64,000 bases of DNA from Clostridiales bacterium (GTDB taxonomy: Bacteria; Bacillota; Dehalobacteriia; UBA7702). The position numbers and the translations under genes were made by a program. Positions 1 through 64,000 of this stretch are shown here, one piece after another. Numbering within the stretch: position 1 is the stretch's first letter; the number at the start of each line of letters is the position of its first letter. The DNA is taken from the NCBI GenBank assembly GCA_040766525.1, contig JAXGQI010000007.1, forward strand, positions 3,166-67,165, given 5' to 3'. Below the pieces are notes generated by a model, which had not been told where the DNA came from, searched no databases, and saw only the letters and a program-made list of their open reading frames with translations.

Positions 1-2
1 TG

Positions 3-767
3 GTTGGTTTGTTCAGAGGTTATACCTCCTTTATCTTGAATTTGACCACCAATAGTTATGGCTTGATGCTTTCCGATTTCTTCCGCATCAGCCTTTGGAC
101 CGACCCATTCACCGTTTTGGAAAGCGGTGCTGGTTTCCCGCAATGGTGGACGATTTTCTATTGGGCATGGTGGCTTGCTTATGGTCCCATGATGGGCTTG
201 TTCGTAGCTCGTATCTCCAAAGGCCGCACCATTCGCGAATTGGTTATTGCTGAAATCGTTTGGGGTACTGTTGGCACCAACGTTATGTTCGCCATCATGG
301 GCGGCTACAGCATGTATCTTGAATGGACCGGAACGATGCCTTTGACCGAAGCTTTGGCGGAATTGGGCAATGTTGGTACCATCGTTGCTGTTTTGAATAC
401 GATGCCTTTGGCAGCACCTTTGATGATTCTCTACATGGTCTTGCTCTTCATCTTCGTTTCTACGACCATCGACTCTTCGGCTTATACGATTGCGTCGGTT
501 TGTTCGAAAGACTTGAAAGCGGAAGATCAGCCTGCTCGTTGGCACCGGTTCTTCTGGGCTATTTTCCTTGCGGTTTTGGCCATTGTTCTTGCCTACCTGA
601 AGGTTGACGGTGTCATTCAGACATTGTCCCTCGTGGCAGCCGTTCCGCTTATTCCGATCTTTGTCATCTTGGTCCTCTCGGGCAATAAGATGCTGAAAGA
701 AGATTTTGGCGATTCCAAATCGAAGCTTTTGACCACGACCAAATATGATCAGGCTGAAGCTGAATAA
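3..767 (+). CDS. BCCT-family (betaine/carnitine/choline) transporter, C-terminal ~255 codons; the 5' end lies outside the window
   Basis: The frame is open to the window edge. WTIFYWAWWLAYGPMMGLFVARISKGRTIRE matches the conserved BCCT signature segment, followed by several hydrophobic TM stretches. Confidence 0.85.
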   Translation, partial: VGLFRGYTSFILNLTTNSYGLMLSDFFRISLWTDPFTVLESGAGFPQWWTIFYWAWWLAYGPMMGLFVARISKGRTIRELVIAEIVWGTVGTNVMFAIMGGYSMYLEWTGTMPLTEALAELGNVGTIVAVLNTMPLAAPLMILYMVLLFIFVSTTIDSSAYTIASVCSKDLKAEDQPARWHRFFWAIFLAVLAIVLAYLKVDGVIQTLSLVAAVPLIPIFVILVLSGNKMLKEDFGDSKSKLLTTTKYDQAEAE

Positions 768-797
768 GCAGTAAAGTATAATCTAGGGTATTAAAAG

Positions 798-2161
798 GGC
801 TCAAAGTCAAATATTGGGGTAAGAGAGTAGACTAAAGGAACAAGGGAGGCGATTGCGGAAGCAAAAGCCTCCTTTAGGCATTGTAATATAAAAGGATTCT
901 GCGGCGGAAGTTCTGGAAATTGCGATAGCCGTAAGCAATGCGCTTTAGTACTTTAATAGAGTTATTGACGCCCTCGGTGAAGCCATTGGAATAGCTGCAA
1001 TCGAAAGCATTGAGAATATAGGGTTCCCAGTTGCGAAGCATCGTTAAGCAAGGGGCAAATTCTTGTATATCGGCAACCGCAGCATGGAGGCGAAAAGCAC
1101 GAAGGCGGTTAGCAGCCTCAATGGAGTTATTTGCAGCCATGAATTCATAAAACTTTTCTTTGAGGAGATAGGCTTCCCTAAGATCAGGGGAATAGGTTAG
1201 CATCAACTCTACGGCAGCCTTGTTTTCATCGGATAGTTTGTTCATATGACAAAGCAGGAGCTTACGGCTGCGTTTAAAGTATTTACGCTGTTGAGGCAGA
1301 AGCATTTTTTGAATGCGCTTGCGCACATTTTCCAGAGCCCAAGTACAATAGCGCATGACATGGAAGCGGTCAATAATGATTTTGGCATTGGGAAGCAAGG
1401 CCTTGGCAATACGAAGATACTCCTTGTTCATGTCCATGATAAAATACTGTACCTGTTTACGGTTAGAAAAGGATCGTAGGTATTCGCAAATATTGGCAGA
1501 ATAGCGGGTAGGCAGGACATCCAGTATTCGTTTTTCTGTTGGGGAAGTCAAAATACATTGGAACTTGCCAAATTCGGTATTACCTCTAAATTCGTCGATA
1601 GAAAGAACCGTAGGCAGCCGATTTGGCTTATGAGAGGAAGCAAATTGAAGCCAGCGGTTCACACTGGAGGGAGAAACCCCTAAAAGAGTAGCAATATCCT
1701 TACAGGATTGTTTGTACTTGAGCATATGGAGGCATTGAGCCACCAGGCGATTTGTGATTCTATGCCATTTAGGTAAGAGGTAATTCTTCTCATAAAAGCG
1801 CTTATCACAGCAAGGACAGCGGTAACGCCGTTTTTCATATAGCCATATGAGATGTATCCCTTGTATGGGGCTGTCTTTTACCCTTTGTAGCCTGTAATCA
1901 TGGACCTTGTCTGTAAGGGTTTGGCAATGGGGGCAAGGGGAGAGTCTTCGTTGCATCCGAAGACGCAATGTGATGGTATCCGAGGTATGCTTTACATCTT
2001 CTACGATTAGGTGTTCCATATCCAAAAGTTTTGCGGTATAATCTTGTTGAGGCATTTTGTTTCTCCTTCTTGTAGGGTTTTGTGTTGTGACTTTAGTCTA
2101 CAAGATTTTGAAGCTTTTTGCCTCTTTTTTTTTCTCTTACCCCAATCTTTAGTATAGAGCC
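798..2161 (-). mobile_element. ISL3-family insertion sequence (~1.36 kb)
   Basis: Imperfect terminal inverted repeats: GGCTCaaagtcaaatATTGGGGTAAGAGA at 798 and its complement TCTCTTACCCCAATctttagtataGAGCC ending at 2161. They enclose a single transposase ORF. No clean 8-bp target duplication was found (attaaaag vs tgtttttt). Confidence 0.8.
874..2055 (-). CDS. ISL3-family transposase
   Basis: 393 aa with an N-terminal CPHC..CPCC zinc-finger region followed by a DDE transposase core (ILSIDEFRG..., IIDRFHV...) typical of ISL3/IS204/IS1001-type transposases. Confidence 0.9.
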   Translation of the reverse strand: MPQQDYTAKLLDMEHLIVEDVKHTSDTITLRLRMQRRLSPCPHCQTLTDKVHDYRLQRVKDSPIQGIHLIWLYEKRRYRCPCCDKRFYEKNYLLPKWHRITNRLVAQCLHMLKYKQSCKDIATLLGVSPSSVNRWLQFASSHKPNRLPTVLSIDEFRGNTEFGKFQCILTSPTEKRILDVLPTRYSANICEYLRSFSNRKQVQYFIMDMNKEYLRIAKALLPNAKIIIDRFHVMRYCTWALENVRKRIQKMLLPQQRKYFKRSRKLLLCHMNKLSDENKAAVELMLTYSPDLREAYLLKEKFYEFMAANNSIEAANRLRAFRLHAAVADIQEFAPCLTMLRNWEPYILNAFDCSYSNGFTEGVNNSIKVLKRIAYGYRNFQNFRRRILLYYNA

Positions 2162-2245
2162 TGTTTTTTAGGAAGAAATGACCCGTTTTGCCATGAAAAG
2201 GCAAGGAAAAGGAGGTTTATTCGGGGATTGCATAAAAATTTGGAC

Positions 2246-2274
2246 TGGACAAAAAAGGGCGCTTTCACTATAAT
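2246..2274 (+). promoter_or_regulatory. putative sigma-A promoter of the SSS-paaK-iorAB operon
   Basis: TGGACA, 17-nt spacer, TATAAT (2269-2274), about 70 nt upstream of the 2347 start. Confidence 0.4.
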
Positions 2275-2346
2275 ATTATATTGTAGGTAACTGTGGTACG
2301 GCGTAGTTTGTAATTATTTTTATTAGTACGGAAGGATGGTAGAATC

Positions 2347-3801
2347 ATGGAGTTTTTTATTCTAGGCCTATATGTTGCCGTTCTTTTAACGGTGGGCATC
2401 ATTGGCATGCGCAAAACCAAAACCCTGAACGATTTTCTGGTAGCCGGTAGAAATATTGGTCCCTGGGTGTCGGCTTTTTCTTATGGGACCGCCTATTTTT
2501 CCGCCGTGATCTTTATTGGATATGCCGGAAAATTAGGTTGGGGCTTTGGTCTTTCTGTTTTGTGGATCGTAATCGGGAATGCCCTCATTGGCGGCTTTTT
2601 CGCCTGGAAAGTGTTGGCAAAAAGAACCCGGAGGATGACGGTGCAGATGAATGTGATGACGATGGCCAGTTTTTTGGAAAAACGGTACCTTTCCAAAGGG
2701 CTGAAATTCGTCGGGGCCATGGTGATTTTTATTTTTCTGGTGCCCTATTCCGCTTCGGTTTGCATGGGTTTAAGTTACTTTTTTGAATCGGTCTTCGGGA
2801 TTCCCTATGTTGTGGCATTGCTGTTCATTACGGTTTTGACTGGTGTTTATTTAACGATGGGCGGTTATTTTTCCGCCACCTTGGTCGATTTTATCCAAGG
2901 GATCATTATGATTGCCGGCGTCTTTTTGATGGTTTTTTTCGTGACCGGGAGTCCGGAAGTCGGCGGCTTCACCAATGTGGTGAGCGGTTTACGGGAAATC
3001 GACCCGGCTTTGGTCGCTCCGGTGGGCCCCGGCGGCATTGTTACCCTGGTTTCTTTGGTGATCTTGACCTCCTTTGGGACCTGGGGTTTGCCTCAAATGG
3101 TGCAGAAGTATTATGCGGTCAAAGATGAACGGGTCGTGAAAACGGCGACTTGGGTTACGACGGCATTTGCCCTCATCATTGCCTTCGGCGCATATTTTAC
3201 CGGCAGTTTGAGCCACTTTTTCTTTGCGGATCTCGATGTTTTGGGCGGCAGGGTCGATATGATCATGCCTACGATCATTGCCCAGACATTGCCTTCTTTC
3301 CTGGCCGTGATTATTTTGATCATGGTGATGTCCGCTTCGATGTCGACTTTATCCTCTTTGGTGATGGTATCCAGTTCCGCAATTGCCGTAGATTTGATGG
3401 GTACGGTGAAACCGGATTTTGATAAGAAAAAGAGCATGATCCTGATGCGGGTCCTCTGCATGGTATTTGTCTTGTTGACTTTTTATATCGCCTTGAAACC
3501 GCCGACCTTTATTGTAAACTTGATGGCGCTTTCCTGGGGTGTGGTGGCCGGTTCTTTCTTATCCATTTATCTGTACGGCCTCTATTCCAAGAAGGTGACC
3601 CGGGCGGCGGCCTGGTCCGGTTTGGTGACCGGTTTGATCATTTCCATCGGTGGGGCCTTGCTTTTCCCCGGATATATTCCGACGGCCGCTTGTGTGGCGA
3701 TGATTGCTCCCTTGGTGGTCGTGCCGATCGTGAGCCAGTTTACGAAACCGTTGCCTGAAGAACATGTCGCATTCGTCTTTGGCGAAGGGCAGGAAAATTA
3801 A
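2347..3801 (+). CDS. sodium:solute symporter (SSS) family transporter
   Basis: 484 aa, about 13 hydrophobic segments. The N-terminal LNDFLVAGRNIGPW..SYGTAYFSAV pattern is typical of SSS symporters. Confidence 0.85.
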   Translation: MEFFILGLYVAVLLTVGIIGMRKTKTLNDFLVAGRNIGPWVSAFSYGTAYFSAVIFIGYAGKLGWGFGLSVLWIVIGNALIGGFFAWKVLAKRTRRMTVQMNVMTMASFLEKRYLSKGLKFVGAMVIFIFLVPYSASVCMGLSYFFESVFGIPYVVALLFITVLTGVYLTMGGYFSATLVDFIQGIIMIAGVFLMVFFVTGSPEVGGFTNVVSGLREIDPALVAPVGPGGIVTLVSLVILTSFGTWGLPQMVQKYYAVKDERVVKTATWVTTAFALIIAFGAYFTGSLSHFFFADLDVLGGRVDMIMPTIIAQTLPSFLAVIILIMVMSASMSTLSSLVMVSSSAIAVDLMGTVKPDFDKKKSMILMRVLCMVFVLLTFYIALKPPTFIVNLMALSWGVVAGSFLSIYLYGLYSKKVTRAAAWSGLVTGLIISIGGALLFPGYIPTAACVAMIAPLVVVPIVSQFTKPLPEEHVAFVFGEGQEN

Positions 3802-3822
3802 GATAAAGCGAGATGATAGAAG

Positions 3823-5124
3823 ATGATTTGGCGTCCCGAAATCGAATGCTGCACCCAGAAAAAAATCGAAGAAATACAGTTAGAGCGTTTAAAGGCGACC
3901 GTACAGCGGGTCTATGATAAAATCCCCGCCTATAAGGAAAAGTTTGATCAAGCGGGGGTGAAGCCTTCCGAGATCCGTTCTCTGAAGGATATCGCGAAAT
4001 TCCCCTTCACCACGAAGGTGGATTTGCGGGACAACTATCCCTTCGGTCTCTTTGCTGTGCCTCAAAAGGAGATCGTTCGCGTGCACGCCTCTTCCGGGAC
4101 GACGGGGAAACCCATCGTTGTCGGTTATACCGCCTATGATATGGATGCTTGGACCGATTGCGTTGCGCGGATGGCGGCGGCTGCCGGGGTAACGCCCTAT
4201 GACACGACGCAAATCTGCTTTAGTTACGGTCTTTTTACCGGCGGCTTCGGTTTGCATTATGGTCTGGAACGGTTGGGCGCTACCGTGATTCCCATTTCCG
4301 GTGGGAATACGGAAAAACAACTTATGATCATGCAGGATTTCGGAACGACAACGCTGATCTCCACGCCTTCCTATTCCCTCTATATCGCAGAGGTGGCGGA
4401 AAGAATGGGGATTGATATGGAAAAAATGAAGCTCCGTGTCGGTCTCTTTGGCGGGGAGCCTTGGACCGATGGGATGCGCAAAGAAATCGAAAGTCGTCTC
4501 GCGATTTTAGCTACGGATAATTATGGTTTCAGCGAGATCATGGGCCCGGGGGTTGCGGGGGAATGTCCCTTCGCCACCGGTCTCCATATCGCGGAAGACC
4601 AGGTTTTGGTCGAAACCATCGATCCCAAGACCGGCGAAGTGTTGCCTCCGGGGGAAAAAGGGGAGCTTGTCTTCACCTCTCTTAATCGTGATGCTTGCCC
4701 GGTGGTGCGCTATCGCAGCAAAGATATTTCTCGCATTATTCAGGAGCCTTGCGCCTGCGGCCGTACAAGCGCTCGGATGGAACGGATTACCGGCCGCACC
4801 GATGATATGATGATCATTCGCGGGGTCAATGTATTCCCCTCACAGATAGAAGAAGTTTTGATGGGCATCGAGGGCATCGGCCCCGAATACCAGATCAACG
4901 TGTTCCGCAAGGGCTATCTTGATGATTTGGAAGTCCTGGTGGAATTGAGAGACGGCACGCTTTTGGAAAAATTCAGCGAATTGGAGAATTTAGAGCGTTC
5001 CATTGTCAATAAACTCCACAATGTTTTGTCGATTAATGTGAAGGTTCGTTTGGTGGAACCCCATACCTTTGAGCGTTCTCCGGGGAAAGCCAAGAGAGTG
5101 AATGATCTGCGGGAGAAGAAATAG
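3823..5124 (+). CDS. paaK: phenylacetate-CoA ligase family protein (PaaK-like aryl-acid adenylating enzyme)
   Basis: 433 aa. Contains FPFTTKVDLRDNYPFGLFAVP, HASSGTTGKP (AMP-binding P-loop) and YRSKDISR motifs characteristic of PaaK-type ligases. Confidence 0.85.
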   Translation: MIWRPEIECCTQKKIEEIQLERLKATVQRVYDKIPAYKEKFDQAGVKPSEIRSLKDIAKFPFTTKVDLRDNYPFGLFAVPQKEIVRVHASSGTTGKPIVVGYTAYDMDAWTDCVARMAAAAGVTPYDTTQICFSYGLFTGGFGLHYGLERLGATVIPISGGNTEKQLMIMQDFGTTTLISTPSYSLYIAEVAERMGIDMEKMKLRVGLFGGEPWTDGMRKEIESRLAILATDNYGFSEIMGPGVAGECPFATGLHIAEDQVLVETIDPKTGEVLPPGEKGELVFTSLNRDACPVVRYRSKDISRIIQEPCACGRTSARMERITGRTDDMMIIRGVNVFPSQIEEVLMGIEGIGPEYQINVFRKGYLDDLEVLVELRDGTLLEKFSELENLERSIVNKLHNVLSINVKVRLVEPHTFERSPGKAKRVNDLREKK

Positions 5125-5158
5125 CAGCGAGGAATCTATGAAGACGGGAAGGGATTGT

Positions 5159-6897
5159 ATGAAAGTATTGATGACGGGGAATGAAGCCATCGCAAGAGGC
5201 GCTTGGGAAGCCGGCGTTCGGGTCGTTGCCGCTTACCCCGGGACCCCCAGCACGGAAATAACCGAGAATGCGGCCAAATATGAGGAGCTGTATGCGGAAT
5301 GGGCCCCCAATGAAAAAGTTGCCATGGAGGTGGCGATTGGCGCCGCTGTCAGCGGCGGCAGGGCTTTGGCTTGTATGAAGCATGTCGGCGTCAATGTGGC
5401 TTCCGACCCCTTGATGACGGTGGCGTTTACCGGCGTCAACGGCGGTTTGGTTTTGGTTTCTGCGGATGATCCGGGGATGCACAGTTCCCAAAATGAGCAG
5501 GACAATCGGCAATATGGGCGTTTGGCCAAAATTCCGGTTTTGGAACCTGCCGATAGCAGTGAAGCCCTGGCTTTTACCAAAATGGCTTTTGAGATCAGCG
5601 AAACTTTTGATACGCCCGTGATGTTAAGGATCACCACCAGGGTTGCCCACTCACAGTCCCTTGTCGAGCTGGGAGAGCGGGTGGAAATCCCCTTGAAGCC
5701 CTATGAAAAAGACCCGGCAAAATTTGTGATGATCCCGGCCCATGCCCGTCCCCGCCACAGTATTGCCGAAGCGCGGCTGGATAAATTAAGAGCATACGGG
5801 GAACAGACCGCTTTAAACCAAGTGGAGATCAATGATCGGAAGATCGGCATCATCACCAGCGGTATCGTTTATCAATATGTGAAGGAAGCTTTGCCCAACG
5901 CTTCCGTTTTGAAGTTGGGCTTGACCAATCCCCTGCCGAAGCAGCTCTTGATCGATTTTACGGCCCAGGTAGAAAAGGTCTATGTGATTGAAGAGTTAGA
6001 CCCGATCATTGAGGAGCATTGTCGGATCCTGGGGCTGTCGGTCATCAGGGAAAAGATCTTTAGCTTAGAAGGCGAGATCTTCCCGGAAATTATTGCCCAA
6101 AAATTCTTGGGGAAGAGCTTCCGATTCCTTATCGTTATGAGGGCGTTATGCCAAACCGTCCTCCGGTTCTTTGCGCCGGTTGCCCCCATCGGGCGGCCTT
6201 CTATGTGATGAAAAAGCTGAAACTCCATGTGATGGGAGATATCGGCTGTTATACTTTGGGTTGTTTGCCGCCTTTGCAGAGTATTGACACCACGGTCTGC
6301 ATGGGGGCCAGTATCGGGATGGCCTTAGGTGCGGAAAAAAGCTCGGGGCAAGGAATTTGCGAAAAAATCCGTGGCGATTTTGGGGGATTCCACTTTTATC
6401 CATTCCGGGATAACCGGGCTTATCGATACGGTCTATAATAAAGGGATGACGACGACGATGATCCTGGATAATCGGATCACCGCTATGACCGGGCATCAGG
6501 AGAATCCTTTGACGGGGCGCCGTGTCAGCGGGGAGCCGACGAAGGACATCTCCTTAGAGCTTTTGGTCAAAGGGTTGGGGATTGACCGTATTGCGGTCGT
6601 CGACCCCTTCGACGTTAAGGAATTGGAGCCGGATTTTGAAAGAAGAATTGGCGGCGGAGGAACCCTTCCGTGATTATCAGCCGCCGGCCTTGCGCACTTT
6701 TAGAGCGGGAAGAGAAAGAGCCCTGCCGCATCGACCCGGAACGCTGCATGCGTTGTAACCGTTGTTTGAAGATGGGCTGCCCGGCAATCGTGAAGACGGA
6801 TGCAGCTCCCTTTATCGATGCTTCCCAATGCGTCGGCTGCGGTCTTTGTGTTGCAATTTGCCCCCACGGGGTCATCGAAATGGAGGGGAAAGACTGA
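5159..6897 (+). pseudogene. iorA: indolepyruvate:ferredoxin oxidoreductase alpha subunit, frame-disrupted (at least 4 shifts)
   Basis: N-terminus MKVLMTGNEAIARGAWEAGV. The sequence continues through ORFs 5102-6208, 6148-6438, 6329-6673 and 6670-6897 in different frames (..PPVLCAGCPHRAAFY.., ..AILGDSTFIHSG.., 2x CxxCxxCxxxCP ferredoxin motifs). Shifts map to short homopolymers, e.g. the A6 run at 6335-6340. Confidence 0.85.
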
Positions 6898-7484
6898 TGG
6901 AAACAACGAAAAATATCCTGATCGTCGGTGTTGGCGGACAAGGTACGATTTTGGCCAGCAGAGTATTATCCCAGCTTTTGATCTCCCGTGGTTATGATAT
7001 CAAAGTTTCCGAAATCCATGGGATGTCCCAGCGGGGCGGAAGCGTTACCACCCAGGTGCGCTTCGGCGAGAAAGTGTATTCGCCGATCATTGCCCCGGCA
7101 TCCGCCGATTATATTTTGGCATTTGAAAAATTGGAAGCCCTGCGCGCGCTGCCGTTTCTGAAAGAAGGCGGTCACTTGATCGTGAATGACCAAGTCATCG
7201 ACCCGATGCCCGTCGTTATTGGCGCCCAGCAATATCCGAAGGATATCGATGCTTTTTTGGCGAAGAGCGGCATCCATTATACCCTGCTCCATGCCCGGGG
7301 CATGGCATTGAAGGCGGGGAACGCGAAAGCCGTCAACATGGTATTATTAGGGGCCTGGGCAAAGATTTGGGGTCTCGACCTTGAAGAAGGAAAAGGGATC
7401 TTGGAAGCGAATATCCCGAAGAAGTTTTTAGAAGTCAATCTCGTCGGCTTTGAAATGGGATACCGTGCCGCGGAAAGAGCGTGA
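6897..7484 (+). CDS. iorB: indolepyruvate:ferredoxin oxidoreductase beta subunit
   Basis: METTKNILIVGVGGQGTILASRVL... The ATG overlaps the iorA stop (ATGA-type coupling at 6895-6899). 195 aa, the typical IorB size. Confidence 0.9.
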   Translation: METTKNILIVGVGGQGTILASRVLSQLLISRGYDIKVSEIHGMSQRGGSVTTQVRFGEKVYSPIIAPASADYILAFEKLEALRALPFLKEGGHLIVNDQVIDPMPVVIGAQQYPKDIDAFLAKSGIHYTLLHARGMALKAGNAKAVNMVLLGAWAKIWGLDLEEGKGILEANIPKKFLEVNLVGFEMGYRAAERA

Positions 7485-7490
7485 GAAACA

Positions 7491-7742
7491 GTGAAATCGT
7501 ATGCCGGTCTGCAAAAGGGAAAAGAGATCCGTTGTTCCCGTTGTTTTGATAGGCCAGGGGAGATTTGCCGCTATGGCTGTGATGAACAAGGGTTTTGGTT
7601 CATTGCGCCCTGTAAAAGCTGTGGAGCTTGGATCAAGTGGTATCGTTCCCCGGAGGGGGAAACCTTTGTGGAAAAGGAAGAGACCTCCTTTATCGTAGAT
7701 TTTGTGGACGGCGAGGCGGTATTGTCTTTAGCGAAAGAATAG
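7491..7742 (+). CDS. small Cys-rich hypothetical protein (possible zinc ribbon)
   Basis: 83 aa with a GTG start 6 nt after iorB. Two CxxC pairs (CSRC...CRYGC, CKSC). No family recognised. Confidence 0.4.
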   Translation: MKSYAGLQKGKEIRCSRCFDRPGEICRYGCDEQGFWFIAPCKSCGAWIKWYRSPEGETFVEKEETSFIVDFVDGEAVLSLAKE

Positions 7743-7761
7743 AATGAAATGGAAACAATAG

Positions 7762-7981
7762 ACCCGCAAGCCAACTAACATCGGCTTGCGGGTTTTCGTC
7801 TGCGGGCAATGGCCGATAGCGTCGTCAAACCAAAGCCCCTGACCGCTTGTGTATGTCCGTATACACGGCGCGCCCAGGGCCTTTGTCTTTCCTAGCTCTA
7901 GGCCCTTGACCACAGCCTCTCATCTTGCCGACTTCGTCGACAATCTGACCGCAAGCCAACATTGGCTTGCGGGTTTTCGTC
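7762..7981 (+). repeat. palindromic repeat family, copy A (core 7801-7947) bracketed by a duplicated terminator hairpin
   Basis: The core aligns to the copies at 36.8, 43.5 and 61.3 kb (GCCGATAGCGTyGTCAAACCAAAGCCCCTGACCGC...CCAGGGCCTTTG...CCTAGCTCTAGGCC...GTCGACAATCTG). Flanks 7762-7800 and 7948-7981 are imperfect direct repeats of the hairpin ACC(C)GCAAGCC..GGCTTGCGGGTTTTCGTC. Confidence 0.85.
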
Positions 7982-7999
7982 TTAGGGCAAAAGTTTCTC

Positions 8000-8052
8000 T
8001 TGACAAAAAAAGGGAAAGGGGCTAAATTATTCTTGAATGAGGATAATTTAGC
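8000..8052 (+). promoter_or_regulatory. putative promoter plus perfect 10-bp inverted repeat (candidate HxlR operator)
   Basis: TTGACA (8000-8005), 17 nt, TAAATT. GCTAAATTAT (8021-8030) and ATAATTTAGC (8043-8052) are exact reverse complements overlapping the -10 region. Confidence 0.45.
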
Positions 8053-8088
8053 CCTAAAAAATTTCCCTATGCCGAATAGAGAGGAAGG

Positions 8089-8466
8089 ATGAGAATGGAA
8101 CGGACCTTGAGAGATCATTTAAAGACCCGCTTCACTCATGGTGAATTTACTTGTAAAAAAGAACTGACTTTGTCCATCATCAGCGGAAAATGGAAATCCG
8201 CTATCGTCTATCATTTGGGACATCAAGGTACTTTGCGCTACGGTGAGCTGAAAAAGTACTTGGATGTTTCCGTGAGCCATCGGGTTTTGACGAAGCAATT
8301 ACGGGAATTGGAACAGGATGGCATTATTGCAAGAGAAACCTATCCCACGGTGCCGCCCCGGGTGGAATACAGTATCACACCGATGGGGTTGACCTTATTG
8401 CCCTTGATCGAGCAGCTCCTCGATTGGGGGGAAGCCCATATTGAGTATTATCGGGAATTGCTTTAG
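8089..8466 (+). CDS. HxlR-family winged-helix transcriptional regulator
   Basis: 125 aa. KWKSAIVYHL..GTLRYGELKK...SHRVLTKQLRELEQDGIIARE.YPTVPPRVEYSITPMG is the HxlR signature. An alternative start is at 8095. Confidence 0.85.
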   Translation: MRMERTLRDHLKTRFTHGEFTCKKELTLSIISGKWKSAIVYHLGHQGTLRYGELKKYLDVSVSHRVLTKQLRELEQDGIIARETYPTVPPRVEYSITPMGLTLLPLIEQLLDWGEAHIEYYRELL

Positions 8467-9902
8467 ACAATATTTTTTAGCACCACCGTCTTAATTTGGC
8501 TAAATTCCTCCAGGGTGCACATGATCCCTTCATTGCCGATCCCGCTTAACTTATGGCCGCCGAAAGGCGTTTCCAAAGCTCTGAAATCACTGCCTCCGTT
8601 GATGACGACGCTGCCGGCGTCGAGATGCTGCGCAGCATAGGAGGCGTTTTGCATATCTCTGGTGATGATGGCGGAAGAGAGGCCGAAGATGGAATGATTG
8701 GCCATGGCAACGGCTTCTTCCAGCGTATCAAAGGCGATAATGGGGATGACCGGGCCGAAAACTTCCATATCCCGGGCGATTTCCATCGTACCCTTGACGT
8801 CCGAAAGGATGGTCGATTCGTAAAATGCGCCCCGGCGTTTGCCGCCGAGTCGGATTTTTGCGCCTTGAGCGACGGTTTCATTGACTTGGCTTTCCACTGC
8901 TTTTGCCGCTTTTTCATTGATCAAAGAGCCCATTTTCGTTTTGGGATCGAGGGGATCTCCCATAGGGAGCGCTTGGATTTTCGCGATCAATTTGCGGATG
9001 AAAGGCTCCACGGCGTTTCGTTGCACGAAGAAGCGTTTGCTGGCGCAACAGATTTGGCCTGCGTTCCGCATACGGGCTTGGATCGTTTCTTTGACGGCGA
9101 GGTCGAGATCGCCATCCTCCATCAGGATAAAAGCGTCGTTTCCTCCCAGTTCCAAGGTGCAGCGGGTGAGATTTTTGGCTGCCCGTTCCGCAATATGGAT
9201 GCCCACTTCCGTGCTGCCCGTTAAGCTGATGAGGGCGATATCGGGGCTTGCCACCAGTGCATCGCCGATTCTAGCGCCGGAACCGGTCAATACCTGGATT
9301 ACACCTTTGGGTACCCTGGCTTCTTGGATCAAGTTGCAGATTTGAAGGGTGGTCAAAGGGGTGTCGGTAGCGGGTTTTACGATAGCGGCGTTGCCGCTGA
9401 CCAGCGCCGGGGGGACTTTTTGGCCAAAGAGACCCACGGGAAAATTGAAGGGCACGATGCAGGCGATCACACCCAAAGGTTCCCGCATCACCATTTGCAG
9501 GGTCCTTTCTTGGTTGACTTCGCTCCCAGGGGGGATGATGGAACCGTAAAGATGCCGAGATTTTTCGATAAACCCTTCTAAAAGGATCGCGACTTTGCCG
9601 ATTTCTTCATAGGCTTCAGCATATAATTTCCCTGTTTCTTTTGACAAGAGCAGGGCCAGTTCTTCTCTGGTCTTTTTTTTCATCATTTTGTTGCTGAATT
9701 TTCTTAGGATCTCGCCCCGTTGATACACGGAATATTCGGCCCATTCTTTTTGCCCTTTGACGGCTGCTGCGATTGCTTCCTCCACATCTTCCTTGGTTGC
9801 GGCGGGGACCGTGTCGATGATCGCACCGGTCGCCGGATTAGTCACGGGGACGCGTTCGCCGCTTCTGCTTTCTCTCTTTTCGCCATTGATGAGCATGTAC
9901 AT
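8463..9902 (-). CDS. NAD(P)-dependent aldehyde dehydrogenase family protein
   Basis: The start is trimmed to the ATG at 9902, preceded by GGAGG. Contains the FTGST-like LTGSTEVG, the ELGGND catalytic Glu region and the active-site C in GQICCASKR. Confidence 0.9.
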   Translation of the reverse strand: MYMLINGEKRESRSGERVPVTNPATGAIIDTVPAATKEDVEEAIAAAVKGQKEWAEYSVYQRGEILRKFSNKMMKKKTREELALLLSKETGKLYAEAYEEIGKVAILLEGFIEKSRHLYGSIIPPGSEVNQERTLQMVMREPLGVIACIVPFNFPVGLFGQKVPPALVSGNAAIVKPATDTPLTTLQICNLIQEARVPKGVIQVLTGSGARIGDALVASPDIALISLTGSTEVGIHIAERAAKNLTRCTLELGGNDAFILMEDGDLDLAVKETIQARMRNAGQICCASKRFFVQRNAVEPFIRKLIAKIQALPMGDPLDPKTKMGSLINEKAAKAVESQVNETVAQGAKIRLGGKRRGAFYESTILSDVKGTMEIARDMEVFGPVIPIIAFDTLEEAVAMANHSIFGLSSAIITRDMQNASYAAQHLDAGSVVINGGSDFRALETPFGGHKLSGIGNEGIMCTLEEFSQIKTVVLKNIV

Positions 9903-9992
9903 AGCTTTACCTCCTTCGACGATGTTCCTTTTCACTATAGGAAAAATCTTTCCGGTTGTAAAGTACGCACTATTTTGTAAGCAAGGCACATT

Positions 9993-11662
9993 TTAATCCA
10001 TAAAGAGGGAGGTAAACGCAAAACTTTCCACATCGACCAGGCCGCGATCGGTGATTTTGAGCTTGGGGATCACCGGCAAAGCAAGGAAGGAAAGCGTCAT
10101 GAAAGGGGAGGGTAAGGGGCAGCCCAATGCCTTCCCGGCAGTCAAAAGTTGTTTTTCCGCCGCCGCAACAGCGTGGGGATCAGCGTCGGTCATCAAGCCG
10201 GCAATCGGCAAGGGTAAGGCCGCAAGGATTTCCCCCTCTTTGACGGCGACCATCCCACCCCCTTGGTTTGCCAGGGCTTCGGCTGCATGGCGCATTTCCG
10301 TCACCGTATTGCCGATAACGATGAGGGGATGGCTGTCATGGGCGATGGTGGAGGCGAGGGCGCCTTCTTTAAGCTGAAAGCCTTCTACGAAACCCCAAGT
10401 ATGGTTCTGGTTTTTGCCGTGGCGGGCGATGACCAGGATTTTTGAATGTCCCTGCGGTTTTCGATCTCCGCAAGGGGATAGATTTCCTCCGCCGTATAAA
10501 GGGAGTCGGGGATGGCCCGGATCACACGGGCGCGGGTTTTCCCTTGGGCGTCGGGGAAAGCGAGGTCTTGCAGGGGAAAGAGATGTACGGTCTCCAGAAC
10601 GTCCTCTTGCCGATAGGACGGGTAGGCGGTGGTTTTACTTTCTTGCCCGTTTTTATAAACGGCTAAGACGGTAAAATCCTGAAGATTGTCAACAATGAGG
10701 AAATCCGCCTTCCTTCCCGGGGCAATAGCGCCCCGATCTTCAGGCAGTAGTGGCGGGCGGGATTGATCGTGGCAAGTGAATGCTTCGGATCGGGTCGAGA
10801 CCCAGCGCCACCCCTTTTTTGATGATGGGGAGGATATCTCGGCCGTATCCAAATCATGGCAGTTGATATCGTCGGCGCAGAAAGCAAAGCAGGGCCAATT
10901 ATCTTCATTGATCAGGGGCAAAAGGTTTTCCAGATTTTTGGCGGCGGAGCCTTCCCGAATCCAAACCATCATCCCCCGGGATAGTTTTTCTTTGGCTTCT
11001 GCAACGGAGGTCGCTTCATGTTCCGTGGTAATCCCGGCGAGAACATAGGCGTTCAAATCCCGCCCCGTTAAACCGGGGCAATGCCCGTCGATCGGGCGTT
11101 TTAGTTCCTTCGCCGCGGTGATCTTATTGGCGACTTCTTCATCTCCGTAGAGAACGCCGAGGAAATTCATCATTTCCCCCAAACCGTAATACTGGGGAAA
11201 GGCAGAGAATAACTGCCGAATGTCGTCTTCTCCGATGGCGGCCCCGGCGGTTTTCAGAAGTTGCCGGTACGGCGGAAGGCGCCATATAAATGATATCCAA
11301 CGGGGTCATCTCCGCTGCTTTTGCCATATACGCGAGGCCCGGCAGCCCCAGCACATTGGCAATCTCATGAGTCGGCGATGACGGTGGTCGTTCCATGGAA
11401 AGGGCCGCTTTCCCGAAGGAATGGGGTTTAAATGGCTGCTTTCGATATGGACGAGCGTCGATCAGACCGGGGAGGAGAAGAGTGCCTTTTGCGTCTACGA
11501 TGGTGTCCGCATTTTCATAAGCGCCGACGCCGACGATTATCCCTTCTGCGACGATGACGTCGGCGGTTTCAATTTCCCCGCTGAATACATTGACGATTTT
11601 GCCGTTTTTGATCAGAGATCCCCGGATTCTTCTCCTCTGGCGATACGAATCAGATCTTTCAT
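9993..11662 (-). pseudogene. ade: adenine deaminase, frame-disrupted (at least 3 shifts)
   Basis: The pieces sit in different frames: N-terminus MKDLIRIARGEEE..LIKNGKIVNVFSGEIETADV..LLPGLIDA (start ATG 11662 after GGAGGAGAA), a middle part in ORF 10385-11182, and C-terminus ..ALPLPIAGLMTD.. in ORF 9993-10304. Confidence 0.8.
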
Positions 11663-12221
11663 TTCTCCTCCATGCGGCGGCCTCTGGGCATGCAGATGAT
11701 CTCCTTGATATTGGTGTCAAAAATATATTGGGAATGCGCAGGGCTCAAAACGATGGCGGTATCCGCGCCTCTGCCGCTGCCTCCGATCGCAATAATTTCT
11801 TCCGCAGCGTCAAAATGGCCGGCATCCATCGCCATGGTAGCGACTTCAACGGCAACTTTCATCCCTTGTCCCAGCATGCGCAAGGTATTGGCCACGATTT
11901 CCGCGGGATAGACGCCTTGGAATTTGAAATTTAAGGCTCTGTCCACACCGGCAAAAAGATGAGTGGTGCTGATGATCTTCATGCCTGTCGCTTCCAGTTT
12001 TTCTTTCATTTCCTGGGGAACTCCTGGGTCCCCTTTTCTTTATATCCTGCTTGATGTGTGACCACGCTCACGGTAAAGCCGGAATCCATCAGTTTTTCCG
12101 CTGTTTCTCCATAGGTGGAGGCGAGAACGACCTTTCGAATGCCCAATTCTTTGCCCCGTTCCATTGCCAAAGCTAAAGTGCGGTCCGTATTACGCCGGCC
12201 CGGTTTTTCAAAGTATTCCAT
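11659..12221 (-). pseudogene. pyruvate kinase alpha/beta (C-terminal) domain-like protein, one frameshift near 12006
   Basis: ORFs 12006-12221 (MEYFEKPGRRNTDRTLALAMERGKELGI..VVLASTYGETA) and 11659-12009 (..IIAIGGSGRGADTAIVLSPAH..) together give a ~186-aa protein of this family. Confidence 0.6.
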
Positions 12222-12323
12222 TTGTTTTTCTCCTTTCCAAGGGATATTTGATGTTAGGTTTATTCTATTTGATTGACAGGAAAAATCAATTTGTTATGAT
12301 AAAAAAATTAAAGGGGCTTCAAT

Positions 12324-13685
12324 GTGGATAAAAAGGCAGAAAAAAGGCTGGTAAATATTGTTGGCAAAGAGAGCATGCCTTGAGCGATTCTGCGGAAAGA
12401 CTGTGTTATTCTTATGACGGTACTTTTTACCGGGGAACCCCGGATTTGGTGCTGTTTCCGCAAAATGCCGCTGAAATTGCAGCGATTATGAAAATTGCCA
12501 ATGAGGGAAGATCGTTTTATCCCCGTGGGGCGAGGACGGGGCTTTCAGGGCGCGATTGCCAATGACGGCGGGCTTGTTCTCGTATTAACCAGAATGAATC
12601 GGATCTTAGAGATCAATGACGAAGATATGCTGGCGGTTGTGGAACCCGGCGTGGTGACGGATCATCTCCACCGTGCCGTGGAAGCGAAGGGGCTCTTTTA
12701 TCCTCCCGATCCCGCCAGTTTGAAGGCGTGCACCATCAGCGGCAATGTGGCGGAGAATGCCGGCGGCCCAGGGGTTCAAATACGGGGTCACCGCCGATTA
12801 TATCTTAGGCTTGGAATTTGTTAGTCCGGAAGGGAAGATCATTCGTACCGGAGGCCGCACGATTAAAAATGTGGCCGGTTATCATTTGATCGGTTTGATG
12901 GCGGAAGTGAAGTGCACTGGGGATCATTACCGAAATCACCTTGCGTTTGATCAAGAAACCGGCTGCGCTCAAAACAGCGTTGCTGATATATGATGATTTG
13001 GATTTGGCGGCCAAAACCGTTGCTGCCACGATTCGGGAGGGGATCGTCCCCTGTACGATGGAACTGATGGACGATCTAACCATTGCTTGCGTGGAAAAGA
13101 CGAAAAACCTCGGGTTACCCAGGACGCCAAAGCCATCCTTTTGGTGGAATGTGACGGGGACGAGTCCAGAGTGGAAGTGGAGATGGAAAAAGTCGTCGCC
13201 TTGGCCCGGCGGGAAGGGGCTACGGCGGTGGAAACGGCGACTGACGCCAAGCAGCGGGAACGGCTGTGGTTGGCCCGGCGTTCTTCTTCCGCGGCGATTG
13301 CTCATTTGAATCCGACCAAATTTGCGGAAGACATTACGGTCCCCGTTCACAAATTCCCGCGGTTTTAAAGGCATTGAAGGCGATTGCGGAAGAATATGAT
13401 CTCAAATTGCCTGTTTTCGGCCATGCGGGGGATGGGAATCTCCATCCCAATATTATGGCGGATAAGGAAAATGAAGAAGAAATGGTTCGGGTCAAAAAAG
13501 GGTTGGACGCTCTTTTCCGTGTGGCCCTGGATCATCAAGGAACGATTTCGGGAGAACATGGCATCAGCATCTCCAAGAAAAAGTATTTGACTTGGCAAAT
13601 GGGAGAGGAAGCTCTTGCCTATATGGCCCAAATCAAGCGGGGAGTCGACCCCAATCAAATCCTAAATCCCGGTAAGATTTTTTGA
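12324..13685 (+). pseudogene. FAD-binding oxidoreductase (GlcD / D-lactate dehydrogenase type), frame-disrupted (at least 5 shifts)
   Basis: The family sequence is spread over six overlapping ORFs (12380, 12495, 12745, 12941, 13087, 13266): ..LVLFPQNAAEIAAIMKIANE.., ..GGLVLVLTRMNRILEINDEDMLAVVEPGVV.., ..GNVAENAGGP.., ..FGHAGDGNLHPNI.., ..GTISGEHGIS... Confidence 0.8.
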
Positions 13686-13693
13686 GGCGAGAT

Positions 13694-14953
13694 ATGGAAG
13701 CAAAACTGCGTGAAGCGATCAATAAATGTGCCCGCTGCGGCACATGCCGGCTAATTGTCCTCTTTACCGGGCAGAAGGCAAAGAGACGGTGGTGGCCAGG
13801 AGCAAAGTAGAACTTTTGGACAGGGTTTTTCGGGGAGAGCTCGCGGAGCGATTCTTTGGAAAAGCTCTTTTCCCTCTGTCTTCAATGCGGCGCATGCAGC
13901 GATAACTGTCCCAATGGGGTGATGCCTCATCTCTTGATCGCGGAAGCGAGGGCCGCCTTGGTGGAGGCCGGGCATATATCGCCGATCAAGTCGGGGATCT
14001 TTCGTCATTTGCTGCCTTACCGTGGGCGGATGGACCTTGCGGCGAAGATGCTCTATCTCTATCAGCATTTCGGTGTGCAAAAACTGCTTCGCATGAGCGG
14101 GGTGCTGCACGGCTTGCGTTTGGATAAGATGGATCGCCTTTTGCCGGATAGCGCCGGTTCCGCGCTGAAGAAAACAGAACCAAGCGGCAAAAAGCAGATC
14201 AAGGTTGCCTATTTTATGGGGTGTATGACGAATCTTTTCTTCCATGAGACGGGGGAAGCTGTGATTGCCCTTTTGGAAGAAAACGGCGCCGAAGTGGTGA
14301 TCCCGCCGCAATTTTGTTGTGGGATGCCGGCGCTTTTCAGCGGAGATATGGCCCAGGCCAAAAGATTGGCCGAGAAAAATATCGCTGCTTTTACCGGGGA
14401 TTATGATTATATCGTCACCGATTGCGCCAGTTGCCTCGGGGCCTTAAAACGCTATGGGGAATTTGGCTTGGAAGGGGAAAAGATTGCCGCCAAAGCCATC
14501 GATTTTTCCCATCTGCTTGTTGATATCCTCGGTTTTCAGCCCCAAATCGCCAAAGCGCAGCCGATCCCCGTTACCTATCATGATCCCTGCCATCTGAAAC
14601 GGCAGATTCGAGGGAGGGAAGCGCCTCGGTTGCTGCTGCAGAGGTTGAGTCCGCTTTACGAATATGTGGAAGCGGATCATGATGTTTGTTGCGGCGCTGC
14701 CGGGTCCTTCAATCTCGGGCATTATGATTTGGCGCGGAAAGTCGGGGATCAAAAGGTGGCGGCCTTGGCGAAAACAGGAGCCAAAGTGATCACCACGAGC
14801 TGCCCTGCCTGTTTGATGCAGTTAAGGCATATCGTTGGGGAACAGCATTTGGATATCGAAGTGGAACATATCGCCCTGCTCTGTTATAGGGCGCTGCGGG
14901 AAAATAAAAATCATTCACATCATGAGGGGGAACAATGGAAGAGCGAAGATTAA
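13694..14953 (+). pseudogene. (Fe-S)-binding CCG-domain protein (GlcF/LutA-like partner of the FAD oxidoreductase), about 2 shifts near the 5' end
   Basis: MEAKLREAINKCARCGTC starts at 13694 and is then shifted. The main ORF 13856-14953 has CLQCGACSDNCP and two CCG-type Cys motifs (FCCGMP, VCCGAAG). Confidence 0.7.
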
Positions 14954-15603
14954 TTTATTTGCTGCGCCACGGAGAACCGGACGCCGGGCTTTTAGGGGAC
15001 GGCGCTTATATGATCGGCCAATATGATTTGCCATTGACGGCAAAAGGGCAGACTTCTGCCCGGGAAATGGCGGAGCATTTAAAGGAAGTCCCTTTTACAA
15101 AGATCATTTCCAGCGATTTAACCAGGGCCAAAGATACCGCTGCCGCAGTCGCCGCACGCCAGGGGAAAAGTGTGGAGACAACGGCTGCTTTGCGGGAGAT
15201 TGCCTTGGGAGAATGGGAAGGTCGTGCGATTGAGACGATCCCCGATGCGGCCAAAAAAGACAGAGGCGCGGATTTCGCCGATTATTTAATCCCCGGAGGG
15301 GAAACCTTCCGGCAGTTTTCTGCCCGGATCTGGGAGGCTTTCCAGCGCATCAGGGAGGAAAATCCTGGCCATCTGCTCCTTGTTTCCCATGCCGGGGTCA
15401 ATCGGATGATCCTCTGTGATCTCTTGGACATCCCTTTGCAGAACCAATTTATTTTGGAGCAGGAATATTGCCATTATCACATTCTCTCGGAAAGACGGGG
15501 ACCATCAAACTACATAAAGCCAATTGCGGTTTTTAAAAATCGGATCGCTTTGGATCTGCCGGATTTTATCCGGGATGGCCCTGATCCCACAATGCCAAAA
15601 TAA
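14935..15603 (+). CDS. histidine phosphatase (phosphoglycerate mutase-like) family protein
   Basis: LIYLLRHGEP (RHG catalytic motif), ..SSDLTRA.., ..LVSHAG... 222 aa. Confidence 0.85.
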   Translation: MEERRLIYLLRHGEPDAGLLGDGAYMIGQYDLPLTAKGQTSAREMAEHLKEVPFTKIISSDLTRAKDTAAAVAARQGKSVETTAALREIALGEWEGRAIETIPDAAKKDRGADFADYLIPGGETFRQFSARIWEAFQRIREENPGHLLLVSHAGVNRMILCDLLDIPLQNQFILEQEYCHYHILSERRGPSNYIKPIAVFKNRIALDLPDFIRDGPDPTMPK

Positions 15604-15694
15604 TCGACGGTTTGGCAGGTGGAGAAAATGAGGCTATACGGAGTCTTTTTGACCGGCGGATTTCTTTTTTTACTTTTTATGCTATAATACGGAT

Positions 15695-16288
15695 ATGATG
15701 AAGTGGACAGGGGGAAATCAGATGATTTGTCTGTGTTGCGGAGCGGAAGTCGAAGACGATGCCCAAATTTGTTGGAAATGCCAACACCCTTTTGATGATG
15801 TCGAAAGGAGCTTAGCGCTGTATACCGTCACCTATGAAGAAAGCGGCATGCAATTAAACCCTTTGGGTTTTGTGATGTTTACCAAAGACCGGTTGATTTT
15901 TTATAAAATCACCGATGAAATGGTCAAAGAGGAAAAGAAAAAGGTCAAAGGTTTATTGACCAAGTGGGAAAAGGCGATGGCCCGATTGATGGATAAGAGT
16001 CGTTTTCTCCTGGTATCGCCGGTGGATTTTTTGGCCGAAGGGCCGGAAAACTTTGCTTTGGCGAACTGTGATATTAAAGGACTCGTTTATAAACGCTCCT
16101 ATTTCAACAGTAACCGGTGGGCAACGGGGAATATTGCCGGTTGGCGGGGCGGTTGTCTAACGATCACCTGGGAAAATCAATCCATGCGGCTTAGAACTGA
16201 GATCTCCGGGGAGATCCCCAAAGAGGAACGGGCTGCCATCAGTTTGTTTGAACGCATTTTTGGCGATCGCTTTGAAGCGATTGATTAA
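15695..16288 (+). CDS. hypothetical protein with N-terminal zinc ribbon
   Basis: CLCCGAEVEDDAQICWKCQHPF followed by a ~170-aa unknown domain. The start could be the internal ATG at 15722. Confidence 0.5.
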   Translation: MMKWTGGNQMICLCCGAEVEDDAQICWKCQHPFDDVERSLALYTVTYEESGMQLNPLGFVMFTKDRLIFYKITDEMVKEEKKKVKGLLTKWEKAMARLMDKSRFLLVSPVDFLAEGPENFALANCDIKGLVYKRSYFNSNRWATGNIAGWRGGCLTITWENQSMRLRTEISGEIPKEERAAISLFERIFGDRFEAID

Positions 16289-16300
16289 GGAGAGATAAAA

Positions 16301-16846
16301 ATGAATCTTTGGCATGATATAGCGCCGAAACGGATTTGCCCCGAAGATTTCTTGGTTGCCGTAGAAATAGGCAAAGGCGGCAAAGTAAAATACGAATTGG
16401 ACAAGGAAACGGGTTTTATGGCAGTGGATCGGATCTTGTTCACCTCGACGCATTATCCCGCCAACTATGGTTTTATCCCGCGTACATATGGGGACGATGG
16501 CGATCCTTTGGATGTGCTTGTCCTTTGCTCTGAGACGCTCTTCCCCATGAGCTTGGTGCGCTGTTATCCCATTGGCGTGATTACGATGGTGGACAATGGC
16601 CGCTTTGATGAAAAGATCATCGGTATTCCTTTTATGGATCCTTCTTTCAATAGCTATCAGCAGATCGAGGATTTGCCACAACATATTTTTCATGAAATGA
16701 GCCATTTCTTCCGGGTCTATAAGGAATTGGAGCATAAGAAAACCGTTGTGGATGAAGTAAAAGGGCGTGAAGAAGCGATTCGGATCATTCGTACCGCCAT
16801 TGATCATTATGCGGAAACCTTTGGAAAAAGTGGGGGAGCAAAATGA
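16301..16846 (+). CDS. ppa: inorganic pyrophosphatase (family I)
   Basis: VEIGKGGKVKYELDKETG....DRILFTSTHYPANYGFIPRTYGDDGDPLDVLVL is the classic family I PPase core. 181 aa. Confidence 0.92.
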   Translation: MNLWHDIAPKRICPEDFLVAVEIGKGGKVKYELDKETGFMAVDRILFTSTHYPANYGFIPRTYGDDGDPLDVLVLCSETLFPMSLVRCYPIGVITMVDNGRFDEKIIGIPFMDPSFNSYQQIEDLPQHIFHEMSHFFRVYKELEHKKTVVDEVKGREEAIRIIRTAIDHYAETFGKSGGAK

Positions 16847-17853
16847 GTTGTGGTCCTGATGCGGTCCTGGAGGCCGGCAAAAAACTTCTGGCAGAAGGCC
16901 TGATTGTGCGTACTTGGGGCAATGTGAGTTGCCGCCGGGGAGCCGAGATGTGGATCACCCCCAGCGGCCGTTCCTATGAACGCCTTCATCCGGAAGATAT
17001 CGTGAAGATGGATTTGCGGACGGGAACTTATGGCGGGAGTGTGAAACCTTCTTCGGAATGGCGCGTGCATCAGGGGATCTATTTGGCAAGGCCGGATATT
17101 GCCTTTATTATCCATACCCATCAAATGGAAGCATCCGTATATAGTACTTTTGGCCGTGATTTGCCTGTGGCCGACGGAATCGTTCCGATCGCTGCCTATG
17201 GTTTCCCCGGCAGCGAGACTTTGGAAATGGCGGTAGAGGCTGTATTGGGAGAGGCCGACGGCGTATTGATGGCCAATCACGGCATCCTCGCTTTTGGCAA
17301 GGATGGAGAAAGCGCGTTTTCCTTTGCTCGGGAGATGGAGGAAGCTGCCAAAAAGGTGATCAAACAGGCGGAAATGGAAGAAGGGCAGCGTCAATTTGCC
17401 GCAGTTCTTCAAGATATGGCGGTCGTTCCTGAGGTCACGATGCCGAAGACGGAGTTTTATTCCGAGGCGATCAAGTCGGCGCGCCGGGATATTGCGGCCC
17501 TGTTCCCGGTTGATACCGGTTATATTCAGGCTTTTTCTCGCTTGGGTAAAAAACTTTGCCCCTATATTGATGATTTTGCCCAGATCGTTGGCGTCGATAT
17601 GATTGGAGCGCCTTTGGAAACGGATGCCATTGTAGCTGCCTTGGGAGATCGCCAAGGGGTCTTTCTTGCGGGAGCGGGGGCGGTTTTCGGCGGCACAACA
17701 TTGGAAGATGCCAAAGCTGCGGCGACCATCGCCGAAAAGAACTGCCGGGCATTTTTTAAGGGGCTGCTCTTTGCCGGGGCCAAGGCTTTGGGCGCAGAGG
17801 AAGCGCTTGCTTTGCGAAAATTTTATTTGGATATTTATTCCCGTCGCTATTGA
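16843..17853 (+). CDS. class II aldolase/adducin-domain protein
   Basis: The ATGA start overlaps the ppa stop. GLIVRTWGNVSCR, IHTHQMEASV and LMANHGILAFG motifs of class II aldolase/epimerase, plus a ~130-aa C-terminal extension. Confidence 0.75.
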   Translation: MSCGPDAVLEAGKKLLAEGLIVRTWGNVSCRRGAEMWITPSGRSYERLHPEDIVKMDLRTGTYGGSVKPSSEWRVHQGIYLARPDIAFIIHTHQMEASVYSTFGRDLPVADGIVPIAAYGFPGSETLEMAVEAVLGEADGVLMANHGILAFGKDGESAFSFAREMEEAAKKVIKQAEMEEGQRQFAAVLQDMAVVPEVTMPKTEFYSEAIKSARRDIAALFPVDTGYIQAFSRLGKKLCPYIDDFAQIVGVDMIGAPLETDAIVAALGDRQGVFLAGAGAVFGGTTLEDAKAAATIAEKNCRAFFKGLLFAGAKALGAEEALALRKFYLDIYSRRY

Positions 17854-17895
17854 TCAGATGGTATAGTCTAATAGCATGAGAATGGATTTCCTGTT

Positions 17896-17915
17896 TGCCG
17901 GACCGGCATTTTTTT
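17896..17915 (+). terminator. possible intrinsic terminator
   Basis: TGCCGGaCCGGCA short GC stem followed by a T7 run, 40 nt after the stop at 17853. Confidence 0.4.
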
Positions 17916-18011
17916 CTTTACGGGGAATTTTTTATCAAGAATAGAGGAAATGATTTTCTTTTTCCCTATAAACTGATATGATAGTGATAGTTTGGATAAA
18001 GGAAGATAAAC

Positions 18012-18897
18012 ATGAAAGTGCATATGGTGGAAAGGAAGGCGGACGGCGCCTTGCTTTTGACGGCCCTGATTTGGGGCAGCGGCTTTGTGGCAGTGGATTA
18101 TAGCTTGCAATGCGGTTTCCCCTCCAGCTTGCTGAATTTGCTTCGTTTTGCTTTGGGTGCGTTGATTTTTTTACTGATTTTGAACCGCAATGTTCGCCTG
18201 ATCCCAAAAACGACCTGGAAAAAGGGATTGATTGCCGGCGCTTTATTCTTTGTTAGTTTTTATACCCAGACTTTGGGCATGGTTTATACCTTAACCTCCA
18301 ACAGCGCTTTTATTACCGCCACCAATGTGATCATGGTGCCCTTTATCATGTGGTTGGTATTGAAACGCCGCCCGGACCCGAAAACCTTTGTCGCTTCGGC
18401 ACTTTGCCTTTTCGGTGTTTTGGTTCTTACCTCCGGCGAAGGGTTTTCCCTGCAATTCAATTTTGGGGATTTCTTGACGCTGCTTTGTGCGTTTACCTAT
18501 GCACTTCACATCTGCTACTTAAATGTAGCTGCTTCGGATACGAAGGCCGTTCACTTGACTTTTGTGCAAATGCTGGTTGTTGCGGTGATTGCCTTGATCG
18601 TCTTTGTGCTTTTTGAGCTCGAGGGGTTGGGCGCAGTGCAATGGGGGAAGGGGCTCCTCCCTGTGCTCTATTTGGGGATTTTTCCCACCAGCCTTTGTTT
18701 GTTTTTGCAGATTTATGGGCAGCAGTTGACTTCGGCGCCCAAAGCCGCGATTTTGCTCTCATTGGAATGTGTTTTTGGCAGCTTGTTGACGGTTCTTTTT
18801 GGCTTCCGAACCGCTTACGATGATAATTGTTGTCGGCGGTTTGATTGTGTTTTCCTCGGTCTTGATTATGGAATGGCGGCCGAAAACGGAACGATAG
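18012..18897 (+). pseudogene. EamA/DMT-family transporter with a C-terminal frameshift (~18805)
   Basis: ALLLTALIWGSGFVAVDY.. EamA repeats. After ..SLLTVLFGF the natural continuation (..PLTMIIVVGGLIVFSSVLIMEWRPKTER*, stop 18895-18897) is in another frame. Confidence 0.75.
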
Positions 18898-18958
18898 CCC
18901 TTTCGGCAATGGCGTTGCTCCTTATGGAGACGGTGAGGAAGATTGGGAAGGTGAGAAA

Positions 18959-19450
18959 ATGGCAAACGAAGAATTTAAGGCGAAATTACAGCTCTTTTTC
19001 CAAGAATCGGTGCGCATCACGACCCGTTATTTTAAGGCCAAATTGATCGTCTCCCTGCTTTTGGCGATCATTTCCGGGGGGATTTTCTATCTTTTGGATT
19101 TTCCTCTTTATGGTTTTCTGGGGATCGTCCTTGGGGTGTGTAATATTGTGCCGGTTTTTGGCGCTTGGGTTGCAGCCCTTGTCATTTGCCTGATTTTATT
19201 ATTTTATCAGCCGATTTGGGCGCTCTATGCGCTTTTTGTGATCTTAGGCTTGCAGATTGTGGAGCAGTTTGTCCTTACGCCTTTGATCATGAAAAAGGCG
19301 ATTGATTTAAAACCTTTGGTCATTATTGCCGTTGTGATGGCAGCAGGCCTGTTGACAGGTTTTTGGGGGATGGTTTTTGCTTTGCCCCTAGCTGCAATCA
19401 TCAAACTCGGTTATGATTTGTTTTTTCACCGTGACTACCCGGGCGAATAA
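18959..19450 (+). CDS. short AI-2E (PerM/YtvI-like) family membrane protein
   Basis: 163 aa. ..NIVPVFGAWVAALV.. and ..QIVEQFVLTPLIMKKAIDLKPLVII.. resemble the C-terminal half of AI-2E transporters. Confidence 0.5.
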   Translation: MANEEFKAKLQLFFQESVRITTRYFKAKLIVSLLLAIISGGIFYLLDFPLYGFLGIVLGVCNIVPVFGAWVAALVICLILLFYQPIWALYALFVILGLQIVEQFVLTPLIMKKAIDLKPLVIIAVVMAAGLLTGFWGMVFALPLAAIIKLGYDLFFHRDYPGE

Positions 19451-19500
19451 AGCGGGTGGAAGCGAAATAACCTTTGCAGCAGCAGGAGGTCCGTTTGGCG

Positions 19501-20291
19501 ATGTTCAATGAAATGGGAATTTTTTATTGGTACGGCTATTTTCAACCGTTACAGTTGCGTTTGGATGAAATTAAGGCGGCAGGCTTTAACGGCGTGATGC
19601 TTTGGTGGGAAGATGAAATGGGCGAGGCGCCGGAAAAAATTAGCCATATTCCCGGCCGTGTTCGGGAACAGGGGCTCGATATCTATAATGTCCATATGGC
19701 AGGATTGGATAGCGATGAAATCTGGCAGTCCAGTCAAAGCCGGCGGCAGGCTATGTAAAACGGGTTTGCCAAACCATTGAGGAGATGGCCGATGCGGATC
19801 TGCACCAATTGGTGATCCATCTTTGTGAGCGGGGCGATATTCCCGATGCCCCCAAGGAACTTTTGTACAGTATGGAAGATATCCTTCCTTATGCGGAAGC
19901 CAATCGTACCGTGCTGGCGATTGAAAATACCTGGCGTGATGATTATCTTGATTTGGTCTTTCAGGAATTTCCCGTCAAAGAAGTGGGCTTTTGTTATGAC
20001 ACTTCTCATGGGCAGTTGAGAAGCCATCAAGGGATGTTGGAGCGTTGGGGCCATCTGCTGGTGGCGAACCATATTTCCGATAATGATTTGGTGGAAGACC
20101 GTCATTGGTTGCCCTTCGACGGGGAGATTGATTTTGCCCCTTTGATGAAGCGGCTTAGCCCGGCGGACATGCCCTATACTTTAGAAGTGGTCACCAATCA
20201 AAAGCTATACCCGAAAAGCGAAGATTTCCTTTCTGCCGCCTATGAAAAGGCCTTGAAATTGCGGGAGATGGTGCGGGAAATCGAAGGTTGA
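19501..20291 (+). pseudogene. sugar phosphate isomerase/epimerase (xylose-isomerase-like TIM barrel), one frameshift near 19750
   Basis: ORF 19474-19758 (..IKAAGFNGVMLWWED..) and ORF 19785-20291 (..LVIHL..VLAIENTW..CYDTSHG..) are consecutive parts of one ~260-aa protein. Confidence 0.7.
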
Positions 20292-20441
20292 ACCGCTGAG
20301 ACTGCAGATAAAAGCCGATAGCGTTGTCAAATCAAAGCCCCTGGCCGTAATGGTTGTCCATACTGTACTGCCCCAGGAAAAACGGACATTGAAAAGAATC
20401 CCCCAAACGTAGGATAATAAACTTACGAATGGGGGATTGTC

Positions 20442-20744
20442 ATGTCAAAAAGAAGATATACAAAAGTTCAGGAGCTGTTACCGGAAATCAAAGGAATGCT
20501 CGCGGCAGGATGTACCCATAAAGAAATTGCGGCATATTTTCAGCTGCAAGGAGATCGGCCTGTGCATCAGCTGTTAAAAAGAGAAAGAAGGAAGGAAAGA
20601 AAAGCAGAGTTCGGAATTGTACCGCGCCGCCCTGGTCGCCCGAAAAAGGATGCGGCGGAGGAAGAAAAAGAATATAAAATCAAGCGGCTAGAGATGGAAA
20701 ACCGGTTATTGCGGGATTTTCTTCGTGCCGCTGGAAGGAAGTGA
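20442..20744 (+). CDS. IS3-family transposase OrfA (HTH)
   Basis: 100 aa with an HTH plus leucine-zipper-like C-terminus (KIKRLEMENRLLRDFL). It overlaps orfB by 4 nt, and orfB is in the -1 frame. Confidence 0.85.
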   Translation: MSKRRYTKVQELLPEIKGMLAAGCTHKEIAAYFQLQGDRPVHQLLKRERRKERKAEFGIVPRRPGRPKKDAAEEEKEYKIKRLEMENRLLRDFLRAAGRK

Positions 20745-21598
20745 GGCCATCTGTCAAGTATGAAATCATCTATTTCCGCAAAAATCAATATCCGGTAGCT
20801 ACGATGTGCCGCTTCTTTGGCGTATCCCGCAGCGGTTATTACAACCATATACAGCATAGAGGTAAACCGGAGAAAGATGCTGCTTTGTCAAAAATAATTG
20901 CGGAATGTCAACAGCGCTGCGGGAGCACCTATGGATACCGTCGTGTTTGTTTATGGTTAGTGCGAGAAAAGAATTTGCGTCTTAATCCCAAGACGGTACT
21001 TCGTGTGATGAACAAATACGGACTGCTTTCAGAAATTCGCCGTACTAAGAAATATAAGCGCATGGGTCAACAGCTGCACAGATATGAGAACCTGTTAGAT
21101 CGCAACTTTATTGCTACGCGTCCTAATGCTAAATGGGTAACCGATATTTCTTACATTCATACGGCCCAAGGCGTGCTCTATTTGTCTATGATTCGCGATC
21201 TATATGATCATAGCATTGTTGCCTATCAGACCGGGACAAAACAAACCGTAAATCTTGTATTAAAAACGATTATAGCGGCAATGGAGAAAGAAGAAGTCGC
21301 TGCGGAGTTACAGCTCCACAGCGACCAAGGGCTTCAATACACTTCTCTTGGGTATTTTAACCTAACCAAAGAATATGGCATTACGCCATCGATGTCAAGA
21401 CGCGGGAACTGTTATGACAATGCCATGGCGGAAAATTTCTTCTCCATTCTCAAAACGGAGTGTATATATCGGCAGAAAATCAAAACCTTCGATGAAGCTC
21501 GATTTCTTATTGACGAATACATTGATTTCTATAATAATGAGCGTATACAAACAAAAACAAGCCTGACGCCGCTGGAAAAACGACGTCAAGCTGTCTGA
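20741..21598 (+). CDS. IS3-family transposase OrfB (DDE integrase core)
   Basis: WVTDISYI.. (D), ..LHSDQGLQYTS (D), ..GNCYDNAMAENFF (E) rve-type catalytic triad. Confidence 0.9.
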   Translation: MRPSVKYEIIYFRKNQYPVATMCRFFGVSRSGYYNHIQHRGKPEKDAALSKIIAECQQRCGSTYGYRRVCLWLVREKNLRLNPKTVLRVMNKYGLLSEIRRTKKYKRMGQQLHRYENLLDRNFIATRPNAKWVTDISYIHTAQGVLYLSMIRDLYDHSIVAYQTGTKQTVNLVLKTIIAAMEKEEVAAELQLHSDQGLQYTSLGYFNLTKEYGITPSMSRRGNCYDNAMAENFFSILKTECIYRQKIKTFDEARFLIDEYIDFYNNERIQTKTSLTPLEKRRQAV

Positions 21599-21796
21599 TT
21601 TCACGATATTCTATGTTAGGGTCTTCTTTTCCCTGTCCTTTTATTTCGGGGCAGTACAGTCTAGATACGCTGCGCGTCCAGGGACTTTGCTTTTCCTAGC
21701 TCTAGGCCTTTATCTGCAGCCTCTCATCTTGCCGACCTTGTCGACAATCTGGGCCGTGCGGTTAACCGCACGGCCTTTCGACTGTCAATAAAGTGC

Positions 21797-21986
21797 TTAT
21801 AGCTGTGTTCCAGCAAAACCGCAGACCGCTCATGTACGTCTCTGTACACGTCGCGTCCTGCGGTTTTTCTGCGCCTTGCTCTAAACCCTTTCTTGGCAGT
21901 CTCTTGTTTTATGAGAAAGCGAGGGTTTTTCGACGACCTGTCATCCTGTAGGCCAAAATCCGCTTTCAGTCTCTTTTGTCTACAGT
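21797..21986 (+). repeat. variant (type B) copy of the palindromic repeat family
   Basis: GCTTATAGCTGTGTTCCAGCAAAACCGCAGACCGCTCATGTACG...GTACACGTCGCGTCCTGCGGTTTTT... aligns to the type-A core with paired stem substitutions. Its 3' segment CGACGACCTGTCATyyTGTAGGCCAAAATCCGCTTTCAG recurs at 48438-48475. Confidence 0.6.
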
Positions 21987-21989
21987 TTA

Positions 21990-22018
21990 GCGGCCCTACC
22001 GTAGTACGGTAGGGCCGC
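21990..22018. other. perfect 13-bp GC-rich hairpin (terminator-like) between the repeat cluster and the convergent minus-strand gene
   Basis: GCGGCCCTACCGT-AGT-ACGGTAGGGCCGC, followed on the + strand by a T-rich stretch. Confidence 0.4.
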
Positions 22019-22100
22019 TTTGCTGTGTGTTTTGTTAATGTCTTCAGTCTTTGCGAAATAGATTGAGGAATTTTGCCAAAAAGAGGTGGGTGCTACTTCT

Positions 22101-24278
22101 TCATCTACTGCTTCTACCCGTTCGGCGGCAGGGGCAATTTCCGGAGTGGTTGCCATGATCTGTACCGATCGGGGAAAGCTCCTGATTCGGTGCTACAAAG
22201 GATACCGGCATAATTTTATTGTCATTTTGCAGATAGTCGCTAAATTCATCTTTGGCGGTGCTGATACCGTCTCTTAACTCTTCCTGTCCGTTGACGAGGC
22301 TTTCCGCCCCGGCGGGCATTTGGGCAACTTCTGTGGATAAAGTTGCCAAGCCTTCATTGAGGGCATTGATGCCGGGGAAAAGGCCGCCTTCGATCCCATC
22401 TTGTAATTCGGCGAAACCGAAGATCAATCCCGAAGAAGCAGATGCCATTTGGGTGAGACCTGCTTCCATGCTGCCGTATCCGTCTCCCAAAGTGGAGATG
22501 CTGTCGATATACGTTTCAATCCCGTTGGCATAGCTTTCATATCCGGTTTTTGTTTCCGCCAGCCCTTGGTCAATTTGGTCGATGGTATCGTAAATATCTT
22601 CGGAAATCGCGGTTTGTACTTGGCCGAAACCGGCGGTAATGGTCCCGGAATTCCCTGCCAGCGTAGTAAGACCGCTATCGAGGTCTGCCGCGCCGCTTTG
22701 GATCTCTTCCAGAGCCAGGACATAAGCGTCTAAACCTGACGCCAGGGTGTCGGCGGCATCGATCAGGTCTTGGATATTGCCGCTTCCGGAGGAAAGGTTA
22801 TTGAGAACCGTTCCCAAATTCTGGTTAGCGGTATCGAAGTTGCTGTTGAGCCCGGTTAGCGTTGCCGATATGCCGGATAAGGTGGCGGCTTCGTTGGGAT
22901 AATCGGCTGCGATCGTGGCTGCGACGGTATCCAGTTGATTGGGGATCGCGCTATAATTGCTTTGCAGATCGAGATAGGATTGATAGAGAGTTTGCAGGGA
23001 AGCGCCGATCTGGCTGATGCCGTCAATAGTACTCCCCAAAGCGGTGATCCCATCCGCCAAGGAATGCGCGCCGGTGGCCATTTGGTTTCCTTCGGTCACC
23101 ATGGTACTAAGCCCGTCGCTGGTGGCTCCGGCTCCCATTGCGCTTGAAGAAACCCCGTCAGCAAAGGAAGAGAGCCCGGTTCCGTATTGTTCCAGTTCCG
23201 TTTCGATCGTAGTGCGGCTTTGAGCGAGAGCGCCGGTGCCGTCTTTCAAAGCGGTGATCCCCGCACCCATTTCTTCTCCACCGTCTTTGATTGCCGTACC
23301 GTTGCTTTCCAGCTGGGTAAACCCGTCGCTGATGGCGGTGGAGGAAGTGGCGCTGCTTTGGAGCCCTGTGTTCAAGGCTTCTAGGCCAATTCCATATTGA
23401 TCAAAGCCCAAGGAGATATTTTCTTCATTCGCTGATAAGGTATTGACGCCTTCATGCAGAAGATCGATACCTGCGCTTAAATCATAAAGGCCGTCCTTTA
23501 ATTGGCCGGTGCCGTCGATCAGCTGATCCATGGCGCTGAGCATCGCTACTAAGCCGTCATCCAATTCCCCCAATTCATCCATGGCGGGCATGGAATAGGG
23601 GGACATTGCGATGGTGAAACCGCTGATTTCAAGATCTGTCGCAGTAAAATGTATCGTTGTGATCAAGTCTTGCTTCGGCAAAACGGAATAGACGAGATTG
23701 CGATCCTCTCCAACGACGACGCTGTTGGCGTCGGGCGCTTCGATCTCTTTGCACATATTTTGCGGCAAGACCAAAGTCATCTGTAAGAGGAAATTCTCAT
23801 GAAAATAGCCTTCCGTCTCTCCGTTGGCCCGGGCTTCGATATGGATGGTGACTTCGCCATCGGCAGCGATGAGATCTTCCGCGTCAACGGGTGTGCCGTT
23901 GAGCCTGTAATCAAAGTGGAATTCCCAGGGGAGCTCCGCTGTAGCCAGGGTACCGGCATAATAGAAACCATCGTCATTGGCGGTGCATTCCCAGCGGATC
24001 TCATCGCCGTTGATGACCGGGGCATTTTCGCCGCTCAAATTTTCCACCTTTGTATAGTTCCCGTAGTCGACATAGACGCCGTCCTCCGGTGTTTCGATAT
24101 GGTTAATGACGACGATGCTTATAATGCTGCCGTCGCTTGCCAAATTGATATAGACCGTTTCATCCTTTTCAAAGGATGTAATGGTATCGGCGCCATAGAG
24201 TCCTTGTGAAGAAGGGAAAAAAGCGAGGATGATCATCATGAAAGCAAGCAGGAGGGCGAAGCATTTTTTAATTTTCAT
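22101..24278 (-). CDS. secreted protein with xxxLxxG-type heptad repeats (YhgE/Pip-like central region), partner of the MMPL transporter; C-terminus probably frameshifted
   Basis: Signal peptide MKIKKCFALLLAFMMIILAFF, an N-terminal beta-rich domain, then about 450 aa of degenerate ..L.DG...L..G.. repeats. The last ~20 codons look out of frame. An alternative frame gives ..SVQIMATTPEIAPAAERVEAVDEEV.., and after a second shift the gene may end near 22044. Confidence 0.7.
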   Translation of the reverse strand: MKIKKCFALLLAFMMIILAFFPSSQGLYGADTITSFEKDETVYINLASDGSIISIVVINHIETPEDGVYVDYGNYTKVENLSGENAPVINGDEIRWECTANDDGFYYAGTLATAELPWEFHFDYRLNGTPVDAEDLIAADGEVTIHIEARANGETEGYFHENFLLQMTLVLPQNMCKEIEAPDANSVVVGEDRNLVYSVLPKQDLITTIHFTATDLEISGFTIAMSPYSMPAMDELGELDDGLVAMLSAMDQLIDGTGQLKDGLYDLSAGIDLLHEGVNTLSANEENISLGFDQYGIGLEALNTGLQSSATSSTAISDGFTQLESNGTAIKDGGEEMGAGITALKDGTGALAQSRTTIETELEQYGTGLSSFADGVSSSAMGAGATSDGLSTMVTEGNQMATGAHSLADGITALGSTIDGISQIGASLQTLYQSYLDLQSNYSAIPNQLDTVAATIAADYPNEAATLSGISATLTGLNSNFDTANQNLGTVLNNLSSGSGNIQDLIDAADTLASGLDAYVLALEEIQSGAADLDSGLTTLAGNSGTITAGFGQVQTAISEDIYDTIDQIDQGLAETKTGYESYANGIETYIDSISTLGDGYGSMEAGLTQMASASSGLIFGFAELQDGIEGGLFPGINALNEGLATLSTEVAQMPAGAESLVNGQEELRDGISTAKDEFSDYLQNDNKIMPVSFVAPNQELSPIGTDHGNHSGNCPCRRTGRSSR

Positions 24279-26356
24279 ATTTGCAGTTCCTCCTTTGCGA
24301 TAAAGTTTGATTTTCGTGTTGTTTTTGCGATGAGTTTATCCGAGATGACCAGAAGAGGCGGTAGAATAAAGATGACCATGAATCCGCTCAAGACCGCTCC
24401 GCGACCGATCAAGACGCCGATTTGGCTGATGGACGAGATCTGCGATAAGACCCCTTCCCCAAAACCGGCAACGGCTAAAATCAGTGCGGAAGTCATGACG
24501 GAGCCGCCGACAGCGGACATCGCTTCCATTGCCGCCGGTTTAGGCGCCAAGGTTCGGCGAAACTCCATATAGCGATTGCCCATCAGGATGGCATAGTCGA
24601 TGGTTGCCCCCAATTGGAGGGAGCTGACAATCAAATAGCCGATGAAAGCCGGGGAAAAATCGGTAAAATAGGGAACCGACATATTGATCCAGATGGAGGC
24701 TTCAATCACCAAGACAAGGATGATCGGGATGCTCAAAGAGCGGAAAGTGACCATGATGATGAAGGCCACGGCGATAATGGAGAACAGGGCGACGACCTTG
24801 CTGTCGGTAACGACCGTCTCCTTGATATCATTCAAACTGGTGGTGTTCCCGGCCATCAGCCATTCCCCGGGATAGTACTCTTCTGCCAGGGCTTCGATTT
24901 CTTGAGCGGCTGAAAAAGTTTGCGGCCCCTCATTTCCGATATTGAGGTAGGCGATGACGCGGCTATAGTCTTCGGATAAAAATTGTTCCCGTACCGATTC
25001 CGGGAGAAATTCTCTGGGGATCGCCGGGTCCGTTACGGTGGTGAGCCCTTGGACGCTGCGAACATAAGATAATTCCTCCAAGGCGTCGCAGAAAGCGTTC
25101 TCTTGGGCGACGCTGTCATTGGGGATGAGGATCATGACCGGGCTGAAATAGCCGAATTGATCCGAGATTTTTTCCCGCTGTTCTTGGGCGTCCCCGGCCT
25201 GCGCGCTGCCGGCGGAATCGCCGTAAAGGAAATTATTATTGCTTTGCGCAAGGTATGAGGGAGCCAGAAGCAGGAGCAAAAGGATGAAAATGGGCCACCG
25301 CAAGCGGACGGTCCACTTTCCCATACCTTTAAATTTCGGCAAAAACGGTTTGTGCCGCGTCTTGTCGATGAGTTTATTAAAAACGATGATTAACACCGGT
25401 AGCAGCGTGATCGTACAGAGAAAACTAAAGAAAATCCCTTTTGCCAGTACCAAACCGATATCCTGACCGATCTTATATTCCATGAAGACCAAAGCGGTAA
25501 ATCCGGCGATGGTGGTTAAGGCGCTGGCGGAAATAGAGGAAAAAGAGCTCCGCATGGCTTTGGATAAAGCGTGATGTAAATCGAGGCCGCTGTCTTTTTC
25601 TTCCAAATAGCGGTGCATGAGAAAAAGGGAATAGTCAAGAGAGATCGCCAATTGGAGCACAGCGCAAATTCCTTGGGTGATAAAGGAGATCTCCCCGAAA
25701 ATCAGATTTGTCCCCATATTGAGGGCGATGGCAACGCCGATGACGATTAAATAGGGTAACGGTTCGATCCAGGAACGCCCGGCAAGCATCAAGATCAAAA
25801 TACATAATGGAACCACGACGAGAACGATGCGGCCCATTTCCGTATTGAGGACGGAACGCATGAAGCGGCTGTCTTCCGCCGCACCGATAATCGGCGTTTC
25901 CTCCGAAAGCAGGTTGCGAATTTCTATGATTGCCATCCCCGTAGCGATGCTATAATCATTTTCGGCGAATTCGACTAAGAAGAGGGCATTATTATTGAGA
26001 TAATAATCATTGAGCAACCCTTGGTCGATAAATTCCAAGGGCTGATGGATATCGGCCATATCATCCAGCCAGATCACATTGGCGACGCCGTCAATAGCGG
26101 CGATTTGGCGCTTGACCTCTTCGGCTTCGATCAGGCTGACATCTTCGATCATGATTTGGGCCGTGCCGGGATAACCGAAGTCTTGCTTCAGGATCGTGAT
26201 CGCTTTTTGTGTTTTGCTTTCTTCCGGCAGATATTTGGCCAGATCATAGTTGACCCCGACTTGTAAGGCGAGAAAAAAACCAACAATCACAAGGACGGCA
26301 AAAACAACCATAATCGGGATATGGTATTTTTGATAGAATGCGACAAGGTTTTTCAT
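24275..26356 (-). CDS. MMPL-domain (RND superfamily) membrane transporter
   Basis: The start is trimmed to MKNLVAFYQKY (ATG 26356 after GAGGAG). Two 5-6 TM bundles separated by large extracytoplasmic loops. The stop overlaps the downstream gene start. Confidence 0.85.
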   Translation of the reverse strand: MKNLVAFYQKYHIPIMVVFAVLVIVGFFLALQVGVNYDLAKYLPEESKTQKAITILKQDFGYPGTAQIMIEDVSLIEAEEVKRQIAAIDGVANVIWLDDMADIHQPLEFIDQGLLNDYYLNNNALFLVEFAENDYSIATGMAIIEIRNLLSEETPIIGAAEDSRFMRSVLNTEMGRIVLVVVPLCILILMLAGRSWIEPLPYLIVIGVAIALNMGTNLIFGEISFITQGICAVLQLAISLDYSLFLMHRYLEEKDSGLDLHHALSKAMRSSFSSISASALTTIAGFTALVFMEYKIGQDIGLVLAKGIFFSFLCTITLLPVLIIVFNKLIDKTRHKPFLPKFKGMGKWTVRLRWPIFILLLLLLAPSYLAQSNNNFLYGDSAGSAQAGDAQEQREKISDQFGYFSPVMILIPNDSVAQENAFCDALEELSYVRSVQGLTTVTDPAIPREFLPESVREQFLSEDYSRVIAYLNIGNEGPQTFSAAQEIEALAEEYYPGEWLMAGNTTSLNDIKETVVTDSKVVALFSIIAVAFIIMVTFRSLSIPIILVLVIEASIWINMSVPYFTDFSPAFIGYLIVSSLQLGATIDYAILMGNRYMEFRRTLAPKPAAMEAMSAVGGSVMTSALILAVAGFGEGVLSQISSISQIGVLIGRGAVLSGFMVIFILPPLLVISDKLIAKTTRKSNFIAKEELQI

Positions 26357-26363
26357 GCTCTCC

Positions 26364-26942
26364 TCACTTCCAGTCTTTGACATCACCGAGGAAAATGTGA
26401 ATAATGCGGCTGACGCGTTCGGTTAGCATGCGCACATCACCGTTATATTCCCGAAAAACCTTGAACATGGACGCCGCAATAGCGGAAGCCAGGATCTCCA
26501 TGATCAGCGGATCCTGTTTATCGCTGGGAAGCGCAGGGAGAAGATCAAGAGACAACCGTTCGCAGATGAGGATCTCCACATCCTCCCGTACGCCGGTATT
26601 GGGCGCGCCGATTTCATTGCTCATCAAAATCATGAACTGTTTTTGCCGCGCTAAAAAGACGCGGGTCAGATTTGCGGCCAGCTGTTGGATATGATCCGTA
26701 TCCCATTTTTCATAACTGTCTTCTTGGTTTTGGATGATTTGCTTGATATCTTCCCAAGCAGGTTCCACAACGGCCCAGAAAAGAGCTTCCTTATTTTCAA
26801 AATAACGGTAGATATTCCCGACGGTGATATTTGCGCTATTGGCGATTTGCCGTAAAGAAGTATGTTGATACCCCCAGGAAAATAGGGATTCTTCCGCAGC
26901 TTGGAGAATGCTGTTCCGGACGGATTCTTTTTGTATCTGCAT
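26364..26942 (-). CDS. TetR/AcrR-family transcriptional regulator
   Basis: The start is trimmed to MQIQKESVRNSILQAAEE.. (ATG 26942 after GGAGG). The HTH TSLRQIANSANITVGNIYRYFENKEALF is the TetR signature. It lies 7 nt upstream of the MMPL start. Confidence 0.9.
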   Translation of the reverse strand: MQIQKESVRNSILQAAEESLFSWGYQHTSLRQIANSANITVGNIYRYFENKEALFWAVVEPAWEDIKQIIQNQEDSYEKWDTDHIQQLAANLTRVFLARQKQFMILMSNEIGAPNTGVREDVEILICERLSLDLLPALPSDKQDPLIMEILASAIAASMFKVFREYNGDVRMLTERVSRIIHIFLGDVKDWK

Positions 26943-27055
26943 AAATAAACCTCCGTTCATTATTAAAATAGCATTGGTCCTGTTAAAAGTCAATGAAGAT
27001 TTTGGGAAGATTTCTGTTTTGTATGCCTTTTTAAAAAATAGATAATAAAAAATTG

Positions 27056-27118
27056 TTGACAAAAAGCGGGAGGGCGTATAATATAGTTAACAAGGTTAGA
27101 TATTTACCAAGTAAACTA
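27056..27118 (+). promoter_or_regulatory. putative promoter and palindromic operator upstream of the MarR gene
   Basis: TTGACA (27056-27061), 15 nt, TATAAT (27077-27082). It is followed by the near-palindrome TAGTTAACAAGGT (27084-27096) / ACCAAGTAAACTA (27106-27118). Confidence 0.5.
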
Positions 27119-27134
27119 TAGGAGGGGCCGATTG

Positions 27135-27608
27135 ATGCGCTATACCAAGCAGACCCAAAAATATTTTGACGCCCTCCAGGAGATGACTGCCATTAATCAA
27201 AGGATCAGCAATGGAGGCAAGCTCACCAAGAGCGAGCTTATGATGATCATCACGATTGGCAAATATATGGACCGTCCTTATGGCGTGAAATCCTCGGAGT
27301 TGAGCCGTGAATTAAAAGTTTCTACGGCGGCGATTTCTAAAATGCTGCGTGTTTTGGAAAAGAAAGGGCTGATCGAGCGGAACAGCGATCAAAATGACCG
27401 CAGAGTGGTGTATGTTCGTTTGACTTATTCCGGGGACGATGCGTTTCTGGAGGCCATGGGGGAAAGAGAAGATTTGCTGGAAAAAGTTTTTCAACGGATG
27501 GGGAAAGAGAATGTTGAAAACTTTCTTTCCATGTGGACGTCATTCAATCATCTCATGGAGGAAGAGTATAAAAAGAAGAAAACAGAATCAAAGAGAGGGA
27601 ATAAGGAG
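27135..27608 (+). CDS. MarR-family transcriptional regulator (no stop codon before the next gene in the sequence as given)
   Basis: ..SSELSRELKVSTAAISKMLRVLEKKGLIERNSDQNDRRVVYVRLT.. winged-helix MarR core. The frame runs on into the ATG at 27609. Another frame ends in a TGA overlapping that ATG (ATGA), which suggests a late frameshift. Confidence 0.75.
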
Positions 27609-28295
27609 ATGAAAACAGTTTTTGTTGAAGGCGGGAATCATCCCTTTACGCCGGCGGATGTTTTGGAAAGAATGGGGATGCCCCGAGATCATCAGTTCGG
27701 CGAGAAGTTGGCGCTTGTCCTTGAGAAAGCGGCGGCCATTGCGAAACCGAAAGCGTTCTATATGGAAATGAAGATTGAGAAGCGGACCGATCATTCTGTT
27801 ACCATCGGCGGTCAGACCTTCCAAAGCACGGCACTGGCAAAGAATCTTGCCGAGGTCGACGTTGTTTATCCATATCTTTGTACCTGCGGAAAAGAACTGA
27901 TGGAATATGCCGAAAGCTTGGATGATATGATGGAGCAATATGCTTTCGATACCATTATGGATATGTACAGAAAAGAAGCCCTTGTCGCAATGACGGCAGC
28001 GCTCTCAATTCTTTAGAAGAAGGTGGTCAGACCTCCGCTGTCAATCCGGGGTCCCCTCACAGATTGGCCACTCCATGAGCAAACCAAGCTCTTTACTCTT
28101 TTTGATGAAAATGCCGTGAAAATCGGTGTTTCTTTATCCGATAGTTGTATTATGTACCCCATCAAAAGCGTTTCCGGTATCCGTTACCCGACAAGTACGA
28201 CTTTCCATAATTGCGCACTTTGTCAGAAAAAGAGCTGTCCGGATCGAGAGATACCTTTTGATCAAGAAGTATACAAAAGAACCATGCAAGAATAG
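27609..28295 (+). pseudogene. protein resembling the vitamin-B12-dependent methionine synthase activation-domain family, at least 2 frameshifts (~27995-28060)
   Basis: MKTVFVEGGNHPFTPADVLERMG.. continues after the shifts as ..SAVNPGS.. / ..LTDWPLHEQTKLFTLF..IGVSLSDSCIMYPIKSVSGIRY.. (ORF 28023-28295). The family assignment is from memory of these conserved segments. Confidence 0.55.
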
Positions 28296-28322
28296 AACTT
28301 GCTTGACTGAAGGAGGGTTATC

Positions 28323-30324
28323 ATGGCAATCGTACTGGGTATCGACACAGGTGGCACCTATACCGACGGCGTCATCGTTGATTTGGAAAAAGGAAATCCT
28401 GGCAGCTACCAAAGCCGCAACGACCCATCAGGATCTCATCGTGGGGATTCGTAATGTGATCGGTCAGATCATTACCGAAAAGGATCAAATTGATTATGCG
28501 GCGCTTTCCACCACCTTGGCCACAAATGCTTTGGTGGAGGACCGCGGTTGCCGCGTGGGGGCTTTGATTTTAGGATATCGGTTGGAAGAAAGTTTGCCCC
28601 AATGTGAGTGCGTTTTTTTGCCGGGGTGTATGGATATCATGGGGAGGGAAACAGAAGCTCTGGACATTGAAATGACCCGGGAAGCCATTGAGAATCTACG
28701 CGGGAAAGTCGATGCGGTGGCAGTTTCCGGATTTTTCAGTGTGCGTAATCCCGACCATGAGGAAGAAGTGAAAAGCCTCGTCCGTGAGATTTTAGGCTTG
28801 CCGACGGTGGCCGCCCATGAATTGACAACGGCATTAGGCTTGAAAGAGCGCACCGTAACGGCGATCTTGAATGCTCGCTTGCTCTCGGTCATTGATCAGC
28901 TAATGAATGCCGCGAAAGCGGCGTTAAAGGAGAAGGGGTTCGATGTGCCGATCATGATCGTCAAAGGGGACGGCAGTTTGATGAATGAAAGCGTTGCCAG
29001 AGAGCGTCCGATCGAAACGATTTTGTCGGGTCCTGCTGCCAGCATCATCGGGGCAACGTACCTCCATGGTTCGGAGCAGGGTCTTGTTCTCGATATGGGC
29101 GGGACTACGACGGATATCGCCGTTTTGAAAGACGGCCGTCCGCGCCTTGACAGTGAAGGCGCCAAAGTCGGGGGTTGGCGTACCCGTGTGGCCGCCACCG
29201 ACGCCAATACCTTTGGTTTGGGAGGCGACAGCCGTATTTTCTACGACCAAATTAAGAATGAGCTGCTGCTCGGGCCTCGCCGCGTTCTCCCCATTTATTC
29301 CATTGCCGAAAAATATCCCCAATATATTGAAGAGCTAAAACACTTGCGTTTTCGGAAATCGGCGGTCATTACTCATGAAACTGTTGAGGGCTATCAAATC
29401 TTAGAAGCCCCCGATACGGTAGAAGGTTTGAGTGAAGTGCATCAACAGATCCTCGAGATCCTTGCCGACGGGCCCCATACGGTGATCACCATTGGCGAAA
29501 AAATTGGTAAGGATCCCAATTTGCTGACTTTTGAGCCCTTGGTCAAACATGGTGTGATCGGCTTGATCGGCTATACGCCTACGGATCTCCTCCATGTGAC
29601 CGGGGATTATACTGCGGGAGACCCCAAGGGGCCGCAACTGGCTGCCGAACTGATGGCCCGGCGTTGGGGACTGCCCTTGGATGCCTTCTTGCGCAAGACG
29701 AGAATGGCCATTATCGAGAAGCTTTGCCGGGTGATTTTGGACAGTGTTTTGGACTATGAAAAGGCGCCCAAGAAGGAAAATAGCCCGATGGTGGAGTATT
29801 TTATCGAAAATGCCCTTTGGGGGAAGAAAGACAGTTTAATGGCCCATGGGTTTTCTCTCAAGATTCCCATTATCGGTATCGGTGCGCCGGTGAAAGCATG
29901 GTTGCCCCAGGTAGCGGAAAAATTCCATACCGATTTGTTGCTGCCCAATCATTATGAAGTTGCCAATGCCGTCGGCGCCGCTGTCGGTAAAGTGGTGACA
30001 ATTTACCGGATTTTGGTGCAAAATCATGAGAGCGAAGGGATTTCCATCTATGCCCCTTGGGGGAAAAAATCCTATGGCTTGGAAACTTTTGCCAATGACG
30101 ACGATCAAACCCAAAAAGCCAGGATGAACAAAGTCGTTGCCGTTGCTATTGCCGCCGGGAGGAAGCGCATGGTCGAGGAAATGGCAAAACAGGGTCTTGC
30201 CGACTATGATGTGTTGGTTGAGCGGGAAGATTCCACGGTAAGTGATGGCTATAGCGATAATTTGAAAATATATATTGAAACGAAGCTGGAGATTATTGCT
30301 GTTGGCAGACCCCAATGGCATTGA
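28323..30324 (+). pseudogene. hydantoinase/oxoprolinase-type (ASKHA-fold) ATPase family protein, one frameshift in the A5 run at 28387-28391
   Basis: The ATG at 28323 follows GGAGGG and gives MAIVLGIDTGGTYTDGVIVDLEK. The rest (..LDMGGTTTDIAVL.., ..GLGGDS..) is in the long ORF ending at 30324. Confidence 0.7.
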
Positions 30325-30352
30325 TGATGGATTGCCGTAAGGAGGAAATGAA

Positions 30353-30999
30353 ATGCCCAAAATGAAGCTGATTGCCTGCCGCACCTTAGAGGAAGAGATT
30401 CTTGCGGTTTTACCTTCTGATGTCGATGCGGTTTTTTTAGAATATGCCTTGCATGATACGCCGGAGATCTTGCACCGTGAATTACAGGCGGAATTTGACA
30501 AGGATACGGAACACGATACCATCTTATTGGGCTACGGCCTTTGCTCCAATAGTGTCGTCGGGGTGAAATCCGACCGTCATCAGCTCGTCATCCCTAGAGT
30601 CCATGATTGTATCAGCCTGCTTTTGGGGGCGAGAGAGAAATATGATCAGCAATTCAAATCGTTCCCCGCGACCTATTATTTGAGCAAGGGCTGGATCAAA
30701 CAAAAAGGGGACCCCTATTCCGCTTTTATCAAATACAAAGGGATGTTCGGAGAGGAAATGGCAATGGAAACCACCAAGATGATGTATAATAATTATCAGC
30801 GCATCGCCTATATCCATACTTTGGGGCAGGATCAAGAGGATGTGGCTTTTAGCAGGGAAGTAGCGGATTTTCTCGGGATTGGTCACACGGAATTGAGGGG
30901 AACCTTGACATGTTCCATGCTTTGGTCAGCGGGGACTGGGATGAGCGTTTTGTTGTCGTGCCGCCGGGAACTGCCTTTGCACAGAAAGATTTCATGTGA
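30353..30999 (+). CDS. DUF1638-like protein (probable frameshift in the last ~35 codons)
   Basis: MPKMKLIACRTLEEEI...FLEYALHDTPE..LLGYGLCSNS..IPRVHDCISLLLG..YYLSKGW. The natural C-terminus (..DMFHALVSGDWDERFVVVPPGTAFAQKDFM*, stop 30997-30999) is in another frame from ~30898. Confidence 0.65.
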
Positions 31000-31100
31000 A
31001 TATTGATTAGATCCTGGGAAATCCTTTCCGAGGATCTTTTTTGAGAATTTTGTCTTGACTTTAACACAATGTCATGGTGTATTCTCTTCTTGGAGGGAAA

Positions 31101-31865
31101 ATGATGGACTATCAAATCAAGGAAATTGCCGAGATCACCGGTTTATCCCAGCGGATGTTGCGCCATTATGACCTGATTGGACTTCTTCAGCCGGCGAGGA
31201 AGGAGAATGGGTATCGGATCTATGGTGAAGAGGAAATGCAAAAATTGCAGCAAATCCTCTTTTTCCGAGAGCTGGGGTTTTCTTTGGCGGAGATCAAGGG
31301 TTTTTTGCAGCGCGCGGATTTTGATCGTAAAGAGGCATTTCTGGCCCATAAAGAGATGTTGTGCTTAAAAGAAAAGCGGATCAAACGAATGATAGCATCC
31401 ATTGATCTTTGCCTTTTAGAGTTGGAGAAAGGAGAAAAAACCATGACCGATACGGAGAAGCTCGCTGTGATGAGCAAAAAAGAAATCGATGCCTTTCAGT
31501 CTCGTTATCGTAAAGAAGCTGTCCAAAAATATGGCGAGGAGTCGGTTCGGGCTGCGGAAGCGAAGACGAAGGATTACGATGATGAAAAATGGGGCGCCAT
31601 TCAGCGCCGTTCCCGTGAGATTTTGCTTGCCTTGGCGGATTTGATGGCTGTTCCCGTTGCCGATTCCCGGGTTCAGGATTTGGTGCATGCTTACCGTGAG
31701 GAGATCACGGCTAATTATTATGATTGCACCGTCGAGATCTATGCGGGTTTGGGCAGGCTCTATATGGAAGACGACCGCTTTACCCAATATTTTGAAGATA
31801 TTTGCCCCGGGCTGGCCCTTTATATGTCGGAGGCGATTCGGTATTACTGCCAAAACCATAAGTAA
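31101..31865 (+). CDS. MerR-family regulator with TipAS-like C-terminal domain
   Basis: MMDYQIKEIAEITGLSQRMLRHYDLIGLL.P.RKENGYRIY MerR HTH, with a C-terminal ~140-aa helical TipAS-type domain. Confidence 0.85.
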   Translation: MMDYQIKEIAEITGLSQRMLRHYDLIGLLQPARKENGYRIYGEEEMQKLQQILFFRELGFSLAEIKGFLQRADFDRKEAFLAHKEMLCLKEKRIKRMIASIDLCLLELEKGEKTMTDTEKLAVMSKKEIDAFQSRYRKEAVQKYGEESVRAAEAKTKDYDDEKWGAIQRRSREILLALADLMAVPVADSRVQDLVHAYREEITANYYDCTVEIYAGLGRLYMEDDRFTQYFEDICPGLALYMSEAIRYYCQNHK

Positions 31866-31890
31866 GACCGCCTCTCAGCATATCTTTTCC

Positions 31891-31919
31891 TTGACGGATG
31901 GAAAAAAATCCGTTACAAT
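31891..31919 (+). promoter_or_regulatory. sigma-A promoter of the riboswitch/ATPase transcript
   Basis: TTGACG (31891-31896), 17 nt, TACAAT (31914-31919). Confidence 0.6.
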
Positions 31920-31935
31920 ATTTGTAAATGAATCA

Positions 31936-32064
31936 TATTCCGTGGGGGAGTAGTTTGCATAAGTTTTTGACTTATGTGTCAAGTCAACATACATGGCCAT
32001 TGCGGCTTGGCTTGTCTTAAAGAACCAGACCCATGTGTAGCTTATGCTGCACATGGGTTTTTTG
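31936..32064 (+). promoter_or_regulatory. yybP-ykoY (Mn2+) riboswitch with expression-platform terminator
   Basis: Conserved blocks GGGGAGTAG (31943-31951), GTCAACATAC (31982-31991) and AACCAGACC (32022-32030). The 3' P1 strand CCCATG can pair with CGTGGG upstream or with the terminator stem CCCATGTG..CACATGGG + T6 (32029-32064), the expected Mn-ON design upstream of a metal-exporting ATPase. Confidence 0.75.
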
Positions 32065-32083
32065 CATGAAGGGGGAGACGCGG

Positions 32084-34742
32084 ATGAAAGATGCGTATTT
32101 GAGGAGCGGCAAAGATGTTTTAGAAGATCTCTCGGTTGACCCGGGTTATGGTTTAACGGAACAACAGATCGCAGAAAACGGGGAAAAATACGGGTATAAT
32201 ATGTTTGCCCCTAAAGAGCAGAAGAGACTTTGGCGCAGAATTTGGGATGGGGCGAAAGAACCGATGATTTTGTTACTTTGGCTGGCTGCATTGATTACCT
32301 TCAGTGTGAATCTGATGCGTTATTATAATGGCGGCGAGGCGGAGTATATTGAATTTGTCGGTATTTTTATTGCCATTTTCTTGTCGATCATAATCGGGGT
32401 CATTATGGAAGGGCGCAGCGCCAAAGCTTTTGAAGCCTTAAACCGTATGAAGGAAAATCATCAAGTCCGGGTATTGCGGCAAGGGGAGATGATGCTGATC
32501 CCGCAGAAAGCTATCTTGGTGGGAGATATTTTGCCGGTCGAAACGGGGGATAAGATCTGGGCCGACGGACGTTTGCTGGAGGCGGCGTCTTTGTTGGTGG
32601 ATGAATCTTCTCTGACAGGGGAAAGTATGCCGGTGGGCAAAAATGCGGAAAAAGTGCTCACGGATCCTCGTACGCCGGTGGCGGAACGGGTCAATTTACT
32701 TTATTCCGGTTCTTTTGTGGCGGCAGGTACCGGAAAGATGATCGTTACCGCCGTGGGAGATCATACGGAATTTGGCCTCATTGCCCGGGAGTTGGCGGTG
32801 GCGGACGAAGGTCTTACGCCTTTACAACAGAAATTGGCCAAGCTGGGGAAAACGATCGCGATCATCGGCGCTATTATTGCCGGGATCATCTATTTTTTGC
32901 AGTTGTTTTTACTCCTTTCTCATGGCGGCTTGAGTTTTGATGCTGTTACCGATGCCCTGATTACTTCCATTGTTTTGATCGTTGCGGCGGTTCCGGAAGG
33001 GTTGCCCACGGTCATTGCCTTATCCTTGGCGATCAATATGATCCGCATGTCGAAACAGAATGCTTTGGTGAAGCGCATGTCCGCCTGTGAGACGATTGGC
33101 GCTGTCGATATGATCTGCTCCGATAAAACCGGTACTCTGACGGAGAATCGGATGACCTTGCGTTTGATCGAAAGCGAAGGCATTGCTTATCCGCCGGAGG
33201 AATTGGCGCAGGGGTGGATTTTAGAAAACTTTTGCTATAACAGTACGGCGGATCTTGCCGCCGACGGCATGGGGTTTATCGGGAATCCTACCGAATGCGC
33301 CCTCCTGGTCGCTGCGGGGAAATGCGGTTGCGATTATCGCCATACCCGAGAGGAGACCTGCATCGCTAAAGTCTTTCCCTTTTCTTCCGAAACAAAGAAT
33401 ATGACGACGATCGTGAAAGAAGGGGAAGCCTATTGTGCCTATACCAAGGGGAGCCCGGAAAAAATTATTTCCCTTTGCGATTCTTTTCCGGAAAATCCGG
33501 TGAAAATTGCCGAAAAGATTGGACAATACCAAGCCCAGACCGGCCGGGTGTTGGCCTTTGCCCATCGGGTTGTCAAATCCGCCGATGTGGTGGATTGGGA
33601 GCGGGACGAGATTGAAAGCGCAATGGTATTTGACGGTTTTGCCGTGATTGCCGATCCATTACGCAAAGAAGTTTATGAAGCGGTGCAACAATGCCGCTGA
33701 GGCAGTATTGATTTGAAGATGCTCACAGGGGATCATCGGATCACCGCCCAGGCCATCGGTAGGAACTGGGGCTTTTAGGGAGGATGAGCCGGTTGTAGAG
33801 GCCAAGGATCTGGAATCCTTGAGCGACGCGGAACTGGCGGCGGCTCTGCCGCAGATCAAGGTGATCGCCAGGAGCACGCCGACCATTAAAATGCGGGTCG
33901 TGCAGGCGTTAAAATCCATGGGGCATGTGGTGGCTGTTACCGGTGACGGGGTTAATGACGCTCCCGCTATCAAGCATGCGGATATCGGCATTGCGATGGG
34001 GATATCCGGTACGGAAGTTTCCCAGGAAGCCAGCGATATCGTGCTCTTGGACGATTCATTTTCAACCATTGTCAAAGCGGTGAAATGGGGCCGCGGCATT
34101 TATGAAAACCTACAGAAATTTATCCAATTCCAGCTTACGGTGAATTTGTCTTCTGTTATCGTGGTGTTGACATCGGTGCTGCTGGGCATGGGAGCGCCCT
34201 TTACCGCCTTGCAGCTCTTGTGGATCAATCTGATTATGGACGGTCCTCCGGGGTGGCTTTGGGACTCGATCAGATGAAGAGAGGTCTTTTGGATCGAAAC
34301 CCGTCCCCGGGATAAAAGCATCGTGACCGGGCAGATGATGGGGCGCATTATTTTGATCGGGCTGATCGTTGCGATTTTATCCCTTGTGCAGACGGCATAT
34401 CCTCTTTTGGGCGGCACGGCGGAGCAGCAGCAGACGATTGTTTTCACCTTCTTCGTACTTTGCCAGCTTTTCAATGCCTTTAATTGCCGGGAGCTTTCGG
34501 ATGAGAGTATCTTTCGGAATATCGGCAAGAATCGGCGGTTGCTCCTGGTTTTTGCAGCCACCTTTTTACTCCAAGTTTTGATTATCCAGGTGGGCGGCGC
34601 TGTTTTTCAAACGACGCCTCTGCCCTTCATTATCTGGATTAGAATCATATGTTTGAGCGCTTCGGTGATCTTCGTGATGGAACTCATGAAATTGATCAAG
34701 AGAAGGATTCATCGGGTCAAAGATCCTGCCGCCCTTGATTGA
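32084..34742 (+). pseudogene. cation-transporting P-type ATPase (Ca2+/Mn2+ type, P2A-like) with an in-frame TGA and at least 2 frameshifts
   Basis: ATG 32084 after GGGGGAG. Contains the TGES motif (SLTGESMP), DKTGTLT phosphorylation site, MLTGD and VTGDGVNDAPAIKHADIGIAMG. The frame is interrupted by the TGA at 33698-33700 (same frame continues ..IDLKMLTGD..) and shifts near 33760 and 34270-34320. Confidence 0.85.
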
Positions 34743-34760
34743 CCTTGGGAAAAGCATGAA

Positions 34761-34808
34761 ATAACCCCTGATGCTTCGGAAATCCAAAGCGATCAGGGGT
34801 TATTTTTT
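34761..34808. terminator. bidirectional intrinsic terminator between the convergent ATPase and putP genes
   Basis: Perfect 12-bp stem ATAACCCCTGAT...ATCAGGGGTTAT followed by T6. Confidence 0.7.
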
Positions 34809-34819
34809 GTATTGTTATT

Positions 34820-36286
34820 TTAGGCTTTTGTTTTCATTGCTTTTTCAAACAGGTCGAGCACTTCTTGGCTGGGGGATTTGTCGATCAAGGAGCCGATGAT
34901 GGCGCCGACAAAACCCATGATGATACCGGGGATGATTTCATAAAGCTGGGTGGAAGCCGATAACCCCAATGCAATCCAGAGGAAAACCGTGATGCCGCCG
35001 AAGCAGATCCCGGTGACGGCTCCCCGGTAAGTAAGCCGCTTCCAATAGAGGGAAAGCAGAATAACGGGGCCAAAAGCAGCGCCGAATCCTGCCCAGGCAT
35101 TTTCTACTAAGCCCATGATGCTGCCGCTGTTGGGATTGTTGCCCATAAAGAAAGCGACGATGGCGATGGCGATGACCACCAAGCGGCTGACCCAAAGCAA
35201 TTCTTTATCCGAAGCGTTTTTGCGGATCAGCGGTTGATACACATCGCTGGTGAGCGCAGAAGCTGCCACCAATAATTGAGAGTCCGCCGTGCTCATGGAA
35301 GCCGCAATGATTGCCGAAAGCAAAATACCGGCGATGAAGGGCGGGAAGATATTCCGCACAACTTCGATAAAGACATATTCGCTGTTGGCAATCTCAGGAA
35401 CAAAGGCCCGGCCCAAAATACCGATGGCCACGGCGCCACCCAAGGCGAGGAGCACCCAAACCACTGCAATGCGGCGGGAGCGCTTGATCAGAGCAGGTTC
35501 TTTGATCGCCATAAAACGGACGAGGATATGGGGCATGCCGAAGTAGCCGAAGCCCCAGCCCAGGCCGGATAAGATCGTTGCGAAAGAAGTGTAATCCATT
35601 TTGCCTGTGGGCAAAAGCTTTAGATAATTGGGGTCGATATTGGTATAGAAGCTTTGGTCGATGCCACCCATGATGAAATAAGCGGCAATGGGAGCAAAGA
35701 GAATGGCCGCTAACATCAAAAGCCCTTGGATAAAGTCGGTCCAGCAGACGGCGAGAAAACCGCCCAAAAAGGTGTAGAGCACAACGATAATGGAAAAAAT
35801 GATAACCGTTGTATCATAAGGGATATTCAAAACCGTACTGAAGACAAGGCCGCCGGCTTTAAAGGAAGCTGCGGCATAGACCGCAAAGCAAACAAAGAAA
35901 ACGATGGCACAGACGATCCGCAAAGCCGGGCTTGCGGCTTGAAAACGGTTTTGCAGATATTCGGGGATCGTGATCGAATCCCCCGCTGCTTCCGTAAAGC
36001 GCCGCAGGCGTTCCGCAGTAAACAGCCAGTTTAAGTAGGTTCCTATGGCAAGGCCGATGGCGATCCAAACTTTCCCCAAACCAAAGGCAAAAAGTGAGCC
36101 CGGCAGTCCCATCAAGAGCCAGGCGCTCATGTCGGATGCTTGGGCTGATAAAGCGATGACCCAATGGTTTAATTGGCGGCCGCCGAGAAAATACTGGTTC
36201 ATCCCACCTTTAGTTTTTACGAAGAAGTAGATCCCGATGCCGACGATGACAGCAAAATACAGAATAAATGCAGATAATTCCCCCAT
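34820..36286 (-). CDS. putP: sodium:proline symporter (SSS family)
   Basis: 488 aa. YFLGGRQLNHWVIALSAQASDMSAWLLMGLPG and later PutP-type motifs. Confidence 0.85.
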   Translation of the reverse strand: MGELSAFILYFAVIVGIGIYFFVKTKGGMNQYFLGGRQLNHWVIALSAQASDMSAWLLMGLPGSLFAFGLGKVWIAIGLAIGTYLNWLFTAERLRRFTEAAGDSITIPEYLQNRFQAASPALRIVCAIVFFVCFAVYAAASFKAGGLVFSTVLNIPYDTTVIIFSIIVVLYTFLGGFLAVCWTDFIQGLLMLAAILFAPIAAYFIMGGIDQSFYTNIDPNYLKLLPTGKMDYTSFATILSGLGWGFGYFGMPHILVRFMAIKEPALIKRSRRIAVVWVLLALGGAVAIGILGRAFVPEIANSEYVFIEVVRNIFPPFIAGILLSAIIAASMSTADSQLLVAASALTSDVYQPLIRKNASDKELLWVSRLVVIAIAIVAFFMGNNPNSGSIMGLVENAWAGFGAAFGPVILLSLYWKRLTYRGAVTGICFGGITVFLWIALGLSASTQLYEIIPGIIMGFVGAIIGSLIDKSPSQEVLDLFEKAMKTKA

Positions 36287-36472
36287 TTTTCCCTTCCTTT
36301 CCTCATTAAAGATGCATAATATGAATTTAATACGATATTATGGTAACCCTTTATCTATTTTCTGTCAAACCTTATTTTCTGCTTTCTTTTAAGAAGAATT
36401 GTGATAAAATAACAGAAGAAGAGGAAGTTAAATGGTAAGGTAACAAAAAGAAGAACAAGGGAGGGAAACACG

Positions 36473-36787
36473 ATGGCAAAAGGAGTAATAGATTCCGGGA
36501 TTTGCGGCTTGAAAACAACGGTTACAGCAGAAGATAAGGATGGTATGATGGTCGGTTTGAAGATCGATTCGGAATGCTCCGCATTTAAAGATCTCGATCA
36601 AACATTGCCTGAAGTCAATGGTATGCAGGTTTGCTTTGATAAAGTGGGGGAAGGTCCCATTTATGAAGCCTGCCGCAAAACCTGTAAGCATGCTGCTTGT
36701 CCCGTACCCATGGGGATCGTGAAAACGGTGGAAGTTGCCGCTGGGATGGCGCTCCCTAAAGATGTGCATGTTACCTTGGAAAAATAA
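36473..36787 (+). CDS. small Cys-containing hypothetical protein
   Basis: 104 aa with a good RBS (GGGAGGGA). Conserved-looking Cys residues (GICGLK, SECSAF, CRKTCKHAACP). No family recognised. Confidence 0.5.
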   Translation: MAKGVIDSGICGLKTTVTAEDKDGMMVGLKIDSECSAFKDLDQTLPEVNGMQVCFDKVGEGPIYEACRKTCKHAACPVPMGIVKTVEVAAGMALPKDVHVTLEK

Positions 36788-36813
36788 ATTTGTGGGATAT
36801 GGGCAGAGCGCCC

Positions 36814-36960
36814 GAGACTGCAGATAAAAATCGATAGCATTATCAAACCAAAGCCCCTGACCGCTTCCGTATGTCTATATACGCCACGCGTCCAGGGCTT
36901 TTGTTTTTCCTAGCTCTAGGCTTTTCTCTCCAGTTTCCCATCAGGTCTACAGGATGACCG
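36814..36960 (+). repeat. palindromic repeat family, copy C (3' end diverged)
   Basis: GAGACTGCAGATAAAAATCGATAGCATTATCAAACCAAAGCCCCTGACCGCTTCCGTATGTCTATATACGCCACGCGTCCAGGGCTTTTG..CCTAGCTCTAGGC... Only a short GCAG(A/GG)AGCGC flank similarity is present. Confidence 0.75.
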
Positions 36961-37617
36961 ACCGCAGGGAGCGCTTTGGCATAAAGCTTGCCGGGCAATA
37001 TAAGATCGTCAAACTCCGGCTGATCGAATTTATCCTCCGCCAGGTAGCCTGATCCCATTATAAAAATGTACTGTGTGGCTGATCGGAACGATAAGAACCA
37101 TCGGCCCGGCATTCAGGACAATCGCGCCGACAAAGCGCTCCTTCTTCCTGTGCAGAGAAACGAATGCGCCGTGCTTGTAAAGAAAAATCGGCAAGACTAC
37201 CTACCGGGTGACGATCCATTTTAGTGCCACCAGCAATGAAACCATGAGCGACAAAATTAAACAAATGCTCCGTAATGAAATACAGTAAATGTAAACTCCA
37301 CATTAAGAAGCCGGGAATCTAAATACAGAATAGGTTGCCTGCTTTATTCATGTGCTTATCTGATGAAAAGCATAGCGTGACATTGTAAATCTATCGTGCT
37401 ATTATTATAATAATTAATGGGAAAATAGACCGAACTTTGTTTGAATGTCCGGTTTCATCTTCTATACGGATAACTGCCTGTAACATGGATGATTCTAAGT
37501 TTATCAATAACTAGAAGCTTGTAAGAATGGTTATATGGTACAACAACGCATAAAAGATACTAGCGGTGTTTCAAGTACAAAGTCCAAAAAGTATAGAAAT
37601 TTTAGGGAGTGCCAATA

Positions 37618-46880: not shown

Positions 46881-48305
46881 ATGAAATTCAGGACTAGAGT
46901 TGAGGTTATCCCAAAAGAGGAGTACAGCCGTATCCATGAGGGCTCCCTACGCTTATTGGAAGAAATGGGTGTCGTCTTTGAATGGGATGAGGCGGTTGAA
47001 ATCTGCAAAAAAGCGGGTTTAAAAACAGAAGGTAAAACTGTATTTTTCACCAGAAAAGTGGTGGAAGACGCATTAGCTTCTGTTCCGAAACAATATGAAT
47101 GGAAAGCCATCAACCCCGAAAGAAATGTTACGGTTGGCGATGGTTTTATTTTGCAACCCCCCTTCGGTGCCGTTTATGTGCAAGAGCCGGATGGTACCCG
47201 GAGGAAAGGTACGCTGGCGGATTATCGTGACTTCCAGATCATTTGCCAGGCTTTGCCTACGGTGAAAGCGACCGGTTCTTTGCCGATCACGCCTTGCGAT
47301 ACCACACCGGATGAAAGATATCTCCAAATGATGTATCATAATTTCAAACATACCGACAAACCGACCATCGGTACGATCACGACGTATGAACGAGCCAACC
47401 AGGTTCTTGATTTGATCGAACTGGCCGTTGGCAAGAAACTTGGTGAAAACGAATATTATTGTGCTACCGCGATCAATCCTTTGAGCCCCTTAAAATGGTC
47501 GCCGGAATCCTGCCAAACGATGATCGCTTATGCCAAACGCCGTCAGCCGATGTTCTATCTCCCCTGTGCGATGACCGGGGCAACTTCGCCCATCAGCTTG
47601 ATGGGAACTGCCGCAATGCAAAATGCGGAGATCCTTTCCGGTTTTACCTTTGCTAACTTGATCAGTCCCGGAATGCCCGGCGTTTTTGGCCCCGCTTCCT
47701 CTACTGCTTATATGAAAACGGCCAGTTATGTCACGGGCACGCCGGAAATGATGTTGATGAACAATATCAATTTGCAGATGGGCCGTGAGTTCTATCAAGT
47801 TCCCACCCGGACCATGTGCGGGATGTGCAGCTCCAAGATCGTAGACGCCCAGGCCGGATTTGAAACGATGCAGAATCTCCTCATGGGGATGTTGGGCGGC
47901 GCCCAGATCTTAAATGAATGTATCGGGATCTTGGATGAAATCATGTCTGTTTCCTTCCCCAAGATTATTATCGACCATGAAATGGTTGATCGGGTGATCC
48001 GCATTTGGGAAGGCGTTTATAAACAAGATTTCGACACCGATCTTTGCATCGATCTCATTAAAGAAGTTGGTCATTACGGCACTTATCTGACCCATGAAGA
48101 TACCTTTGCTCATTATCGTGACAGATGGACGCCCTCTATTTCCACCTGGGATTCCTATACCGCTTGGGAAAAAGCCGGTGCGGAAGATATCGTTACCCGG
48201 GCGGATCGGAAGTGCAAAGAGATCTTGGCCGAAGCTCCCGCAATGCTCTGTGATCCCGCCCTGGATCAGGAAATGCAGGCTTTCTTGAAGAAAACCCTGG
48301 GATAA
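46881..48305 (+). CDS. MttB-superfamily (trimethylamine methyltransferase-like) methyltransferase, non-pyrrolysine type
   Basis: 474 aa from the ATG at 46881 (RBS AAAGGAG). MKFRTRVEVIPKEEYSRIHEGSLRLLEEMGV.. and the overall length match MttB homologues. The frame is uninterrupted, with no in-frame TAG. Confidence 0.9.
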   Translation: MKFRTRVEVIPKEEYSRIHEGSLRLLEEMGVVFEWDEAVEICKKAGLKTEGKTVFFTRKVVEDALASVPKQYEWKAINPERNVTVGDGFILQPPFGAVYVQEPDGTRRKGTLADYRDFQIICQALPTVKATGSLPITPCDTTPDERYLQMMYHNFKHTDKPTIGTITTYERANQVLDLIELAVGKKLGENEYYCATAINPLSPLKWSPESCQTMIAYAKRRQPMFYLPCAMTGATSPISLMGTAAMQNAEILSGFTFANLISPGMPGVFGPASSTAYMKTASYVTGTPEMMLMNNINLQMGREFYQVPTRTMCGMCSSKIVDAQAGFETMQNLLMGMLGGAQILNECIGILDEIMSVSFPKIIIDHEMVDRVIRIWEGVYKQDFDTDLCIDLIKEVGHYGTYLTHEDTFAHYRDRWTPSISTWDSYTAWEKAGAEDIVTRADRKCKEILAEAPAMLCDPALDQEMQAFLKKTLG

Positions 48306-48329
48306 TCCTTCAGGATAAATTTATTGGCT

Positions 48330-48367
48330 AAAAGCAAGCCCGCCCCGAAAGGGGCGGGCTTGCTTTT
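48330..48367 (+). terminator. intrinsic terminator of the MttB-family gene
   Basis: AAAAGCAAGCCCGCCCC-GAAA-GGGGCGGGCTTGCTTTT, a 17-bp perfect stem with a T-tract. Confidence 0.8.
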
Positions 48368-48374
48368 AGCCGTC

Positions 48375-48485
48375 GGCAAAGTCTGATATGCGGCGCTGCC
48401 GCAGGCCAAAGCGTTCACCGTGTCTAAGCCCCTTTCTCGACGACCTGTCATTTTGTAGGCCAAAATCCGCTTTCAGCGACGTTTT
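48375..48485 (+). repeat. solo right-arm fragment of the type-B palindromic repeat
   Basis: GATATGCGGCGCTGCCGCAGGCCAAAGCG...CGACGACCTGTCATTTTGTAGGCCAAAATCCGCTTTCAG aligns to 21846-21968. No left arm is present. Confidence 0.5.
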
Positions 48486-48592
48486 TCTACAGCCTGGCAT
48501 TTCAGGGAGGGCATGCTTTTTTTATTGAAGGATAGTATTTGCCTCGGCTTTACGATATAATGGAAACAGATCAATAGTTTGGAGGGATTCTT

Positions 48593-49159
48593 ATGTTTTG
48601 GGCGATTGGAATTATTGGTATTCTTTTTATCATCTTCTTTTGGGGCATGAGCATGTACAATGGCTTTGTCAAGATCCGCAATCGGATTGAAGAAGCCTTT
48701 GCGACGATGGACGTCTATTTGAAAAAACGGTATGATTTGGTCCCCAATTTGGTGGAAACCGTCAAAGGCTACGCCTCTCATGAAAGAGAAACTTTGACGA
48801 AGGTCGTGGAAGCGCGGAATCAAGCCTTGACCAGCAGCCAAGGGCCGATTGACCAAAGGGTCAAGAACGAAGGGCAGTTGACCGAGGCTTTGCGGGGCCT
48901 TTTGGCGATTGCGGAAAATTATCCCAATTTGAAAGCAGATACCCAATTTCTTGATCTACAACAGCAGTTGCAGAAACTGGAAGAAGATATCGCGCAATCG
49001 AGAAAGTATTATAATGCCGTCGTGAAAACCTTTAATACGAAATGCGAGGTTTTCCCCTCGAACTTGATTGCCGCGATCTTTAATTTCAGTAGACGCGAAT
49101 ACTTTCAAGTGGAAGATGAAAAGGAAAGGGCCAATGTTAAAGTCGATTTTTCGCATTAA
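48593..49159 (+). CDS. LemA-family protein
   Basis: An N-terminal TM segment, then YNGFVKIRNRIEEAFATMDVYLKKRYDLVPNLVETVKGYASHE and the ..NYPNLKAD..F..LQ..L..E..I...R..YN.. LemA signature. Confidence 0.9.
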   Translation: MFWAIGIIGILFIIFFWGMSMYNGFVKIRNRIEEAFATMDVYLKKRYDLVPNLVETVKGYASHERETLTKVVEARNQALTSSQGPIDQRVKNEGQLTEALRGLLAIAENYPNLKADTQFLDLQQQLQKLEEDIAQSRKYYNAVVKTFNTKCEVFPSNLIAAIFNFSRREYFQVEDEKERANVKVDFSH

Positions 49160-51614
49160 ATCGTTGGGAAAAGGGTTCCAATTTGCCGCGCTTTTGTTCT
49201 TCTTAGGCCTGTTTCTCCTCCCTGCCGTCGGTGTGCGGGCGGAGGCTTATGAAATCGGGAGCTATCGGGTCCATATGGTGCTGGGGGAAGATCGCTCTTG
49301 CCAAGTCACCGAGGATATCTCGATGTATTTTGACGAGGAGCGCCAGGGGATCATTCGCACGCTGCCGCACCAAAACAGCATTGAGAGTTTCACTTTGGGG
49401 GATATCAATGTTGTTGGAGACCCTTTTTCCCTGGAAGAATATGAGGATTATACCGATGTGCGTATTGGGGAAGCGGGATTCTATTTCAGCGGCAGCAAAC
49501 AGTATTCCATTAAGTTTACCCGCAATTATTATCAGGATTTTGACAGTGAGTATGACTGGTTTTATACCGATTTAATCCCCGGTGATTGGGATACCTCGAT
49601 TGACCGTGGGGAAATCACCATTGAATTGCCGGCCCAGATACTGGACTATACCTTGCATTTTGCCCCGGTTGGGGAGCAAGGCGGCGCCGAGGATCTGGCG
49701 GTAGAGGTCAATGACGGCGTGATGACCGTGAAAACGCTGCGCCGGGTCGAGAACGGAGAGGCCGTTACTTTGATGGCCAAATTCCCGGAGGGCACCTTTT
49801 GGGCAGCGCCGGAAAAGGTCTATCCCTATAGCGTTGCCGATTACCAGGCGCAATCCTCTTTGGATGACACCGGTAATCTCCATGTGAGGGAAGCATTTAC
49901 CGTTGATTTCCGTGAAGAGACAGCGGCGGTTACCTATGACCTCAATCTGGAAGAAGGGGTGAACGGTTGGCCGGTGCGACTTACCCATTTTCAGATGATT
50001 GAGGGGGAAGGGAGTTATTCTGCCGATGGCGAAACCGGTACGATCTCCCTTTACGCTCTAGACGGCAATCCCCTGAGCGGCGAGCGGCAATTCATTGTGG
50101 AATATGATTTGGTTTTTCCTGCCGACGGCAATGAGGGGAAGGATCTGTTTCTTTTCCAATTTCCTGGGATTTGGTCTTGCCCGGTGGAACATGCTGTGGT
50201 AGAGATGGAACTTCCGGTAGCCGCCCTTTCTCATCAGGCGCTTTATTGGTATCTTGGCGATGAGATCGGCAGCGACGCCAAGGTGGAGACGGTGGCTAAC
50301 GACAGTACGATTGTCTTTACCGGGCTGGACCCGCTGACGGAGCGGCAATCGATCGGCTTTTTGTTGGAATTTCCCGATGGCACATTCGTGAAGCCCTTGG
50401 CCTTGCCGGAGCGGATCGGGATTTTACTGGCACTTGTTTTTGCCGTGCTGGCGGTGTTTTTCTATCTCCGCTATGGCCGGGATGAAACCCTTGTGCCGGT
50501 GGTGGAATTTTATCCCCCGGATGGGATGAATCCTGCGGAAGTGGGATATGTGATCGATCGCAGTGTCGAAACCGTGGATGCGACAGCGTTGATCTTTTAC
50601 TGGGCGTCCCACGGCCACTTGGAAATCGAGGCCCGCGGGAAAGCTTTTACGCTCCACCTCAAAAGCAGCTTGGATAGCGCCCACAGCGCCTATGAAAAGC
50701 GGGCTTTCCAGAAATTATGGGAATTGGGGAACGGCCGCTCCGTTGATAACGGAGAGCTGGAAGGCAAGTATTACCTCGAAATATTACAGATTAAGAGAGA
50801 AGTTCGGGCCGCCTTCAAAAAAGGGAAGGCCTTACAGGATTCCAAGGCATCCGCTTTTGCATTTTTGTCTTTCTTTTTCGGTATCCTCGTTTTGCCCTTT
50901 GTGCCGATGGCTGCCGTTTATAATATTGGCCTCGGCTGGAGCGGCGCTTGGATCGCCTATGGGATTGCATTTATGGTATTCGGGCTTTTGGGATTTTTCC
51001 TCCGCAGTCGGGCTGACCGGCTCCAGAAATATTGGTATAAGCGGGGCGCCGTAAGGCGCGCCGGAGGGACGCTCCTGTTCACGATTATCTTCGTGTTGGT
51101 CATTTTCCTGTTGGGGTTATTCTTTAGCGTTTGGGAGATGAAGCCCTATACCGTTTGGATCTGTTTGGGGGCGGGTTTTTTCTCCATTCTACTTTCCGTG
51201 TTTACCACGAGGCGCTCTTCGTATGGGCAAGCGATCAGCGAACGGATTGTTGGTTTCCGCAATTTCTTACGGGATGCGGAAAAGGAGAAGCTGGAAGCGC
51301 TCATGGAAGAAAATCCGGAATACTTCTATGATATCCTTCCCTATGCCCAAGTATTGGGGGTAACGAAGATTTGGGGCGAAAAATTCGCCGATCTGTCTTT
51401 GCCGCCTCCGACATGGTATCATCAGAATAGCGGTGATTTTACCACTATGGTTTTTGTCGCGAACTACATGCATCTCGCAAATCAGATGAATCGCAGCGCC
51501 GTTACACCGCCGAAGGTTGAAGGCGGCAGCGGCGGAGGCGGTTTCAGTGGCGGCGGCTTCGGCGGCGGCGGTTTTTCCGGCGGCGGCGGTGGCGGCGGCG
51601 GTAGTTCCTGGTAA
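49134..51614 (+). CDS. DUF2207-domain membrane protein (LemA partner)
   Basis: The start is trimmed to MLKSIFRIK.. and overlaps the lemA end. It has a signal peptide, an extracellular domain, several TM segments and the typical Gly-rich tail GGSGGGGFSGGGFGGGGFSGGGGGGGGSSW. Confidence 0.85.
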   Translation: MLKSIFRIKSLGKGFQFAALLFFLGLFLLPAVGVRAEAYEIGSYRVHMVLGEDRSCQVTEDISMYFDEERQGIIRTLPHQNSIESFTLGDINVVGDPFSLEEYEDYTDVRIGEAGFYFSGSKQYSIKFTRNYYQDFDSEYDWFYTDLIPGDWDTSIDRGEITIELPAQILDYTLHFAPVGEQGGAEDLAVEVNDGVMTVKTLRRVENGEAVTLMAKFPEGTFWAAPEKVYPYSVADYQAQSSLDDTGNLHVREAFTVDFREETAAVTYDLNLEEGVNGWPVRLTHFQMIEGEGSYSADGETGTISLYALDGNPLSGERQFIVEYDLVFPADGNEGKDLFLFQFPGIWSCPVEHAVVEMELPVAALSHQALYWYLGDEIGSDAKVETVANDSTIVFTGLDPLTERQSIGFLLEFPDGTFVKPLALPERIGILLALVFAVLAVFFYLRYGRDETLVPVVEFYPPDGMNPAEVGYVIDRSVETVDATALIFYWASHGHLEIEARGKAFTLHLKSSLDSAHSAYEKRAFQKLWELGNGRSVDNGELEGKYYLEILQIKREVRAAFKKGKALQDSKASAFAFLSFFFGILVLPFVPMAAVYNIGLGWSGAWIAYGIAFMVFGLLGFFLRSRADRLQKYWYKRGAVRRAGGTLLFTIIFVLVIFLLGLFFSVWEMKPYTVWICLGAGFFSILLSVFTTRRSSYGQAISERIVGFRNFLRDAEKEKLEALMEENPEYFYDILPYAQVLGVTKIWGEKFADLSLPPPTWYHQNSGDFTTMVFVANYMHLANQMNRSAVTPPKVEGGSGGGGFSGGGFGGGGFSGGGGGGGGSSW

Positions 51615-51648
51615 CGAAGGAGTATTGCTGTTAAGTGAAAAAAGTTTT

Positions 51649-51698
51649 GGGCTGTTCCGATTGGCCGTAAGGTCGTTTCGGGGCAGCCTTTTGTTTTT
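51649..51698 (+). terminator. intrinsic terminator after the DUF2207 gene
   Basis: GGCTGTTCCGA...TCGGGGCAGCC stem (two G-U pairs in RNA) followed by TTTTGTTTTT. Confidence 0.6.
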
Positions 51699-51951
51699 GG
51701 CTTTTGTCACATATTGCAGAGTTATTTGTTTATTTTTGTGTAATAACGGCATAAGAATTTCTTGCCGAGGAAATCTTCCCACCTGCCATTTTGCATAAAA
51801 TTGATTTATTTATTATTTTTATAGGGCTTTGCCGCAATAATTTCCACAAAATAGGATGCAAAATGTATAAGTAATAATCTTCCGAATTGATTGATTTATC
51901 TGAATATTCGTGCTATAATGGCGAAATATAGTTAGAATGGGAGTGGTAGAA

Positions 51952-53283
51952 ATGAACATGCAGAAGTTTTTAGAGGAGATCAAAGACAAGAACCCCGGAC
52001 AGCCTAATTTTCTTCAGGCCGTTACGGAGGTATGCCTCTCGGTAGTACCCTTTATCGAGAAGAATCCACAGTATGCCAAGGCCAAGATTTTGGAGCGGAT
52101 GGTCGTGCCCGAGCGTACTGTGGTTTTTCGTGTCTGTTGGGTGGATGACCAAGGAGAAGTTCAGGTGAACCGTGGCTATCGGGTGCAGATGAACAGCGCA
52201 ATTGGGCCTTATAAGGGCGGTTTGCGTTTCCATCCCACGGTTGATCTGGGGCTTTTGAAATTTCTAGCTTTTGAGCAAACCTTTAAGAACAGCCTGACAA
52301 CGCTGCCGATGGGCGGCGCTAAAGGTGGTTCCGATTTTGACCCCAGCAACAAGAGCGATGGCGAGGTTATGCGGTTCTGCCAGGCCTTTATGACGGAACT
52401 GTATCGTCATATCGGGCCGGATCTCGATGTTCCCGCCGGGGATATCGGGGTTGGCGGCCGCGAGATCGGTTTCCTTTTCGGCCAGTATCGCCGCATCCGC
52501 AATGAATTCACCGGTACCCTCACCGGCAAAGGTTTGAGTTTCGGCGGCAGCTTGATTCGGCCGGAAGCCACGGGTTACGGACTATGTTATTTTCTTGAGG
52601 AAATGTTGAAGGATCGCAAAGATACCTTCGATGGAAAAACAATCCTTGTTTCCGGCGCCGGTAATGTTGCCCTCTATACGGTGGAAAAAGCCCATCAATT
52701 CGGTGCCAAAGTAGTTACCTTATCTGATTCCTGCGGTTATATTTATGATCCCAAGGGGATCAACCTTGATGTGGCCCGCCAGATCAAAGAAGTGGAGCGT
52801 TGCCGGATCTCGGAATATGCCAAACGGGTACCGGGAAGCGTCTATCGGGAAGGCTGCCGCAATGTGTGGCAGGAAAAAGGCGATATCGCGCTGCCCTGCG
52901 CTACGCAAAATGAAATCAACGGTGACGAAGCCAAAACTTTGGTGGCCAATGGCGTCAAATATGTGGCAGAAGGCGCTAATATGCCCTCGACCCCCGAAGC
53001 CATTGAAGTTTATATGGAAAATGATGTTTATTATGGCCCCGGTAAAGCGGCCAATGCCGGCGGCGTAGCGACCAGCGGTTTGGAAATGTGCCAAAATTCC
53101 CAACGCTATTCCTGGTCGTCTGAAAAAGTGGATCGGAAATTACGCGCGATCATGCAGACGATCCATCACACCTCGAAAGAAGAGGCAATCTTAGTGGGGC
53201 AGGAAGGGAATTTGATGACCGGCGCCAACATTGCCGGCTTCATTAAAGTTGCCGACGCCATGTTGGCGCAAGGCATTATTTAA
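51952..53283 (+). CDS. gdhA: NADP-specific glutamate dehydrogenase
   Basis: ..RGYRVQMNSAIGPYKGGLRFHP..LKFLAFEQTFKNSLT.LPMGGAKGGSDFDP.. is the hexameric GDH signature. 443 aa from the ATG at 51952. Confidence 0.92.
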   Translation: MNMQKFLEEIKDKNPGQPNFLQAVTEVCLSVVPFIEKNPQYAKAKILERMVVPERTVVFRVCWVDDQGEVQVNRGYRVQMNSAIGPYKGGLRFHPTVDLGLLKFLAFEQTFKNSLTTLPMGGAKGGSDFDPSNKSDGEVMRFCQAFMTELYRHIGPDLDVPAGDIGVGGREIGFLFGQYRRIRNEFTGTLTGKGLSFGGSLIRPEATGYGLCYFLEEMLKDRKDTFDGKTILVSGAGNVALYTVEKAHQFGAKVVTLSDSCGYIYDPKGINLDVARQIKEVERCRISEYAKRVPGSVYREGCRNVWQEKGDIALPCATQNEINGDEAKTLVANGVKYVAEGANMPSTPEAIEVYMENDVYYGPGKAANAGGVATSGLEMCQNSQRYSWSSEKVDRKLRAIMQTIHHTSKEEAILVGQEGNLMTGANIAGFIKVADAMLAQGII

Positions 53284-53297
53284 AAAGAATTGATTTT

Positions 53298-53335
53298 GGG
53301 GTCGCCGCAGTTTTTTGCGGCGGCCCTTTGTATGT
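53298..53335 (+). terminator. intrinsic terminator of gdhA
   Basis: GGGTCGCCGC-AGTTTTTT-GCGGCGGCCC stem followed by a T-rich tract. Confidence 0.7.
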
Positions 53336-53421
53336 TTTGCCCCGGAAAGGCCAAAATAGAGGAAAAAGGGAAGCGATAATGATCCTTTTCGTTGAAATTT
53401 TCGTCTTTTCATGGTTTTATC

Positions 53422-53450
53422 TTGACAAAAAGGCCACTGTATATATAAAA
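53422..53450 (+). promoter_or_regulatory. sigma-A promoter of the ileS leader
   Basis: TTGACA (53422-53427) followed after 14-16 nt by a TATATA/TATAAA -10 candidate. Confidence 0.5.
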
Positions 53451-53454
53451 TAGT

Positions 53455-53700
53455 AAGATAATAGAAAAGCTAAAACGATGAACGGGATGGCAAAAGAGGA
53501 AAGCCGACAGCGAATCCGGGACGGTGTGAGCCGGAAGGGCGGATGTTTTGCAGATCACCCGTGAGTGATGCTTTGAATCAGTAGATGCATCCGGCAGCCA
53601 CCGTTATGGTTTTGTTCGGGTTTCCCCGGCAAGTTGAGCGCCTCTTGGGAAACAGGGTGGTACCGCGATTTTCGTCCCTGTGTCAGGGGCTTTTTATTTT
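53455..53700 (+). promoter_or_regulatory. T-box leader (tRNA-Ile-responsive) with terminator/antiterminator
   Basis: T-box sequence AACAGGGTGGTACCGCG (53651-53667). Terminator GTCCCTG..CAGGGGC + T5 (53674-53700). Stem I elements are GATGA and a GGTGTGAGCC distal loop. The candidate specifier is ATC (Ile) at 53554-53556, followed by A. Confidence 0.85.
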
Positions 53701-53726
53701 GGCAGGATTTTGAAAGGAGTAGGAAA

Positions 53727-56492
53727 ATGGATTACAGTAAGACCTTGAATTTACCGGAAACAGAGTTCCCCATGCGGGGGAATCTGCCGAAAAAGGAGCC
53801 GGATATTTTAGCCTATTGGGAGGAGACCGATATTTATCAAAAAACCTTGGACGCCAATGCCAAGGGAATGCCTTTTATTTTGCATGACGGCCCTCCTTAT
53901 GCCAACGGTGATATCCACTTGGGCCATGCTTTAAATAAGGTCTTGAAAGATATCATTATTAAATACAAGACGATGCAGGGATTTTGGTCTCCCTATATTC
54001 CCGGCTGGGATACCCATGGACTTCCGATCGAACAACGGGCGATCAAGGATTTGGGCTTGAATCGGAAGGCGGTTGCCATCACCGAGTTTCGGGATAAATG
54101 TAAGGAATACGCCTTAAAATATGTCGGTATTCAGAAAGAAGAATTCCGTCGCCTCGGTATCCGCGGCGATTGGGAACATCCATATTTGACTTTGAATCCG
54201 GAGTTTGAAGCGGTCCAGATTGGCGTTTTCGGTGAAATGGCTCAAAAAGGCTATATTTATAAAGGTTTGAAGCCGGTGTATTGGTGCCCTTCCTGTGAAA
54301 CGGCATTGGCGGAAGCGGAAGTGGAGTATGCCGACCATAAATCTCCTTCTATCTATGTAAAATTCCAAGTGAAAGACGGCAAAGGTCTTTTACCTTCCGA
54401 CGCTTATGTGATCATTTGGACCACGACCCCCTGGACCTTGCCTGCCAATGTGGCCGTCTGCATGAATCGGGATTTCCACTATCTGCTTTTGGAAGTGGAA
54501 GGGGAAAAATGGCTCGTAGGGAAGCCTTTGATGGAAAAATTCGTAAAAGACACCGGTATCGGCGACTATCGGATCATCGGTGAATTCACCGGTGCGGAAC
54601 TGGAATATATCACCTGCGTCCATCCTCTGTTTGAAGACAAAGAATCCCTGGCGATCTTGGGAGATCATGTCACGGATGAAGCGGGTACCGGGATTGTTCA
54701 TACGGCGCCGGGCCATGGGGTCGACGACTTCAATGTCGGCCGCCAATACAAATTGGATGTGGTTTCTCCCCTTGATAATATGGGGAAATTTACGGAAGAA
54801 GGTCGGCGTTTTGCCGGGCTTACGACGGATGAAGCCAACAAAGCCATCACAAAAGAGCTGGAAGAAAAAGGGCGTTTGATCAAACTGATCTTTATTCAAC
54901 ACCAATATCCCCATTGCTGGCGGTGTAAGAGCCCGATCCTTTTCCGCGCGACGGAACAGTGGTTTGCCTCGATCGACGGTTTCCGCAAAAGAGCCTTGGA
55001 AGAGATTGATAAGGTCCGCTGGATCCCGGCTTGGGGCCGAGAACGGATCTACAATATGATTCGGGATAGAGGGGATTGGTGTATTTCCCGGCAAAGAACT
55101 TGGGGCGTGCCGATTCCGATCTTTTACTGTGAACAATGCGGGAAAGAGATCATTACGGAAGAAACCATTACCCATCTCCAGGAGATTTTCAGAACGGAAG
55201 GCGGTTCTCAGGCGTGGTTCGCCAAGGATGCCGCGGATTTGCTGCCGGCAGGGTTCACTTGCCCCGCATGCGGCCAGAATCATTTTCGTAAAGAGACGGA
55301 TATCATGGATGTTTGGTTCGATTCCGGCAGCAGCTTTGCTTCCGTAATTGAGGCCAACCCGGAGATCAATGCTGATATCGACCTGTACTTGGAAGGGAGC
55401 GACCAGCACCGCGGTTGGTTCAACTCCTCGCTTTCGATTTCCGTTGCGACCCGGGACAAAGCGCCCTATAAAGCGGTTTTGACCCATGGTTTCCTTGTGG
55501 ATGAGCAGGGACATAAACAATCCAAATCCCAAGGGAATACGGTGGATCCCTTAAAGATCATCAAGAATATGGGCGCCGATGTATTGCGACTTTGGGTGGC
55601 TTCGGCGGATTATCGCAATGATATGGCCAATTCCGATAATATCATGAAACAGATCGCGGAAGCATATCGCAAAATCAGGAATACGATTCGGTTCTTTATG
55701 GGGAATCTGGCGGATTTCGATGTGGAAAAAGACCGGGTCCTCTATGGAGACATGGGAGAACTGGATCGCTATGCCCTTCATATGTTGGAAACCCTGAAGG
55801 AAAAGGTATTGCGTGCCTATGATGAGTATGAATTCCATGTTGTCTTCCATAGCTTGCATAAATTCTGCGTTGTCGATATGAGTGCATTTTATCTCGACAT
55901 CATCAAAGACCGGCTCTATGTTTTGGACAAAGAGGATCCGGAAAGGAGAGCGGCGCAAACCGTTCTCTATGATGTCGCCCAGGCTTTGGTGCGGCTGTTA
56001 GCCCCGATCTTGACCTTTACTTCCGAAGAAATTTGGTCCTACATGCGTACAGAAGGGGAGCCCGAAAGCGTGCAGCTCCTTTCCATGCCGGATATGAACT
56101 GGAACCATATGGACGCCGCTTTGGCGGAAAAATGGGAAAAGATCATCGCTCTTCGTGATGAAGGGACGAAAGTATTGGAAGAAGCGCGGCGGGAAAAGGT
56201 GATCGGCCATTCCTTAGACGCTGCGGTAACCATCACCGCGCAAGGAGAGGATTATGAGCGCTTAAAGTCTTTGGAAGATGAATTGGAGGATATCTTCATC
56301 GTTTCCCAAGTTGTTTTAGAAGAAGGAACAGAAAATCGGTTTGCTGTGGCTGCTGCGAAAGGGGAAAAATGCGAACGGTGCTGGAACTATAAGGAAAGCG
56401 TCGGTGAAGATGCGGTCCATCCCACTTTGTGCAGCCGTTGTGCTGCCATTGTCGCCGGTCTCGATTTAACGGAGGTGGAAAATGAAGGGTAA
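53727..56492 (+). CDS. ileS: isoleucine-tRNA ligase
   Basis: 921 aa from the ATG at 53727 (RBS AAAGGAG). HIGH motif (PYANGDIHLGH), KMSKS variant (KQSKSQGN), and a C-terminal Zn-binding CxxC pair. Confidence 0.97.
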   Translation: MDYSKTLNLPETEFPMRGNLPKKEPDILAYWEETDIYQKTLDANAKGMPFILHDGPPYANGDIHLGHALNKVLKDIIIKYKTMQGFWSPYIPGWDTHGLPIEQRAIKDLGLNRKAVAITEFRDKCKEYALKYVGIQKEEFRRLGIRGDWEHPYLTLNPEFEAVQIGVFGEMAQKGYIYKGLKPVYWCPSCETALAEAEVEYADHKSPSIYVKFQVKDGKGLLPSDAYVIIWTTTPWTLPANVAVCMNRDFHYLLLEVEGEKWLVGKPLMEKFVKDTGIGDYRIIGEFTGAELEYITCVHPLFEDKESLAILGDHVTDEAGTGIVHTAPGHGVDDFNVGRQYKLDVVSPLDNMGKFTEEGRRFAGLTTDEANKAITKELEEKGRLIKLIFIQHQYPHCWRCKSPILFRATEQWFASIDGFRKRALEEIDKVRWIPAWGRERIYNMIRDRGDWCISRQRTWGVPIPIFYCEQCGKEIITEETITHLQEIFRTEGGSQAWFAKDAADLLPAGFTCPACGQNHFRKETDIMDVWFDSGSSFASVIEANPEINADIDLYLEGSDQHRGWFNSSLSISVATRDKAPYKAVLTHGFLVDEQGHKQSKSQGNTVDPLKIIKNMGADVLRLWVASADYRNDMANSDNIMKQIAEAYRKIRNTIRFFMGNLADFDVEKDRVLYGDMGELDRYALHMLETLKEKVLRAYDEYEFHVVFHSLHKFCVVDMSAFYLDIIKDRLYVLDKEDPERRAAQTVLYDVAQALVRLLAPILTFTSEEIWSYMRTEGEPESVQLLSMPDMNWNHMDAALAEKWEKIIALRDEGTKVLEEARREKVIGHSLDAAVTITAQGEDYERLKSLEDELEDIFIVSQVVLEEGTENRFAVAAAKGEKCERCWNYKESVGEDAVHPTLCSRCAAIVAGLDLTEVENEG

Positions 56493-56757
56493 AACGATCA
56501 TTACGGTTATCGGTACCGACAGAATTGGAATTATTGCGGCGGTAACCGGTGTTTTAGCGGATCACCGGGTTAATATCCTCGATATCAATCAAACGATCAT
56601 GCAGGATTTTTTTACGATGATCATGCTTTGTGATCTATCTACCAGCGATATCGAGCTCGCTGCTTTGCAGGATGAATTGGAAGTGGTGGCAAAGGCAAAA
56701 CAGGTGCAGATCCAGGCCCAGCACGAGGATATCTTTACCTATATGCATAGGATTTGA
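56482..56757 (+). CDS. ACT-domain protein (UPF0237 family)
   Basis: [48 protein letters not shown]. 91 aa. This is the conserved pairing with the following UPF0210 gene. Confidence 0.85.
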
Positions 56758-56768
56758 GGAGGAAAAAG

Positions 56769-58136
56769 ATGACGGTCAATATCAATCACCGGGAGATTAT
56801 GGAGACCATTCGTATGGTGCAGACGGACAATCTTGATGTGCGCACCATCACCATGGGGATCAGTCTTCGGGATTGCGCCGATAGCGATATGGAAAAAGCG
56901 GCCAAAAAGGTCTACGACAAAATCTGCCGCAGAGCGGAACATTTAGTTGCCACCGGGGATGCTATCAGCAGGGATTTTGGTATCCCTATTGTGAACAAAA
57001 GGATTTCTGTCACACCGATCGCGATTATCGCCGAATCTTCGGCGGGGAGCGATTACTTCCCCTTTGCTGCGGCGATGGATCGGGCGGCCAGAGAAGTGGG
57101 CGTCAATTTCATCGGCGGATTTTCCGCGTTGGTCCATAAAGGCGCTACTTTAGGGGATGATAAGCTGATCCGTTCGATTCCCCGGGCCCTGGCGGAAACG
57201 GAGCGGGTTTGCGCTTCCGTTAATGTCGGGACGACAAAGGCGGGTCTTAATATGGACGCCATCATGCTAATGGGCGAGATCATTAAAGAAACAGCGGAGA
57301 AAACGAAGGAGAGCGGCGGTTTGGGCTGTGCGAAGATCGTGGTCTTTTGCAATGTGCCGGAAGATAATCCCTTTATGGCCGGTGCTTTCCATGGTGTGGG
57401 TGAGCCGGAGGTTGTCCTCAATGTGGGGGTCAGCGGTCCCTGTGTTGTTTTGAGCGCAATCAAAGATCAGCCTAATCTCAGTATGGGAGAATTGGCTGCT
57501 GTGATCAAGAAGACGGCTTTTAAAGTCACCCGGATGGGAGAATTGGTGGGCAGAGAGGCATCGAAACGCCTTGACGTTCCCTTTGGGATCGTGGATCTTT
57601 CCTTAGCGCCGACGCCGGCGCGGGGGGATAGCGTAGCGGAAATTTTGGAAGCGATGGGGTTGGAAAAATGCGGAGGTCCCGGTACCACCGCGGCGCTTGC
57701 GATGTTGAATGATGCTGTAAAGAAGGGCGGCGCTATGGCGTCTTCCCATGTGGGCGGTTTGAGCGGCGCTTTTATTCCCGTAAGTGAAGATGCCGCGATG
57801 ATCGATGCAGTGGAAGCCGGCGCTCTTTCGATGGAAAAATTGGAGGCGATGACTTCTGTTTGTTCCGTTGGCCTTGATATGATCACCGTACCCGGGGATA
57901 CCAGCGCGGAGACAATTGCGGCTATCATTGCGGATGAAGCCGCCATCGGCATGATCAATCAAAAGACAACGGCGGTTCGTCTTATTCCCGCCCCTGGCAA
58001 AACCGTGGGGGATACTGTGGAATTCGGCGGACTTTTGGGCCGTGGTCCGGTCATGGCGGTGAGCCAATGGGCCCCCGATGTTTTTGTTCATCGCGGCGGC
58101 CGCATGCCGGCGCCCATCAAGAGTTTGAATAATTAA
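56769..58136 (+). CDS. UPF0210 (DUF711, PFL-like) family protein
   Basis: [33 protein letters not shown].. is the typical N-terminus of this family. 455 aa. Confidence 0.85.
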
Positions 58137-58211
58137 AAGTTTATTTGGCCCTGTGGAAAGATTGAGTGCTAAGGCTGCTTTTTAAGCAAAAATATTTAAA
58201 ATAAAAAAGAA

Positions 58212-58240
58212 TTGCCAAATCTTGCAAGATACGATATAAT
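58212..58240 (+). promoter_or_regulatory. near-consensus sigma-A promoter with no obvious gene behind it
   Basis: TTGCCA (58212-58217), exactly 17 nt, TATAAT (58235-58240). The next convincing start codon is at 58900. Confidence 0.45.
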
Positions 58241-58860
58241 GATGACGGGAAAAGAAAATTGTACGGTATCCGGCTGGTGTAGAGGCACCAACCGGATCGC
58301 GAGGTGCTGGACCACCTACACTGTGGCTATTGCCACGCCGTACCCACACATTATATCTTATTTTGTGGGTTTCCACAAGTGGATGTATTTGGTGGGGCCG
58401 GTTTTGATGTGCAAAAATCGTGAGATTTCGTGCTGTGTATGGGTGGTTGTCTACGCCGATGTACAGCGCTTTTTCTTTTCCCTCCCAGGCTTTTTTTCGG
58501 TTGTTCGTCGTTGGCTTGGGCGGATGGCGGGCGGGCTTTGTGTCGTAGATCCGGCTTATTTTTTCTCAGCGGCATAGGCCCTTGCCTACCTTCCAAAATT
58601 TAGCATAATGATGAAGGGAAACCGGCAAGTTTTTTTGGGATTTGGCTTGCTTTCCGATGTTATATTATGTTAATATTGTAATAATATGAGTTGTTAGGAG
58701 GAAAGAGGCTTGCGCAAATAATGATTCGTGGAAGATGGGTACGGTATGAAGGCGCTGCGAGGCGTCTGTTTGTTCATGCCGGGCCAAAGGTAGCGGATCA
58801 TTGATCGCAGGTATTGTTTTTACGGTATGATAGTATTGCCGTATTTGGCTCCGTTTCGAT

Positions 58861-58889
58861 CTCTGCCTTTGGCAGAGTTTTTTTATTTT
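58861..58889 (+). terminator. leader terminator (attenuator) immediately upstream of the ABC-F RBS
   Basis: CTCTGCC-TTT-GGCAGAG followed by TTTTTTTATTTT. GGAGGA starts at 58890 and the ATG is at 58900. Confidence 0.65.
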
Positions 58890-58899
58890 GGAGGAAAAT

Positions 58900-60415
58900 A
58901 TGGCACAAATCAAAATGGAACATATCGAAAAAGCCTTTGGCGAGCGGATCATTCTACAGGATACCTCTTTGCATCTTACAGCCGGCAGCCGTATCGGCGT
59001 CGTGGGCGCGAACGGTTCGGGGAAGACGACACTACTTATGATGATCGCTGGGCTGGTAACGCCGGACCGGGGGCAGATTAAGATCAGCGGCGGCGGATCC
59101 CTCGCTTTATTGGAACAAAACTGCAAGAGAGTGGAGAATACGAGCGCAGCATTTTTTTCGTTTCTGAAGCGTCTTAAAGGAGAGTATAGAGAGGACTGGG
59201 ATCACCTTTCCTTCGGGGAAAGGCAAAAGCTGGCCTTGGCTGATAGTTTAGCGGCTGCCCCCACATTCTTCTCTTGGATGAGCCCACAAATCATTTGGAC
59301 TATGTCGGCGCTGAAAGCTTGATCGGTTTATTAGAAGACTATCAAGGTATCCTGCTTTGCGTATCTCATGACCGGCATTTTCTTGACCGGACGGTAACCG
59401 AGATCTGGAGCTCCAGGCAGGGCAAATCACTCCATATCAAGGTAACTGCAGTGATTATAAGAGCCTAAAAGAAAAGCGTTTCCAAGACCGTTTGACTCAA
59501 TATGAGAATGAAAAGAAAGAACAAGAGCGGATCAAGGAAGCGATTCGGCAGAAGAAGGGCTGGGCGGAAAAGCCCATCGGGAGTCAACCAGGCCGATAAA
59601 AGCGGCAATAAAAGGGGGTAAAGGAAAACCGGCGGGTGAAAGCGAAGAAGTTTGACAATCAAGTGAAAAGCAGTATCAAGAAGTTGGAAAAACGGATCAA
59701 ATCAGACGGGGAACGCCCGTTAGAGGAAAAAAGCGTTGCCTTTTCCCTGGAAGGGATGGCAAGGCAGGGGCGTTGCCTGATCCGGGCGGAAGGGCTCGCC
59801 AAAGCTTTCGGGGAAAACCGGCTTTTTGGGGAAAGCGATTTTTATATTTTGCAAGGTGAAAAAGTGGCGATTTTCGGGCCCAACGGTTCAGGGAAGACGA
59901 CGCTTATCCGCATGCTTTTAGGGGAGATTCCGGCGGATACGGGGGCGCTTTGGCAAAGCCCGGCGGCCAAACCCTTTCTCCTCTCCCAGGAAAACTGTGA
60001 CCTCCCTTGGGAGAAAACGGTGGCAGAAGTGCTTACGCAAAAGCGGGGCGTCCTTTCTTGGCAAGACCGTACTGATTTGCAAAATCTTGGGATCACAAAA
60101 GAGCATCTTCAACAGAGGCTCGCAACTTTAAGTATGGGAGAATGTTTGCGCATTCGTTTGATCGAGGCGATTTGGGATCGGCGGGATTTGCTTCTTCTCG
60201 ATGAGCCGACCAATCACTTGGACCTTCCCGCCCGGGAGCATATGGAAAAAACTTTGGCGGCCTATGCGGGGACTTTGTTGATCGCATCACACGATATCGT
60301 CCTTTTAGCGAAAATTTGCGATAAGGTTTTATGGTTTGACGGCGGTTGCTTACGGCGATTGGAAGTTCCTTTTGCGGATTTTTGGCAGTCCGGAAAAGCG
60401 GGCAACGGCATATAA
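58900..60415 (+). pseudogene. ABC-F family ATPase (ARE/ribosome-protection-type architecture), at least 4 frameshifts
   Basis: Two ABC cassettes (GANGSGKTTLL, LSFGERQK, ILLLDEPTNHLD; GPNGSGKTTLI, LSMGECLR, LLLDEPTNHLD) joined by a Lys/Glu-rich linker, with no TM domain. The pieces lie in ORFs 58888, 59274 and 59636 plus unlisted frames between 59400 and 59640. Confidence 0.85.
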
Positions 60416-60478
60416 AAATTTTTTATGGGCCCGTCAACTTTTTCTTCTTTTTTGTCGTCTACCGGTAAGGAGGGAAAT

Positions 60479-61216
60479 ATGGAGATCAATAAGAATAAAC
60501 TCTATCGCAGAAGACGAAGACGGCTTGGATTTTTTCTACTCCTTTGTGTATTGGCGGCGATCGCTCTATATTATGTTTACGGTCGTGGGATCGTAATCGT
60601 GATCGATCCCGGTCACGGCGGTGACGATGTGGGGGCCCAAGGGATTGTTTCAGAGGTGGATGTGAACGAGACGACGGCCCGCTATCTCGAGGAATACCTG
60701 CGGAAAGATCCTAATTATGCCGTCGTGCTCACCCGGGATTATGGGGAAGGCGCGTCCCTTTCCGCCCGCAACCGCAAGGCATCTTGGGGTCTCGGCGATT
60801 TGTTTCTTTCCATCCATGCCAATTCCAGCGACGATGGGGACGGATCCGGATTTGAATGCTATTGCTCTACGCCGGGGCGGGAGAATTACGGGATGAGTTT
60901 AGCTTTTGCGCATTTTGTTGTGGATGAGATTGCGAAGACCGGCGTCTCGATTCGTGGAGAAGACGGTGTGCGCTATCTTTATTATGATCCCAGCGGAGAA
61001 AGAATCATCAAAGAATCTTCCGATGAAACCGTCTATGAATATGCTACCCTTACGGTGCTGGCGGGGAAGGAGATCCCCGCGGTTTTGGTGGAACAATGTT
61101 TTGTCGGCAATGAAGCGGACATTGATCTTCTGGGCGATGAGGACGGCTGCCAATTGGCGGCGAAAGCATATTACCGGGCAATTTGCGCCTATTTTGGCAC
61201 AGAGCCCATTTTATAA
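60479..61216 (+). CDS. N-acetylmuramoyl-L-alanine amidase (Amidase_3) with N-terminal membrane anchor
   Basis: The start is trimmed to MEINKNK.. (RBS AAGGAGGG). IVIDPGHGGDDVGAQG, SIHANS and ..LVEQCFV.N..D motifs. Confidence 0.9.
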   Translation: MEINKNKLYRRRRRRLGFFLLLCVLAAIALYYVYGRGIVIVIDPGHGGDDVGAQGIVSEVDVNETTARYLEEYLRKDPNYAVVLTRDYGEGASLSARNRKASWGLGDLFLSIHANSSDDGDGSGFECYCSTPGRENYGMSLAFAHFVVDEIAKTGVSIRGEDGVRYLYYDPSGERIIKESSDETVYEYATLTVLAGKEIPAVLVEQCFVGNEADIDLLGDEDGCQLAAKAYYRAICAYFGTEPIL

Positions 61217-61234
61217 ATTAAATAAAATCATGGC

Positions 61235-61447
61235 AGATCCTCCAAATTTTGGAGGATCTGCTTTGAGACAGCAGACAAAAGCCGATAGCGTTGTCAAACC
61301 AAAGCCTCTGACCGCTTATGTATCTCTATATACACTGCGCGTCCAGGGACTTTGCTTTTCCTGGCTCTAGACCCTTGTCTTCAGCCTCCCATCTTGCCGA
61401 CTTTGTCGACAATCTGAGATCCTCCAAAATTCTGGGGGATCTGCTTT
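61235..61447 (+). repeat. palindromic repeat family, copy E (152-bp core 61265-61416) bracketed by a duplicated 30-bp terminator hairpin
   Basis: AGATCCTCCAAATTTTGGAGGATCTGCTTT (61235-61264) is repeated as AGATCCTCCAAAATTCTGGGGGATCTGCTTT (61417-61447). Only the right copy keeps the long T-tract. Confidence 0.9.
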
Positions 61448-61520
61448 TTTTGCGCCACTATTTGCCAAAATATTTTGATTCCTTTTGGCTATTCTAAGAT
61501 TTGTATTTGGGAAATGAGGG

Positions 61521-62252
61521 ATGATGACCGTGGCTGCCGTATTTGGGGAAATATTGAATATTTTTATTCGTTCTGTCGGCTCGCTTTTGGCTTTGCTCTT
61601 GATCGCTAAGCTCACGGGGCCGCGCCAGATTGCGCAGCTGACTTTTTATGATTATATTATCGGTATTTCCATTGGTTCTATTGCAGCGACCATGGCTTTG
61701 GATATTGGGATTCCCTTTTATCACGGGCTTTTTGCGATGTTGGTCTATTTTGCGTTGGCGTATATCATGTCGGTTGCGGCCAGCAAAAGCATTATCGCCC
61801 GGCGGGTATTTACCGGGGTCCCCAGTATTTTGATTTATCAGGGACGCATCATTGAAGAAAACTTGCACAAACAGAAATTTGATCTTAACGATCTGATGTG
61901 CGCTTGCCGCAGCCATGGCTTTTTTAATCTTGATGATTTAGAATATGTGATTATGGAGACGAACGGCGCTTTAAGCTTTTTGCCGAAAAACGGTAAAGCG
62001 ATGCTGACCCCGGCGGATATGGGGATTGTGCCCAAGCCCCAAGGGTTGATGGCCAATGTGATTATGGACGGCGTGGTCATGTCCCATCATTTAAAATCAA
62101 AAGGGAAAAATGAAAATTGGTTAAAAGGCCAGCTTCGTACGATGGGGTACGGTGATACCAGCGAGATTTTTTTAGCGACCCTGGATGACGACGGCAAGAT
62201 CTTTGTGTATTTGAAAAACCAGAAACTGTCTGATGGGGATCTTTTTGAATAA
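61521..62252 (+). CDS. DUF421 (YetF-like) membrane protein
   Basis: ..KLTGPRQIAQLTFYDYIIGISIGSIAA.., then a C-terminal soluble domain (..LEYVIMETNGALSFLPK..). 243 aa. Confidence 0.8.
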   Translation: MMTVAAVFGEILNIFIRSVGSLLALLLIAKLTGPRQIAQLTFYDYIIGISIGSIAATMALDIGIPFYHGLFAMLVYFALAYIMSVAASKSIIARRVFTGVPSILIYQGRIIEENLHKQKFDLNDLMCACRSHGFFNLDDLEYVIMETNGALSFLPKNGKAMLTPADMGIVPKPQGLMANVIMDGVVMSHHLKSKGKNENWLKGQLRTMGYGDTSEIFLATLDDDGKIFVYLKNQKLSDGDLFE

Positions 62253-62500
62253 GAACGAAAGCCGGAGGGAAGGAGATTTCTTTCCGACTTGATATAGATA
62301 GAGCCGCTTGGAATTTTCCAAACGGCTCCTTAGACAGCAGACAAAAGCCGATAGCGTTGTCAACCCAAAGCCCCTGACCGCTTTCGTATGTTTGTACTGC
62401 CCCAGGAAAAACGGACATTGAAAAGAATCCCCCAAATGGTCATGGTATAATAAACTGGACAGAAAGAAAAGCGCGGAAAGGCGGAAAGGGAGTTCAGTTT

Positions 62501-62794
62501 ATGAAACGAGCAGTATATGACAAGCAATTTAAAATGGCCGCGGTAAAACTGGCACAAGGAACAAATCAGTCGGTTACGCAAACAGCCATTGATCTGGGAA
62601 TCAGCGGCAGCAGTCTGCGTAGATGGATCAACGAATATGATGAATATGGAGAAAGTGCGTTTCCAGGGCATGGGAACGCACTTTTTAACTCTACGTATGA
62701 AATCAAGAAACTACAAAAGCAAATTGATGATTTAAAAATGGAGAACGAAATACTAAAAAAACTCCAGGCCTTCTTGAAAGTAAAGAATGTGTGA
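62501..62794 (+). CDS. IS3-family transposase OrfA
   Basis: HTH (..SVTQTAIDLGISGSSLRRWINEY..) plus a leucine zipper. The A7 slippery run at 62755-61 near its 3' end fits a programmed -1 frameshift into orfB. Confidence 0.9.
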   Translation: MKRAVYDKQFKMAAVKLAQGTNQSVTQTAIDLGISGSSLRRWINEYDEYGESAFPGHGNALFNSTYEIKKLQKQIDDLKMENEILKKLQAFLKVKNV

Positions 62795-63648
62795 GGTTCC
62801 AGTTTCTAAAAGAAAATCAAAAGAAATACAATATTCAGAAGGCCTGTAAAATTTTGAAGATCTCACGCAGCGGTTATTATGATTATCTGAAACGTCGAAA
62901 AAGTAAACGTGCGATTGAAAATGAAGTGCTATCGGAAATGATCGAAGACATTTTCCATGAAAACAAAGGGCGTTATGGTGCAAGGCGTATACAAAAGGTA
63001 TTGGAACAAAAGAATATCAAGGTCAATCCTAAAAGAGTTTCCCGCTTAATGAGTGAACATGGTTTAATTGCAAAAGGGACGCGAAAATTCTATCGGTATC
63101 AGGCAAACAAAAACGCTTATGATGAAAAAGAAAATATCCTTAATCAAGTATTCAAAGCAAATGAAAGAAATCAGATATGGGTCGGCGACATCACATACAT
63201 CCCAACAAAACACGGTTGGCTTTATTTGGCTGTTTTCATTGATATTTTTTCTCGTAAGGTAACGGGATGGGCTATGGATACTAGAGTTCGTGATATATTG
63301 GTTTTATCAGCACTTAATCAGGCCGTTGGCAGAGAACATCCCACAGAGGGATTGATCATTCATACAGACCGGGGATCCCAATATACATCTCAGCGCTTTC
63401 AGTCTATGTGTATTCGTTACGGATTCCGACAAAGTATGAGTCGTAAAGGAAATCCTTATGACAACGCAATTATGGAATCGTTCTATCGTACTTTAAAAAG
63501 AGAGCTTGTTCAGGATGCAAAATATGACAACCCTGAACAAGCTCGCATGGATATCTTTAAATATATTGAGACTTATTACAATACCAAACGTATTCATTCG
63601 GCCCTCAATTGGCTTTCTCCAACTCAATTTGAGGCCCAGTATGTTTAA
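62791..63648 (+). CDS. IS3-family transposase OrfB (DDE)
   Basis: WVGDITYIPT (D), IIHTDRGSQYTS (D), GNPYDNAIMESFY (E). Confidence 0.9.
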   Translation: MRFQFLKENQKKYNIQKACKILKISRSGYYDYLKRRKSKRAIENEVLSEMIEDIFHENKGRYGARRIQKVLEQKNIKVNPKRVSRLMSEHGLIAKGTRKFYRYQANKNAYDEKENILNQVFKANERNQIWVGDITYIPTKHGWLYLAVFIDIFSRKVTGWAMDTRVRDILVLSALNQAVGREHPTEGLIIHTDRGSQYTSQRFQSMCIRYGFRQSMSRKGNPYDNAIMESFYRTLKRELVQDAKYDNPEQARMDIFKYIETYYNTKRIHSALNWLSPTQFEAQYV

Positions 63649-63896
63649 TTAACCTTAATTCTCTGTCCATTTTTTCTTGACCTTTCCAGTTAGGGTCTTC
63701 TTTTCCCTGTCCTTTTATTTCGGGGCAGTACAGTTTAGATACGCCGCGCGTCCAGGGGCTTTGCTTTTCCTAGCTCTTGGCCTTTGTCTTATGTCTCTCA
63801 TCTTGTCGGCTTTGCCGACAAGATGAGGCCGACGTAGATTTGCGCCGGCCTTCATATTGTTTATGATTGATTTGTTTAAGCTGTTTTCATAATAAA

Positions 63897-64000
63897 TTAA
63901 AACTCGGTATTGGCGAGGCTGCCCAAAATTCCGTAAGAAATGGCAGTTGTACCTTCATCTGTGATTTTCCAGGTGTCGTCAAGTTTCTTCAAGGGGATGG
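63897..64000 (-). CDS. 3' end (33 codons) of an unidentified minus-strand gene running out of the window
   Basis: Open frame ..IPLKKLDDTWKITDEGTTAISYGILGSLANTEF* with a TAA stop at 63897-63899. It is too short to classify. Confidence 0.3.
   Translation of the reverse strand, partial: IPLKKLDDTWKITDEGTTAISYGILGSLANTEF

Follow-up and report, generated by a model that had tools for sequence, protein, structure and literature searches.

Frame-breaking lesions in the genome of an uncultured Bacillota lineage very probably reflect patches of consensus error rather than decay of accessory genes

Broken and intact genes in the window

The window is a 64-kb stretch of DNA from an incomplete metagenome-assembled genome (MAG) of an uncultured spore-forming Bacillota lineage (1.58 Mb, 52 contigs, marker completeness of 67%). 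Pfam domains were assigned to fragments of the translations of the broken loci, and the assignments bore out the family names that an earlier note, made from the sequence alone, had given them. Scanning the window for Rfam families and tRNAs gave no relevant match. Frameshift-aware dynamic programming was used to align the proteins of high-quality relatives against the window and to call lesions, which gave the following features.

5108-6891, + strand: iorA (indolepyruvate:ferredoxin oxidoreductase alpha, POR_N); 4 frameshifts in 550 bp
9996-11741, - strand: amidohydrolase/adenine deaminase-like gene; at least 10 frameshifts at 10442-11613, all net deletions
10442-13840, no strand: putative error patch B; ~20 frame-breaking lesions in 3.4 kb
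11674-12233, - strand: PK_C-like gene; 1 frameshift, -1 at ~12019
12324-13682, + strand: GlcD-like FAD-linked oxidase; 7 frameshifts at 12382-13343
13694-14950, + strand: CCG-domain Fe-S partner; 2 frameshifts, at 13752 and ~13840
18000-18894, + strand: EamA transporter; 1 frameshift, +1 at 18810, on which four references concur
19501-20288, + strand: TIM-barrel (xylose-isomerase-like) gene; 1 frameshift, -1 at 19754, on which three references concur
27138-28292, + strand: MarR-domain/B12-related gene; 2 frameshifts, 28009 (-1) and 28058 (+1)
28320-30321, + strand: hydantoinase/oxoprolinase-like gene; 1 frameshift (28389) at the A5 run 28387-28391
30353-30996, + strand: DUF1638-like gene; 1 frameshift, -1 at ~30897
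32075-34739, + strand: P-type ATPase; TGA at 33698-33700 plus 3 to 4 frameshifts, all within 33700-34308
37618-42146, + strand: Avs2-like antiphage "STAND" gene with an N-terminal metallophosphoesterase; 13 to 14 lesions, all within 39908-41978
42679-43391, - strand: cobB (Sir2-type deacetylase); 1 frameshift, -1 at 42799
42800-59260, no strand: lesion-free stretch of 16.5 kb, with VanW, the sigma-54 activator, the MttB homologue, DUF2207, gdhA, ileS, and a conserved neighbor gene inside
58879-60412, + strand: ABC-F type ATPase; 5 single-base deletions in 353 bp, 59261-59614

In total, ~54 frame-breaking lesions fall in 14 of the 15 loci whose frames the earlier note had called broken. For the remaining one, the xxxLxxG protein, relatives are only ~30% identical and the alignment stops short of the C terminus. 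The note's by-eye counts were right that the frames are broken but often too low: adenine deaminase rises from at least 3 to at least 10 and the "STAND" gene from about 8 to 13 (39914-41974). For cobB, two lesions had been counted and the alignment gives one. The iorA shifts lie at 6117 (-1), 6340 (+1, in an A6 run), ~6626 (+1), and 6666 (+1), and the product obtained by following the frame is 71 to 72% identical to its relatives. The three homopolymers reported earlier (A6 at 6335-6340, A5 at 28387-28391, A7 at 41030-41036) are present as given, and ileS, DUF2207, MMPL, gdhA, the sigma-54 activator, the MttB homologue, both SSS genes, and aldehyde dehydrogenase are indeed uninterrupted.

Distribution of lesions and gene conservation

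An even lesion density would have contradicted the earlier description of a non-random pattern; the density is uneven and the lesions are patchy. In 1-kb bins, the variance/mean ratio was 3.66, and 48 of 64 bins were empty versus 27.5 expected. Eight lesion patches make up 9.1 kb of the 64 kb, with ~0.5 to 1.4 lesions per 100 bp inside them, and some cover only part of a gene. In the P-type ATPase, the Avs2-like gene, and the ABC-F gene, all lesions fall within 25 to 50% of the gene length. The first 1.6 kb of the P-type ATPase (span test P = 0.011) and the first 2.3 kb of the Avs2-like gene (P = 0.0007) are lesion free, and the five ABC-F deletions are likewise clustered (P = 0.011).

The pattern had been read as damage to accessory genes that spares long core genes, a reading that failed when gene conservation was compared. 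With a conserved class of seven window genes fixed beforehand, 2 of 7 conserved genes were hit versus 12 of 32 others (Fisher P = 1.0), and circular shifts of the lesion map gave 2.1 expected conserved-gene hits. Most of the "spared" genes are accessory too: VanW, MerR, TetR, aldehyde dehydrogenase, DUF2207, and the MttB paralogue have no family orthologue at ≥55% identity, and MMPL has one in a single genus in the family-wide comparison. The iorA gene is conserved like ileS (69 to 77% identity, 9 of 9 family genomes) and yet carries 4 lesions, and cobB (64 to 70% across the family) is also hit. It had further been argued that errors should not skip roughly 27 kb of intact genes, a premise valid only for evenly spread errors. 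When the observed lesion map is shifted at random, ileS escapes in 52% of shifts; the ten long intact genes singled out in the note all escape in only 1.5%, but that set was picked post hoc as intact. The lesion-free stretch at 42800-59260 is a clean assembly stretch and does not mark a protected class of genes.

Damage extended to conserved genes throughout the genome. Among 180 orthologues of one high-quality genome of the same family (178.7 kb aligned), 58 were broken by 168 lesions, or 0.94 per kb, while a high-quality relative (G007) put through the identical pipeline as a control had 1 lesion in 82.4 kb (0.012 per kb). The broken genes include pheT (6 lesions), groEL (5), dnaE (4), obgE (8), ftsY (2), and secY (four internal stops), as well as valS, mutS, lon, RNase J, hfq, and pyrB, and each of the five conserved genes that reach 2.4 kb is broken. 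The per-kilobase damage rate in essential single-copy genes is similar to that of the window, where lesion density is 0.84 per kb. Open reading frames of ≥100 amino acids cover 79.6% of the source genome compared to 89.8% in a relative. Lesions are clustered genome-wide too: their span within genes has a median of 0.36 of gene length versus 0.67 expected (Fisher combined P = 1e-9), and broken genes tend to adjoin broken genes (odds ratio of 5.5, P = 1.4e-4).

The 168 lesions comprise 105 of -1, 26 of +1, 21 of -2, 9 of +2, and 7 stops. Homopolymer runs of ≥4 are enriched two- to threefold at indels, and one third of the exactly placed indels lie outside any homopolymer, which rules out pure homopolymer slippage. 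Divergence is not raised in broken genes, whose median identity is 62% versus 59% for intact genes. A sister genome of the same genus (G001) has ileS broken at 8 sites; its iorA, adenine deaminase, and glcD are broken as well, at other positions. The lesions therefore do not look inherited: the sites differ between the two genomes, and genes intact in the source, such as ileS, are broken in the sister.

Second copies in the same assembly

The assembly also contains a 3.2-kb contig (C43) that is a second copy of window positions 10527-13735, the worst patch, at 98.6% identity. The copies differ by 14 mismatches and 24 indel events, or ~1.7 indel events per substitution, with 26 bases missing from the window and 5 from C43. 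In C43, glcD is a single uninterrupted 460-amino-acid frame without a lesion relative to three references, and adenine deaminase has an open 400-amino-acid frame. Nine of the adenine deaminase frameshifts in the window match bases that C43 has, as does the base missing from the PK_C-like gene; one possible lesion lies near the start of the latter gene in C43. Similarly, an 837-amino-acid open reading frame is intact in a small contig (C37) and shattered in a large one (C10). Frames are thus restored in both C43 and C37, which come from the same assembly and so are not fully independent data.

Origin and consequences of the lesions

Together, these comparisons of sequence argue, with a probability of about 0.92, that the broken genes represent region-dependent consensus indel errors in a low-quality MAG and not selective decay of accessory genes. 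Strongly region-dependent assembly quality was one of the alternatives in the earlier note, and it is supported by the patchiness of the lesions, the damage to essential genes genome-wide, and the intact copy in the same assembly. The consensus would have two quality states, being mostly accurate but interrupted by error patches of 0.3 to 3.4 kb, each with a small indel about every 100 bp. Most of these indels would be deletions of 1 to 2 bases, and the indels favor homopolymers without being limited to them. A gene under a patch would be shredded regardless of its function, and a gene between patches would appear intact, which would explain the long uninterrupted genes. Because the errors are patchy and blind to gene class, the fifteen "decayed accessory genes" would be assembly artifacts, and the finding is an ordinary one, since they would stem from dense patches of consensus indels. 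Locally low long-read coverage, long-read sequence unpolished by short reads, and long-read gap filling are candidate causes of the patches. The deletion bias suggests that the platform was probably an older nanopore chemistry.

Watson and Warr, in Nat Biotechnol in 2019, are said to have found that consensus indels in long-read assemblies give truncated or frameshifted gene calls. Nanopore bins carry frameshifts from consensus indels, and below 40-fold coverage such bins require polishing with short reads (Sereika et al. 2022, PMC9262707). The source genome resembles nanopore-type assemblies and MAGs in its small indels, deletion bias, homopolymer enrichment, genome-wide fragmentation of open reading frames, depressed marker completeness (67%), broken essential genes, and restoration of frames in cleaner sequence. 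Unlike such assemblies with evenly spread errors, it is strongly patchy, and a third of its lesions lie off homopolymers.

The duplicate contigs could also be explained by two strains, with the window carrying a real degraded adenine deaminase/glcD haplotype and C43 the intact allele, or with the patches arising as a mixed-strain consensus. C43 and C37 stand apart in the assembly and repeat portions of larger contigs at 96.7 to 98.6% identity, and strain bubbles typically leave such unmerged alternative contigs. However, 1- to 2-base indels dominate the differences, the deletions are strongly one sided, more than 20 frameshifts with only 14 substitutions in 3.2 kb are implausible for a real haplotype, and groEL, pheT, and dnaE show the same patch behavior. 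This explanation is therefore very unlikely, and the lesions would remain artifacts even if strain mixing had spoiled the consensus. It is just as improbable that a minority of the lesions are genuine strain-level inactivations, with C43 and the window as coexisting alleles and the Avs2-like gene and the orphan P-type ATPase as candidates; if so, a population would have been caught losing a defense gene and a purine/glycolate module.

Genuine slippage-driven gene decay was the other alternative in the earlier note. Pseudogenization of accessory genes in this way, with selection relaxed in an IS-loaded lineage undergoing genome reduction, is in our view even less probable. The window does hold IS copies (ISL3 at 874-2055, repeated elements at 20293-21661 and 62332-63808), three lesions fall in A5 to A7 runs, and glcD, the P-type ATPase, the Avs2-like gene, and the ABC-F gene have no close family orthologue. 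Decay of this kind does not account for essential single-copy genes broken at equal density, for the conserved iorA and cobB being hit, for patches smaller than a gene that leave half of the same gene clean, or for the third of indels outside repeats. Nor are the broken genes more diverged, the excess of indel events over substitutions relative to C43 is the reverse of natural divergence, and the same assembly holds an intact copy. In reductive genomes with mass pseudogenization, of which Mycobacterium leprae and Sodalis-type symbionts are examples, the essential genes for translation, replication, and chaperones remain unbroken, and pseudogenes accumulate substitutions and larger deletions over their full length, with lesions common to close relatives. 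The source genome shares with them many recognizable genes with frameshifts and stops, and IS elements, but differs in its broken essential genes, clustered lesions, divergence that is not raised, and sites not shared with G001. Phase-variable contingency loci switch by slipped-strand mispairing in a single long repeat tract, usually near the 5' end. Some of our frameshifts likewise sit in homopolymers, and a defense gene (Avs2-like) is among those affected; unlike contingency loci, the source genome has as many as 13 lesions in one gene, no tract longer than 7 bases, and many lesions at non-repeat sites. Recoding, with TAG as pyrrolysine, TGA as selenocysteine, or programmed ribosomal frameshifts, might be proposed from the in-frame TAG codons at 13808 and 28014 and the TGA at 33698. 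The in-frame TAG and TAA codons are not substitutions, though, and lie between paired nearby frameshifts: the TAG at 13808 (Fe-S partner) is inside the out-of-frame segment bounded by the 13752 and ~13840 shifts, that at 28014 (MarR/B12-like) is flanked by the 28009 and 28058 shifts, and the TAAs at 40163 and 40865 each sit in a short out-of-frame segment with a frameshift at both ends. The TGA marks the start of a five-lesion patch, the 54 lesions have no common slippery motif, and relatives encode ordinary residues across these positions, with no conserved TAG or TGA in the same column among the reference relatives used. Recoding thus has a negligible likelihood.

If consensus errors are the cause, pseudogene calls, metabolic reconstruction, gene-loss inference, and "split genes" drawn from the source genome and its same-genus sister (75% "complete") would be unsafe, and both genomes serve as species representatives. 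Two-state patchy errors can mimic selective decay within a single window; a genome-wide test of essential genes is a safeguard before frameshifts are treated as biology.

Methylation motifs (CCWGG, CCGG, and GATC) showed no robust association with lesions in the two duplicated regions; CCWGG sites were hit in 3 of 6 cases in one duplicated pair and 2 of 10 in the other. Contig size predicted quality inconsistently, since C43 and C37 are of better quality than the sequence they duplicate and C28 to C30 are of worse quality. GC content was ruled out as the driver of patches, which occur at 52 to 54% GC (10 to 14 kb) and at 37% GC (40 to 42 kb). The Avs2-like defense gene is horizontally acquired and AT rich, and it sits in an island of 36 to 37% GC.

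Frame-breaking lesions and their distribution in the window

Orthologues were fetched from high-quality genomes of the same family and class (for the STAND gene, full-length homologues were taken from a protein collection), and these reference proteins were aligned to the window with a custom frameshift-aware dynamic programme. Frame-breaking indels or internal stops, here called lesions, interrupt 14 of the 15 loci that the earlier note had listed as broken, with about 54 lesions in total; the locus outside this count is the C-terminus of the xxxLxxG protein. The lesion counts made by eye were right for some loci and too low for others. Pfam agreed with the family names given to broken and intact genes alike, and the three homopolymers cited were all found in the sequence.

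Lesions in the 14 interrupted loci
iorA: 4 lesions
Adenine deaminase-like: at least 10 lesions
PK_C-like: 1 lesion
GlcD-like: 7 lesions
CCG Fe-S partner: 2 lesions
EamA: 1 lesion
TIM-barrel: 1 lesion
MarR/B12-like: 2 lesions
Hydantoinase-like: 1 lesion
DUF1638: 1 lesion
P-type ATPase: 1 TGA and 3-4 shifts
37618-42146, Avs2-like STAND gene: 13-14 lesions
cobB: 1 lesion
ABC-F: 5 lesions

Stops at 13808 and 28014 (TAG) and at 40163 and 40865 (TAA) were rejected as substitutions or recoding signals, because each lies within a short out-of-frame segment bounded by two close frameshifts. At 14935-15603, a possible additional frameshift near 15500 shows up with no reference but the one from the same genus. 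That reference has many errors of its own, and either genome could carry this one.

The lesions are organized by space, not by gene class. Their distribution is nonrandom, as the earlier note had claimed, with a variance/mean ratio of 3.66 in 1-kb bins and 48 of 64 bins free of lesions versus 27.5 expected under a Poisson model. They fall into eight patches (6.1-6.7, 10.4-13.9, 18.8-19.8, 28.0-28.4, 30.9, 33.7-34.3, 39.9-42.8, and 59.2-59.7 kb) that make up 9.1 kb altogether, and the multi-lesion patches contain 0.5 to 1.4 frame-breaking lesions per 100 bp. Gene borders do not limit them: one patch takes in the adenine deaminase, PK_C-like, and glcD genes and reaches into the beginning of the Fe-S gene. 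All 5 lesions of the P-type ATPase lie in 608 bp out of 2.7 kb (P = 0.011), the 5 lesions of ABC-F lie in 353 bp (P = 0.011), and all 13 in the Avs2-like gene are confined to the distal 2.06 kb, which leaves 2.3 kb of it free of lesions (P = 0.0007). Two explanations had been offered, decay of accessory genes under relaxed selection and region-dependent assembly quality. Relaxed selection acting on whole genes would not be expected to give patches that cover part of a gene.

Conserved genes in the window and genome-wide

Decay had been proposed together with a contrast in which accessory genes were hit and long core genes were spared. A conserved gene was defined beforehand as one with an orthologue of at least 55% identity in at least 8 of 9 high-quality family genomes. 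Seven genes in the window qualify: iorA (69 to 77% identity in the family), iorB, inorganic pyrophosphatase, cobB (64 to 70%), gdhA, ileS (71 to 75%), and the gene after ileS (77 to 80%). Of the seven, iorA and cobB are broken, compared to 12 of the remaining 32 genes (Fisher P = 1.0); when the lesion map was shifted circularly, a mean of 2.1 of the seven were hit, which removes the contrast. ileS was untouched in 52% of shifts. Most of the genes considered spared are themselves accessory (VanW, MerR, TetR, aldehyde dehydrogenase, DUF2207, an MttB paralogue, the sigma-54 activator, and MMPL, whose orthologue occurs in one genus only). All ten long intact genes escaped in just 1.5% of shifts, but this set was picked for being intact.

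The same holds across the assembly (1.58 Mb in 52 contigs; marker completeness of 67% and contamination of 2.4%), which encodes SpoIVA. With a reference proteome from 800 kb of the high-quality same-family genome G004, 180 orthologues (178.7 kb aligned) were traceable, and 58 of them carry 168 lesions. We regard the resulting density of 0.94 per kb as equal to the 0.84 per kb of the window. When the high-quality relative G007 went through the identical pipeline, 82.4 kb yielded 1 lesion. Among the broken genes are pheT (6 lesions), groEL (5), dnaE (4), obgE (8), ftsY (2), valS, mutS, lon, RNase J, hfq, pyrB, rluD, and spoIVA, and secY has four internal stops. All five conserved genes of at least 2.4 kb and 13 of 18 at 1.5 to 2.4 kb are broken, so damage in this genome does reach the long core genes. 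If pheT, groEL, dnaE, secY, and the other broken genes were all truly inactive, the organism would not be viable.

The patch structure is alike in the window and the rest of the genome. Genome-wide, lesions span a median of 0.36 of the gene versus 0.67 expected (combined P = 1e-9), and broken genes adjoin broken genes (odds ratio of 5.5, P = 1.4e-4). Divergence is no higher in broken genes than in intact ones (62% versus 59% identity). Open reading frames of at least 100 amino acids cover 79.6% of the assembly versus 89.8% of the relative.

Duplicate contigs, the sister genome, and the error spectrum

Contig C43 (3,230 bp) is a second copy, 98.6% identical, of the worst patch, window positions 10527-13735. 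Between the copies there are 14 substitutions and 24 indel events, with 26 bases missing from the window copy and 5 from C43. Within the overlap, every frameshift revealed by relatives in the adenine deaminase, PK_C-like, and glcD genes matches a base present in C43, in which glcD is a single 460-amino-acid frame with zero lesions and the adenine deaminase frame stays open over 400 amino acids, as far as the contig end. In a second pair, an 837-amino-acid open reading frame is whole in the small contig C37 (1-3903) and fragmented in C10 (16 versus 52 missing bases). Indels are likewise the main difference between insertion sequence copies located on separate contigs (e.g., 30 gap columns against 1 mismatch over 1.28 kb), which further points to consensus noise. 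C43 and C37 may be alternative contigs that were left behind, or short-read contigs of good accuracy that stayed unmerged; their cleaner gene versions could serve for annotation repair.

The sole other genome of the genus, G001 (75% complete), was compared at C3:1-20000 and C44:74000-93999 and is damaged at least as badly, with lesions in ileS (8), its conserved neighbor (3), iorA (10), adenine deaminase (17), and glcD (11). The lesions sit at other positions than in the window, and G001 has open Fe-S, EamA, and ABC-F genes where the window has broken ones; the lesions were therefore not inherited. Both species representatives of the genus are an unsafe basis for inferring pseudogenes or gene content.

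The 168 genome-wide lesions comprise 105 of -1, 26 of +1, 21 of -2, 9 of +2, and 7 stops. Exactly placed indels are enriched two- to threefold in runs of at least 4 bases, and about a third lie outside any run. A methylation motif behind the errors was sought, with no robust signal. Biological slippage explains this spectrum less well than a noisy long-read consensus does, and we infer a long-read platform for the assembly. Consensus indels in nanopore assemblies cause frameshifts, and nanopore bins under ~40-fold coverage need short-read polishing (PMC9262707).

The lesions and their clustering are both real features of the deposited sequence. Judging from sequence comparisons, we consider it highly probable (roughly 0.92) that the frames are broken because consensus quality varies by region in this poor assembly, the second of the two explanations offered; the data do not support true decay of accessory genes. 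Such patches could arise where coverage falls locally, where long-read sequence stayed unpolished or was used to fill gaps, or where strains were mixed. A few individual lesions may be real.

The Avs2-like gene, repeats, and a putative methyltransferase module

The STAND gene at 37618-42146 is an antiphage gene of the Avs2-like type, and its product has a calcineurin-like metallophosphoesterase domain at the N terminus. The gene lies in an island of 36 to 37% GC versus ~48% for the genome. Its full-length homologues (1502 to 1523 amino acids, 39 to 52% identity) are solely metagenome proteins, and named Avs2 proteins are ~28% identical. The class is small (73 species genomes), and 71 of the 72 others yielded no homologue of the gene.

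The window also holds three repeated elements, with further copies on contigs C2/C4/C34, C20/C35, and C9/C34.

Repeated elements in the window
797-2170: repeat containing an ISL3-family transposase gene (874-2055)
20293-21661: IS-like repeat
62332-63808: IS-like repeat

An uninterrupted non-pyrrolysine MttB-family methyltransferase gene, one of many paralogues of the family, lies at 46875-48305. At 27138-31006 there are MarR/B12-related, hydantoinase-like (ASKHA), and DUF1638 genes; together, these look like a corrinoid-dependent methyltransferase module.

Follow-up and report, generated by a model that had tools for sequence, protein, structure and literature searches.

Terminator stem-loops are known as the targets of certain insertion sequences (ISs) of the IS1182 family. 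IS1272, a member of this family, is directed to terminator stem-loops with no sequence specificity (PMC4923244; PMC5678879), and the observation of palindromic targets for some IS1182 members is credited to Siguier et al. (PMC4923244; PMC5678879). The insertions of IS1272 and TnSha1 remove the stem-loop wholly or partly and leave no duplication (PMC4923244; PMC5678879). In the cruciform model that Wan et al. put forward for IS1272 (PMC5678879, Fig. 13), the palindrome is extruded as a cruciform; the stem-loop is lost when its 3' feet are attacked and duplicated when the attack is at its 5' feet (route b).

The locus described here lies in a window of 64,000 nucleotides, by which is meant the whole stretch of DNA that was analysed. 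The source genome (G000) is a MAG which is 67% complete and has an assembly of 1.58 Mb, in which the window spans C50:3166-67165. In this window a short repeat, termed copy A of the family F1, sits between two copies of a terminator stem-loop. It is highly probable that copy A is a non-autonomous MITE of the IS1182 type and that the terminator stem-loop is its target-site duplication, produced by transposition in trans. The features of the locus are as follows.

6762-7484, + strand: 2-oxoacid:ferredoxin oxidoreductase subunit (Pfam POR; PF01558, 124.5 bits), in the operon that ends at the targeted terminator
7491-7742, + strand: small Cys-rich ORF of 83 aa, the last gene before the terminator
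7762-7796, + strand: left target stem-loop copy (left target-site duplication), with stem 7762-7772 / 7783-7793, loop AACTAACATC and T-run 7793-7796
7796-7947, + strand: F1 MITE copy A, 152 bp, 82% to the family consensus (125/152), nhmmer 144.7 bits
7796-7812, + strand: degraded 5' terminal inverted repeat TCGTCTGCGGGCAATGG (consensus GAGACTGCAGACAAAAG), from alignment and end comparison
7835-7880, + strand: central long imperfect hairpin GCCCCTGACCGC...GCGCGCCCAGGGC, followed by a T-rich run, from folding
7901-7919, + strand: inverted copy of the 5' repeat inside the element, GGCCCTTGACCACAGCCTC (consensus GGCCTTTGTCTTGTGTCTC), from a reverse self-match of the family
7921-7947, + strand: 3' terminal hairpin CATCTTGCCGAC-TTC-GTCGACAATCTG, with the 3' inverted repeat (reverse complement CAGATTGTCGACGAAG) in its last 15-16 nt
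7948-7977, + strand: right target stem-loop copy with TTTT (right target-site duplication), in which the original downstream context is kept
7977-7993, + strand: 17-nt piece TCGTCTTAGGGCAAAAG to the right of the right hairpin, aligned by eye
8019-8054, no strand: palindrome GGGCTAAATTATTCT/AGGATAATTTAGCCC adjoining a TTGACA box, from an inverted-repeat search, conserved in the congener G001
8089-8466, + strand: HxlR-family regulator (PF01638, 99 bits)

The operon upstream of the hairpin carries the Pfam domains POR_N and POR. The small ORF at 7491-7742 gave no match in a Pfam search and is kept, at ~75% nucleotide identity, in a metagenome contig (L104). The palindrome and its TTGACA box are probably the operator/promoter of the downstream HxlR gene and lie outside the element. 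As the hairpin follows the operon and the small ORF and precedes a gene with its own promoter, it is regarded as the intrinsic terminator of the operon. The program-made ORF list has only short overlapping ORFs across copy A. A scan of 7400-8300 against Rfam, with E up to 10, returned only sub-threshold chance matches, which fell on the hairpin.

Read in the window, the left stretch ACCCGCAAGCCAACTAACATCGGCTTGCGGGTTTTCGTC (7762-7800) and the right stretch ACCGCAAGCCAACATTGGCTTGCGGGTTTTCGTC (7948-7981) are direct repeats, and a repeat search of the window recovered them as D1 and D4. Each duplicate forms a strong GC-rich hairpin and has kept its TTTT, with folding energies of -21.0 kcal/mol on the left (computed with the bases that follow) and -19.5 kcal/mol on the right. 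The arm 12-mer CCGCAAGCCAAC and 14-mer GGCTTGCGGGTTTT occur twice each in the 1.58-Mb assembly, in both cases at copy A, and the hairpin is therefore specific to this locus, as a sequence-only reading of this DNA had held. The same reading placed an entire terminator on both sides of a 147-bp core. The paired hairpins stand; the core is to be lengthened to 152 bp, because homology to the family consensus puts the start of the element at 7796. The statement that the duplicates differ only in the loop needs correction, for a 1-nt indel in the 5' arm (ACCCGC in one, ACCGC in the other) and a C/T change accompany the 4-nt indel of the loop.

With the start at 7796, the TCGTC of what had been taken as left flank and the first 12 nt of what had been taken as core are the degraded 5' inverted repeat of the element itself, which agrees with the consensus at 9/17 positions. 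The 3' inverted repeat shows one change from the family consensus (G for A). The central hairpin of the MITE is, in other copies, the insertion site of an IS3-family IS. Judged from its sequence, copy A is evidently an old insertion because of its 82% match to the consensus, its diverged duplicates and its decayed 5' repeat; most F1 copies are at 92-98% to the consensus, which places copy A among the oldest.

The likeness between the two flanks of copy A goes further than the sequence-only reading had it and covers ~7755-7809 on the left and ~7940-7990 on the right. The 17-nt piece TCGTCTTAGGGCAAAAG shares 13/17 positions with the 5' end of copy A (16/20 once the Ts at the three positions before it are included) and 10/17 with the consensus of the 5' repeat. 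Two origins come into question for it, a remnant of a solo inverted repeat and native flank that was copied leftwards. Under the second of these explanations, the likeness of 7797-7809 to 7978-7990 is a duplication of ~50 bp, made up of the hairpin and 17 nt of native flank, and the 5' repeat was lost or never present. The run of similarity up to 7809/7990 agrees with this, as does the loosely similar CTATGGG...TTCCTTGACA found in G001 upstream of the same promoter, by which TCTTAGGG could be native flank; for the IS1182 family, ISfinder has duplications of variable length, 0-60 bp. However, the left piece aligns gap-free to the 5' repeat consensus, the 10/17 positions of the right piece include a CAAAAG that the left piece has lost, and an intact repeat, expected after such a duplication, is absent. 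A long duplication of this kind is thus possible and rather unlikely, and the remnant reading, which fits equally, is favoured. The solo remnant would have come from a second insertion or from unequal exchange between the two hairpins, and gene conversion would afterwards have made it like the repeat next to it. Other loci of the genome also have solo ends and stacked arrays. A plain one-step insertion leaves the decayed 5' repeat and the similar right-hand 17-nt piece unexplained. Beyond the TTTT, the similar stretch (CGTC...GGGCAA) is no simple copy of the target, for its left piece sits at the element's own 5' inverted repeat.

Further copies of the repeat are present in the window.

43438-43633, + strand: copy D, F1 at 43459-43611, overlapping the left repeat with its GA end and flanked by perfect 22-bp repeats AGAGGAGGGTTGCCCCTCCTCC
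61235-61447, + strand: copy E, F1 at 61265-61416, between 30/31-bp repeats AGATCCTCC...GGATCTGCTTT
20296-21938, + strand: array of a MITE left half (20296-20361), an IS3-family IS (~20362-21658) and an F1 right half (21659-21751), then the hairpin GGCCGTGCGGTTAACCGCACGGCC and a copy of F2 (21780-21938)
62329-63824, + strand: F1 copy split by the same IS3-family IS as in the array, with halves 62329-62395 and 63733-63824
36812-36949, + strand: truncated or divergent F1 copy with no clear hairpin duplication

Copies D and E had been said to carry hairpins other than that of copy A, and they do so at 43438-43459 / 43612-43633 and 61235-61264 / 61417-61447, respectively. The same arrangement extends over the genome. 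BLAST and an nhmmer profile located ~33 near-full copies of F1 in G000, and a sister family, F2, has ~36 copies of ~163-165 bp each; both are on most contigs, and a third, rarer repeat form exists alongside them. The three forms have common termini, GAGACTG... and ...ACAAnCTG. F1 is nearly palindromic overall, as seen in its reverse self-matches, and folds as a long hairpin and a separate 12-bp terminal hairpin, while the interior of F2 holds a terminator-like hairpin and T-run near its 3' end. Among 73 genomes of the class, G000 and its congener G001 are the only two in which F1-like sequences were detected. In G001 a pair of hairpins can be recognised around at least one copy (L196), and the remaining copies of that genome are less clear.

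Automatic placement of both ends succeeded for 45 F1/F2 copies, and 27 of these show a stem-loop duplication of 18-37 bp (median 26) at 0-3 nt from each end, as against 4 of 3000 random positions put through the same test. The mean folding energy of these 27 duplications is about -16 kcal/mol. The flanking hairpin has a different sequence at every locus, and the same hairpin recurs past the 3' end. This is the genome-wide census of core copies with flank comparison that had been called for, and it bears out the proposal that the duplicated part is derived from the target: each copy has a private hairpin, and the duplication abuts both ends of the element exactly. Hairpin duplication is hence the rule in this genome, and copy A is no exception in having it. 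The other copies are mostly in X-F1-X-F2-X arrays (for example, C1:19129-19475), in X-[F1-Y-F2]-X composites, or between pairs with kept stems and diverged loops. Each insertion doubles the target hairpins, from which arrays such as X-F1-X-F2-X follow. Four MITE copies have a flipped loop, which on the right reads as the reverse complement of that on the left, and one copy (C2:19884) shows a compensatory difference in a stem pair.

The ends of the repeats relate them to the IS1182 family. The 5' end of F1 is GAGACTGCAGACAAAAG and its 3' end, reverse-complemented, is CAGATTGTCGACAAAG; the family-consensus inverted repeats, 5' GAGACTGCAGACAAA and 3' reverse complement CAGATTGTCGACAAA, agree at 12/15 positions. 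The 3' end CAGATTGTCGACAAA is identical to the right repeat of several IS1182-family ISs, and the 5' end agrees at 13/15. Since their termini match those of IS1182-family ISs, F1, F2 and the third form are assigned as MITEs with IS1182-family ends. G006, a Clostridiales MAG from a relative in the same family, has three identical ISs of 1602 bp whose transposase scores 447 bits with NF033551, the NCBIfam model of IS1182 transposases (cut-off, 270 bits). These ISs have the ends CAGCCTGTAGACAAAG... and ...TTTTGTCTACAAGCTG, and immediately within each end lies a terminator-like hairpin. Duplicated hairpins of 25 and 28 bp flank two of the copies, and a 6-bp repeat flanks the third. The G006 transposase, used as a query, retrieved 80 loci from many Bacillota, and both ends could be placed in 43. 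In 37 of these 43 ISs a perfect direct duplication of 19-33 bp abuts the element with an offset of 0 on both sides, and all 37 duplications are stem-loops (-8.5 to -21.4 kcal/mol), which further supports a target-derived duplication for elements with these termini. The terminal repeats of the surveyed ISs are CAGACTGTAGACAAA / CAGATTGTCGACAAA; their transposases fall in the IS1182 family by NCBIfam at 448-476 bits, above the same cut-off, and the two transposases examined with Pfam have DUF772, DDE_Tnp_1 and DDE_Tnp_1_6. Over MITEs and ISs together, the duplications measure 6-37 bp.

Copy A and F1 have the traits of MITEs, being small, without a transposase gene, bounded by inverted repeats, flanked by a target-site duplication, present as dispersed copies and sharing their ends with ISs; of the traits of the IS1182 family, they have the terminal repeats and the stem-loop targets without sequence specificity. 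As the ends of copy A are IS1182-family terminal inverted repeats, it would have been moved in trans by a DDE transposase of that family. The mobilising enzyme is one that we infer, since no IS1182 transposase above the cut-off was found in the 67%-complete G000 (weak IS5-like matches of at most 63 bits) or in G001. ISs often drop out of assemblies. A search of G000 for an autonomous partner, as pairs of inverted repeats 300-4000 bp apart, gave close matches to the repeat at both ends only for the F1 copies split by the IS3-family IS, and an F1/F2 profile search of 184 fetched loci found no IS with the F1 interior. The subterminal terminator-like hairpins of the ISs are as an origin of F1 from an IS by internal deletion would predict. 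Two other candidates for the mobiliser were rejected, as the ends of the IS5-like element at G000:C50:1100-2290 (GGGCAYCTCTAAAAAC) and those of the IS3-family IS (TGTACTGCCCC) differ.

A second explanation holds that two tandem terminators were already present and that the repeat landed, or was fixed by recombination, between them with nothing being duplicated. Tandem terminators do exist in bacteria, and the empty site of copy A was not recovered in G001 or in the metagenome contig. In G001 (~74% nucleotide identity) the flanking genes are ~1.2 kb apart and the intergenic region is unalignable; likewise, the empty site of copy E was not found in G001, where neither of the two loci is colinear. 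The best metagenome contig, obtained with the upstream protein as the query (81% amino acid and 75% nucleotide identity), shows a single hairpin, of another sequence, past the small ORF and breaks off 40 nt further on. This single hairpin hints at the empty arrangement at copy A and is suggestive only.

For an IS with these termini, the uninterrupted site is available. This IS, a 1755-bp copy in Peribacillus butanolivorans, lies between 32-bp repeats AAAGAGGGTGATCCAAATAGATCACCCTCTTT. Its flanks, joined with a single repeat into a query of 660 nt, matched contiguously in 18 congeneric genomes at 75-83% identity, and all four of the congeners inspected among these 18 have one homologous hairpin at the uninterrupted site; two further congeners have an insertion at the same site. 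This single-hairpin site supports a target-derived duplication and stands against pre-existing tandem terminators, which would besides need, at ~27 loci, a private pair spaced exactly one element apart. The same is seen from the hairpins of the genome. There are 20 pairs of perfect hairpins of the same sequence within 3 kb, of which 18 bracket F1 or F2; of the two remaining pairs, one is inside a 2.4-kb tandem duplication and the members of the other have only a 10-mer in common. Tandem hairpins without the core, which the sequence-only reading had named as the finding that would speak against it, were not seen in this search. Given that 18 of the 20 pairs bracket the repeats, pre-existing tandem terminators are not a credible general source, and for copy A this origin is very improbable.

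It is equally improbable that a retro-element or ribozyme homed to the site after the terminator, or that copy-choice at stalled forks or terminated transcripts produced the arrangement, with no DDE transposition. Insertion just past an intrinsic terminator stem is the hallmark of class C group II introns, which are ribozyme/reverse-transcriptase retroelements without inverted repeats or target duplication. The modest co-orientation of the elements with the upstream genes would suit a strand-specific mechanism. Copy A, however, has no ribozyme match in Rfam, is only 152 bp long, has the inverted repeats of a DDE IS and is flanked by duplications, and the full-length partners encode IS1182 DDE transposases and not reverse transcriptases. 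Lastly, that the hairpins belong to the repeat unit, as an element or small-RNA gene with its own terminators at both ends, is brought to mind by the internal terminator-like hairpin and T-run of F2 and the 12-bp end hairpin of F1, but the flanking hairpins are locus-specific, the arms of the copy A hairpin are at copy A only and no Rfam family matches, so that it is next to impossible.

For the IS1182-type MITE, the following route may be proposed. The transposase, acting in trans, would pick a DNA stem-loop and not a sequence, which at copy A would be the terminator after the oxidoreductase operon and the small ORF. The two 3' ends of the transposon would be joined, one to each strand of the target, at the 5' feet of the stem-loop, points that are one hairpin apart on linear DNA and would be side by side in an extruded cruciform. 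Gap repair would then copy the whole stem-loop, with 0-4 T, to both sides of the element; because the entire stem-loop would be copied, the duplication would be the target hairpin itself and would vary in length by site. As both neighbours would keep a hairpin, insertions would probably be near-neutral, and copies could accumulate and stack. By analogy with the published model, we infer that cruciform capture with strand transfer at the 5' feet, mobilisation in trans and near-neutrality would together account for copy A, and its duplication would be the '5'-feet' outcome of the IS1272 cruciform model. The duplicating route dominates in this IS1182 clade and its MITEs.

The two joints are at the feet of the stem, and their spacing is the length of the stem-loop, which varies with the target. 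DDE transposases have a fixed active-site geometry, which gives a fixed stagger on B-DNA. A target-dependent stagger argues, therefore, that it is the structure of the target itself which juxtaposes the two phosphates under attack. We give about an even chance to the broader proposition that the DDE transposase of this clade reads DNA shape and not sequence, capturing a cruciform or a single-strand hairpin at a fork and joining the element at its 5' feet, with the target setting the length of the duplication. If so, the stagger of this DDE transposase would be variable and defined by structure; the ~70 MITE copies and many IS copies would be a natural record of terminator hairpins extruding in living cells; and the duplication of the terminator would be a built-in way to keep both neighbouring genes terminated. 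The mild co-orientation would then hint at a strand-specific step missing from the symmetric cruciform model.

The element is co-oriented with the upstream gene in 49 of 63 cases, and in 22 against 11 where it lies between tandem genes. This co-orientation is at odds with the symmetric cruciform model, which predicts random orientation, and it may reflect selection or a strand-specific step. The proposal that the element always points with the T-tract was rejected, as A-rich sequence occurs before the left copy just as often as T-runs do behind the right one. The left hairpin copy usually has only two or three T before GAGAC; in an 11-nt window the mean T count is 2.9 after the left copy and 5.4 after the right copy. 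As few Ts follow the left copy, transcription probably reads through to some extent into the MITE and stops at the right copy. The four flipped loops had raised the possibility that the right hairpin is an inverted copy made at insertion, which was rejected since all 37 IS duplications are perfect and direct; for the same reason, the loop flips and compensatory stem changes are attributed to evolution of the palindromes after insertion.

For annotation, repeats of ~150-165 bp between paired hairpins are to be read as IS1182-type MITEs and not as small-RNA genes, riboswitch-like leaders or tandem terminators. The insertions supply dispersed repeats that are able to recombine. Copy A is well explained and is ordinary for its genome; it is clean evidence for structure-directed target choice, and the family offers a concrete and cheap system for testing such choice by a DDE transposase.

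Among known elements, the full-length ISs surveyed (for example, those of Clostridiales MAG AnMBR.bin542, Bacillus sp. OV166, Peribacillus butanolivorans and Heyndrickxia shackletonii) resemble F1 in their terminal repeats, abutting duplications of stem-loop length and subterminal hairpins. They differ from it in being 1.55-1.85 kb long (with one outlier of 2.25 kb), in encoding a transposase and in having no F1 interior. Class C group II introns share the position after a terminator, whereas copy A has neither their ribozyme signal in Rfam nor, at 152 bp, their size.

The classical MITEs (Correia/NEMIS, RUP, ERIC, bcr1) are, like F1, small, non-coding, bounded by inverted repeats, multi-copy and intergenic (PMC10969869; PMC3184786). 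They can also fold as long hairpins, and it is presumed that a related IS moves them in trans (PMC10969869; PMC3184786). Their duplications are short and fixed (2-9 bp, for example TA), whereas those of F1 measure 18-37 bp and are set by the secondary structure of the target. Likewise, REP-targeting ISs such as IS1397 and ISKpn1 (PMC1525189) resemble F1 in their choice of extragenic palindromic hairpins. Their insertions fall in the loop of a single conserved repeat family and make short duplications, in contrast to F1, for which any terminator-like stem-loop serves and is duplicated whole.

IS1272 and TnSha1 of staphylococci belong to the same transposase family as the end-matching ISs, a relationship drawn from the transposase. 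The extra left-repeat copies that occur for IS1272 (IS1272L) loosely resemble the repeat-like piece beside copy A. The stem-loop-replacing signature of IS1272 is absent from copy A, which has the stem-loop on both sides. Unlike IS1272 and TnSha1, copy A and 37 of the 43 related ISs have the stem-loop duplicated in full, and copy A is 152 bp long and non-coding. The two published studies of the family, both on IS1272, saw loss of the stem-loop and only predicted the duplicating route, and the census shows that route to be the usual outcome in a large clade of Bacillota.

The 152-bp IS1182-type MITE (F1) of G000, the genome to which the window belongs, serves in its turn as a site for another mobile element. 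An IS3-family insertion sequence, comprising orfA/orfB and bounded by the ends TGTACTGCCCC...GGGGCAGTACA, has been inserted in the loop of the F1 central hairpin at at least four loci, with an apparent target duplication of 3 bp (GTT).

The IS3-family insertion sequence (about 1.3 kb) within F1 copies (C, contig)
window 20362-21658
window 62396-63732
G000:C9:23884-25212
G000:C35:1-1900

Behind this arrangement lies either targeting of the MITE hairpin by the IS or the spread of a MITE::IS composite. At window 20296-21751, the MITE halves flanking the IS are of two different subfamilies, a mismatch suggesting that IS copies have recombined with one another.

The MITEs are also found piled on one another. 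At window 21780-21990, a copy of the sister family F2 directly follows F1, the two having one hairpin in common, and it is followed by a reversed piece of a third family (…CCTGTAGGCCAAAATCCGCTTTCAGTCTCTTTTGTCTACAGTTTAG) and then by a further hairpin, so that three different MITEs are stacked at a single terminator. The F1 copies at G000:C33:4697-4851 and C22:4552-4705 share an identical left flank and hairpin and differ in their right flanks; on its right side, C33 has the hairpin that lies left of F1 at window 62329 (compared over window 62260-62330). Either the assembly was joined across the repeat, or MITE copies have truly rearranged within the population. The tandem duplication of about 2.4 kb at G000:C15:14250-16740, which takes in a 27-nt hairpin together with the 60 nt upstream of it, is unrelated to the MITEs.

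Two other features lie in or near the window.

window 8019-8054, palindrome with 15-bp perfect arms (GGGCTAAATTATTCT / AGGATAATTTAGCCC), upstream of an HxlR-family gene
G000:C50:1100-2290, immediately upstream of the window, IS5-like element (about 1.2 kb; ends GGGCAYCTCTAAAAAC; transposase frame of 350 aa)

The palindrome, which adjoins a TTGACA box and is kept in the congener G001, is probably the operator of the HxlR-family regulator.

In Peribacillus, the terminator that holds an IS in P. butanolivorans (G041) carries 1.3-1.8 kb of extra DNA in two other genomes (G050:C38:7217-9114 and G053:C1:1540899-1543301), being either a hot spot or the site of an inherited insertion. The 15-mer CAGACTGTAGACAAA occurs 26 times in G041, a count that may include solo ends and MITEs as well as IS ends, against none for the reversed control.

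Among the full-length IS1182-family elements, three (L027, L082 and L095) have a different hairpin on each side and no duplication, as would be expected from recombination between IS copies or from a mixed replacement and duplication event. In the IS of locus L013 (contig C3 of G006, a same-family relative), the transposase frame (1480-3069) has no stop codon within the element and continues past the right inverted repeat, through the duplicated hairpin and on into the flank, giving 529 aa with read-through versus 485 aa inside the IS. TnSha1 shows this feature too, according to Furi et al.

What the first reader, a model, noticed from the sequence alone, without database searches (positions are those of the whole stretch)
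20364..21658. Two very different IS3-family transposases share identical 44-bp left and 44-bp right termini
IS no. 1 (20364-21658) and IS no. 2 (62393-63732) encode OrfA/OrfB proteins that are only distantly related. OrfA starts MSKRRYTKVQELLPEIKG.. in one and MKRAVYDKQFKMAAVKLAQG.. in the other, and the OrfB sequences diverge throughout. Yet both begin with TGTACTGCCCCAGGAAAAACGGACATTGAAAAGAATCCCCCAAA and end with GTTAGGGTCTTCTTTTCCCTGTCCTTTTATTTCGGGGCAGTACA, identical by eye. Ends and transposase normally co-diverge. Identical ends on diverged cores imply recent end exchange or gene conversion, a shared end cassette that different transposase modules have captured, or selection for ends that dictate the common target (the repeat loop). 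A third, degraded right end of the same type lies at 42536-42575.
Basis: seen in the sequence. Interest (0 to 1): 0.6.

Follow-up and report, generated by a model that had tools for sequence, protein, structure and literature searches.

The report
One jumping gene nested inside another's ends
The two insertion sequences share identical ends because the second is a complete, unrelated IS3-family element sitting exactly between the two 44-bp end repeats of the first; its relatives sit in the same place inside the ends of other insertion sequences across many Clostridia.

Summary
IS#1 (20364-21658) and IS#2 (62393-63732) carry identical 44-bp left and 44-bp right termini. Their cores are unrelated at DNA level, OrfB is 33% identical, and OrfA does not align.

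The explanation is nesting, not end exchange. IS#2 is a complete 1252-bp IS3-family element (62437-63688) with its own TG...CA inverted repeats, orfA, an A7 slippery site and orfB. It lies exactly between the two IS#1-type repeats. Relatives of IS#1 have co-diverged versions of these ends, so the ends are native to IS#1.

All four copies of the composite in this genome keep the outer ends. Two sit in the apical loop of a hairpin repeat with 3-bp duplications outside the outer ends. IS#1-type elements use the same kind of target. The composite therefore moves as a unit on IS#1 ends, probably driven by the IS#1 transposase (inferred).

This is not a one-off. In 103 unique flanks of IS#2 relatives from other genomes and metagenomes, 49 carry an IS3-type end with its tip 40-45 nt outside the element. 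The distance is 43-44 nt in 38 of them. About 2 hits per ~50-67 flanks are expected by chance. The outer ends come from at least three IS3 lineages and do not track the core.

I found no description of this inner-edge targeting in the papers I could search. The scan noted a similar case before on other DNA (e1-056850).

The parts
20364..21658 (+). IS#1: autonomous IS3-family element, 1295 bp, the native owner of the shared termini
   Evidence: OrfB scores 294.8 bits against NCBIfam NF033516 (cut-off 160). An identical copy lies on contig C35 and a 92% copy on C20. Relatives with 77-79% identical OrfB carry co-diverged TGTACYGCACC..GGACATTG ends.
20364..20407 (+). IS#1 left terminal inverted repeat (IRL, 44 bp)
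   Evidence: Identical to 62393-62436. IRL and IRR match at 31 of 40 positions.
20442..20744 (+). IS#1 orfA (100 aa)
   Evidence: ORF list. No Pfam or NCBIfam hit.
20741..21598 (+). IS#1 orfB (285 aa, rve DDE domain), in the -1 frame relative to orfA
   Evidence: The two frames overlap by 67 nt and the overlap holds no A-run slippery motif.
21615..21658 (+). IS#1 right terminal inverted repeat (IRR, 44 bp)
   Evidence: Identical to 63689-63732.
62393..63732 (+). Composite element, 1340 bp: IS#1-type IRL, then a complete IS#2-type element, then IS#1-type IRR
   Evidence: Further copies lie on C9 (97%), C34 (92%, left tip truncated) and C18 (at a contig end), all with the outer ends.
62393..62436 (+). 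Outer left end, equal to the IS#1 IRL
62437..63688 (+). Inner IS#2-type element, 1252 bp, a complete IS3-family IS with its own TG...CA inverted repeats
   Evidence: Relatives at ~77% nt align only over IS#2 positions 45-1296. Their conservation stops at TGRWNATGGTATAATAAACTGGACA on the left and at ...TTTTTCTTGACnnnnCCA on the right. Inner IRL and IRR match at 22 of 40 positions, against a shuffle mean of 12.8 (P = 0.0014).
62501..62794 (+). IS#2 orfA (97 aa, HTH_Tnp_1)
62755..62761 (+). A7 slippery run in the orfA/orfB overlap, the probable -1 frameshift site
   Evidence: That this is the frameshift site is inferred from IS3-family knowledge.
62791..63648 (+). IS#2 orfB (285 aa, rve DDE domain)
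   Evidence: 344.6 bits against NF033516. Relatives with 74-89% identity are widespread in Clostridia.
63689..63732 (+). Outer right end, equal to the IS#1 IRR
62390..62392 (.). Left copy of the 3-bp target duplication (GTT) outside the outer ends; the right copy is at 63733-63735
   Evidence: The C9 copy has CTC/CTC.
62331..62392 (+). Left half of the ~150-bp palindromic repeat split by the composite; the right half is at 63733-~63827
   Evidence: Alignment with 26 empty copies of the repeat. The insertion point is the apical loop CGTAT|GTT|TAGATACG.
20298..20363 (+). Left flank of IS#1: left arm of the same repeat fused to a terminator-hairpin arm that also occurs at C4:31592
   Evidence: The flanks of this copy are TAC and GTC, which is not a duplication, so the copy looks recombinant.
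21659..21752 (+). Right flank of IS#1: right half of the ~150-bp palindromic repeat, starting in its apical loop (GTCTAGATACG)
42499..42572 (+). Degraded IS#1-type right end (relic)

Best explanation
IS#2 is a composite. A complete IS3-family element (62437-63688) with its own inverted repeats lies exactly between the two 44-bp terminal repeats of the IS#1-type element, in place of the IS#1 transposase genes. This nesting is shown. The ends are identical because they are IS#1 ends, also shown. The composite transposes as one unit on those outer ends, shown by target duplications outside the outer ends at separate sites. It is most probably driven in trans by the IS#1 transposase, because it lands in the hairpin-loop targets typical of the IS#1 lineage; this step is inferred. 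The inner element belongs to a lineage whose own transposition places it 43-44 bp inside the tips of other IS3-family elements, at the inner edge of their transposase-binding repeat; this is shown statistically and by identical copies in one genome. How the host core is lost is inferred. The conservative route is one insertion at each host end, followed by recombination between the two copies or a deletion.
For: Structure:
- Identity to IS#1 covers exactly 44 bp at each end and stops at the inner TG and CA tips.
- IS#2 relatives at ~77% nt align only to positions 45-1296.
- The inner repeats are conserved across relatives.

Ownership of the ends:
- IS#1-type relatives (OrfB 77-79% identical) carry co-diverged versions of the same ends.
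- The closest IS#2 relatives (88% aa) carry other outer ends or none.

Mobility as a unit:
- The genome holds composite copies on C50, C9, C34 and C18, and no bare IS#2-type copy.
- The 3-bp duplications GTT (C50) and CTC (C9) flank the outer ends.
- Both duplications are the first three loop bases of the same hairpin in a ~150-bp repeat.

Target preference:
- IS#1-type copies on C20, C35 (left flank) and C50 (right flank), and IS#1 relatives L007, L008 and L010, all sit in apical loops of terminator-like hairpins.

Generality:
- 49 of 103 unique flanks of IS#2 relatives carry an IS3-type end pointing outward with its tip 40-45 nt away. The distance is 43-44 nt in 38 of them.
- Shuffles gave 1.8 hits of 50 flanks and 2.5 of 67. 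Reversed orientation gave 1 and 2.
- The outer ends fall into at least three IS3 lineages. One is the end of an autonomous third IS3 element.
- Outer-end identity does not track core identity (Spearman 0.13, Mantel p about 0.09). Cores that are 100% identical carry outer ends only 66-82% alike.

Active targeting:
- Copies encoding the identical OrfB in one assembly (L012, L013, L014) sit in three different host ends. Two of them are simple insertions with the 4-bp duplication ATTT.
- One of these (L012) lies 44 bp inside the right repeat of a still full-length IS#1-like element.
Against: - No experiment or read-level evidence (circle junctions) shows which transposase moves the composite.
- IS3-family transposases are known to prefer acting in cis, which argues against efficient trans-mobilisation.
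- The inner and outer repeats share a GGACA box at positions 21-25 and 16-21 of 40 positions, so the inner element's own transposase might use the outer ends.
- The inner junctions of the composite carry no duplication (AAA versus GTT), so its origin was not a single simple insertion and remains unexplained.
- The genome is a 67%-complete assembly of 52 contigs, so bare IS#2 copies or an 88-bp end-only element could have been missed.
- The IS#1 copy in the window lacks a duplication.
- About half of the flanks of IS#2 relatives show no recognisable IS end.
Confidence: 0.78

Rival explanations
1. The composite is moved by the inner element's own transposase. That transposase cross-recognises the captured IS#1 ends, so IS#2 has in effect acquired a second, outer pair of working ends.
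For: Inner and outer repeats share TG tips, an A-rich stretch and a GGACA box at positions 21-25. IS#2 orfA and orfB are intact in the window copy. IS3-family transposases favour action in cis (established knowledge). In L019's genome no separate host element with the same outer ends was found, though that assembly may be incomplete.
Against: The composite's insertion sites are hairpin apical loops, at the same loop position as IS#1-type copies. Elsewhere the IS#2 lineage lands at inner edges of IS repeats instead. In IS1397 and ISKpn1 target choice follows the transposase (cited in PMC1525189). The terminal 7-11 bases of inner and outer ends differ (TGGTCAT / TGGAAAG versus TGTACTGCCCC).
Confidence: 0.17
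2. Two independent IS3-family elements came to share ends by recent gene conversion or recombinational end exchange, without nesting.
For: The shared ends are 100% identical while the cores are unrelated.
Against: Conversion would replace IS#2's ends, but IS#2's own inverted repeats are still present and intact just inside the shared 44 bp. The boundaries fall exactly on the inner TG and CA tips. The same architecture recurs with many different outer ends in other genomes.
Confidence: 0.03
3. The outer 44 bp are an intrinsic part of the IS#2 family, which would have a double inverted-repeat architecture. Their identity to IS#1 ends reflects common descent.
For: Most IS#2 relatives carry only ~44-bp outer ends and no host transposase. 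Only L012 has one.
Against: Outer ends do not co-vary with the core. Copies encoding the identical OrfB in one assembly (L012-L014), with 100% identical 3' core in L012 and L013, have different outer ends, and two are simple insertions with duplications at the inner ends. The outer ends match autonomous elements of other IS3 lineages. Left and right outer ends are sometimes of different types (L016, L026, L027).
Confidence: 0.02

Closest known systems
Mobile insertion cassettes (MICs) and MITE/TIME-type non-autonomous elements: IS or Tn3-family ends flanking passenger DNA, mobilised in trans (TIMEs: PMC4133298; MICs of IS231 from my own knowledge)
   Same: A pair of IS ends without the cognate transposase gene flanks foreign DNA. 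The unit is found at several sites, with target duplications outside those ends.
   Different: The passenger is a complete, apparently functional IS of the same family, placed base-exactly at the inner edges of both repeats. The same design recurs with ends of several host lineages.
IR-targeting by IS30 and IS911: insertion next to an inverted repeat of a resident copy (PMC9333248; Loot et al. 2002, cited there)
   Same: A copy-out-paste-in element uses a transposase-binding terminal repeat in the target DNA as a landmark for insertion.
   Different: In IS30 and IS911 the incoming end joins next to the tip of the targeted repeat and forms a tip-to-tip IR-IR junction, usually with a copy of the same element. 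Here the insertion is 43-44 bp inside the tip, on the inner side, in elements of other lineages, and it leaves the host repeat intact.
IS1397 and ISKpn1: IS3-family elements that insert into loops of REP/BIME palindromes (PMC1525189)
   Same: The IS#1-type element and the composite riding on its ends insert in the apical loop of hairpins in an abundant intergenic palindromic repeat, or in terminator hairpins, with 3-bp duplications.
   Different: The host phylum (Clostridia) and the target repeat differ. Sequence relationship to IS1397 was not tested. The composite form is not described for those elements.
IS231 insertion into the terminal repeats of Tn4430 in Bacillus thuringiensis (structural association cited in PMC6199540, ref. 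Mahillon 1987; the preference is from my own knowledge)
   Same: One transposable element habitually sits in the terminal repeat of another.
   Different: The families differ (IS4 into Tn3). I know of no replacement of the host core and no mobilisation on the host ends.
   Same: An IS3-family lineage inserts, to the base, at the transposase-binding terminal repeats of another IS.
   Different: The host there is an IS21-family element on an E. coli plasmid. I did not check that note.

Membership tests
IS3 family (IS#1) | DDE (rve) transposase matching the IS3-family model above its curated cut-off | tested here: met
   OrfB scores 294.8 bits against NF033516 (cut-off 160). Pfam rve, rve_2, rve_3 and HTH_21 also hit.
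IS3 family (IS#1) | Two overlapping frames, with orfB in the -1 frame and a slippery motif | tested here: inconclusive
   The -1 arrangement with a 67-nt overlap is present, but there is no A6G or A7 run in the overlap.
IS3 family (IS#1) | Terminal inverted repeats of ~30-45 bp beginning TG and ending CA, with a 3-4 bp target duplication | tested here: met
   TGTACTGCCCC...GGGGCAGTACA, with 31 of 40 positions matching. The C20 copy has the duplication GTC. The window copy itself has none.
IS3 family (inner IS#2-type element) | DDE transposase matching the IS3 model, an OrfA with an HTH domain, and a -1 frame with an A-run | tested here: met
   OrfB scores 344.6 bits against NF033516. OrfA hits HTH_Tnp_1. 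An A7 run lies at 62755-62761 in a 64-nt overlap.
IS3 family (inner IS#2-type element) | Own TG...CA inverted repeats and target duplications at those ends | tested here: met
   Inner repeats match at 22 of 40 positions (P = 0.0014). Relatives L012 and L014 have the 4-bp duplication ATTT at the inner ends. The window copy has no duplication at its inner ends.
Mobile insertion cassette / non-autonomous element mobilised in trans | Ends of an autonomous element present in the same genome, no cognate transposase inside, several copies with duplications outside the ends | tested here: met
   IS#1 is intact on C50 and C35. Composites lie on C50, C9, C34 and C18, with duplications GTT and CTC.
Mobile insertion cassette / non-autonomous element mobilised in trans | Movement depends on the transposase of the autonomous partner | not testable with these tools
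   Inferred only from the shared hairpin-loop target.
IR-targeting as in IS30 / IS911 | Insertion adjacent to the tip of the targeted repeat, forming a tip-to-tip IR-IR junction | tested here: not met
   The host tip points outward and lies 43-44 nt from the inner element's tip. The junction is on the inner side of the host repeat. The definition is taken from PMC9333248.
Hairpin/REP-targeting IS3 elements (IS1397 / ISKpn1 type), for IS#1 | Insertions confined to loops of palindromic units | tested here: met
   Seven reconstructed empty sites fold with the insertion point in the apical loop. The repeat consensus folds with z = -5.1.
Hairpin/REP-targeting IS3 elements (IS1397 / ISKpn1 type), for IS#1 | Sequence relationship to IS1397 or ISKpn1 | not tested
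   No reference sequences of those elements were compared.

The most novel reading that the evidence does not exclude
The IS#2 lineage is a dedicated hunter of IS ends, a parasite of other insertion sequences. Its transpososome reads the transposase-binding repeat of resident IS3-family elements and integrates two helical turns inward. When both host ends are engaged at once, it replaces the host's transposase genes in a single double-ended event. That would explain why the inner junctions carry no duplication. The element thereby disables a competitor and inherits its ends, its target specificity and its mobilisation.
Probability: 0.3. Interest if true: 0.8.

Novelty: new variant of a known kind. 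Interest (0 to 1): 0.6.

Why it matters
The finding resolves an apparent paradox, identical ends on unrelated transposases, with a concrete and checkable structure.

It also points to a wider phenomenon. One IS3-family lineage, widespread in gut and fermenter Clostridia, habitually sits at the inner edge of other elements' terminal repeats and often takes the place of their transposase genes. If targeting and trans-mobilisation are confirmed, this would be:
- a natural route by which IS ends and transposases are re-assorted;
- a case of one IS parasitising and silencing another;
- a new, position-precise kind of target selection in the copy-out-paste-in family.

There is a practical consequence. 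Annotation pipelines that define an IS by its outermost inverted repeats will mis-assign such composites.

Tried and rejected
- I searched 60 related genomes for the 33-nt left terminus with up to 3 mismatches. It occurs only in the window's own genome.
- I searched 14 close relatives with each whole element. The same-genus genome had no match. There were only a distant IS#1-like fragment in G006 and a 73% IS#2 relative in G015.
- I looked for an autonomous host element with L019's outer ends in its own genome. Only the composite itself was found, which is uninformative for an incomplete assembly.
- Rfam has no family for the ~150-bp target repeat. The only hit was a sub-threshold IMES-2 match at 19 bits against a gathering score of 54.7.
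- Loot et al. 2002 (PMC126149) is not held. IS911 IR-targeting is cited second-hand from PMC9333248.
- Three literature searches for nested IS, IS-end targeting or trans-mobilised IS found no description of inner-edge targeting. That shows only that it is not in the held library.
- I rejected an assembly artefact. The composite lies inside a 68-kb contig between matching halves of a split repeat with a duplication, recurs on four contigs at 92-100% identity, and has the same design in independent assemblies.
- I rejected the idea that the shared ends are part of the target repeat. The 26 empty copies of the repeat that I aligned lack them.
- I rejected a simple insertion into an 88-bp end-only element. 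There is no duplication at the inner junctions and no such element in the genome.
Full report
**1. Observation**

IS#1 (20364-21658, 1295 bp) and IS#2 (62393-63732, 1340 bp) begin with the same 44 bases and end with the same 44 bases (equality tested). Between those ends a global alignment shows only background identity, about 35-55% in 50-nt windows. The OrfB proteins are 33% identical. The OrfA proteins do not align. IS#2 OrfA is an HTH_Tnp_1 protein and IS#1 OrfA matches no Pfam family. Both OrfBs pass the NCBIfam IS3-family model, at 294.8 and 344.6 bits against a cut-off of 160. Window ~42499-42572 matches the last 80 nt of IS#1, including the 3' tail of its orfB.

**2. What IS#2 really is**

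Just inside the shared 44 bp, IS#2 has its own inverted repeats:
- TGGTCATGGTATAATAAACTGGACAGAAAG... from 62437;
- ...CTCTGTCCATTTTTTCTTGACCTTTCCA ending at 63688.

These match at 22 of 40 positions, against a shuffle mean of 12.8 (P = 0.0014). Relatives of IS#2 fetched from other assemblies (OrfB 84-85% identical, ~77% at DNA level) align to IS#2 only over positions 45-1296. That is exactly the part between the shared ends. Their conservation stops at the same TG and CA tips.

Relatives of IS#1 (OrfB 77-79% identical) behave differently. They carry co-diverged versions of the shared ends, such as TGTACCGCACCAGCTAAAACGGACATTG... and TGTACTGCACCAAGAAAAACAGGCATTG.... The 44-bp termini are therefore native IS#1 ends. 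IS#2 is a composite of IS#1 IRL (62393-62436), a complete 1252-bp IS3-family element (62437-63688) and IS#1 IRR (63689-63732). The inner element has orfA, an A7 slippery run at 62755-62761 and orfB.

**3. The composite moves as a unit**

The window's genome is a 1.58-Mb, 52-contig assembly that is 67% complete. It holds:
- IS#1-type copies on C50 (the window), C35 (100%) and C20 (92%);
- composite copies on C50, C9 (97%), C34 (92%, left tip truncated) and C18 (cut by a contig end).

Every IS#2-type copy carries the outer IS#1 ends, and none is bare. The C50 composite is flanked by GTT/GTT and the C9 composite by CTC/CTC, in both cases outside the outer ends. Both split copies of an abundant ~150-bp palindromic repeat. 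I aligned 26 empty copies of that repeat. Earlier notes of this scan call it a MITE; I did not re-test that. The duplicated triplet is the first three bases of the apical loop, as in CGTAT|GTT|TAGATACG.

**4. Whose target preference is this?**

IS#1-type copies use the same kind of site:
- the C35 left flank and the C50 right flank lie at the same loop of the same repeat;
- the C20 copy lies in the loop of another hairpin, with duplication GTC;
- IS#1 relatives L007, L008 and L010 from other metagenomes lie in the apical loops of terminator-like hairpins.

The IS#2 lineage elsewhere lands in a different kind of site (section 5). In the IS3-family hairpin hunters IS1397 and ISKpn1, target choice was assigned to the transposase (Wilde et al. 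2003, as cited in PMC1525189). I therefore infer that the IS#1 transposase moves the composite in trans. This is inference, not demonstration. IS3 transposases are known to prefer acting in cis. The inner and outer repeats also share a GGACA box at positions 21-25, so use of the outer ends by the inner element's own transposase stays a live rival.

**5. The nesting is a habit of the lineage**

I anchored the flanks of IS#2 relatives on their inner ends. The relatives came from one scan of species-representative genomes (52 loci), one scan of metagenomes (80 loci) and five earlier loci.

- Of 103 unique 60-nt flanks, 49 carry an IS3-type terminal repeat pointing outward (TG, then 17-22 nt, then a GACA-type box), with its tip 40-45 nt from the inner end. 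The distance is 43 nt in 21 cases and 44 nt in 17.
- Mononucleotide shuffles of the two sets gave 1.8 hits of 50 flanks (maximum 6) and 2.5 of 67 (maximum 8). The reverse orientation gave 1 and 2.
- The pattern was written after I had looked at the first set. The metagenome set is the independent replicate: 31 of 67.
- The outer ends fall into at least three groups: IS#1-like (...AAAACGGACA...), TGAACCGC...GTAGACAG, and TGAAGTGCACCCCAAAAGTTAGACA.
- The third group forms the ends of an autonomous IS3-family element in another genome, whose OrfB is 30-34% identical to both of ours.
- In L034 the host end is an IS#2-type repeat itself.

**6. The outer ends are captured again and again**

Across 28 elements, identity of the last 250 nt of the core does not predict identity of the outer right end (Spearman 0.13, Mantel p about 0.09). 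Cores that are 97-100% identical carry outer ends only 58-86% alike.

The clearest case is one assembly with copies encoding the identical OrfB:
- L012 is a simple insertion with the 4-bp duplication ATTT. It lies 44 bp inside the right repeat of a still full-length IS#1-like element, whose OrfB is 52-68% identical to IS#1's.
- L014 is a simple insertion, also with ATTT, lying 43-44 bp inside another type of end.
- L013 lies between both ends of the third lineage, with no inner duplication.

The inner ends are therefore active, and they aim at the inner edge of IS3-type repeats. The closest relatives of the window's IS#2 (88% aa: L017-L019, L076-L081) carry other outer ends or none. The capture of IS#1 ends is thus specific to this genome's lineage.

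**7. How the host core is lost is not settled**

In the window the inner junctions show AAA on the left and GTT on the right, with no duplication. The same is true of other double-sided composites. A single simple insertion into an end-only element is therefore excluded, and no such 88-bp element exists in the genome.

The conservative route has three steps: an insertion at the inner edge of one host repeat, a local second insertion at the other, and recombination between the two direct copies. An IS-mediated adjacent deletion would serve as well. Composites whose left and right outer ends are of different types (L016, L026, L027) fit recombination between copies in different hosts.

A bolder reading is a single double-ended event, in which each end of the incoming element joins at the inner edge of a different, synapsed host repeat. 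The data do not separate these routes.

**8. Comparison with what is known**

- As a structure, the composite is closest to a mobile insertion cassette or a MITE/TIME-type element with a passenger (PMC4133298). Here the passenger is a whole IS.
- As a targeting behaviour, it resembles IR-targeting by IS30 and IS911. That reaction joins the incoming end next to the tip of the targeted repeat and makes a tip-to-tip junction (PMC9333248). Here the site is on the inner side, 43-44 bp from the tip, so that membership test fails.
- IS#1's own behaviour resembles IS1397 and ISKpn1 (PMC1525189).
- My literature searches found no description of an IS3 lineage that systematically occupies the inner edge of other elements' repeats. 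The library is incomplete, and ISfinder could not be consulted.
- The scan had noted a comparable case on other DNA: an IS3-family element at the transposase-binding repeats of ISEc12 (e1-056850). I did not check it.

**9. Verdict**

The nesting is essentially certain. Movement on the outer ends is well supported. The identity of the acting transposase and the origin of the core replacement are inferred. I rate it a new variant of a known kind, with interest 0.6.

Noticed in passing
window 7812-7932, 36820-36921, 43466-43571, 61271-61401; at least 26 copies across the genome: There is an abundant, highly conserved ~150-bp palindromic repeat. It folds as a long hairpin (z = -5.1) followed by a small terminator-like hairpin. 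It is the preferred landing site of IS#1-type ends. It matches no Rfam family (IMES-2 at 19 bits, below threshold). Earlier scan notes call it a MITE of an IS1182-type transposase.
   Followed up: partly
window 20334-20363 and G000:C4:31592-31622: The IS#1 copy in the window has no target duplication (TAC on the left, GTC on the right). Its left flank is a hybrid of the repeat's left arm and the left arm plus loop of a terminator hairpin that is empty at C4:31592. This suggests recombination between two IS#1 copies. The C35 copy's right flank likewise matches the C20 locus.
   Followed up: partly
window 20397-20441: The IS#1 leader can form a hairpin, AATCCCCCA...TGGGGGATT. It pairs the inner part of the left repeat with the ribosome-binding region just upstream of orfA. 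This is a likely guard against read-through activation.
   Followed up: no
window 20678-20744: The IS#1 orfA/orfB overlap (67 nt, -1 frame) holds no A6G or A7 slippery run, unlike IS#2. How the fusion transposase is made is unclear.
   Followed up: no
G000:C1:42831-42871: A solo relic resembling the IS#1 right end (85% over 41 nt), with no adjacent IS body.
   Followed up: no
G000 C9:23885-25216, C34:15088-16412, C20:17492-18782: The older copies of both elements (92-97%) differ mostly by many single-base insertions and deletions. They are either decaying pseudogenes or carry consensus errors of the assembly.
   Followed up: no
L019 versus L077/L078: The same genomic site, with identical flanks and the same left outer end, holds an IS#2-type element whose 3' core (last 250 nt) is identical, but with a different right outer end. 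The two right ends share only the terminal 13 bases. The outer end is therefore mosaic.
   Followed up: no
L075 (G062:C8:69731-71021); also L013/L014 left flanks and L074: A third IS3-family lineage has one end containing a perfect 13-17-bp hairpin (GCACCCCAAAAGT..ACTTTTGGGGTGC) that overlaps its terminal repeat. Solo copies of this 44-bp hairpin also occur, and IS#2 relatives use them as landing sites.
   Followed up: partly
L034, L036, L041, L053: IS#2-type elements are nested in, or abut, fragments of other IS#2-type elements. In L034 the outer end is an IS#2-type repeat at 43 nt.
   Followed up: no

Follow-up and report, generated by a model that had tools for sequence, protein, structure and literature searches.

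Insertion of IS150-like IS3-family elements at hairpin tips in a Clostridiales genome: a nested composite element and a probable preference for structure over sequence

A composite IS3-family element was found within the apical loop of a long hairpin repeat, termed X, in a genome assembly of a Clostridiales bacterium, and further copies with the same ends were located at the apexes of other X repeats and in hairpins unrelated to X. These X insertions probably reflect the habit of an IS150-like IS3 lineage of aiming at hairpin tips generally, intrinsic terminators included, with the composite moving on the ends of one of its two constituent IS types (type 1). The initial annotation of this DNA had proposed that the elements insert precisely and recurrently into the apical loop of the repeat, and this was borne out by further X-apex ends at C9, on the left side of C35, at C18 and on the public contig L003. 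The target does not appear to be the X repeat as such, because the same elements and their relatives land in unrelated hairpin loops, most of which are intrinsic terminators.

Genome and hairpin repeats

The window analysed here is a stretch of 64,000 nucleotides, C50:3166-67165 of the source assembly (G000), which is an incomplete MAG of 1.58 Mb in 52 contigs, rated 67% complete, in which some contigs are redundant (C22 and C33 share a flank). BLAST and profile searches of the whole assembly returned 33 full empty copies of the ~150-nt repeat X, in addition to interrupted and partial ones, and 36 full copies of a sister repeat, Y, with none interrupted at the apex. The two subfamilies are told apart by their start (gagactgcagacaaaagccgatagcg in X and gagactgtcaataaagtgcttatagctg in Y), and empty X copies carry several apex variants, among them cgtatGTTtagatacg, tgtatCTCtatatac, and cgtatgTCTatatacg. 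X is nearly exclusive to the source genome, with one weak match among 40 relatives, and an Rfam scan of the window returned no family that matched the repeat. One intact copy in the window served as the reference for an empty site:

43460-43612, + strand: intact X copy D, with the apex CGTAT-GTTTAG-ATACG at 43514-43529

Folded as single-stranded DNA, copy D forms a long imperfect hairpin of -29 kcal/mol (z = -5.6), the top stem of which (CGTAT/ATACG) closes a 6-nt terminal loop, GTTTAG. The apical stem of X measures merely 5 bp and is weak by a strict local hairpin measure. Two relationships between repeat and IS were considered and rejected: mobilisation of X by these IS elements, as the termini of X are unlike the IS ends, and mimicry of the IS ends by the X apex (an IR-junction mimic), for which the similarity was too weak by eye.

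A composite element in the apex of an X copy

The element at 62393-63732 is 1,340 bp long, has the ends TGTACTGCCCC...GGGGCAGTACA, and is bracketed by a GTT duplication at 62390-62392 and 63733-63735. Taking out the element and one GTT yields cgtatGTTtagatacg (CGTAT-GTT-TAGATACG), the same as the apex of copy D. The reconstruction given in the initial annotation was therefore exact, apart from the placement of the apex at 43515-43531 instead of 43514-43529. From the fold of copy D, it follows that the duplicated GTT corresponds to the first three bases of the loop. The site and the element comprise the following parts:

62331-62392, + strand: left arm of an X copy, with the first GTT (62390-62392) as its last three bases; X profile positions 2-61, E=3e-19
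62393-62436, + strand: left-hand 44 bp of the element, of the type-1 kind, TGTACTGCCCCAGGAAAAACGGACATTGAAAAGAATCCCCCAAA; the same sequence as the left end of the IS at 20364 (type 1)
62437-63688, + strand: complete type-2 IS3-family element with the ends TGGTCATGG...CCTTTCCA, recognised from its ORFs and by Pfam and NCBIfam
62501-62794, + strand: type-2 orfA, with an A7 slippery run ahead of its stop; Pfam HTH_Tnp_1
62791-63648, + strand: type-2 orfB; Pfam rve and HTH_21, NCBIfam IS3 transposase at 344.6 bits (cut-off 160)
63689-63732, + strand: 44-bp right terminal segment of the type-1 kind, GTTAGGGTC...TTTCGGGGCAGTACA; 100% identical to the type-1 right end
63733-63830, + strand: second GTT (63733-63735), then the right arm of the interrupted X copy; X profile positions 61-151, E=3e-25

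The element is thus a composite, in which a complete type-2 IS is nested between 44-bp ends of the type-1 kind. The initial annotation had treated the two IS types of the window as independent targeters, a view that has to be abandoned as there is only one set of ends. The transposases of type 1 and type 2 are 33% identical to each other, yet the elements share both 44-bp ends, and in the window the identity to type 1 breaks off precisely at the termini of the inner IS, 62437 and 63688. No duplication was found around the inner type-2 IS of the window composite (AAA versus GTT). Shared identity that ends at the inner termini, together with the lack of an inner duplication, fits an insertion of type 2 into a type-1 element and a subsequent loss of the remaining interior.

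A type-2 core ~99% identical to that of the window, running from TGGTCATGG to CCTTTCCA, is present in L002 with different flanks and its own AAG duplication. Relatives of the core with 82-88% OrfB identity occur as 100%-identical cores in different contexts within one genome and likewise have duplications of their own (ATT in L048, ATTT in L050, and TCT in L059). These native type-2 relatives sit at AT-rich sites, not in hairpin loops. A box that was read by eye as AAAC(T)GGACA is found in both kinds of end at the same distance from the tip, so that either transposase might act on the outer ends.

The type-1 element and family assignment

Another X copy in the window, copy B, adjoins a type-1 element without a nested IS:

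20298-20363, + strand: left arm of X copy B, the last 16 nt of which (taatggttgtccatac) are off consensus; no duplication
20364-21658, + strand: type-1 IS3-family element, IS150-like; Pfam rve and HTH_21, NCBIfam IS3 transposase at 294.8 bits (cut-off 160)
20442-20744, + strand: type-1 orfA, from the ORF list
20741-21598, + strand: type-1 orfB, in the -1 frame relative to orfA
21659-21751, + strand: right arm of X copy B, which opens at the canonical apex with GTC-TAGATACG; X profile positions 60-152, E=1e-26

The initial annotation had placed this element at the same position of the repeat as the composite. This holds for the right junction, which is canonical (GTC/tagatacgctgcg), and fails for the left one, where the flank tracks the X arm up to ...gcccctggccg and then continues as taatggttgtccatac, with no 3-bp duplication.

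Both elements of the window carry the features of the IS3 family, namely an OrfB with an rve domain after a small OrfA and orfB in a -1 frame overlap, and IS3-type termini (TGTACTG...CAGTACA) and duplications (GTT, CTC, and GTC) are present. The NCBIfam model behind the transposase scores is NF033516, with a cut-off of 160 bits, while type-1 OrfA had no match in either Pfam or NCBIfam. The OrfB proteins of type 1 and type 2 are 39% and 33% identical to InsK of IS150, respectively, as judged from a pairwise comparison with IS150 alone. A DNA search of E. coli with type 1 returned only a 56-nt match, to IS600.

Copies in the source genome and in public contigs

A second composite copy, C9:23885-25216, is 97.6% identical to that of the window and carries a CTC duplication. 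It interrupts a different X copy with an apex of the empty type tgtatCTCtatatac, and both its repeat arms and its unique flanks are unlike those of the window copy. The third, C34:15074-16412, is 92% identical with a degraded left tip and lies outside X, between AAGCTCCCAAGGCA and TGCCATTGGGGGCTT, which form a hairpin of -11.4 kcal/mol. The composite structure was also found in a public contig of independent origin, L003 (from a Logan assembly of a different run), where an arm ending in ...cttacgtatGTT is followed directly by TGTACTG and then by type-2 orfA.

Among type-1 copies, the one on C35 is 100% identical to the type-1 element of the window (C50). Its left flank is an X left arm that ends in ...cgtatGTT at the junction, and its right flank, GTCgatcatggggctt, is not X. 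The copy on C20, 91.6% identical, interrupts the loop of the hairpin AAGCCCCATGATCG...CGATCATGGGGCTT, with GTC duplicated. On C18, at the end of the contig, an IS left end adjoins a diverged X-like left arm that ends in CGTAT: 3 of 2000 shuffles scored as well in the pairwise comparison (p ~0.0015), and the nhmmer X profile gave no support for an X arm at this place. C1 holds a solo right end without a hairpin. The window itself contains a further remnant:

42499-42575, + strand: 3' remnant of a degraded type-1 IS, with 83% identity to positions 1214-1291 of type 1
42576-42640, + strand: possible decayed X right arm (weak), from local alignment with 17/2000 shuffles as good (p ~0.009)

The degraded end had been described as followed by an X right arm starting at the same point; the alignment of the arm from ATACG is weak and had no nhmmer match. 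The earlier count of three of three insertions at one position was accordingly an overstatement, and the window offers one clean, one half-clean, and one weak case.

Across the source genome, X or X-like apexes account for 5 of about 8 site sets, and the others are in different hairpins, apart from the one solo end. The survey of copies that the initial annotation had called for, in which a majority outside repeat loops would have spoken against loop targeting, therefore came out in favour of it. The orientation is constant, in that the IS left end adjoins the X left arm at every X-associated end, and four independent hits at one position and in one orientation within a 152-nt repeat have a probability of about 3.6e-8.

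When the IS left end was used as an exact pattern, the species genome collection gave no match and the metagenomes a single contig, L001. This is a type-1 copy from another metagenome in an ordinary terminator, with ATACCCCCGCTGCGG on its left and TACCCGCAACGGGGGTAT-TTTTATT on its right, and it lacks a target duplication.

In several public contigs the left and right flanks are mismatched, which suggests either chimeric assembly or recombination among IS copies. The 100%-identical IS copies and the common 44-bp ends in the MAG likewise invite mis-joins.

It is worth asking, then, if the hits are independent at all: blocks of repeat plus IS may have been copied through repeat mobility or recombination, or the assembler may have joined repeat arms to IS ends by mistake. 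The identical IS copies of C50 and C35, the left-junction sequence that C35 and L003 have in common despite different IS interiors, and the flank mismatches in public contigs would all suit such an origin. However, the copies differ from one another in their duplications (GTT, CTC, and GTC), repeat arms, and unique flanks, every junction is short enough to be covered by one short read, the same kind of junction exists in the independent assembly L003, and the pattern recurs in isolate and long-read genomes. Non-independence or artefact of this kind is the least credible of the explanations considered.

Hairpin loops as targets beyond X

A DNA search of the class with type 1 returned only partial ends, in G040, G063, and G006. 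In the same-class relative G063 (L005), the insertion is at the centre of a perfect palindrome, GTGAAGCACTTAAGTGCTTCAC, and the copies in G040 adjoin the arms AAAGCCCC... and ...CCAGGGCTTTG. A protein search of the phylum returned one distant relative. Relatives of type-1 OrfB at 74-80% identity number in the thousands, and the contigs of six were examined. Clean sites with duplications were found in L032 (TAA), L042 (GTA), L043 (CCA), L044 (CGA), and L045 (GAA), each of them within the loop of a hairpin made up of an A-tract, a GC stem, and a T-tract.

The preference was quantified as the free energy, for DNA, of the hairpin that holds the insertion point in its terminal loop (<=14 nt). Two other statistics, a simple stem count and later the number of enclosing pairs in the minimum-energy fold, performed poorly and were discarded: controls scored at a rate of 15%, since folding tends to turn the middle of a segment into an apex. 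In an exploratory set of the relatives at 74-80% OrfB identity, 12/21 sites were at -6 kcal/mol or better, compared with 1.7% of 3000 intergenic controls from the source genome. This set had been examined by eye, and a separate test set of 80 loci was therefore drawn from the species genome collection, including loci from Oscillospiraceae, Pseudoflavonifractor, Gemmiger, Faecalispora, Christensenellaceae, and a long-read Faecalibacterium chromosome with about 24 copies. Ends in the test set were called blind to hairpins, as the best 28-nt TG...CA inverted-repeat pair, and acceptance of elements with a 3-5-bp duplication and a length of 1230-1340 bp left 31 non-redundant sites.

Here, the insertion point fell within the terminal loop of a hairpin that reached -8 kcal/mol or better at 17/31 sites, and the corresponding share of 1860 controls from the same loci was 2.1% (binomial 6e-21). 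With a looser definition (loop up to 20 nt and 3-nt slack) the figures were 20/31 and 3.4%, respectively. The duplications measured 3 bp at 17 sites, 4 bp at 12, and 5 bp at 2. About a third of the test sites remained outside the hairpin criterion. At several of the remaining sites a hairpin can still be seen, either with a larger loop or with a duplication that falls where stem and loop meet. Test sites from one genome are not fully independent, and the effect far exceeds any correction for this. The target stems and loops have no sequence in common. The orientation relative to the T-tract of terminators was 10:5:3, which is not significant, gene contexts were mixed, and a claim of preferred orientation was dropped.

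These figures bear on the idea that insertion is near-random and that only copies in harmless places, such as the loops of repeats or terminators, persist. All target-site evidence stems from surviving insertions, only fixed insertions are seen, and intergenic hairpins are plausibly neutral, which speaks for survivorship. Selection cannot yield nucleotide precision, however, and the hits coincide to the base; an insertion elsewhere in the 150-nt repeat, or in a spacer, would do equally little harm, and only about 1-2% of intergenic controls are in such loops. Survivorship as the cause of the pattern is thus very improbable.

A transposase that reads the apex sequence of X, with the non-X insertions as off-target events, deserves more credit but is still unlikely. 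It would account for all X hits being at the same nucleotide position and in the same orientation, and for the over-representation of X among the hairpins of this genome alongside a Y that is never hit. Against this, the same element occupies unrelated hairpins both in the source genome and in L001, relatives whose genomes lack X insert into loops with unrelated sequences, and the apex loops of X themselves vary (GTTTAG and CTCTAT), with both variants hit. The initial comparison with the loop-specific elements IS1397 and ISKpn1 was accordingly apt in kind but too narrow, as unrelated hairpins of the terminator type are also targeted.

Some preference may nonetheless be superimposed on structure. 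X is estimated from the control rates to make up at most about 10% of intergenic hairpins, yet it accounts for 5/8 sites (p = 4e-4), while Y, which is equally hairpin-like, was hit in 0/36 copies (Fisher p = 0.055 relative to X). The over-representation of X and the absence of hits in Y point to some sequence preference, or to better tolerance, on top of the structural preference. It is plausible that X is a safe haven, that is, a better tolerated landing site, as the initial annotation had suggested.

Proposed mechanism and implications

Under the favoured explanation, general targeting of hairpin tips, the composite would have moved as one unit on its outer 44-bp type-1 ends and inserted into the 6-nt loop at the apex of one X copy, duplicating 3 bp (GTT) in the process. 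Elements with TGTACTG...CAGTACA ends and their transposase relatives in Clostridia would pick their targets by shape and not by sequence. IS3-family elements transpose by copy-out, through a circle with abutted ends. After this step, the transposase complex may capture DNA at the tip of a hairpin or cruciform and make a staggered cut of 3-5 bp inside the loop or at its edge. Such tips could be offered by X repeats and intrinsic terminators alike, with X the most used or the best tolerated in the source genome. 

I infer from the unrelated target sequences that structure is what is recognised. Since native type-2 elements avoid loops and type-1 relatives target them, the type-1 transposase (OrfAB) would appear to supply the specificity, possibly mobilising the composite in trans. 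A more specific proposal combines these points: the IS150-like lineage of Clostridia may read a hairpin or cruciform tip regardless of its sequence, and carry the nested, unrelated IS between its 44-bp ends as a passenger that is mobilised in trans. This is put forward tentatively, as a serious possibility that falls short of a probable one. If true, the choice of target belongs to the transposase that reads the ends and not to one encoded by the composite.

The natural targets of the lineage are many, unrelated in sequence, and marked by clean 3-5-bp duplications, which makes recognition of structure and recognition of sequence separable by experiment. For annotation, the habit accounts for IS elements that are found just past genes in these genomes while the genes remain unbroken, as well as for the frequent interruption of hairpin repeats here. 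The nested composite is also a caution that an IS may take on the targeting behaviour of whichever element its ends belong to.

Comparison with known systems

Hairpin-loop targeting as described here is a new example of a known habit and not a new kind of system. The additional interest is modest and concerns how broad the hairpin-tip habit is, along with the nested composite. In the full-text literature, with most subscription journals outside the scope of the search, no description of terminator-loop targeting by an IS3-family lineage was found.

The closest likeness in architecture is IS150 of E. coli K-12, the ends of which (TGTACTGCACCC...GGGGTCAGTACA) resemble those of the type-1 kind (TGTACTGCCCC...GGGGCAGTACA) and which has, as type 1 does, two ORFs with a -1 frame overlap. 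The K-12 copy of IS150 is located in the hok/sok locus.

The closest likeness in targeting is to IS1397 and ISKpn1, which target the palindromic units of BIMEs and whose insertion point is reportedly in the loop and accompanied by a short duplication. In both cases, IS3-family DDE elements are associated with repeated extragenic palindromes. Here, the insertions are at one defined place, the palindrome is rebuilt when the flanks are joined, and the majority of copies in the source genome are repeat-associated (5 of about 8). The differences are that the palindrome here is a ~150-nt MITE-like hairpin in a Clostridia-type MAG, that there is no specificity for a single repeat as unrelated terminator hairpins are hit too, and that a nested composite is among the two elements. 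In enterobacteria, REP/PU sequences are the insertion sites of IS1397 and ISKpn1, and there is experimental evidence that the transposase sets this specificity; ISPsy8, also of the IS3 family, is found in the REPs of Pseudomonas syringae, where joined flanks rebuild the palindrome, and REP targeting has been reported in five IS families (PMC1525189).

With regard to terminators, the comparison is with IS1272/TnSha1 of staphylococci, an element of the IS1182 family that targets hairpins, often terminators, with little sequence specificity, and that does so in both orientations, by cutting the stem, with partial deletion of the hairpin and no duplication (PMC4923244). The elements described here resemble IS1272/TnSha1 in that hairpins and terminators are targeted with little regard to primary sequence, and differ in that the transposase belongs to another family, the cut falls in the loop, both arms are kept, and a 3-5-bp duplication is made.

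Insertion junctions and ends of the IS elements

The left junction of IS no. 1, the type-1 (IS150-like) element inside X copy B, departs from the 3-bp target duplication usual for this type. The sequence in question is:

window 20348-20363, the 16 nt preceding IS no. 1, taatggttgtccatac

Since these 16 nt align to the apex of the hairpin repeat X and the first bases of its right arm, the site appears to carry an imperfect 8-10-bp duplication (GTCCATAC / GTCTAGATAC) in place of the usual 3 bp. The apex of an X copy elsewhere in the source MAG (C52:49536-49670) has three additional bases (cgtatgCCAttcatatacg), which may have been left behind by an insertion that was later lost, or may simply be an indel.

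In Caproicibacterium genomes and related contigs (L035, L036, L037, L039, and L040), the left junction reads ...GGTTCAGTTCA-GGT-TGAACTGCCCC, with the boundary following GGT; this resembles the right end of an IS followed by 3 bp and then the left end, as would be expected at a circle junction or in the remnant of a tandem dimer. Several cores of type-2 relatives (L049, L050, L051, and L053) are directly adjoined by a 39-bp perfect palindrome, ATATGCACCCCAAAAGT(GTCTA/TAGAC)ACTTTTGGGGTGCATAT, which is composed of IS150-type end sequences and lies to the left of some cores and to the right of others. Among fermentation metagenome contigs (L024-L033), identical left flanks are paired with differing right flanks and one flank is the reverse complement of another, and these varying combinations indicate either that inversion or recombination has taken place between IS copies or that the assemblies are chimeric.

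Organisation of the X and Y repeats

A terminator hairpin, GAGGAGGGTTGCCCCTCCTCCGA, occurs twice around intact X copy D, once on each flank:

window 43431-43455, terminator hairpin
window 43613-43637, terminator hairpin

Alignment of the X copies showed such a duplicated hairpin on both flanks of many others. One X copy with an identical left flank occurs on two contigs (C22:4555-4707 and C33:4696-4848), so the MAG evidently includes redundant (strain-variant) contigs, which bears on copy counts.

Side-by-side placement of X and its sister repeat Y is very frequent in the MAG, window included, with 2-53 bp between the neighbours at at least eight places:

C1:19158-19471, X-Y adjacent pair
C1:130603-130941, X-Y adjacent pair
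C7:12044-12362, X-Y adjacent pair
C8:15112-15428, X-Y adjacent pair
C13:28809-29122, X-Y adjacent pair
C40:2709-3027, X-Y adjacent pair
C45:78583-78855, X-Y adjacent pair
window 21659-21910, X-Y adjacent pair

These mosaic X-Y clusters recall the BIMEs of enterobacteria.
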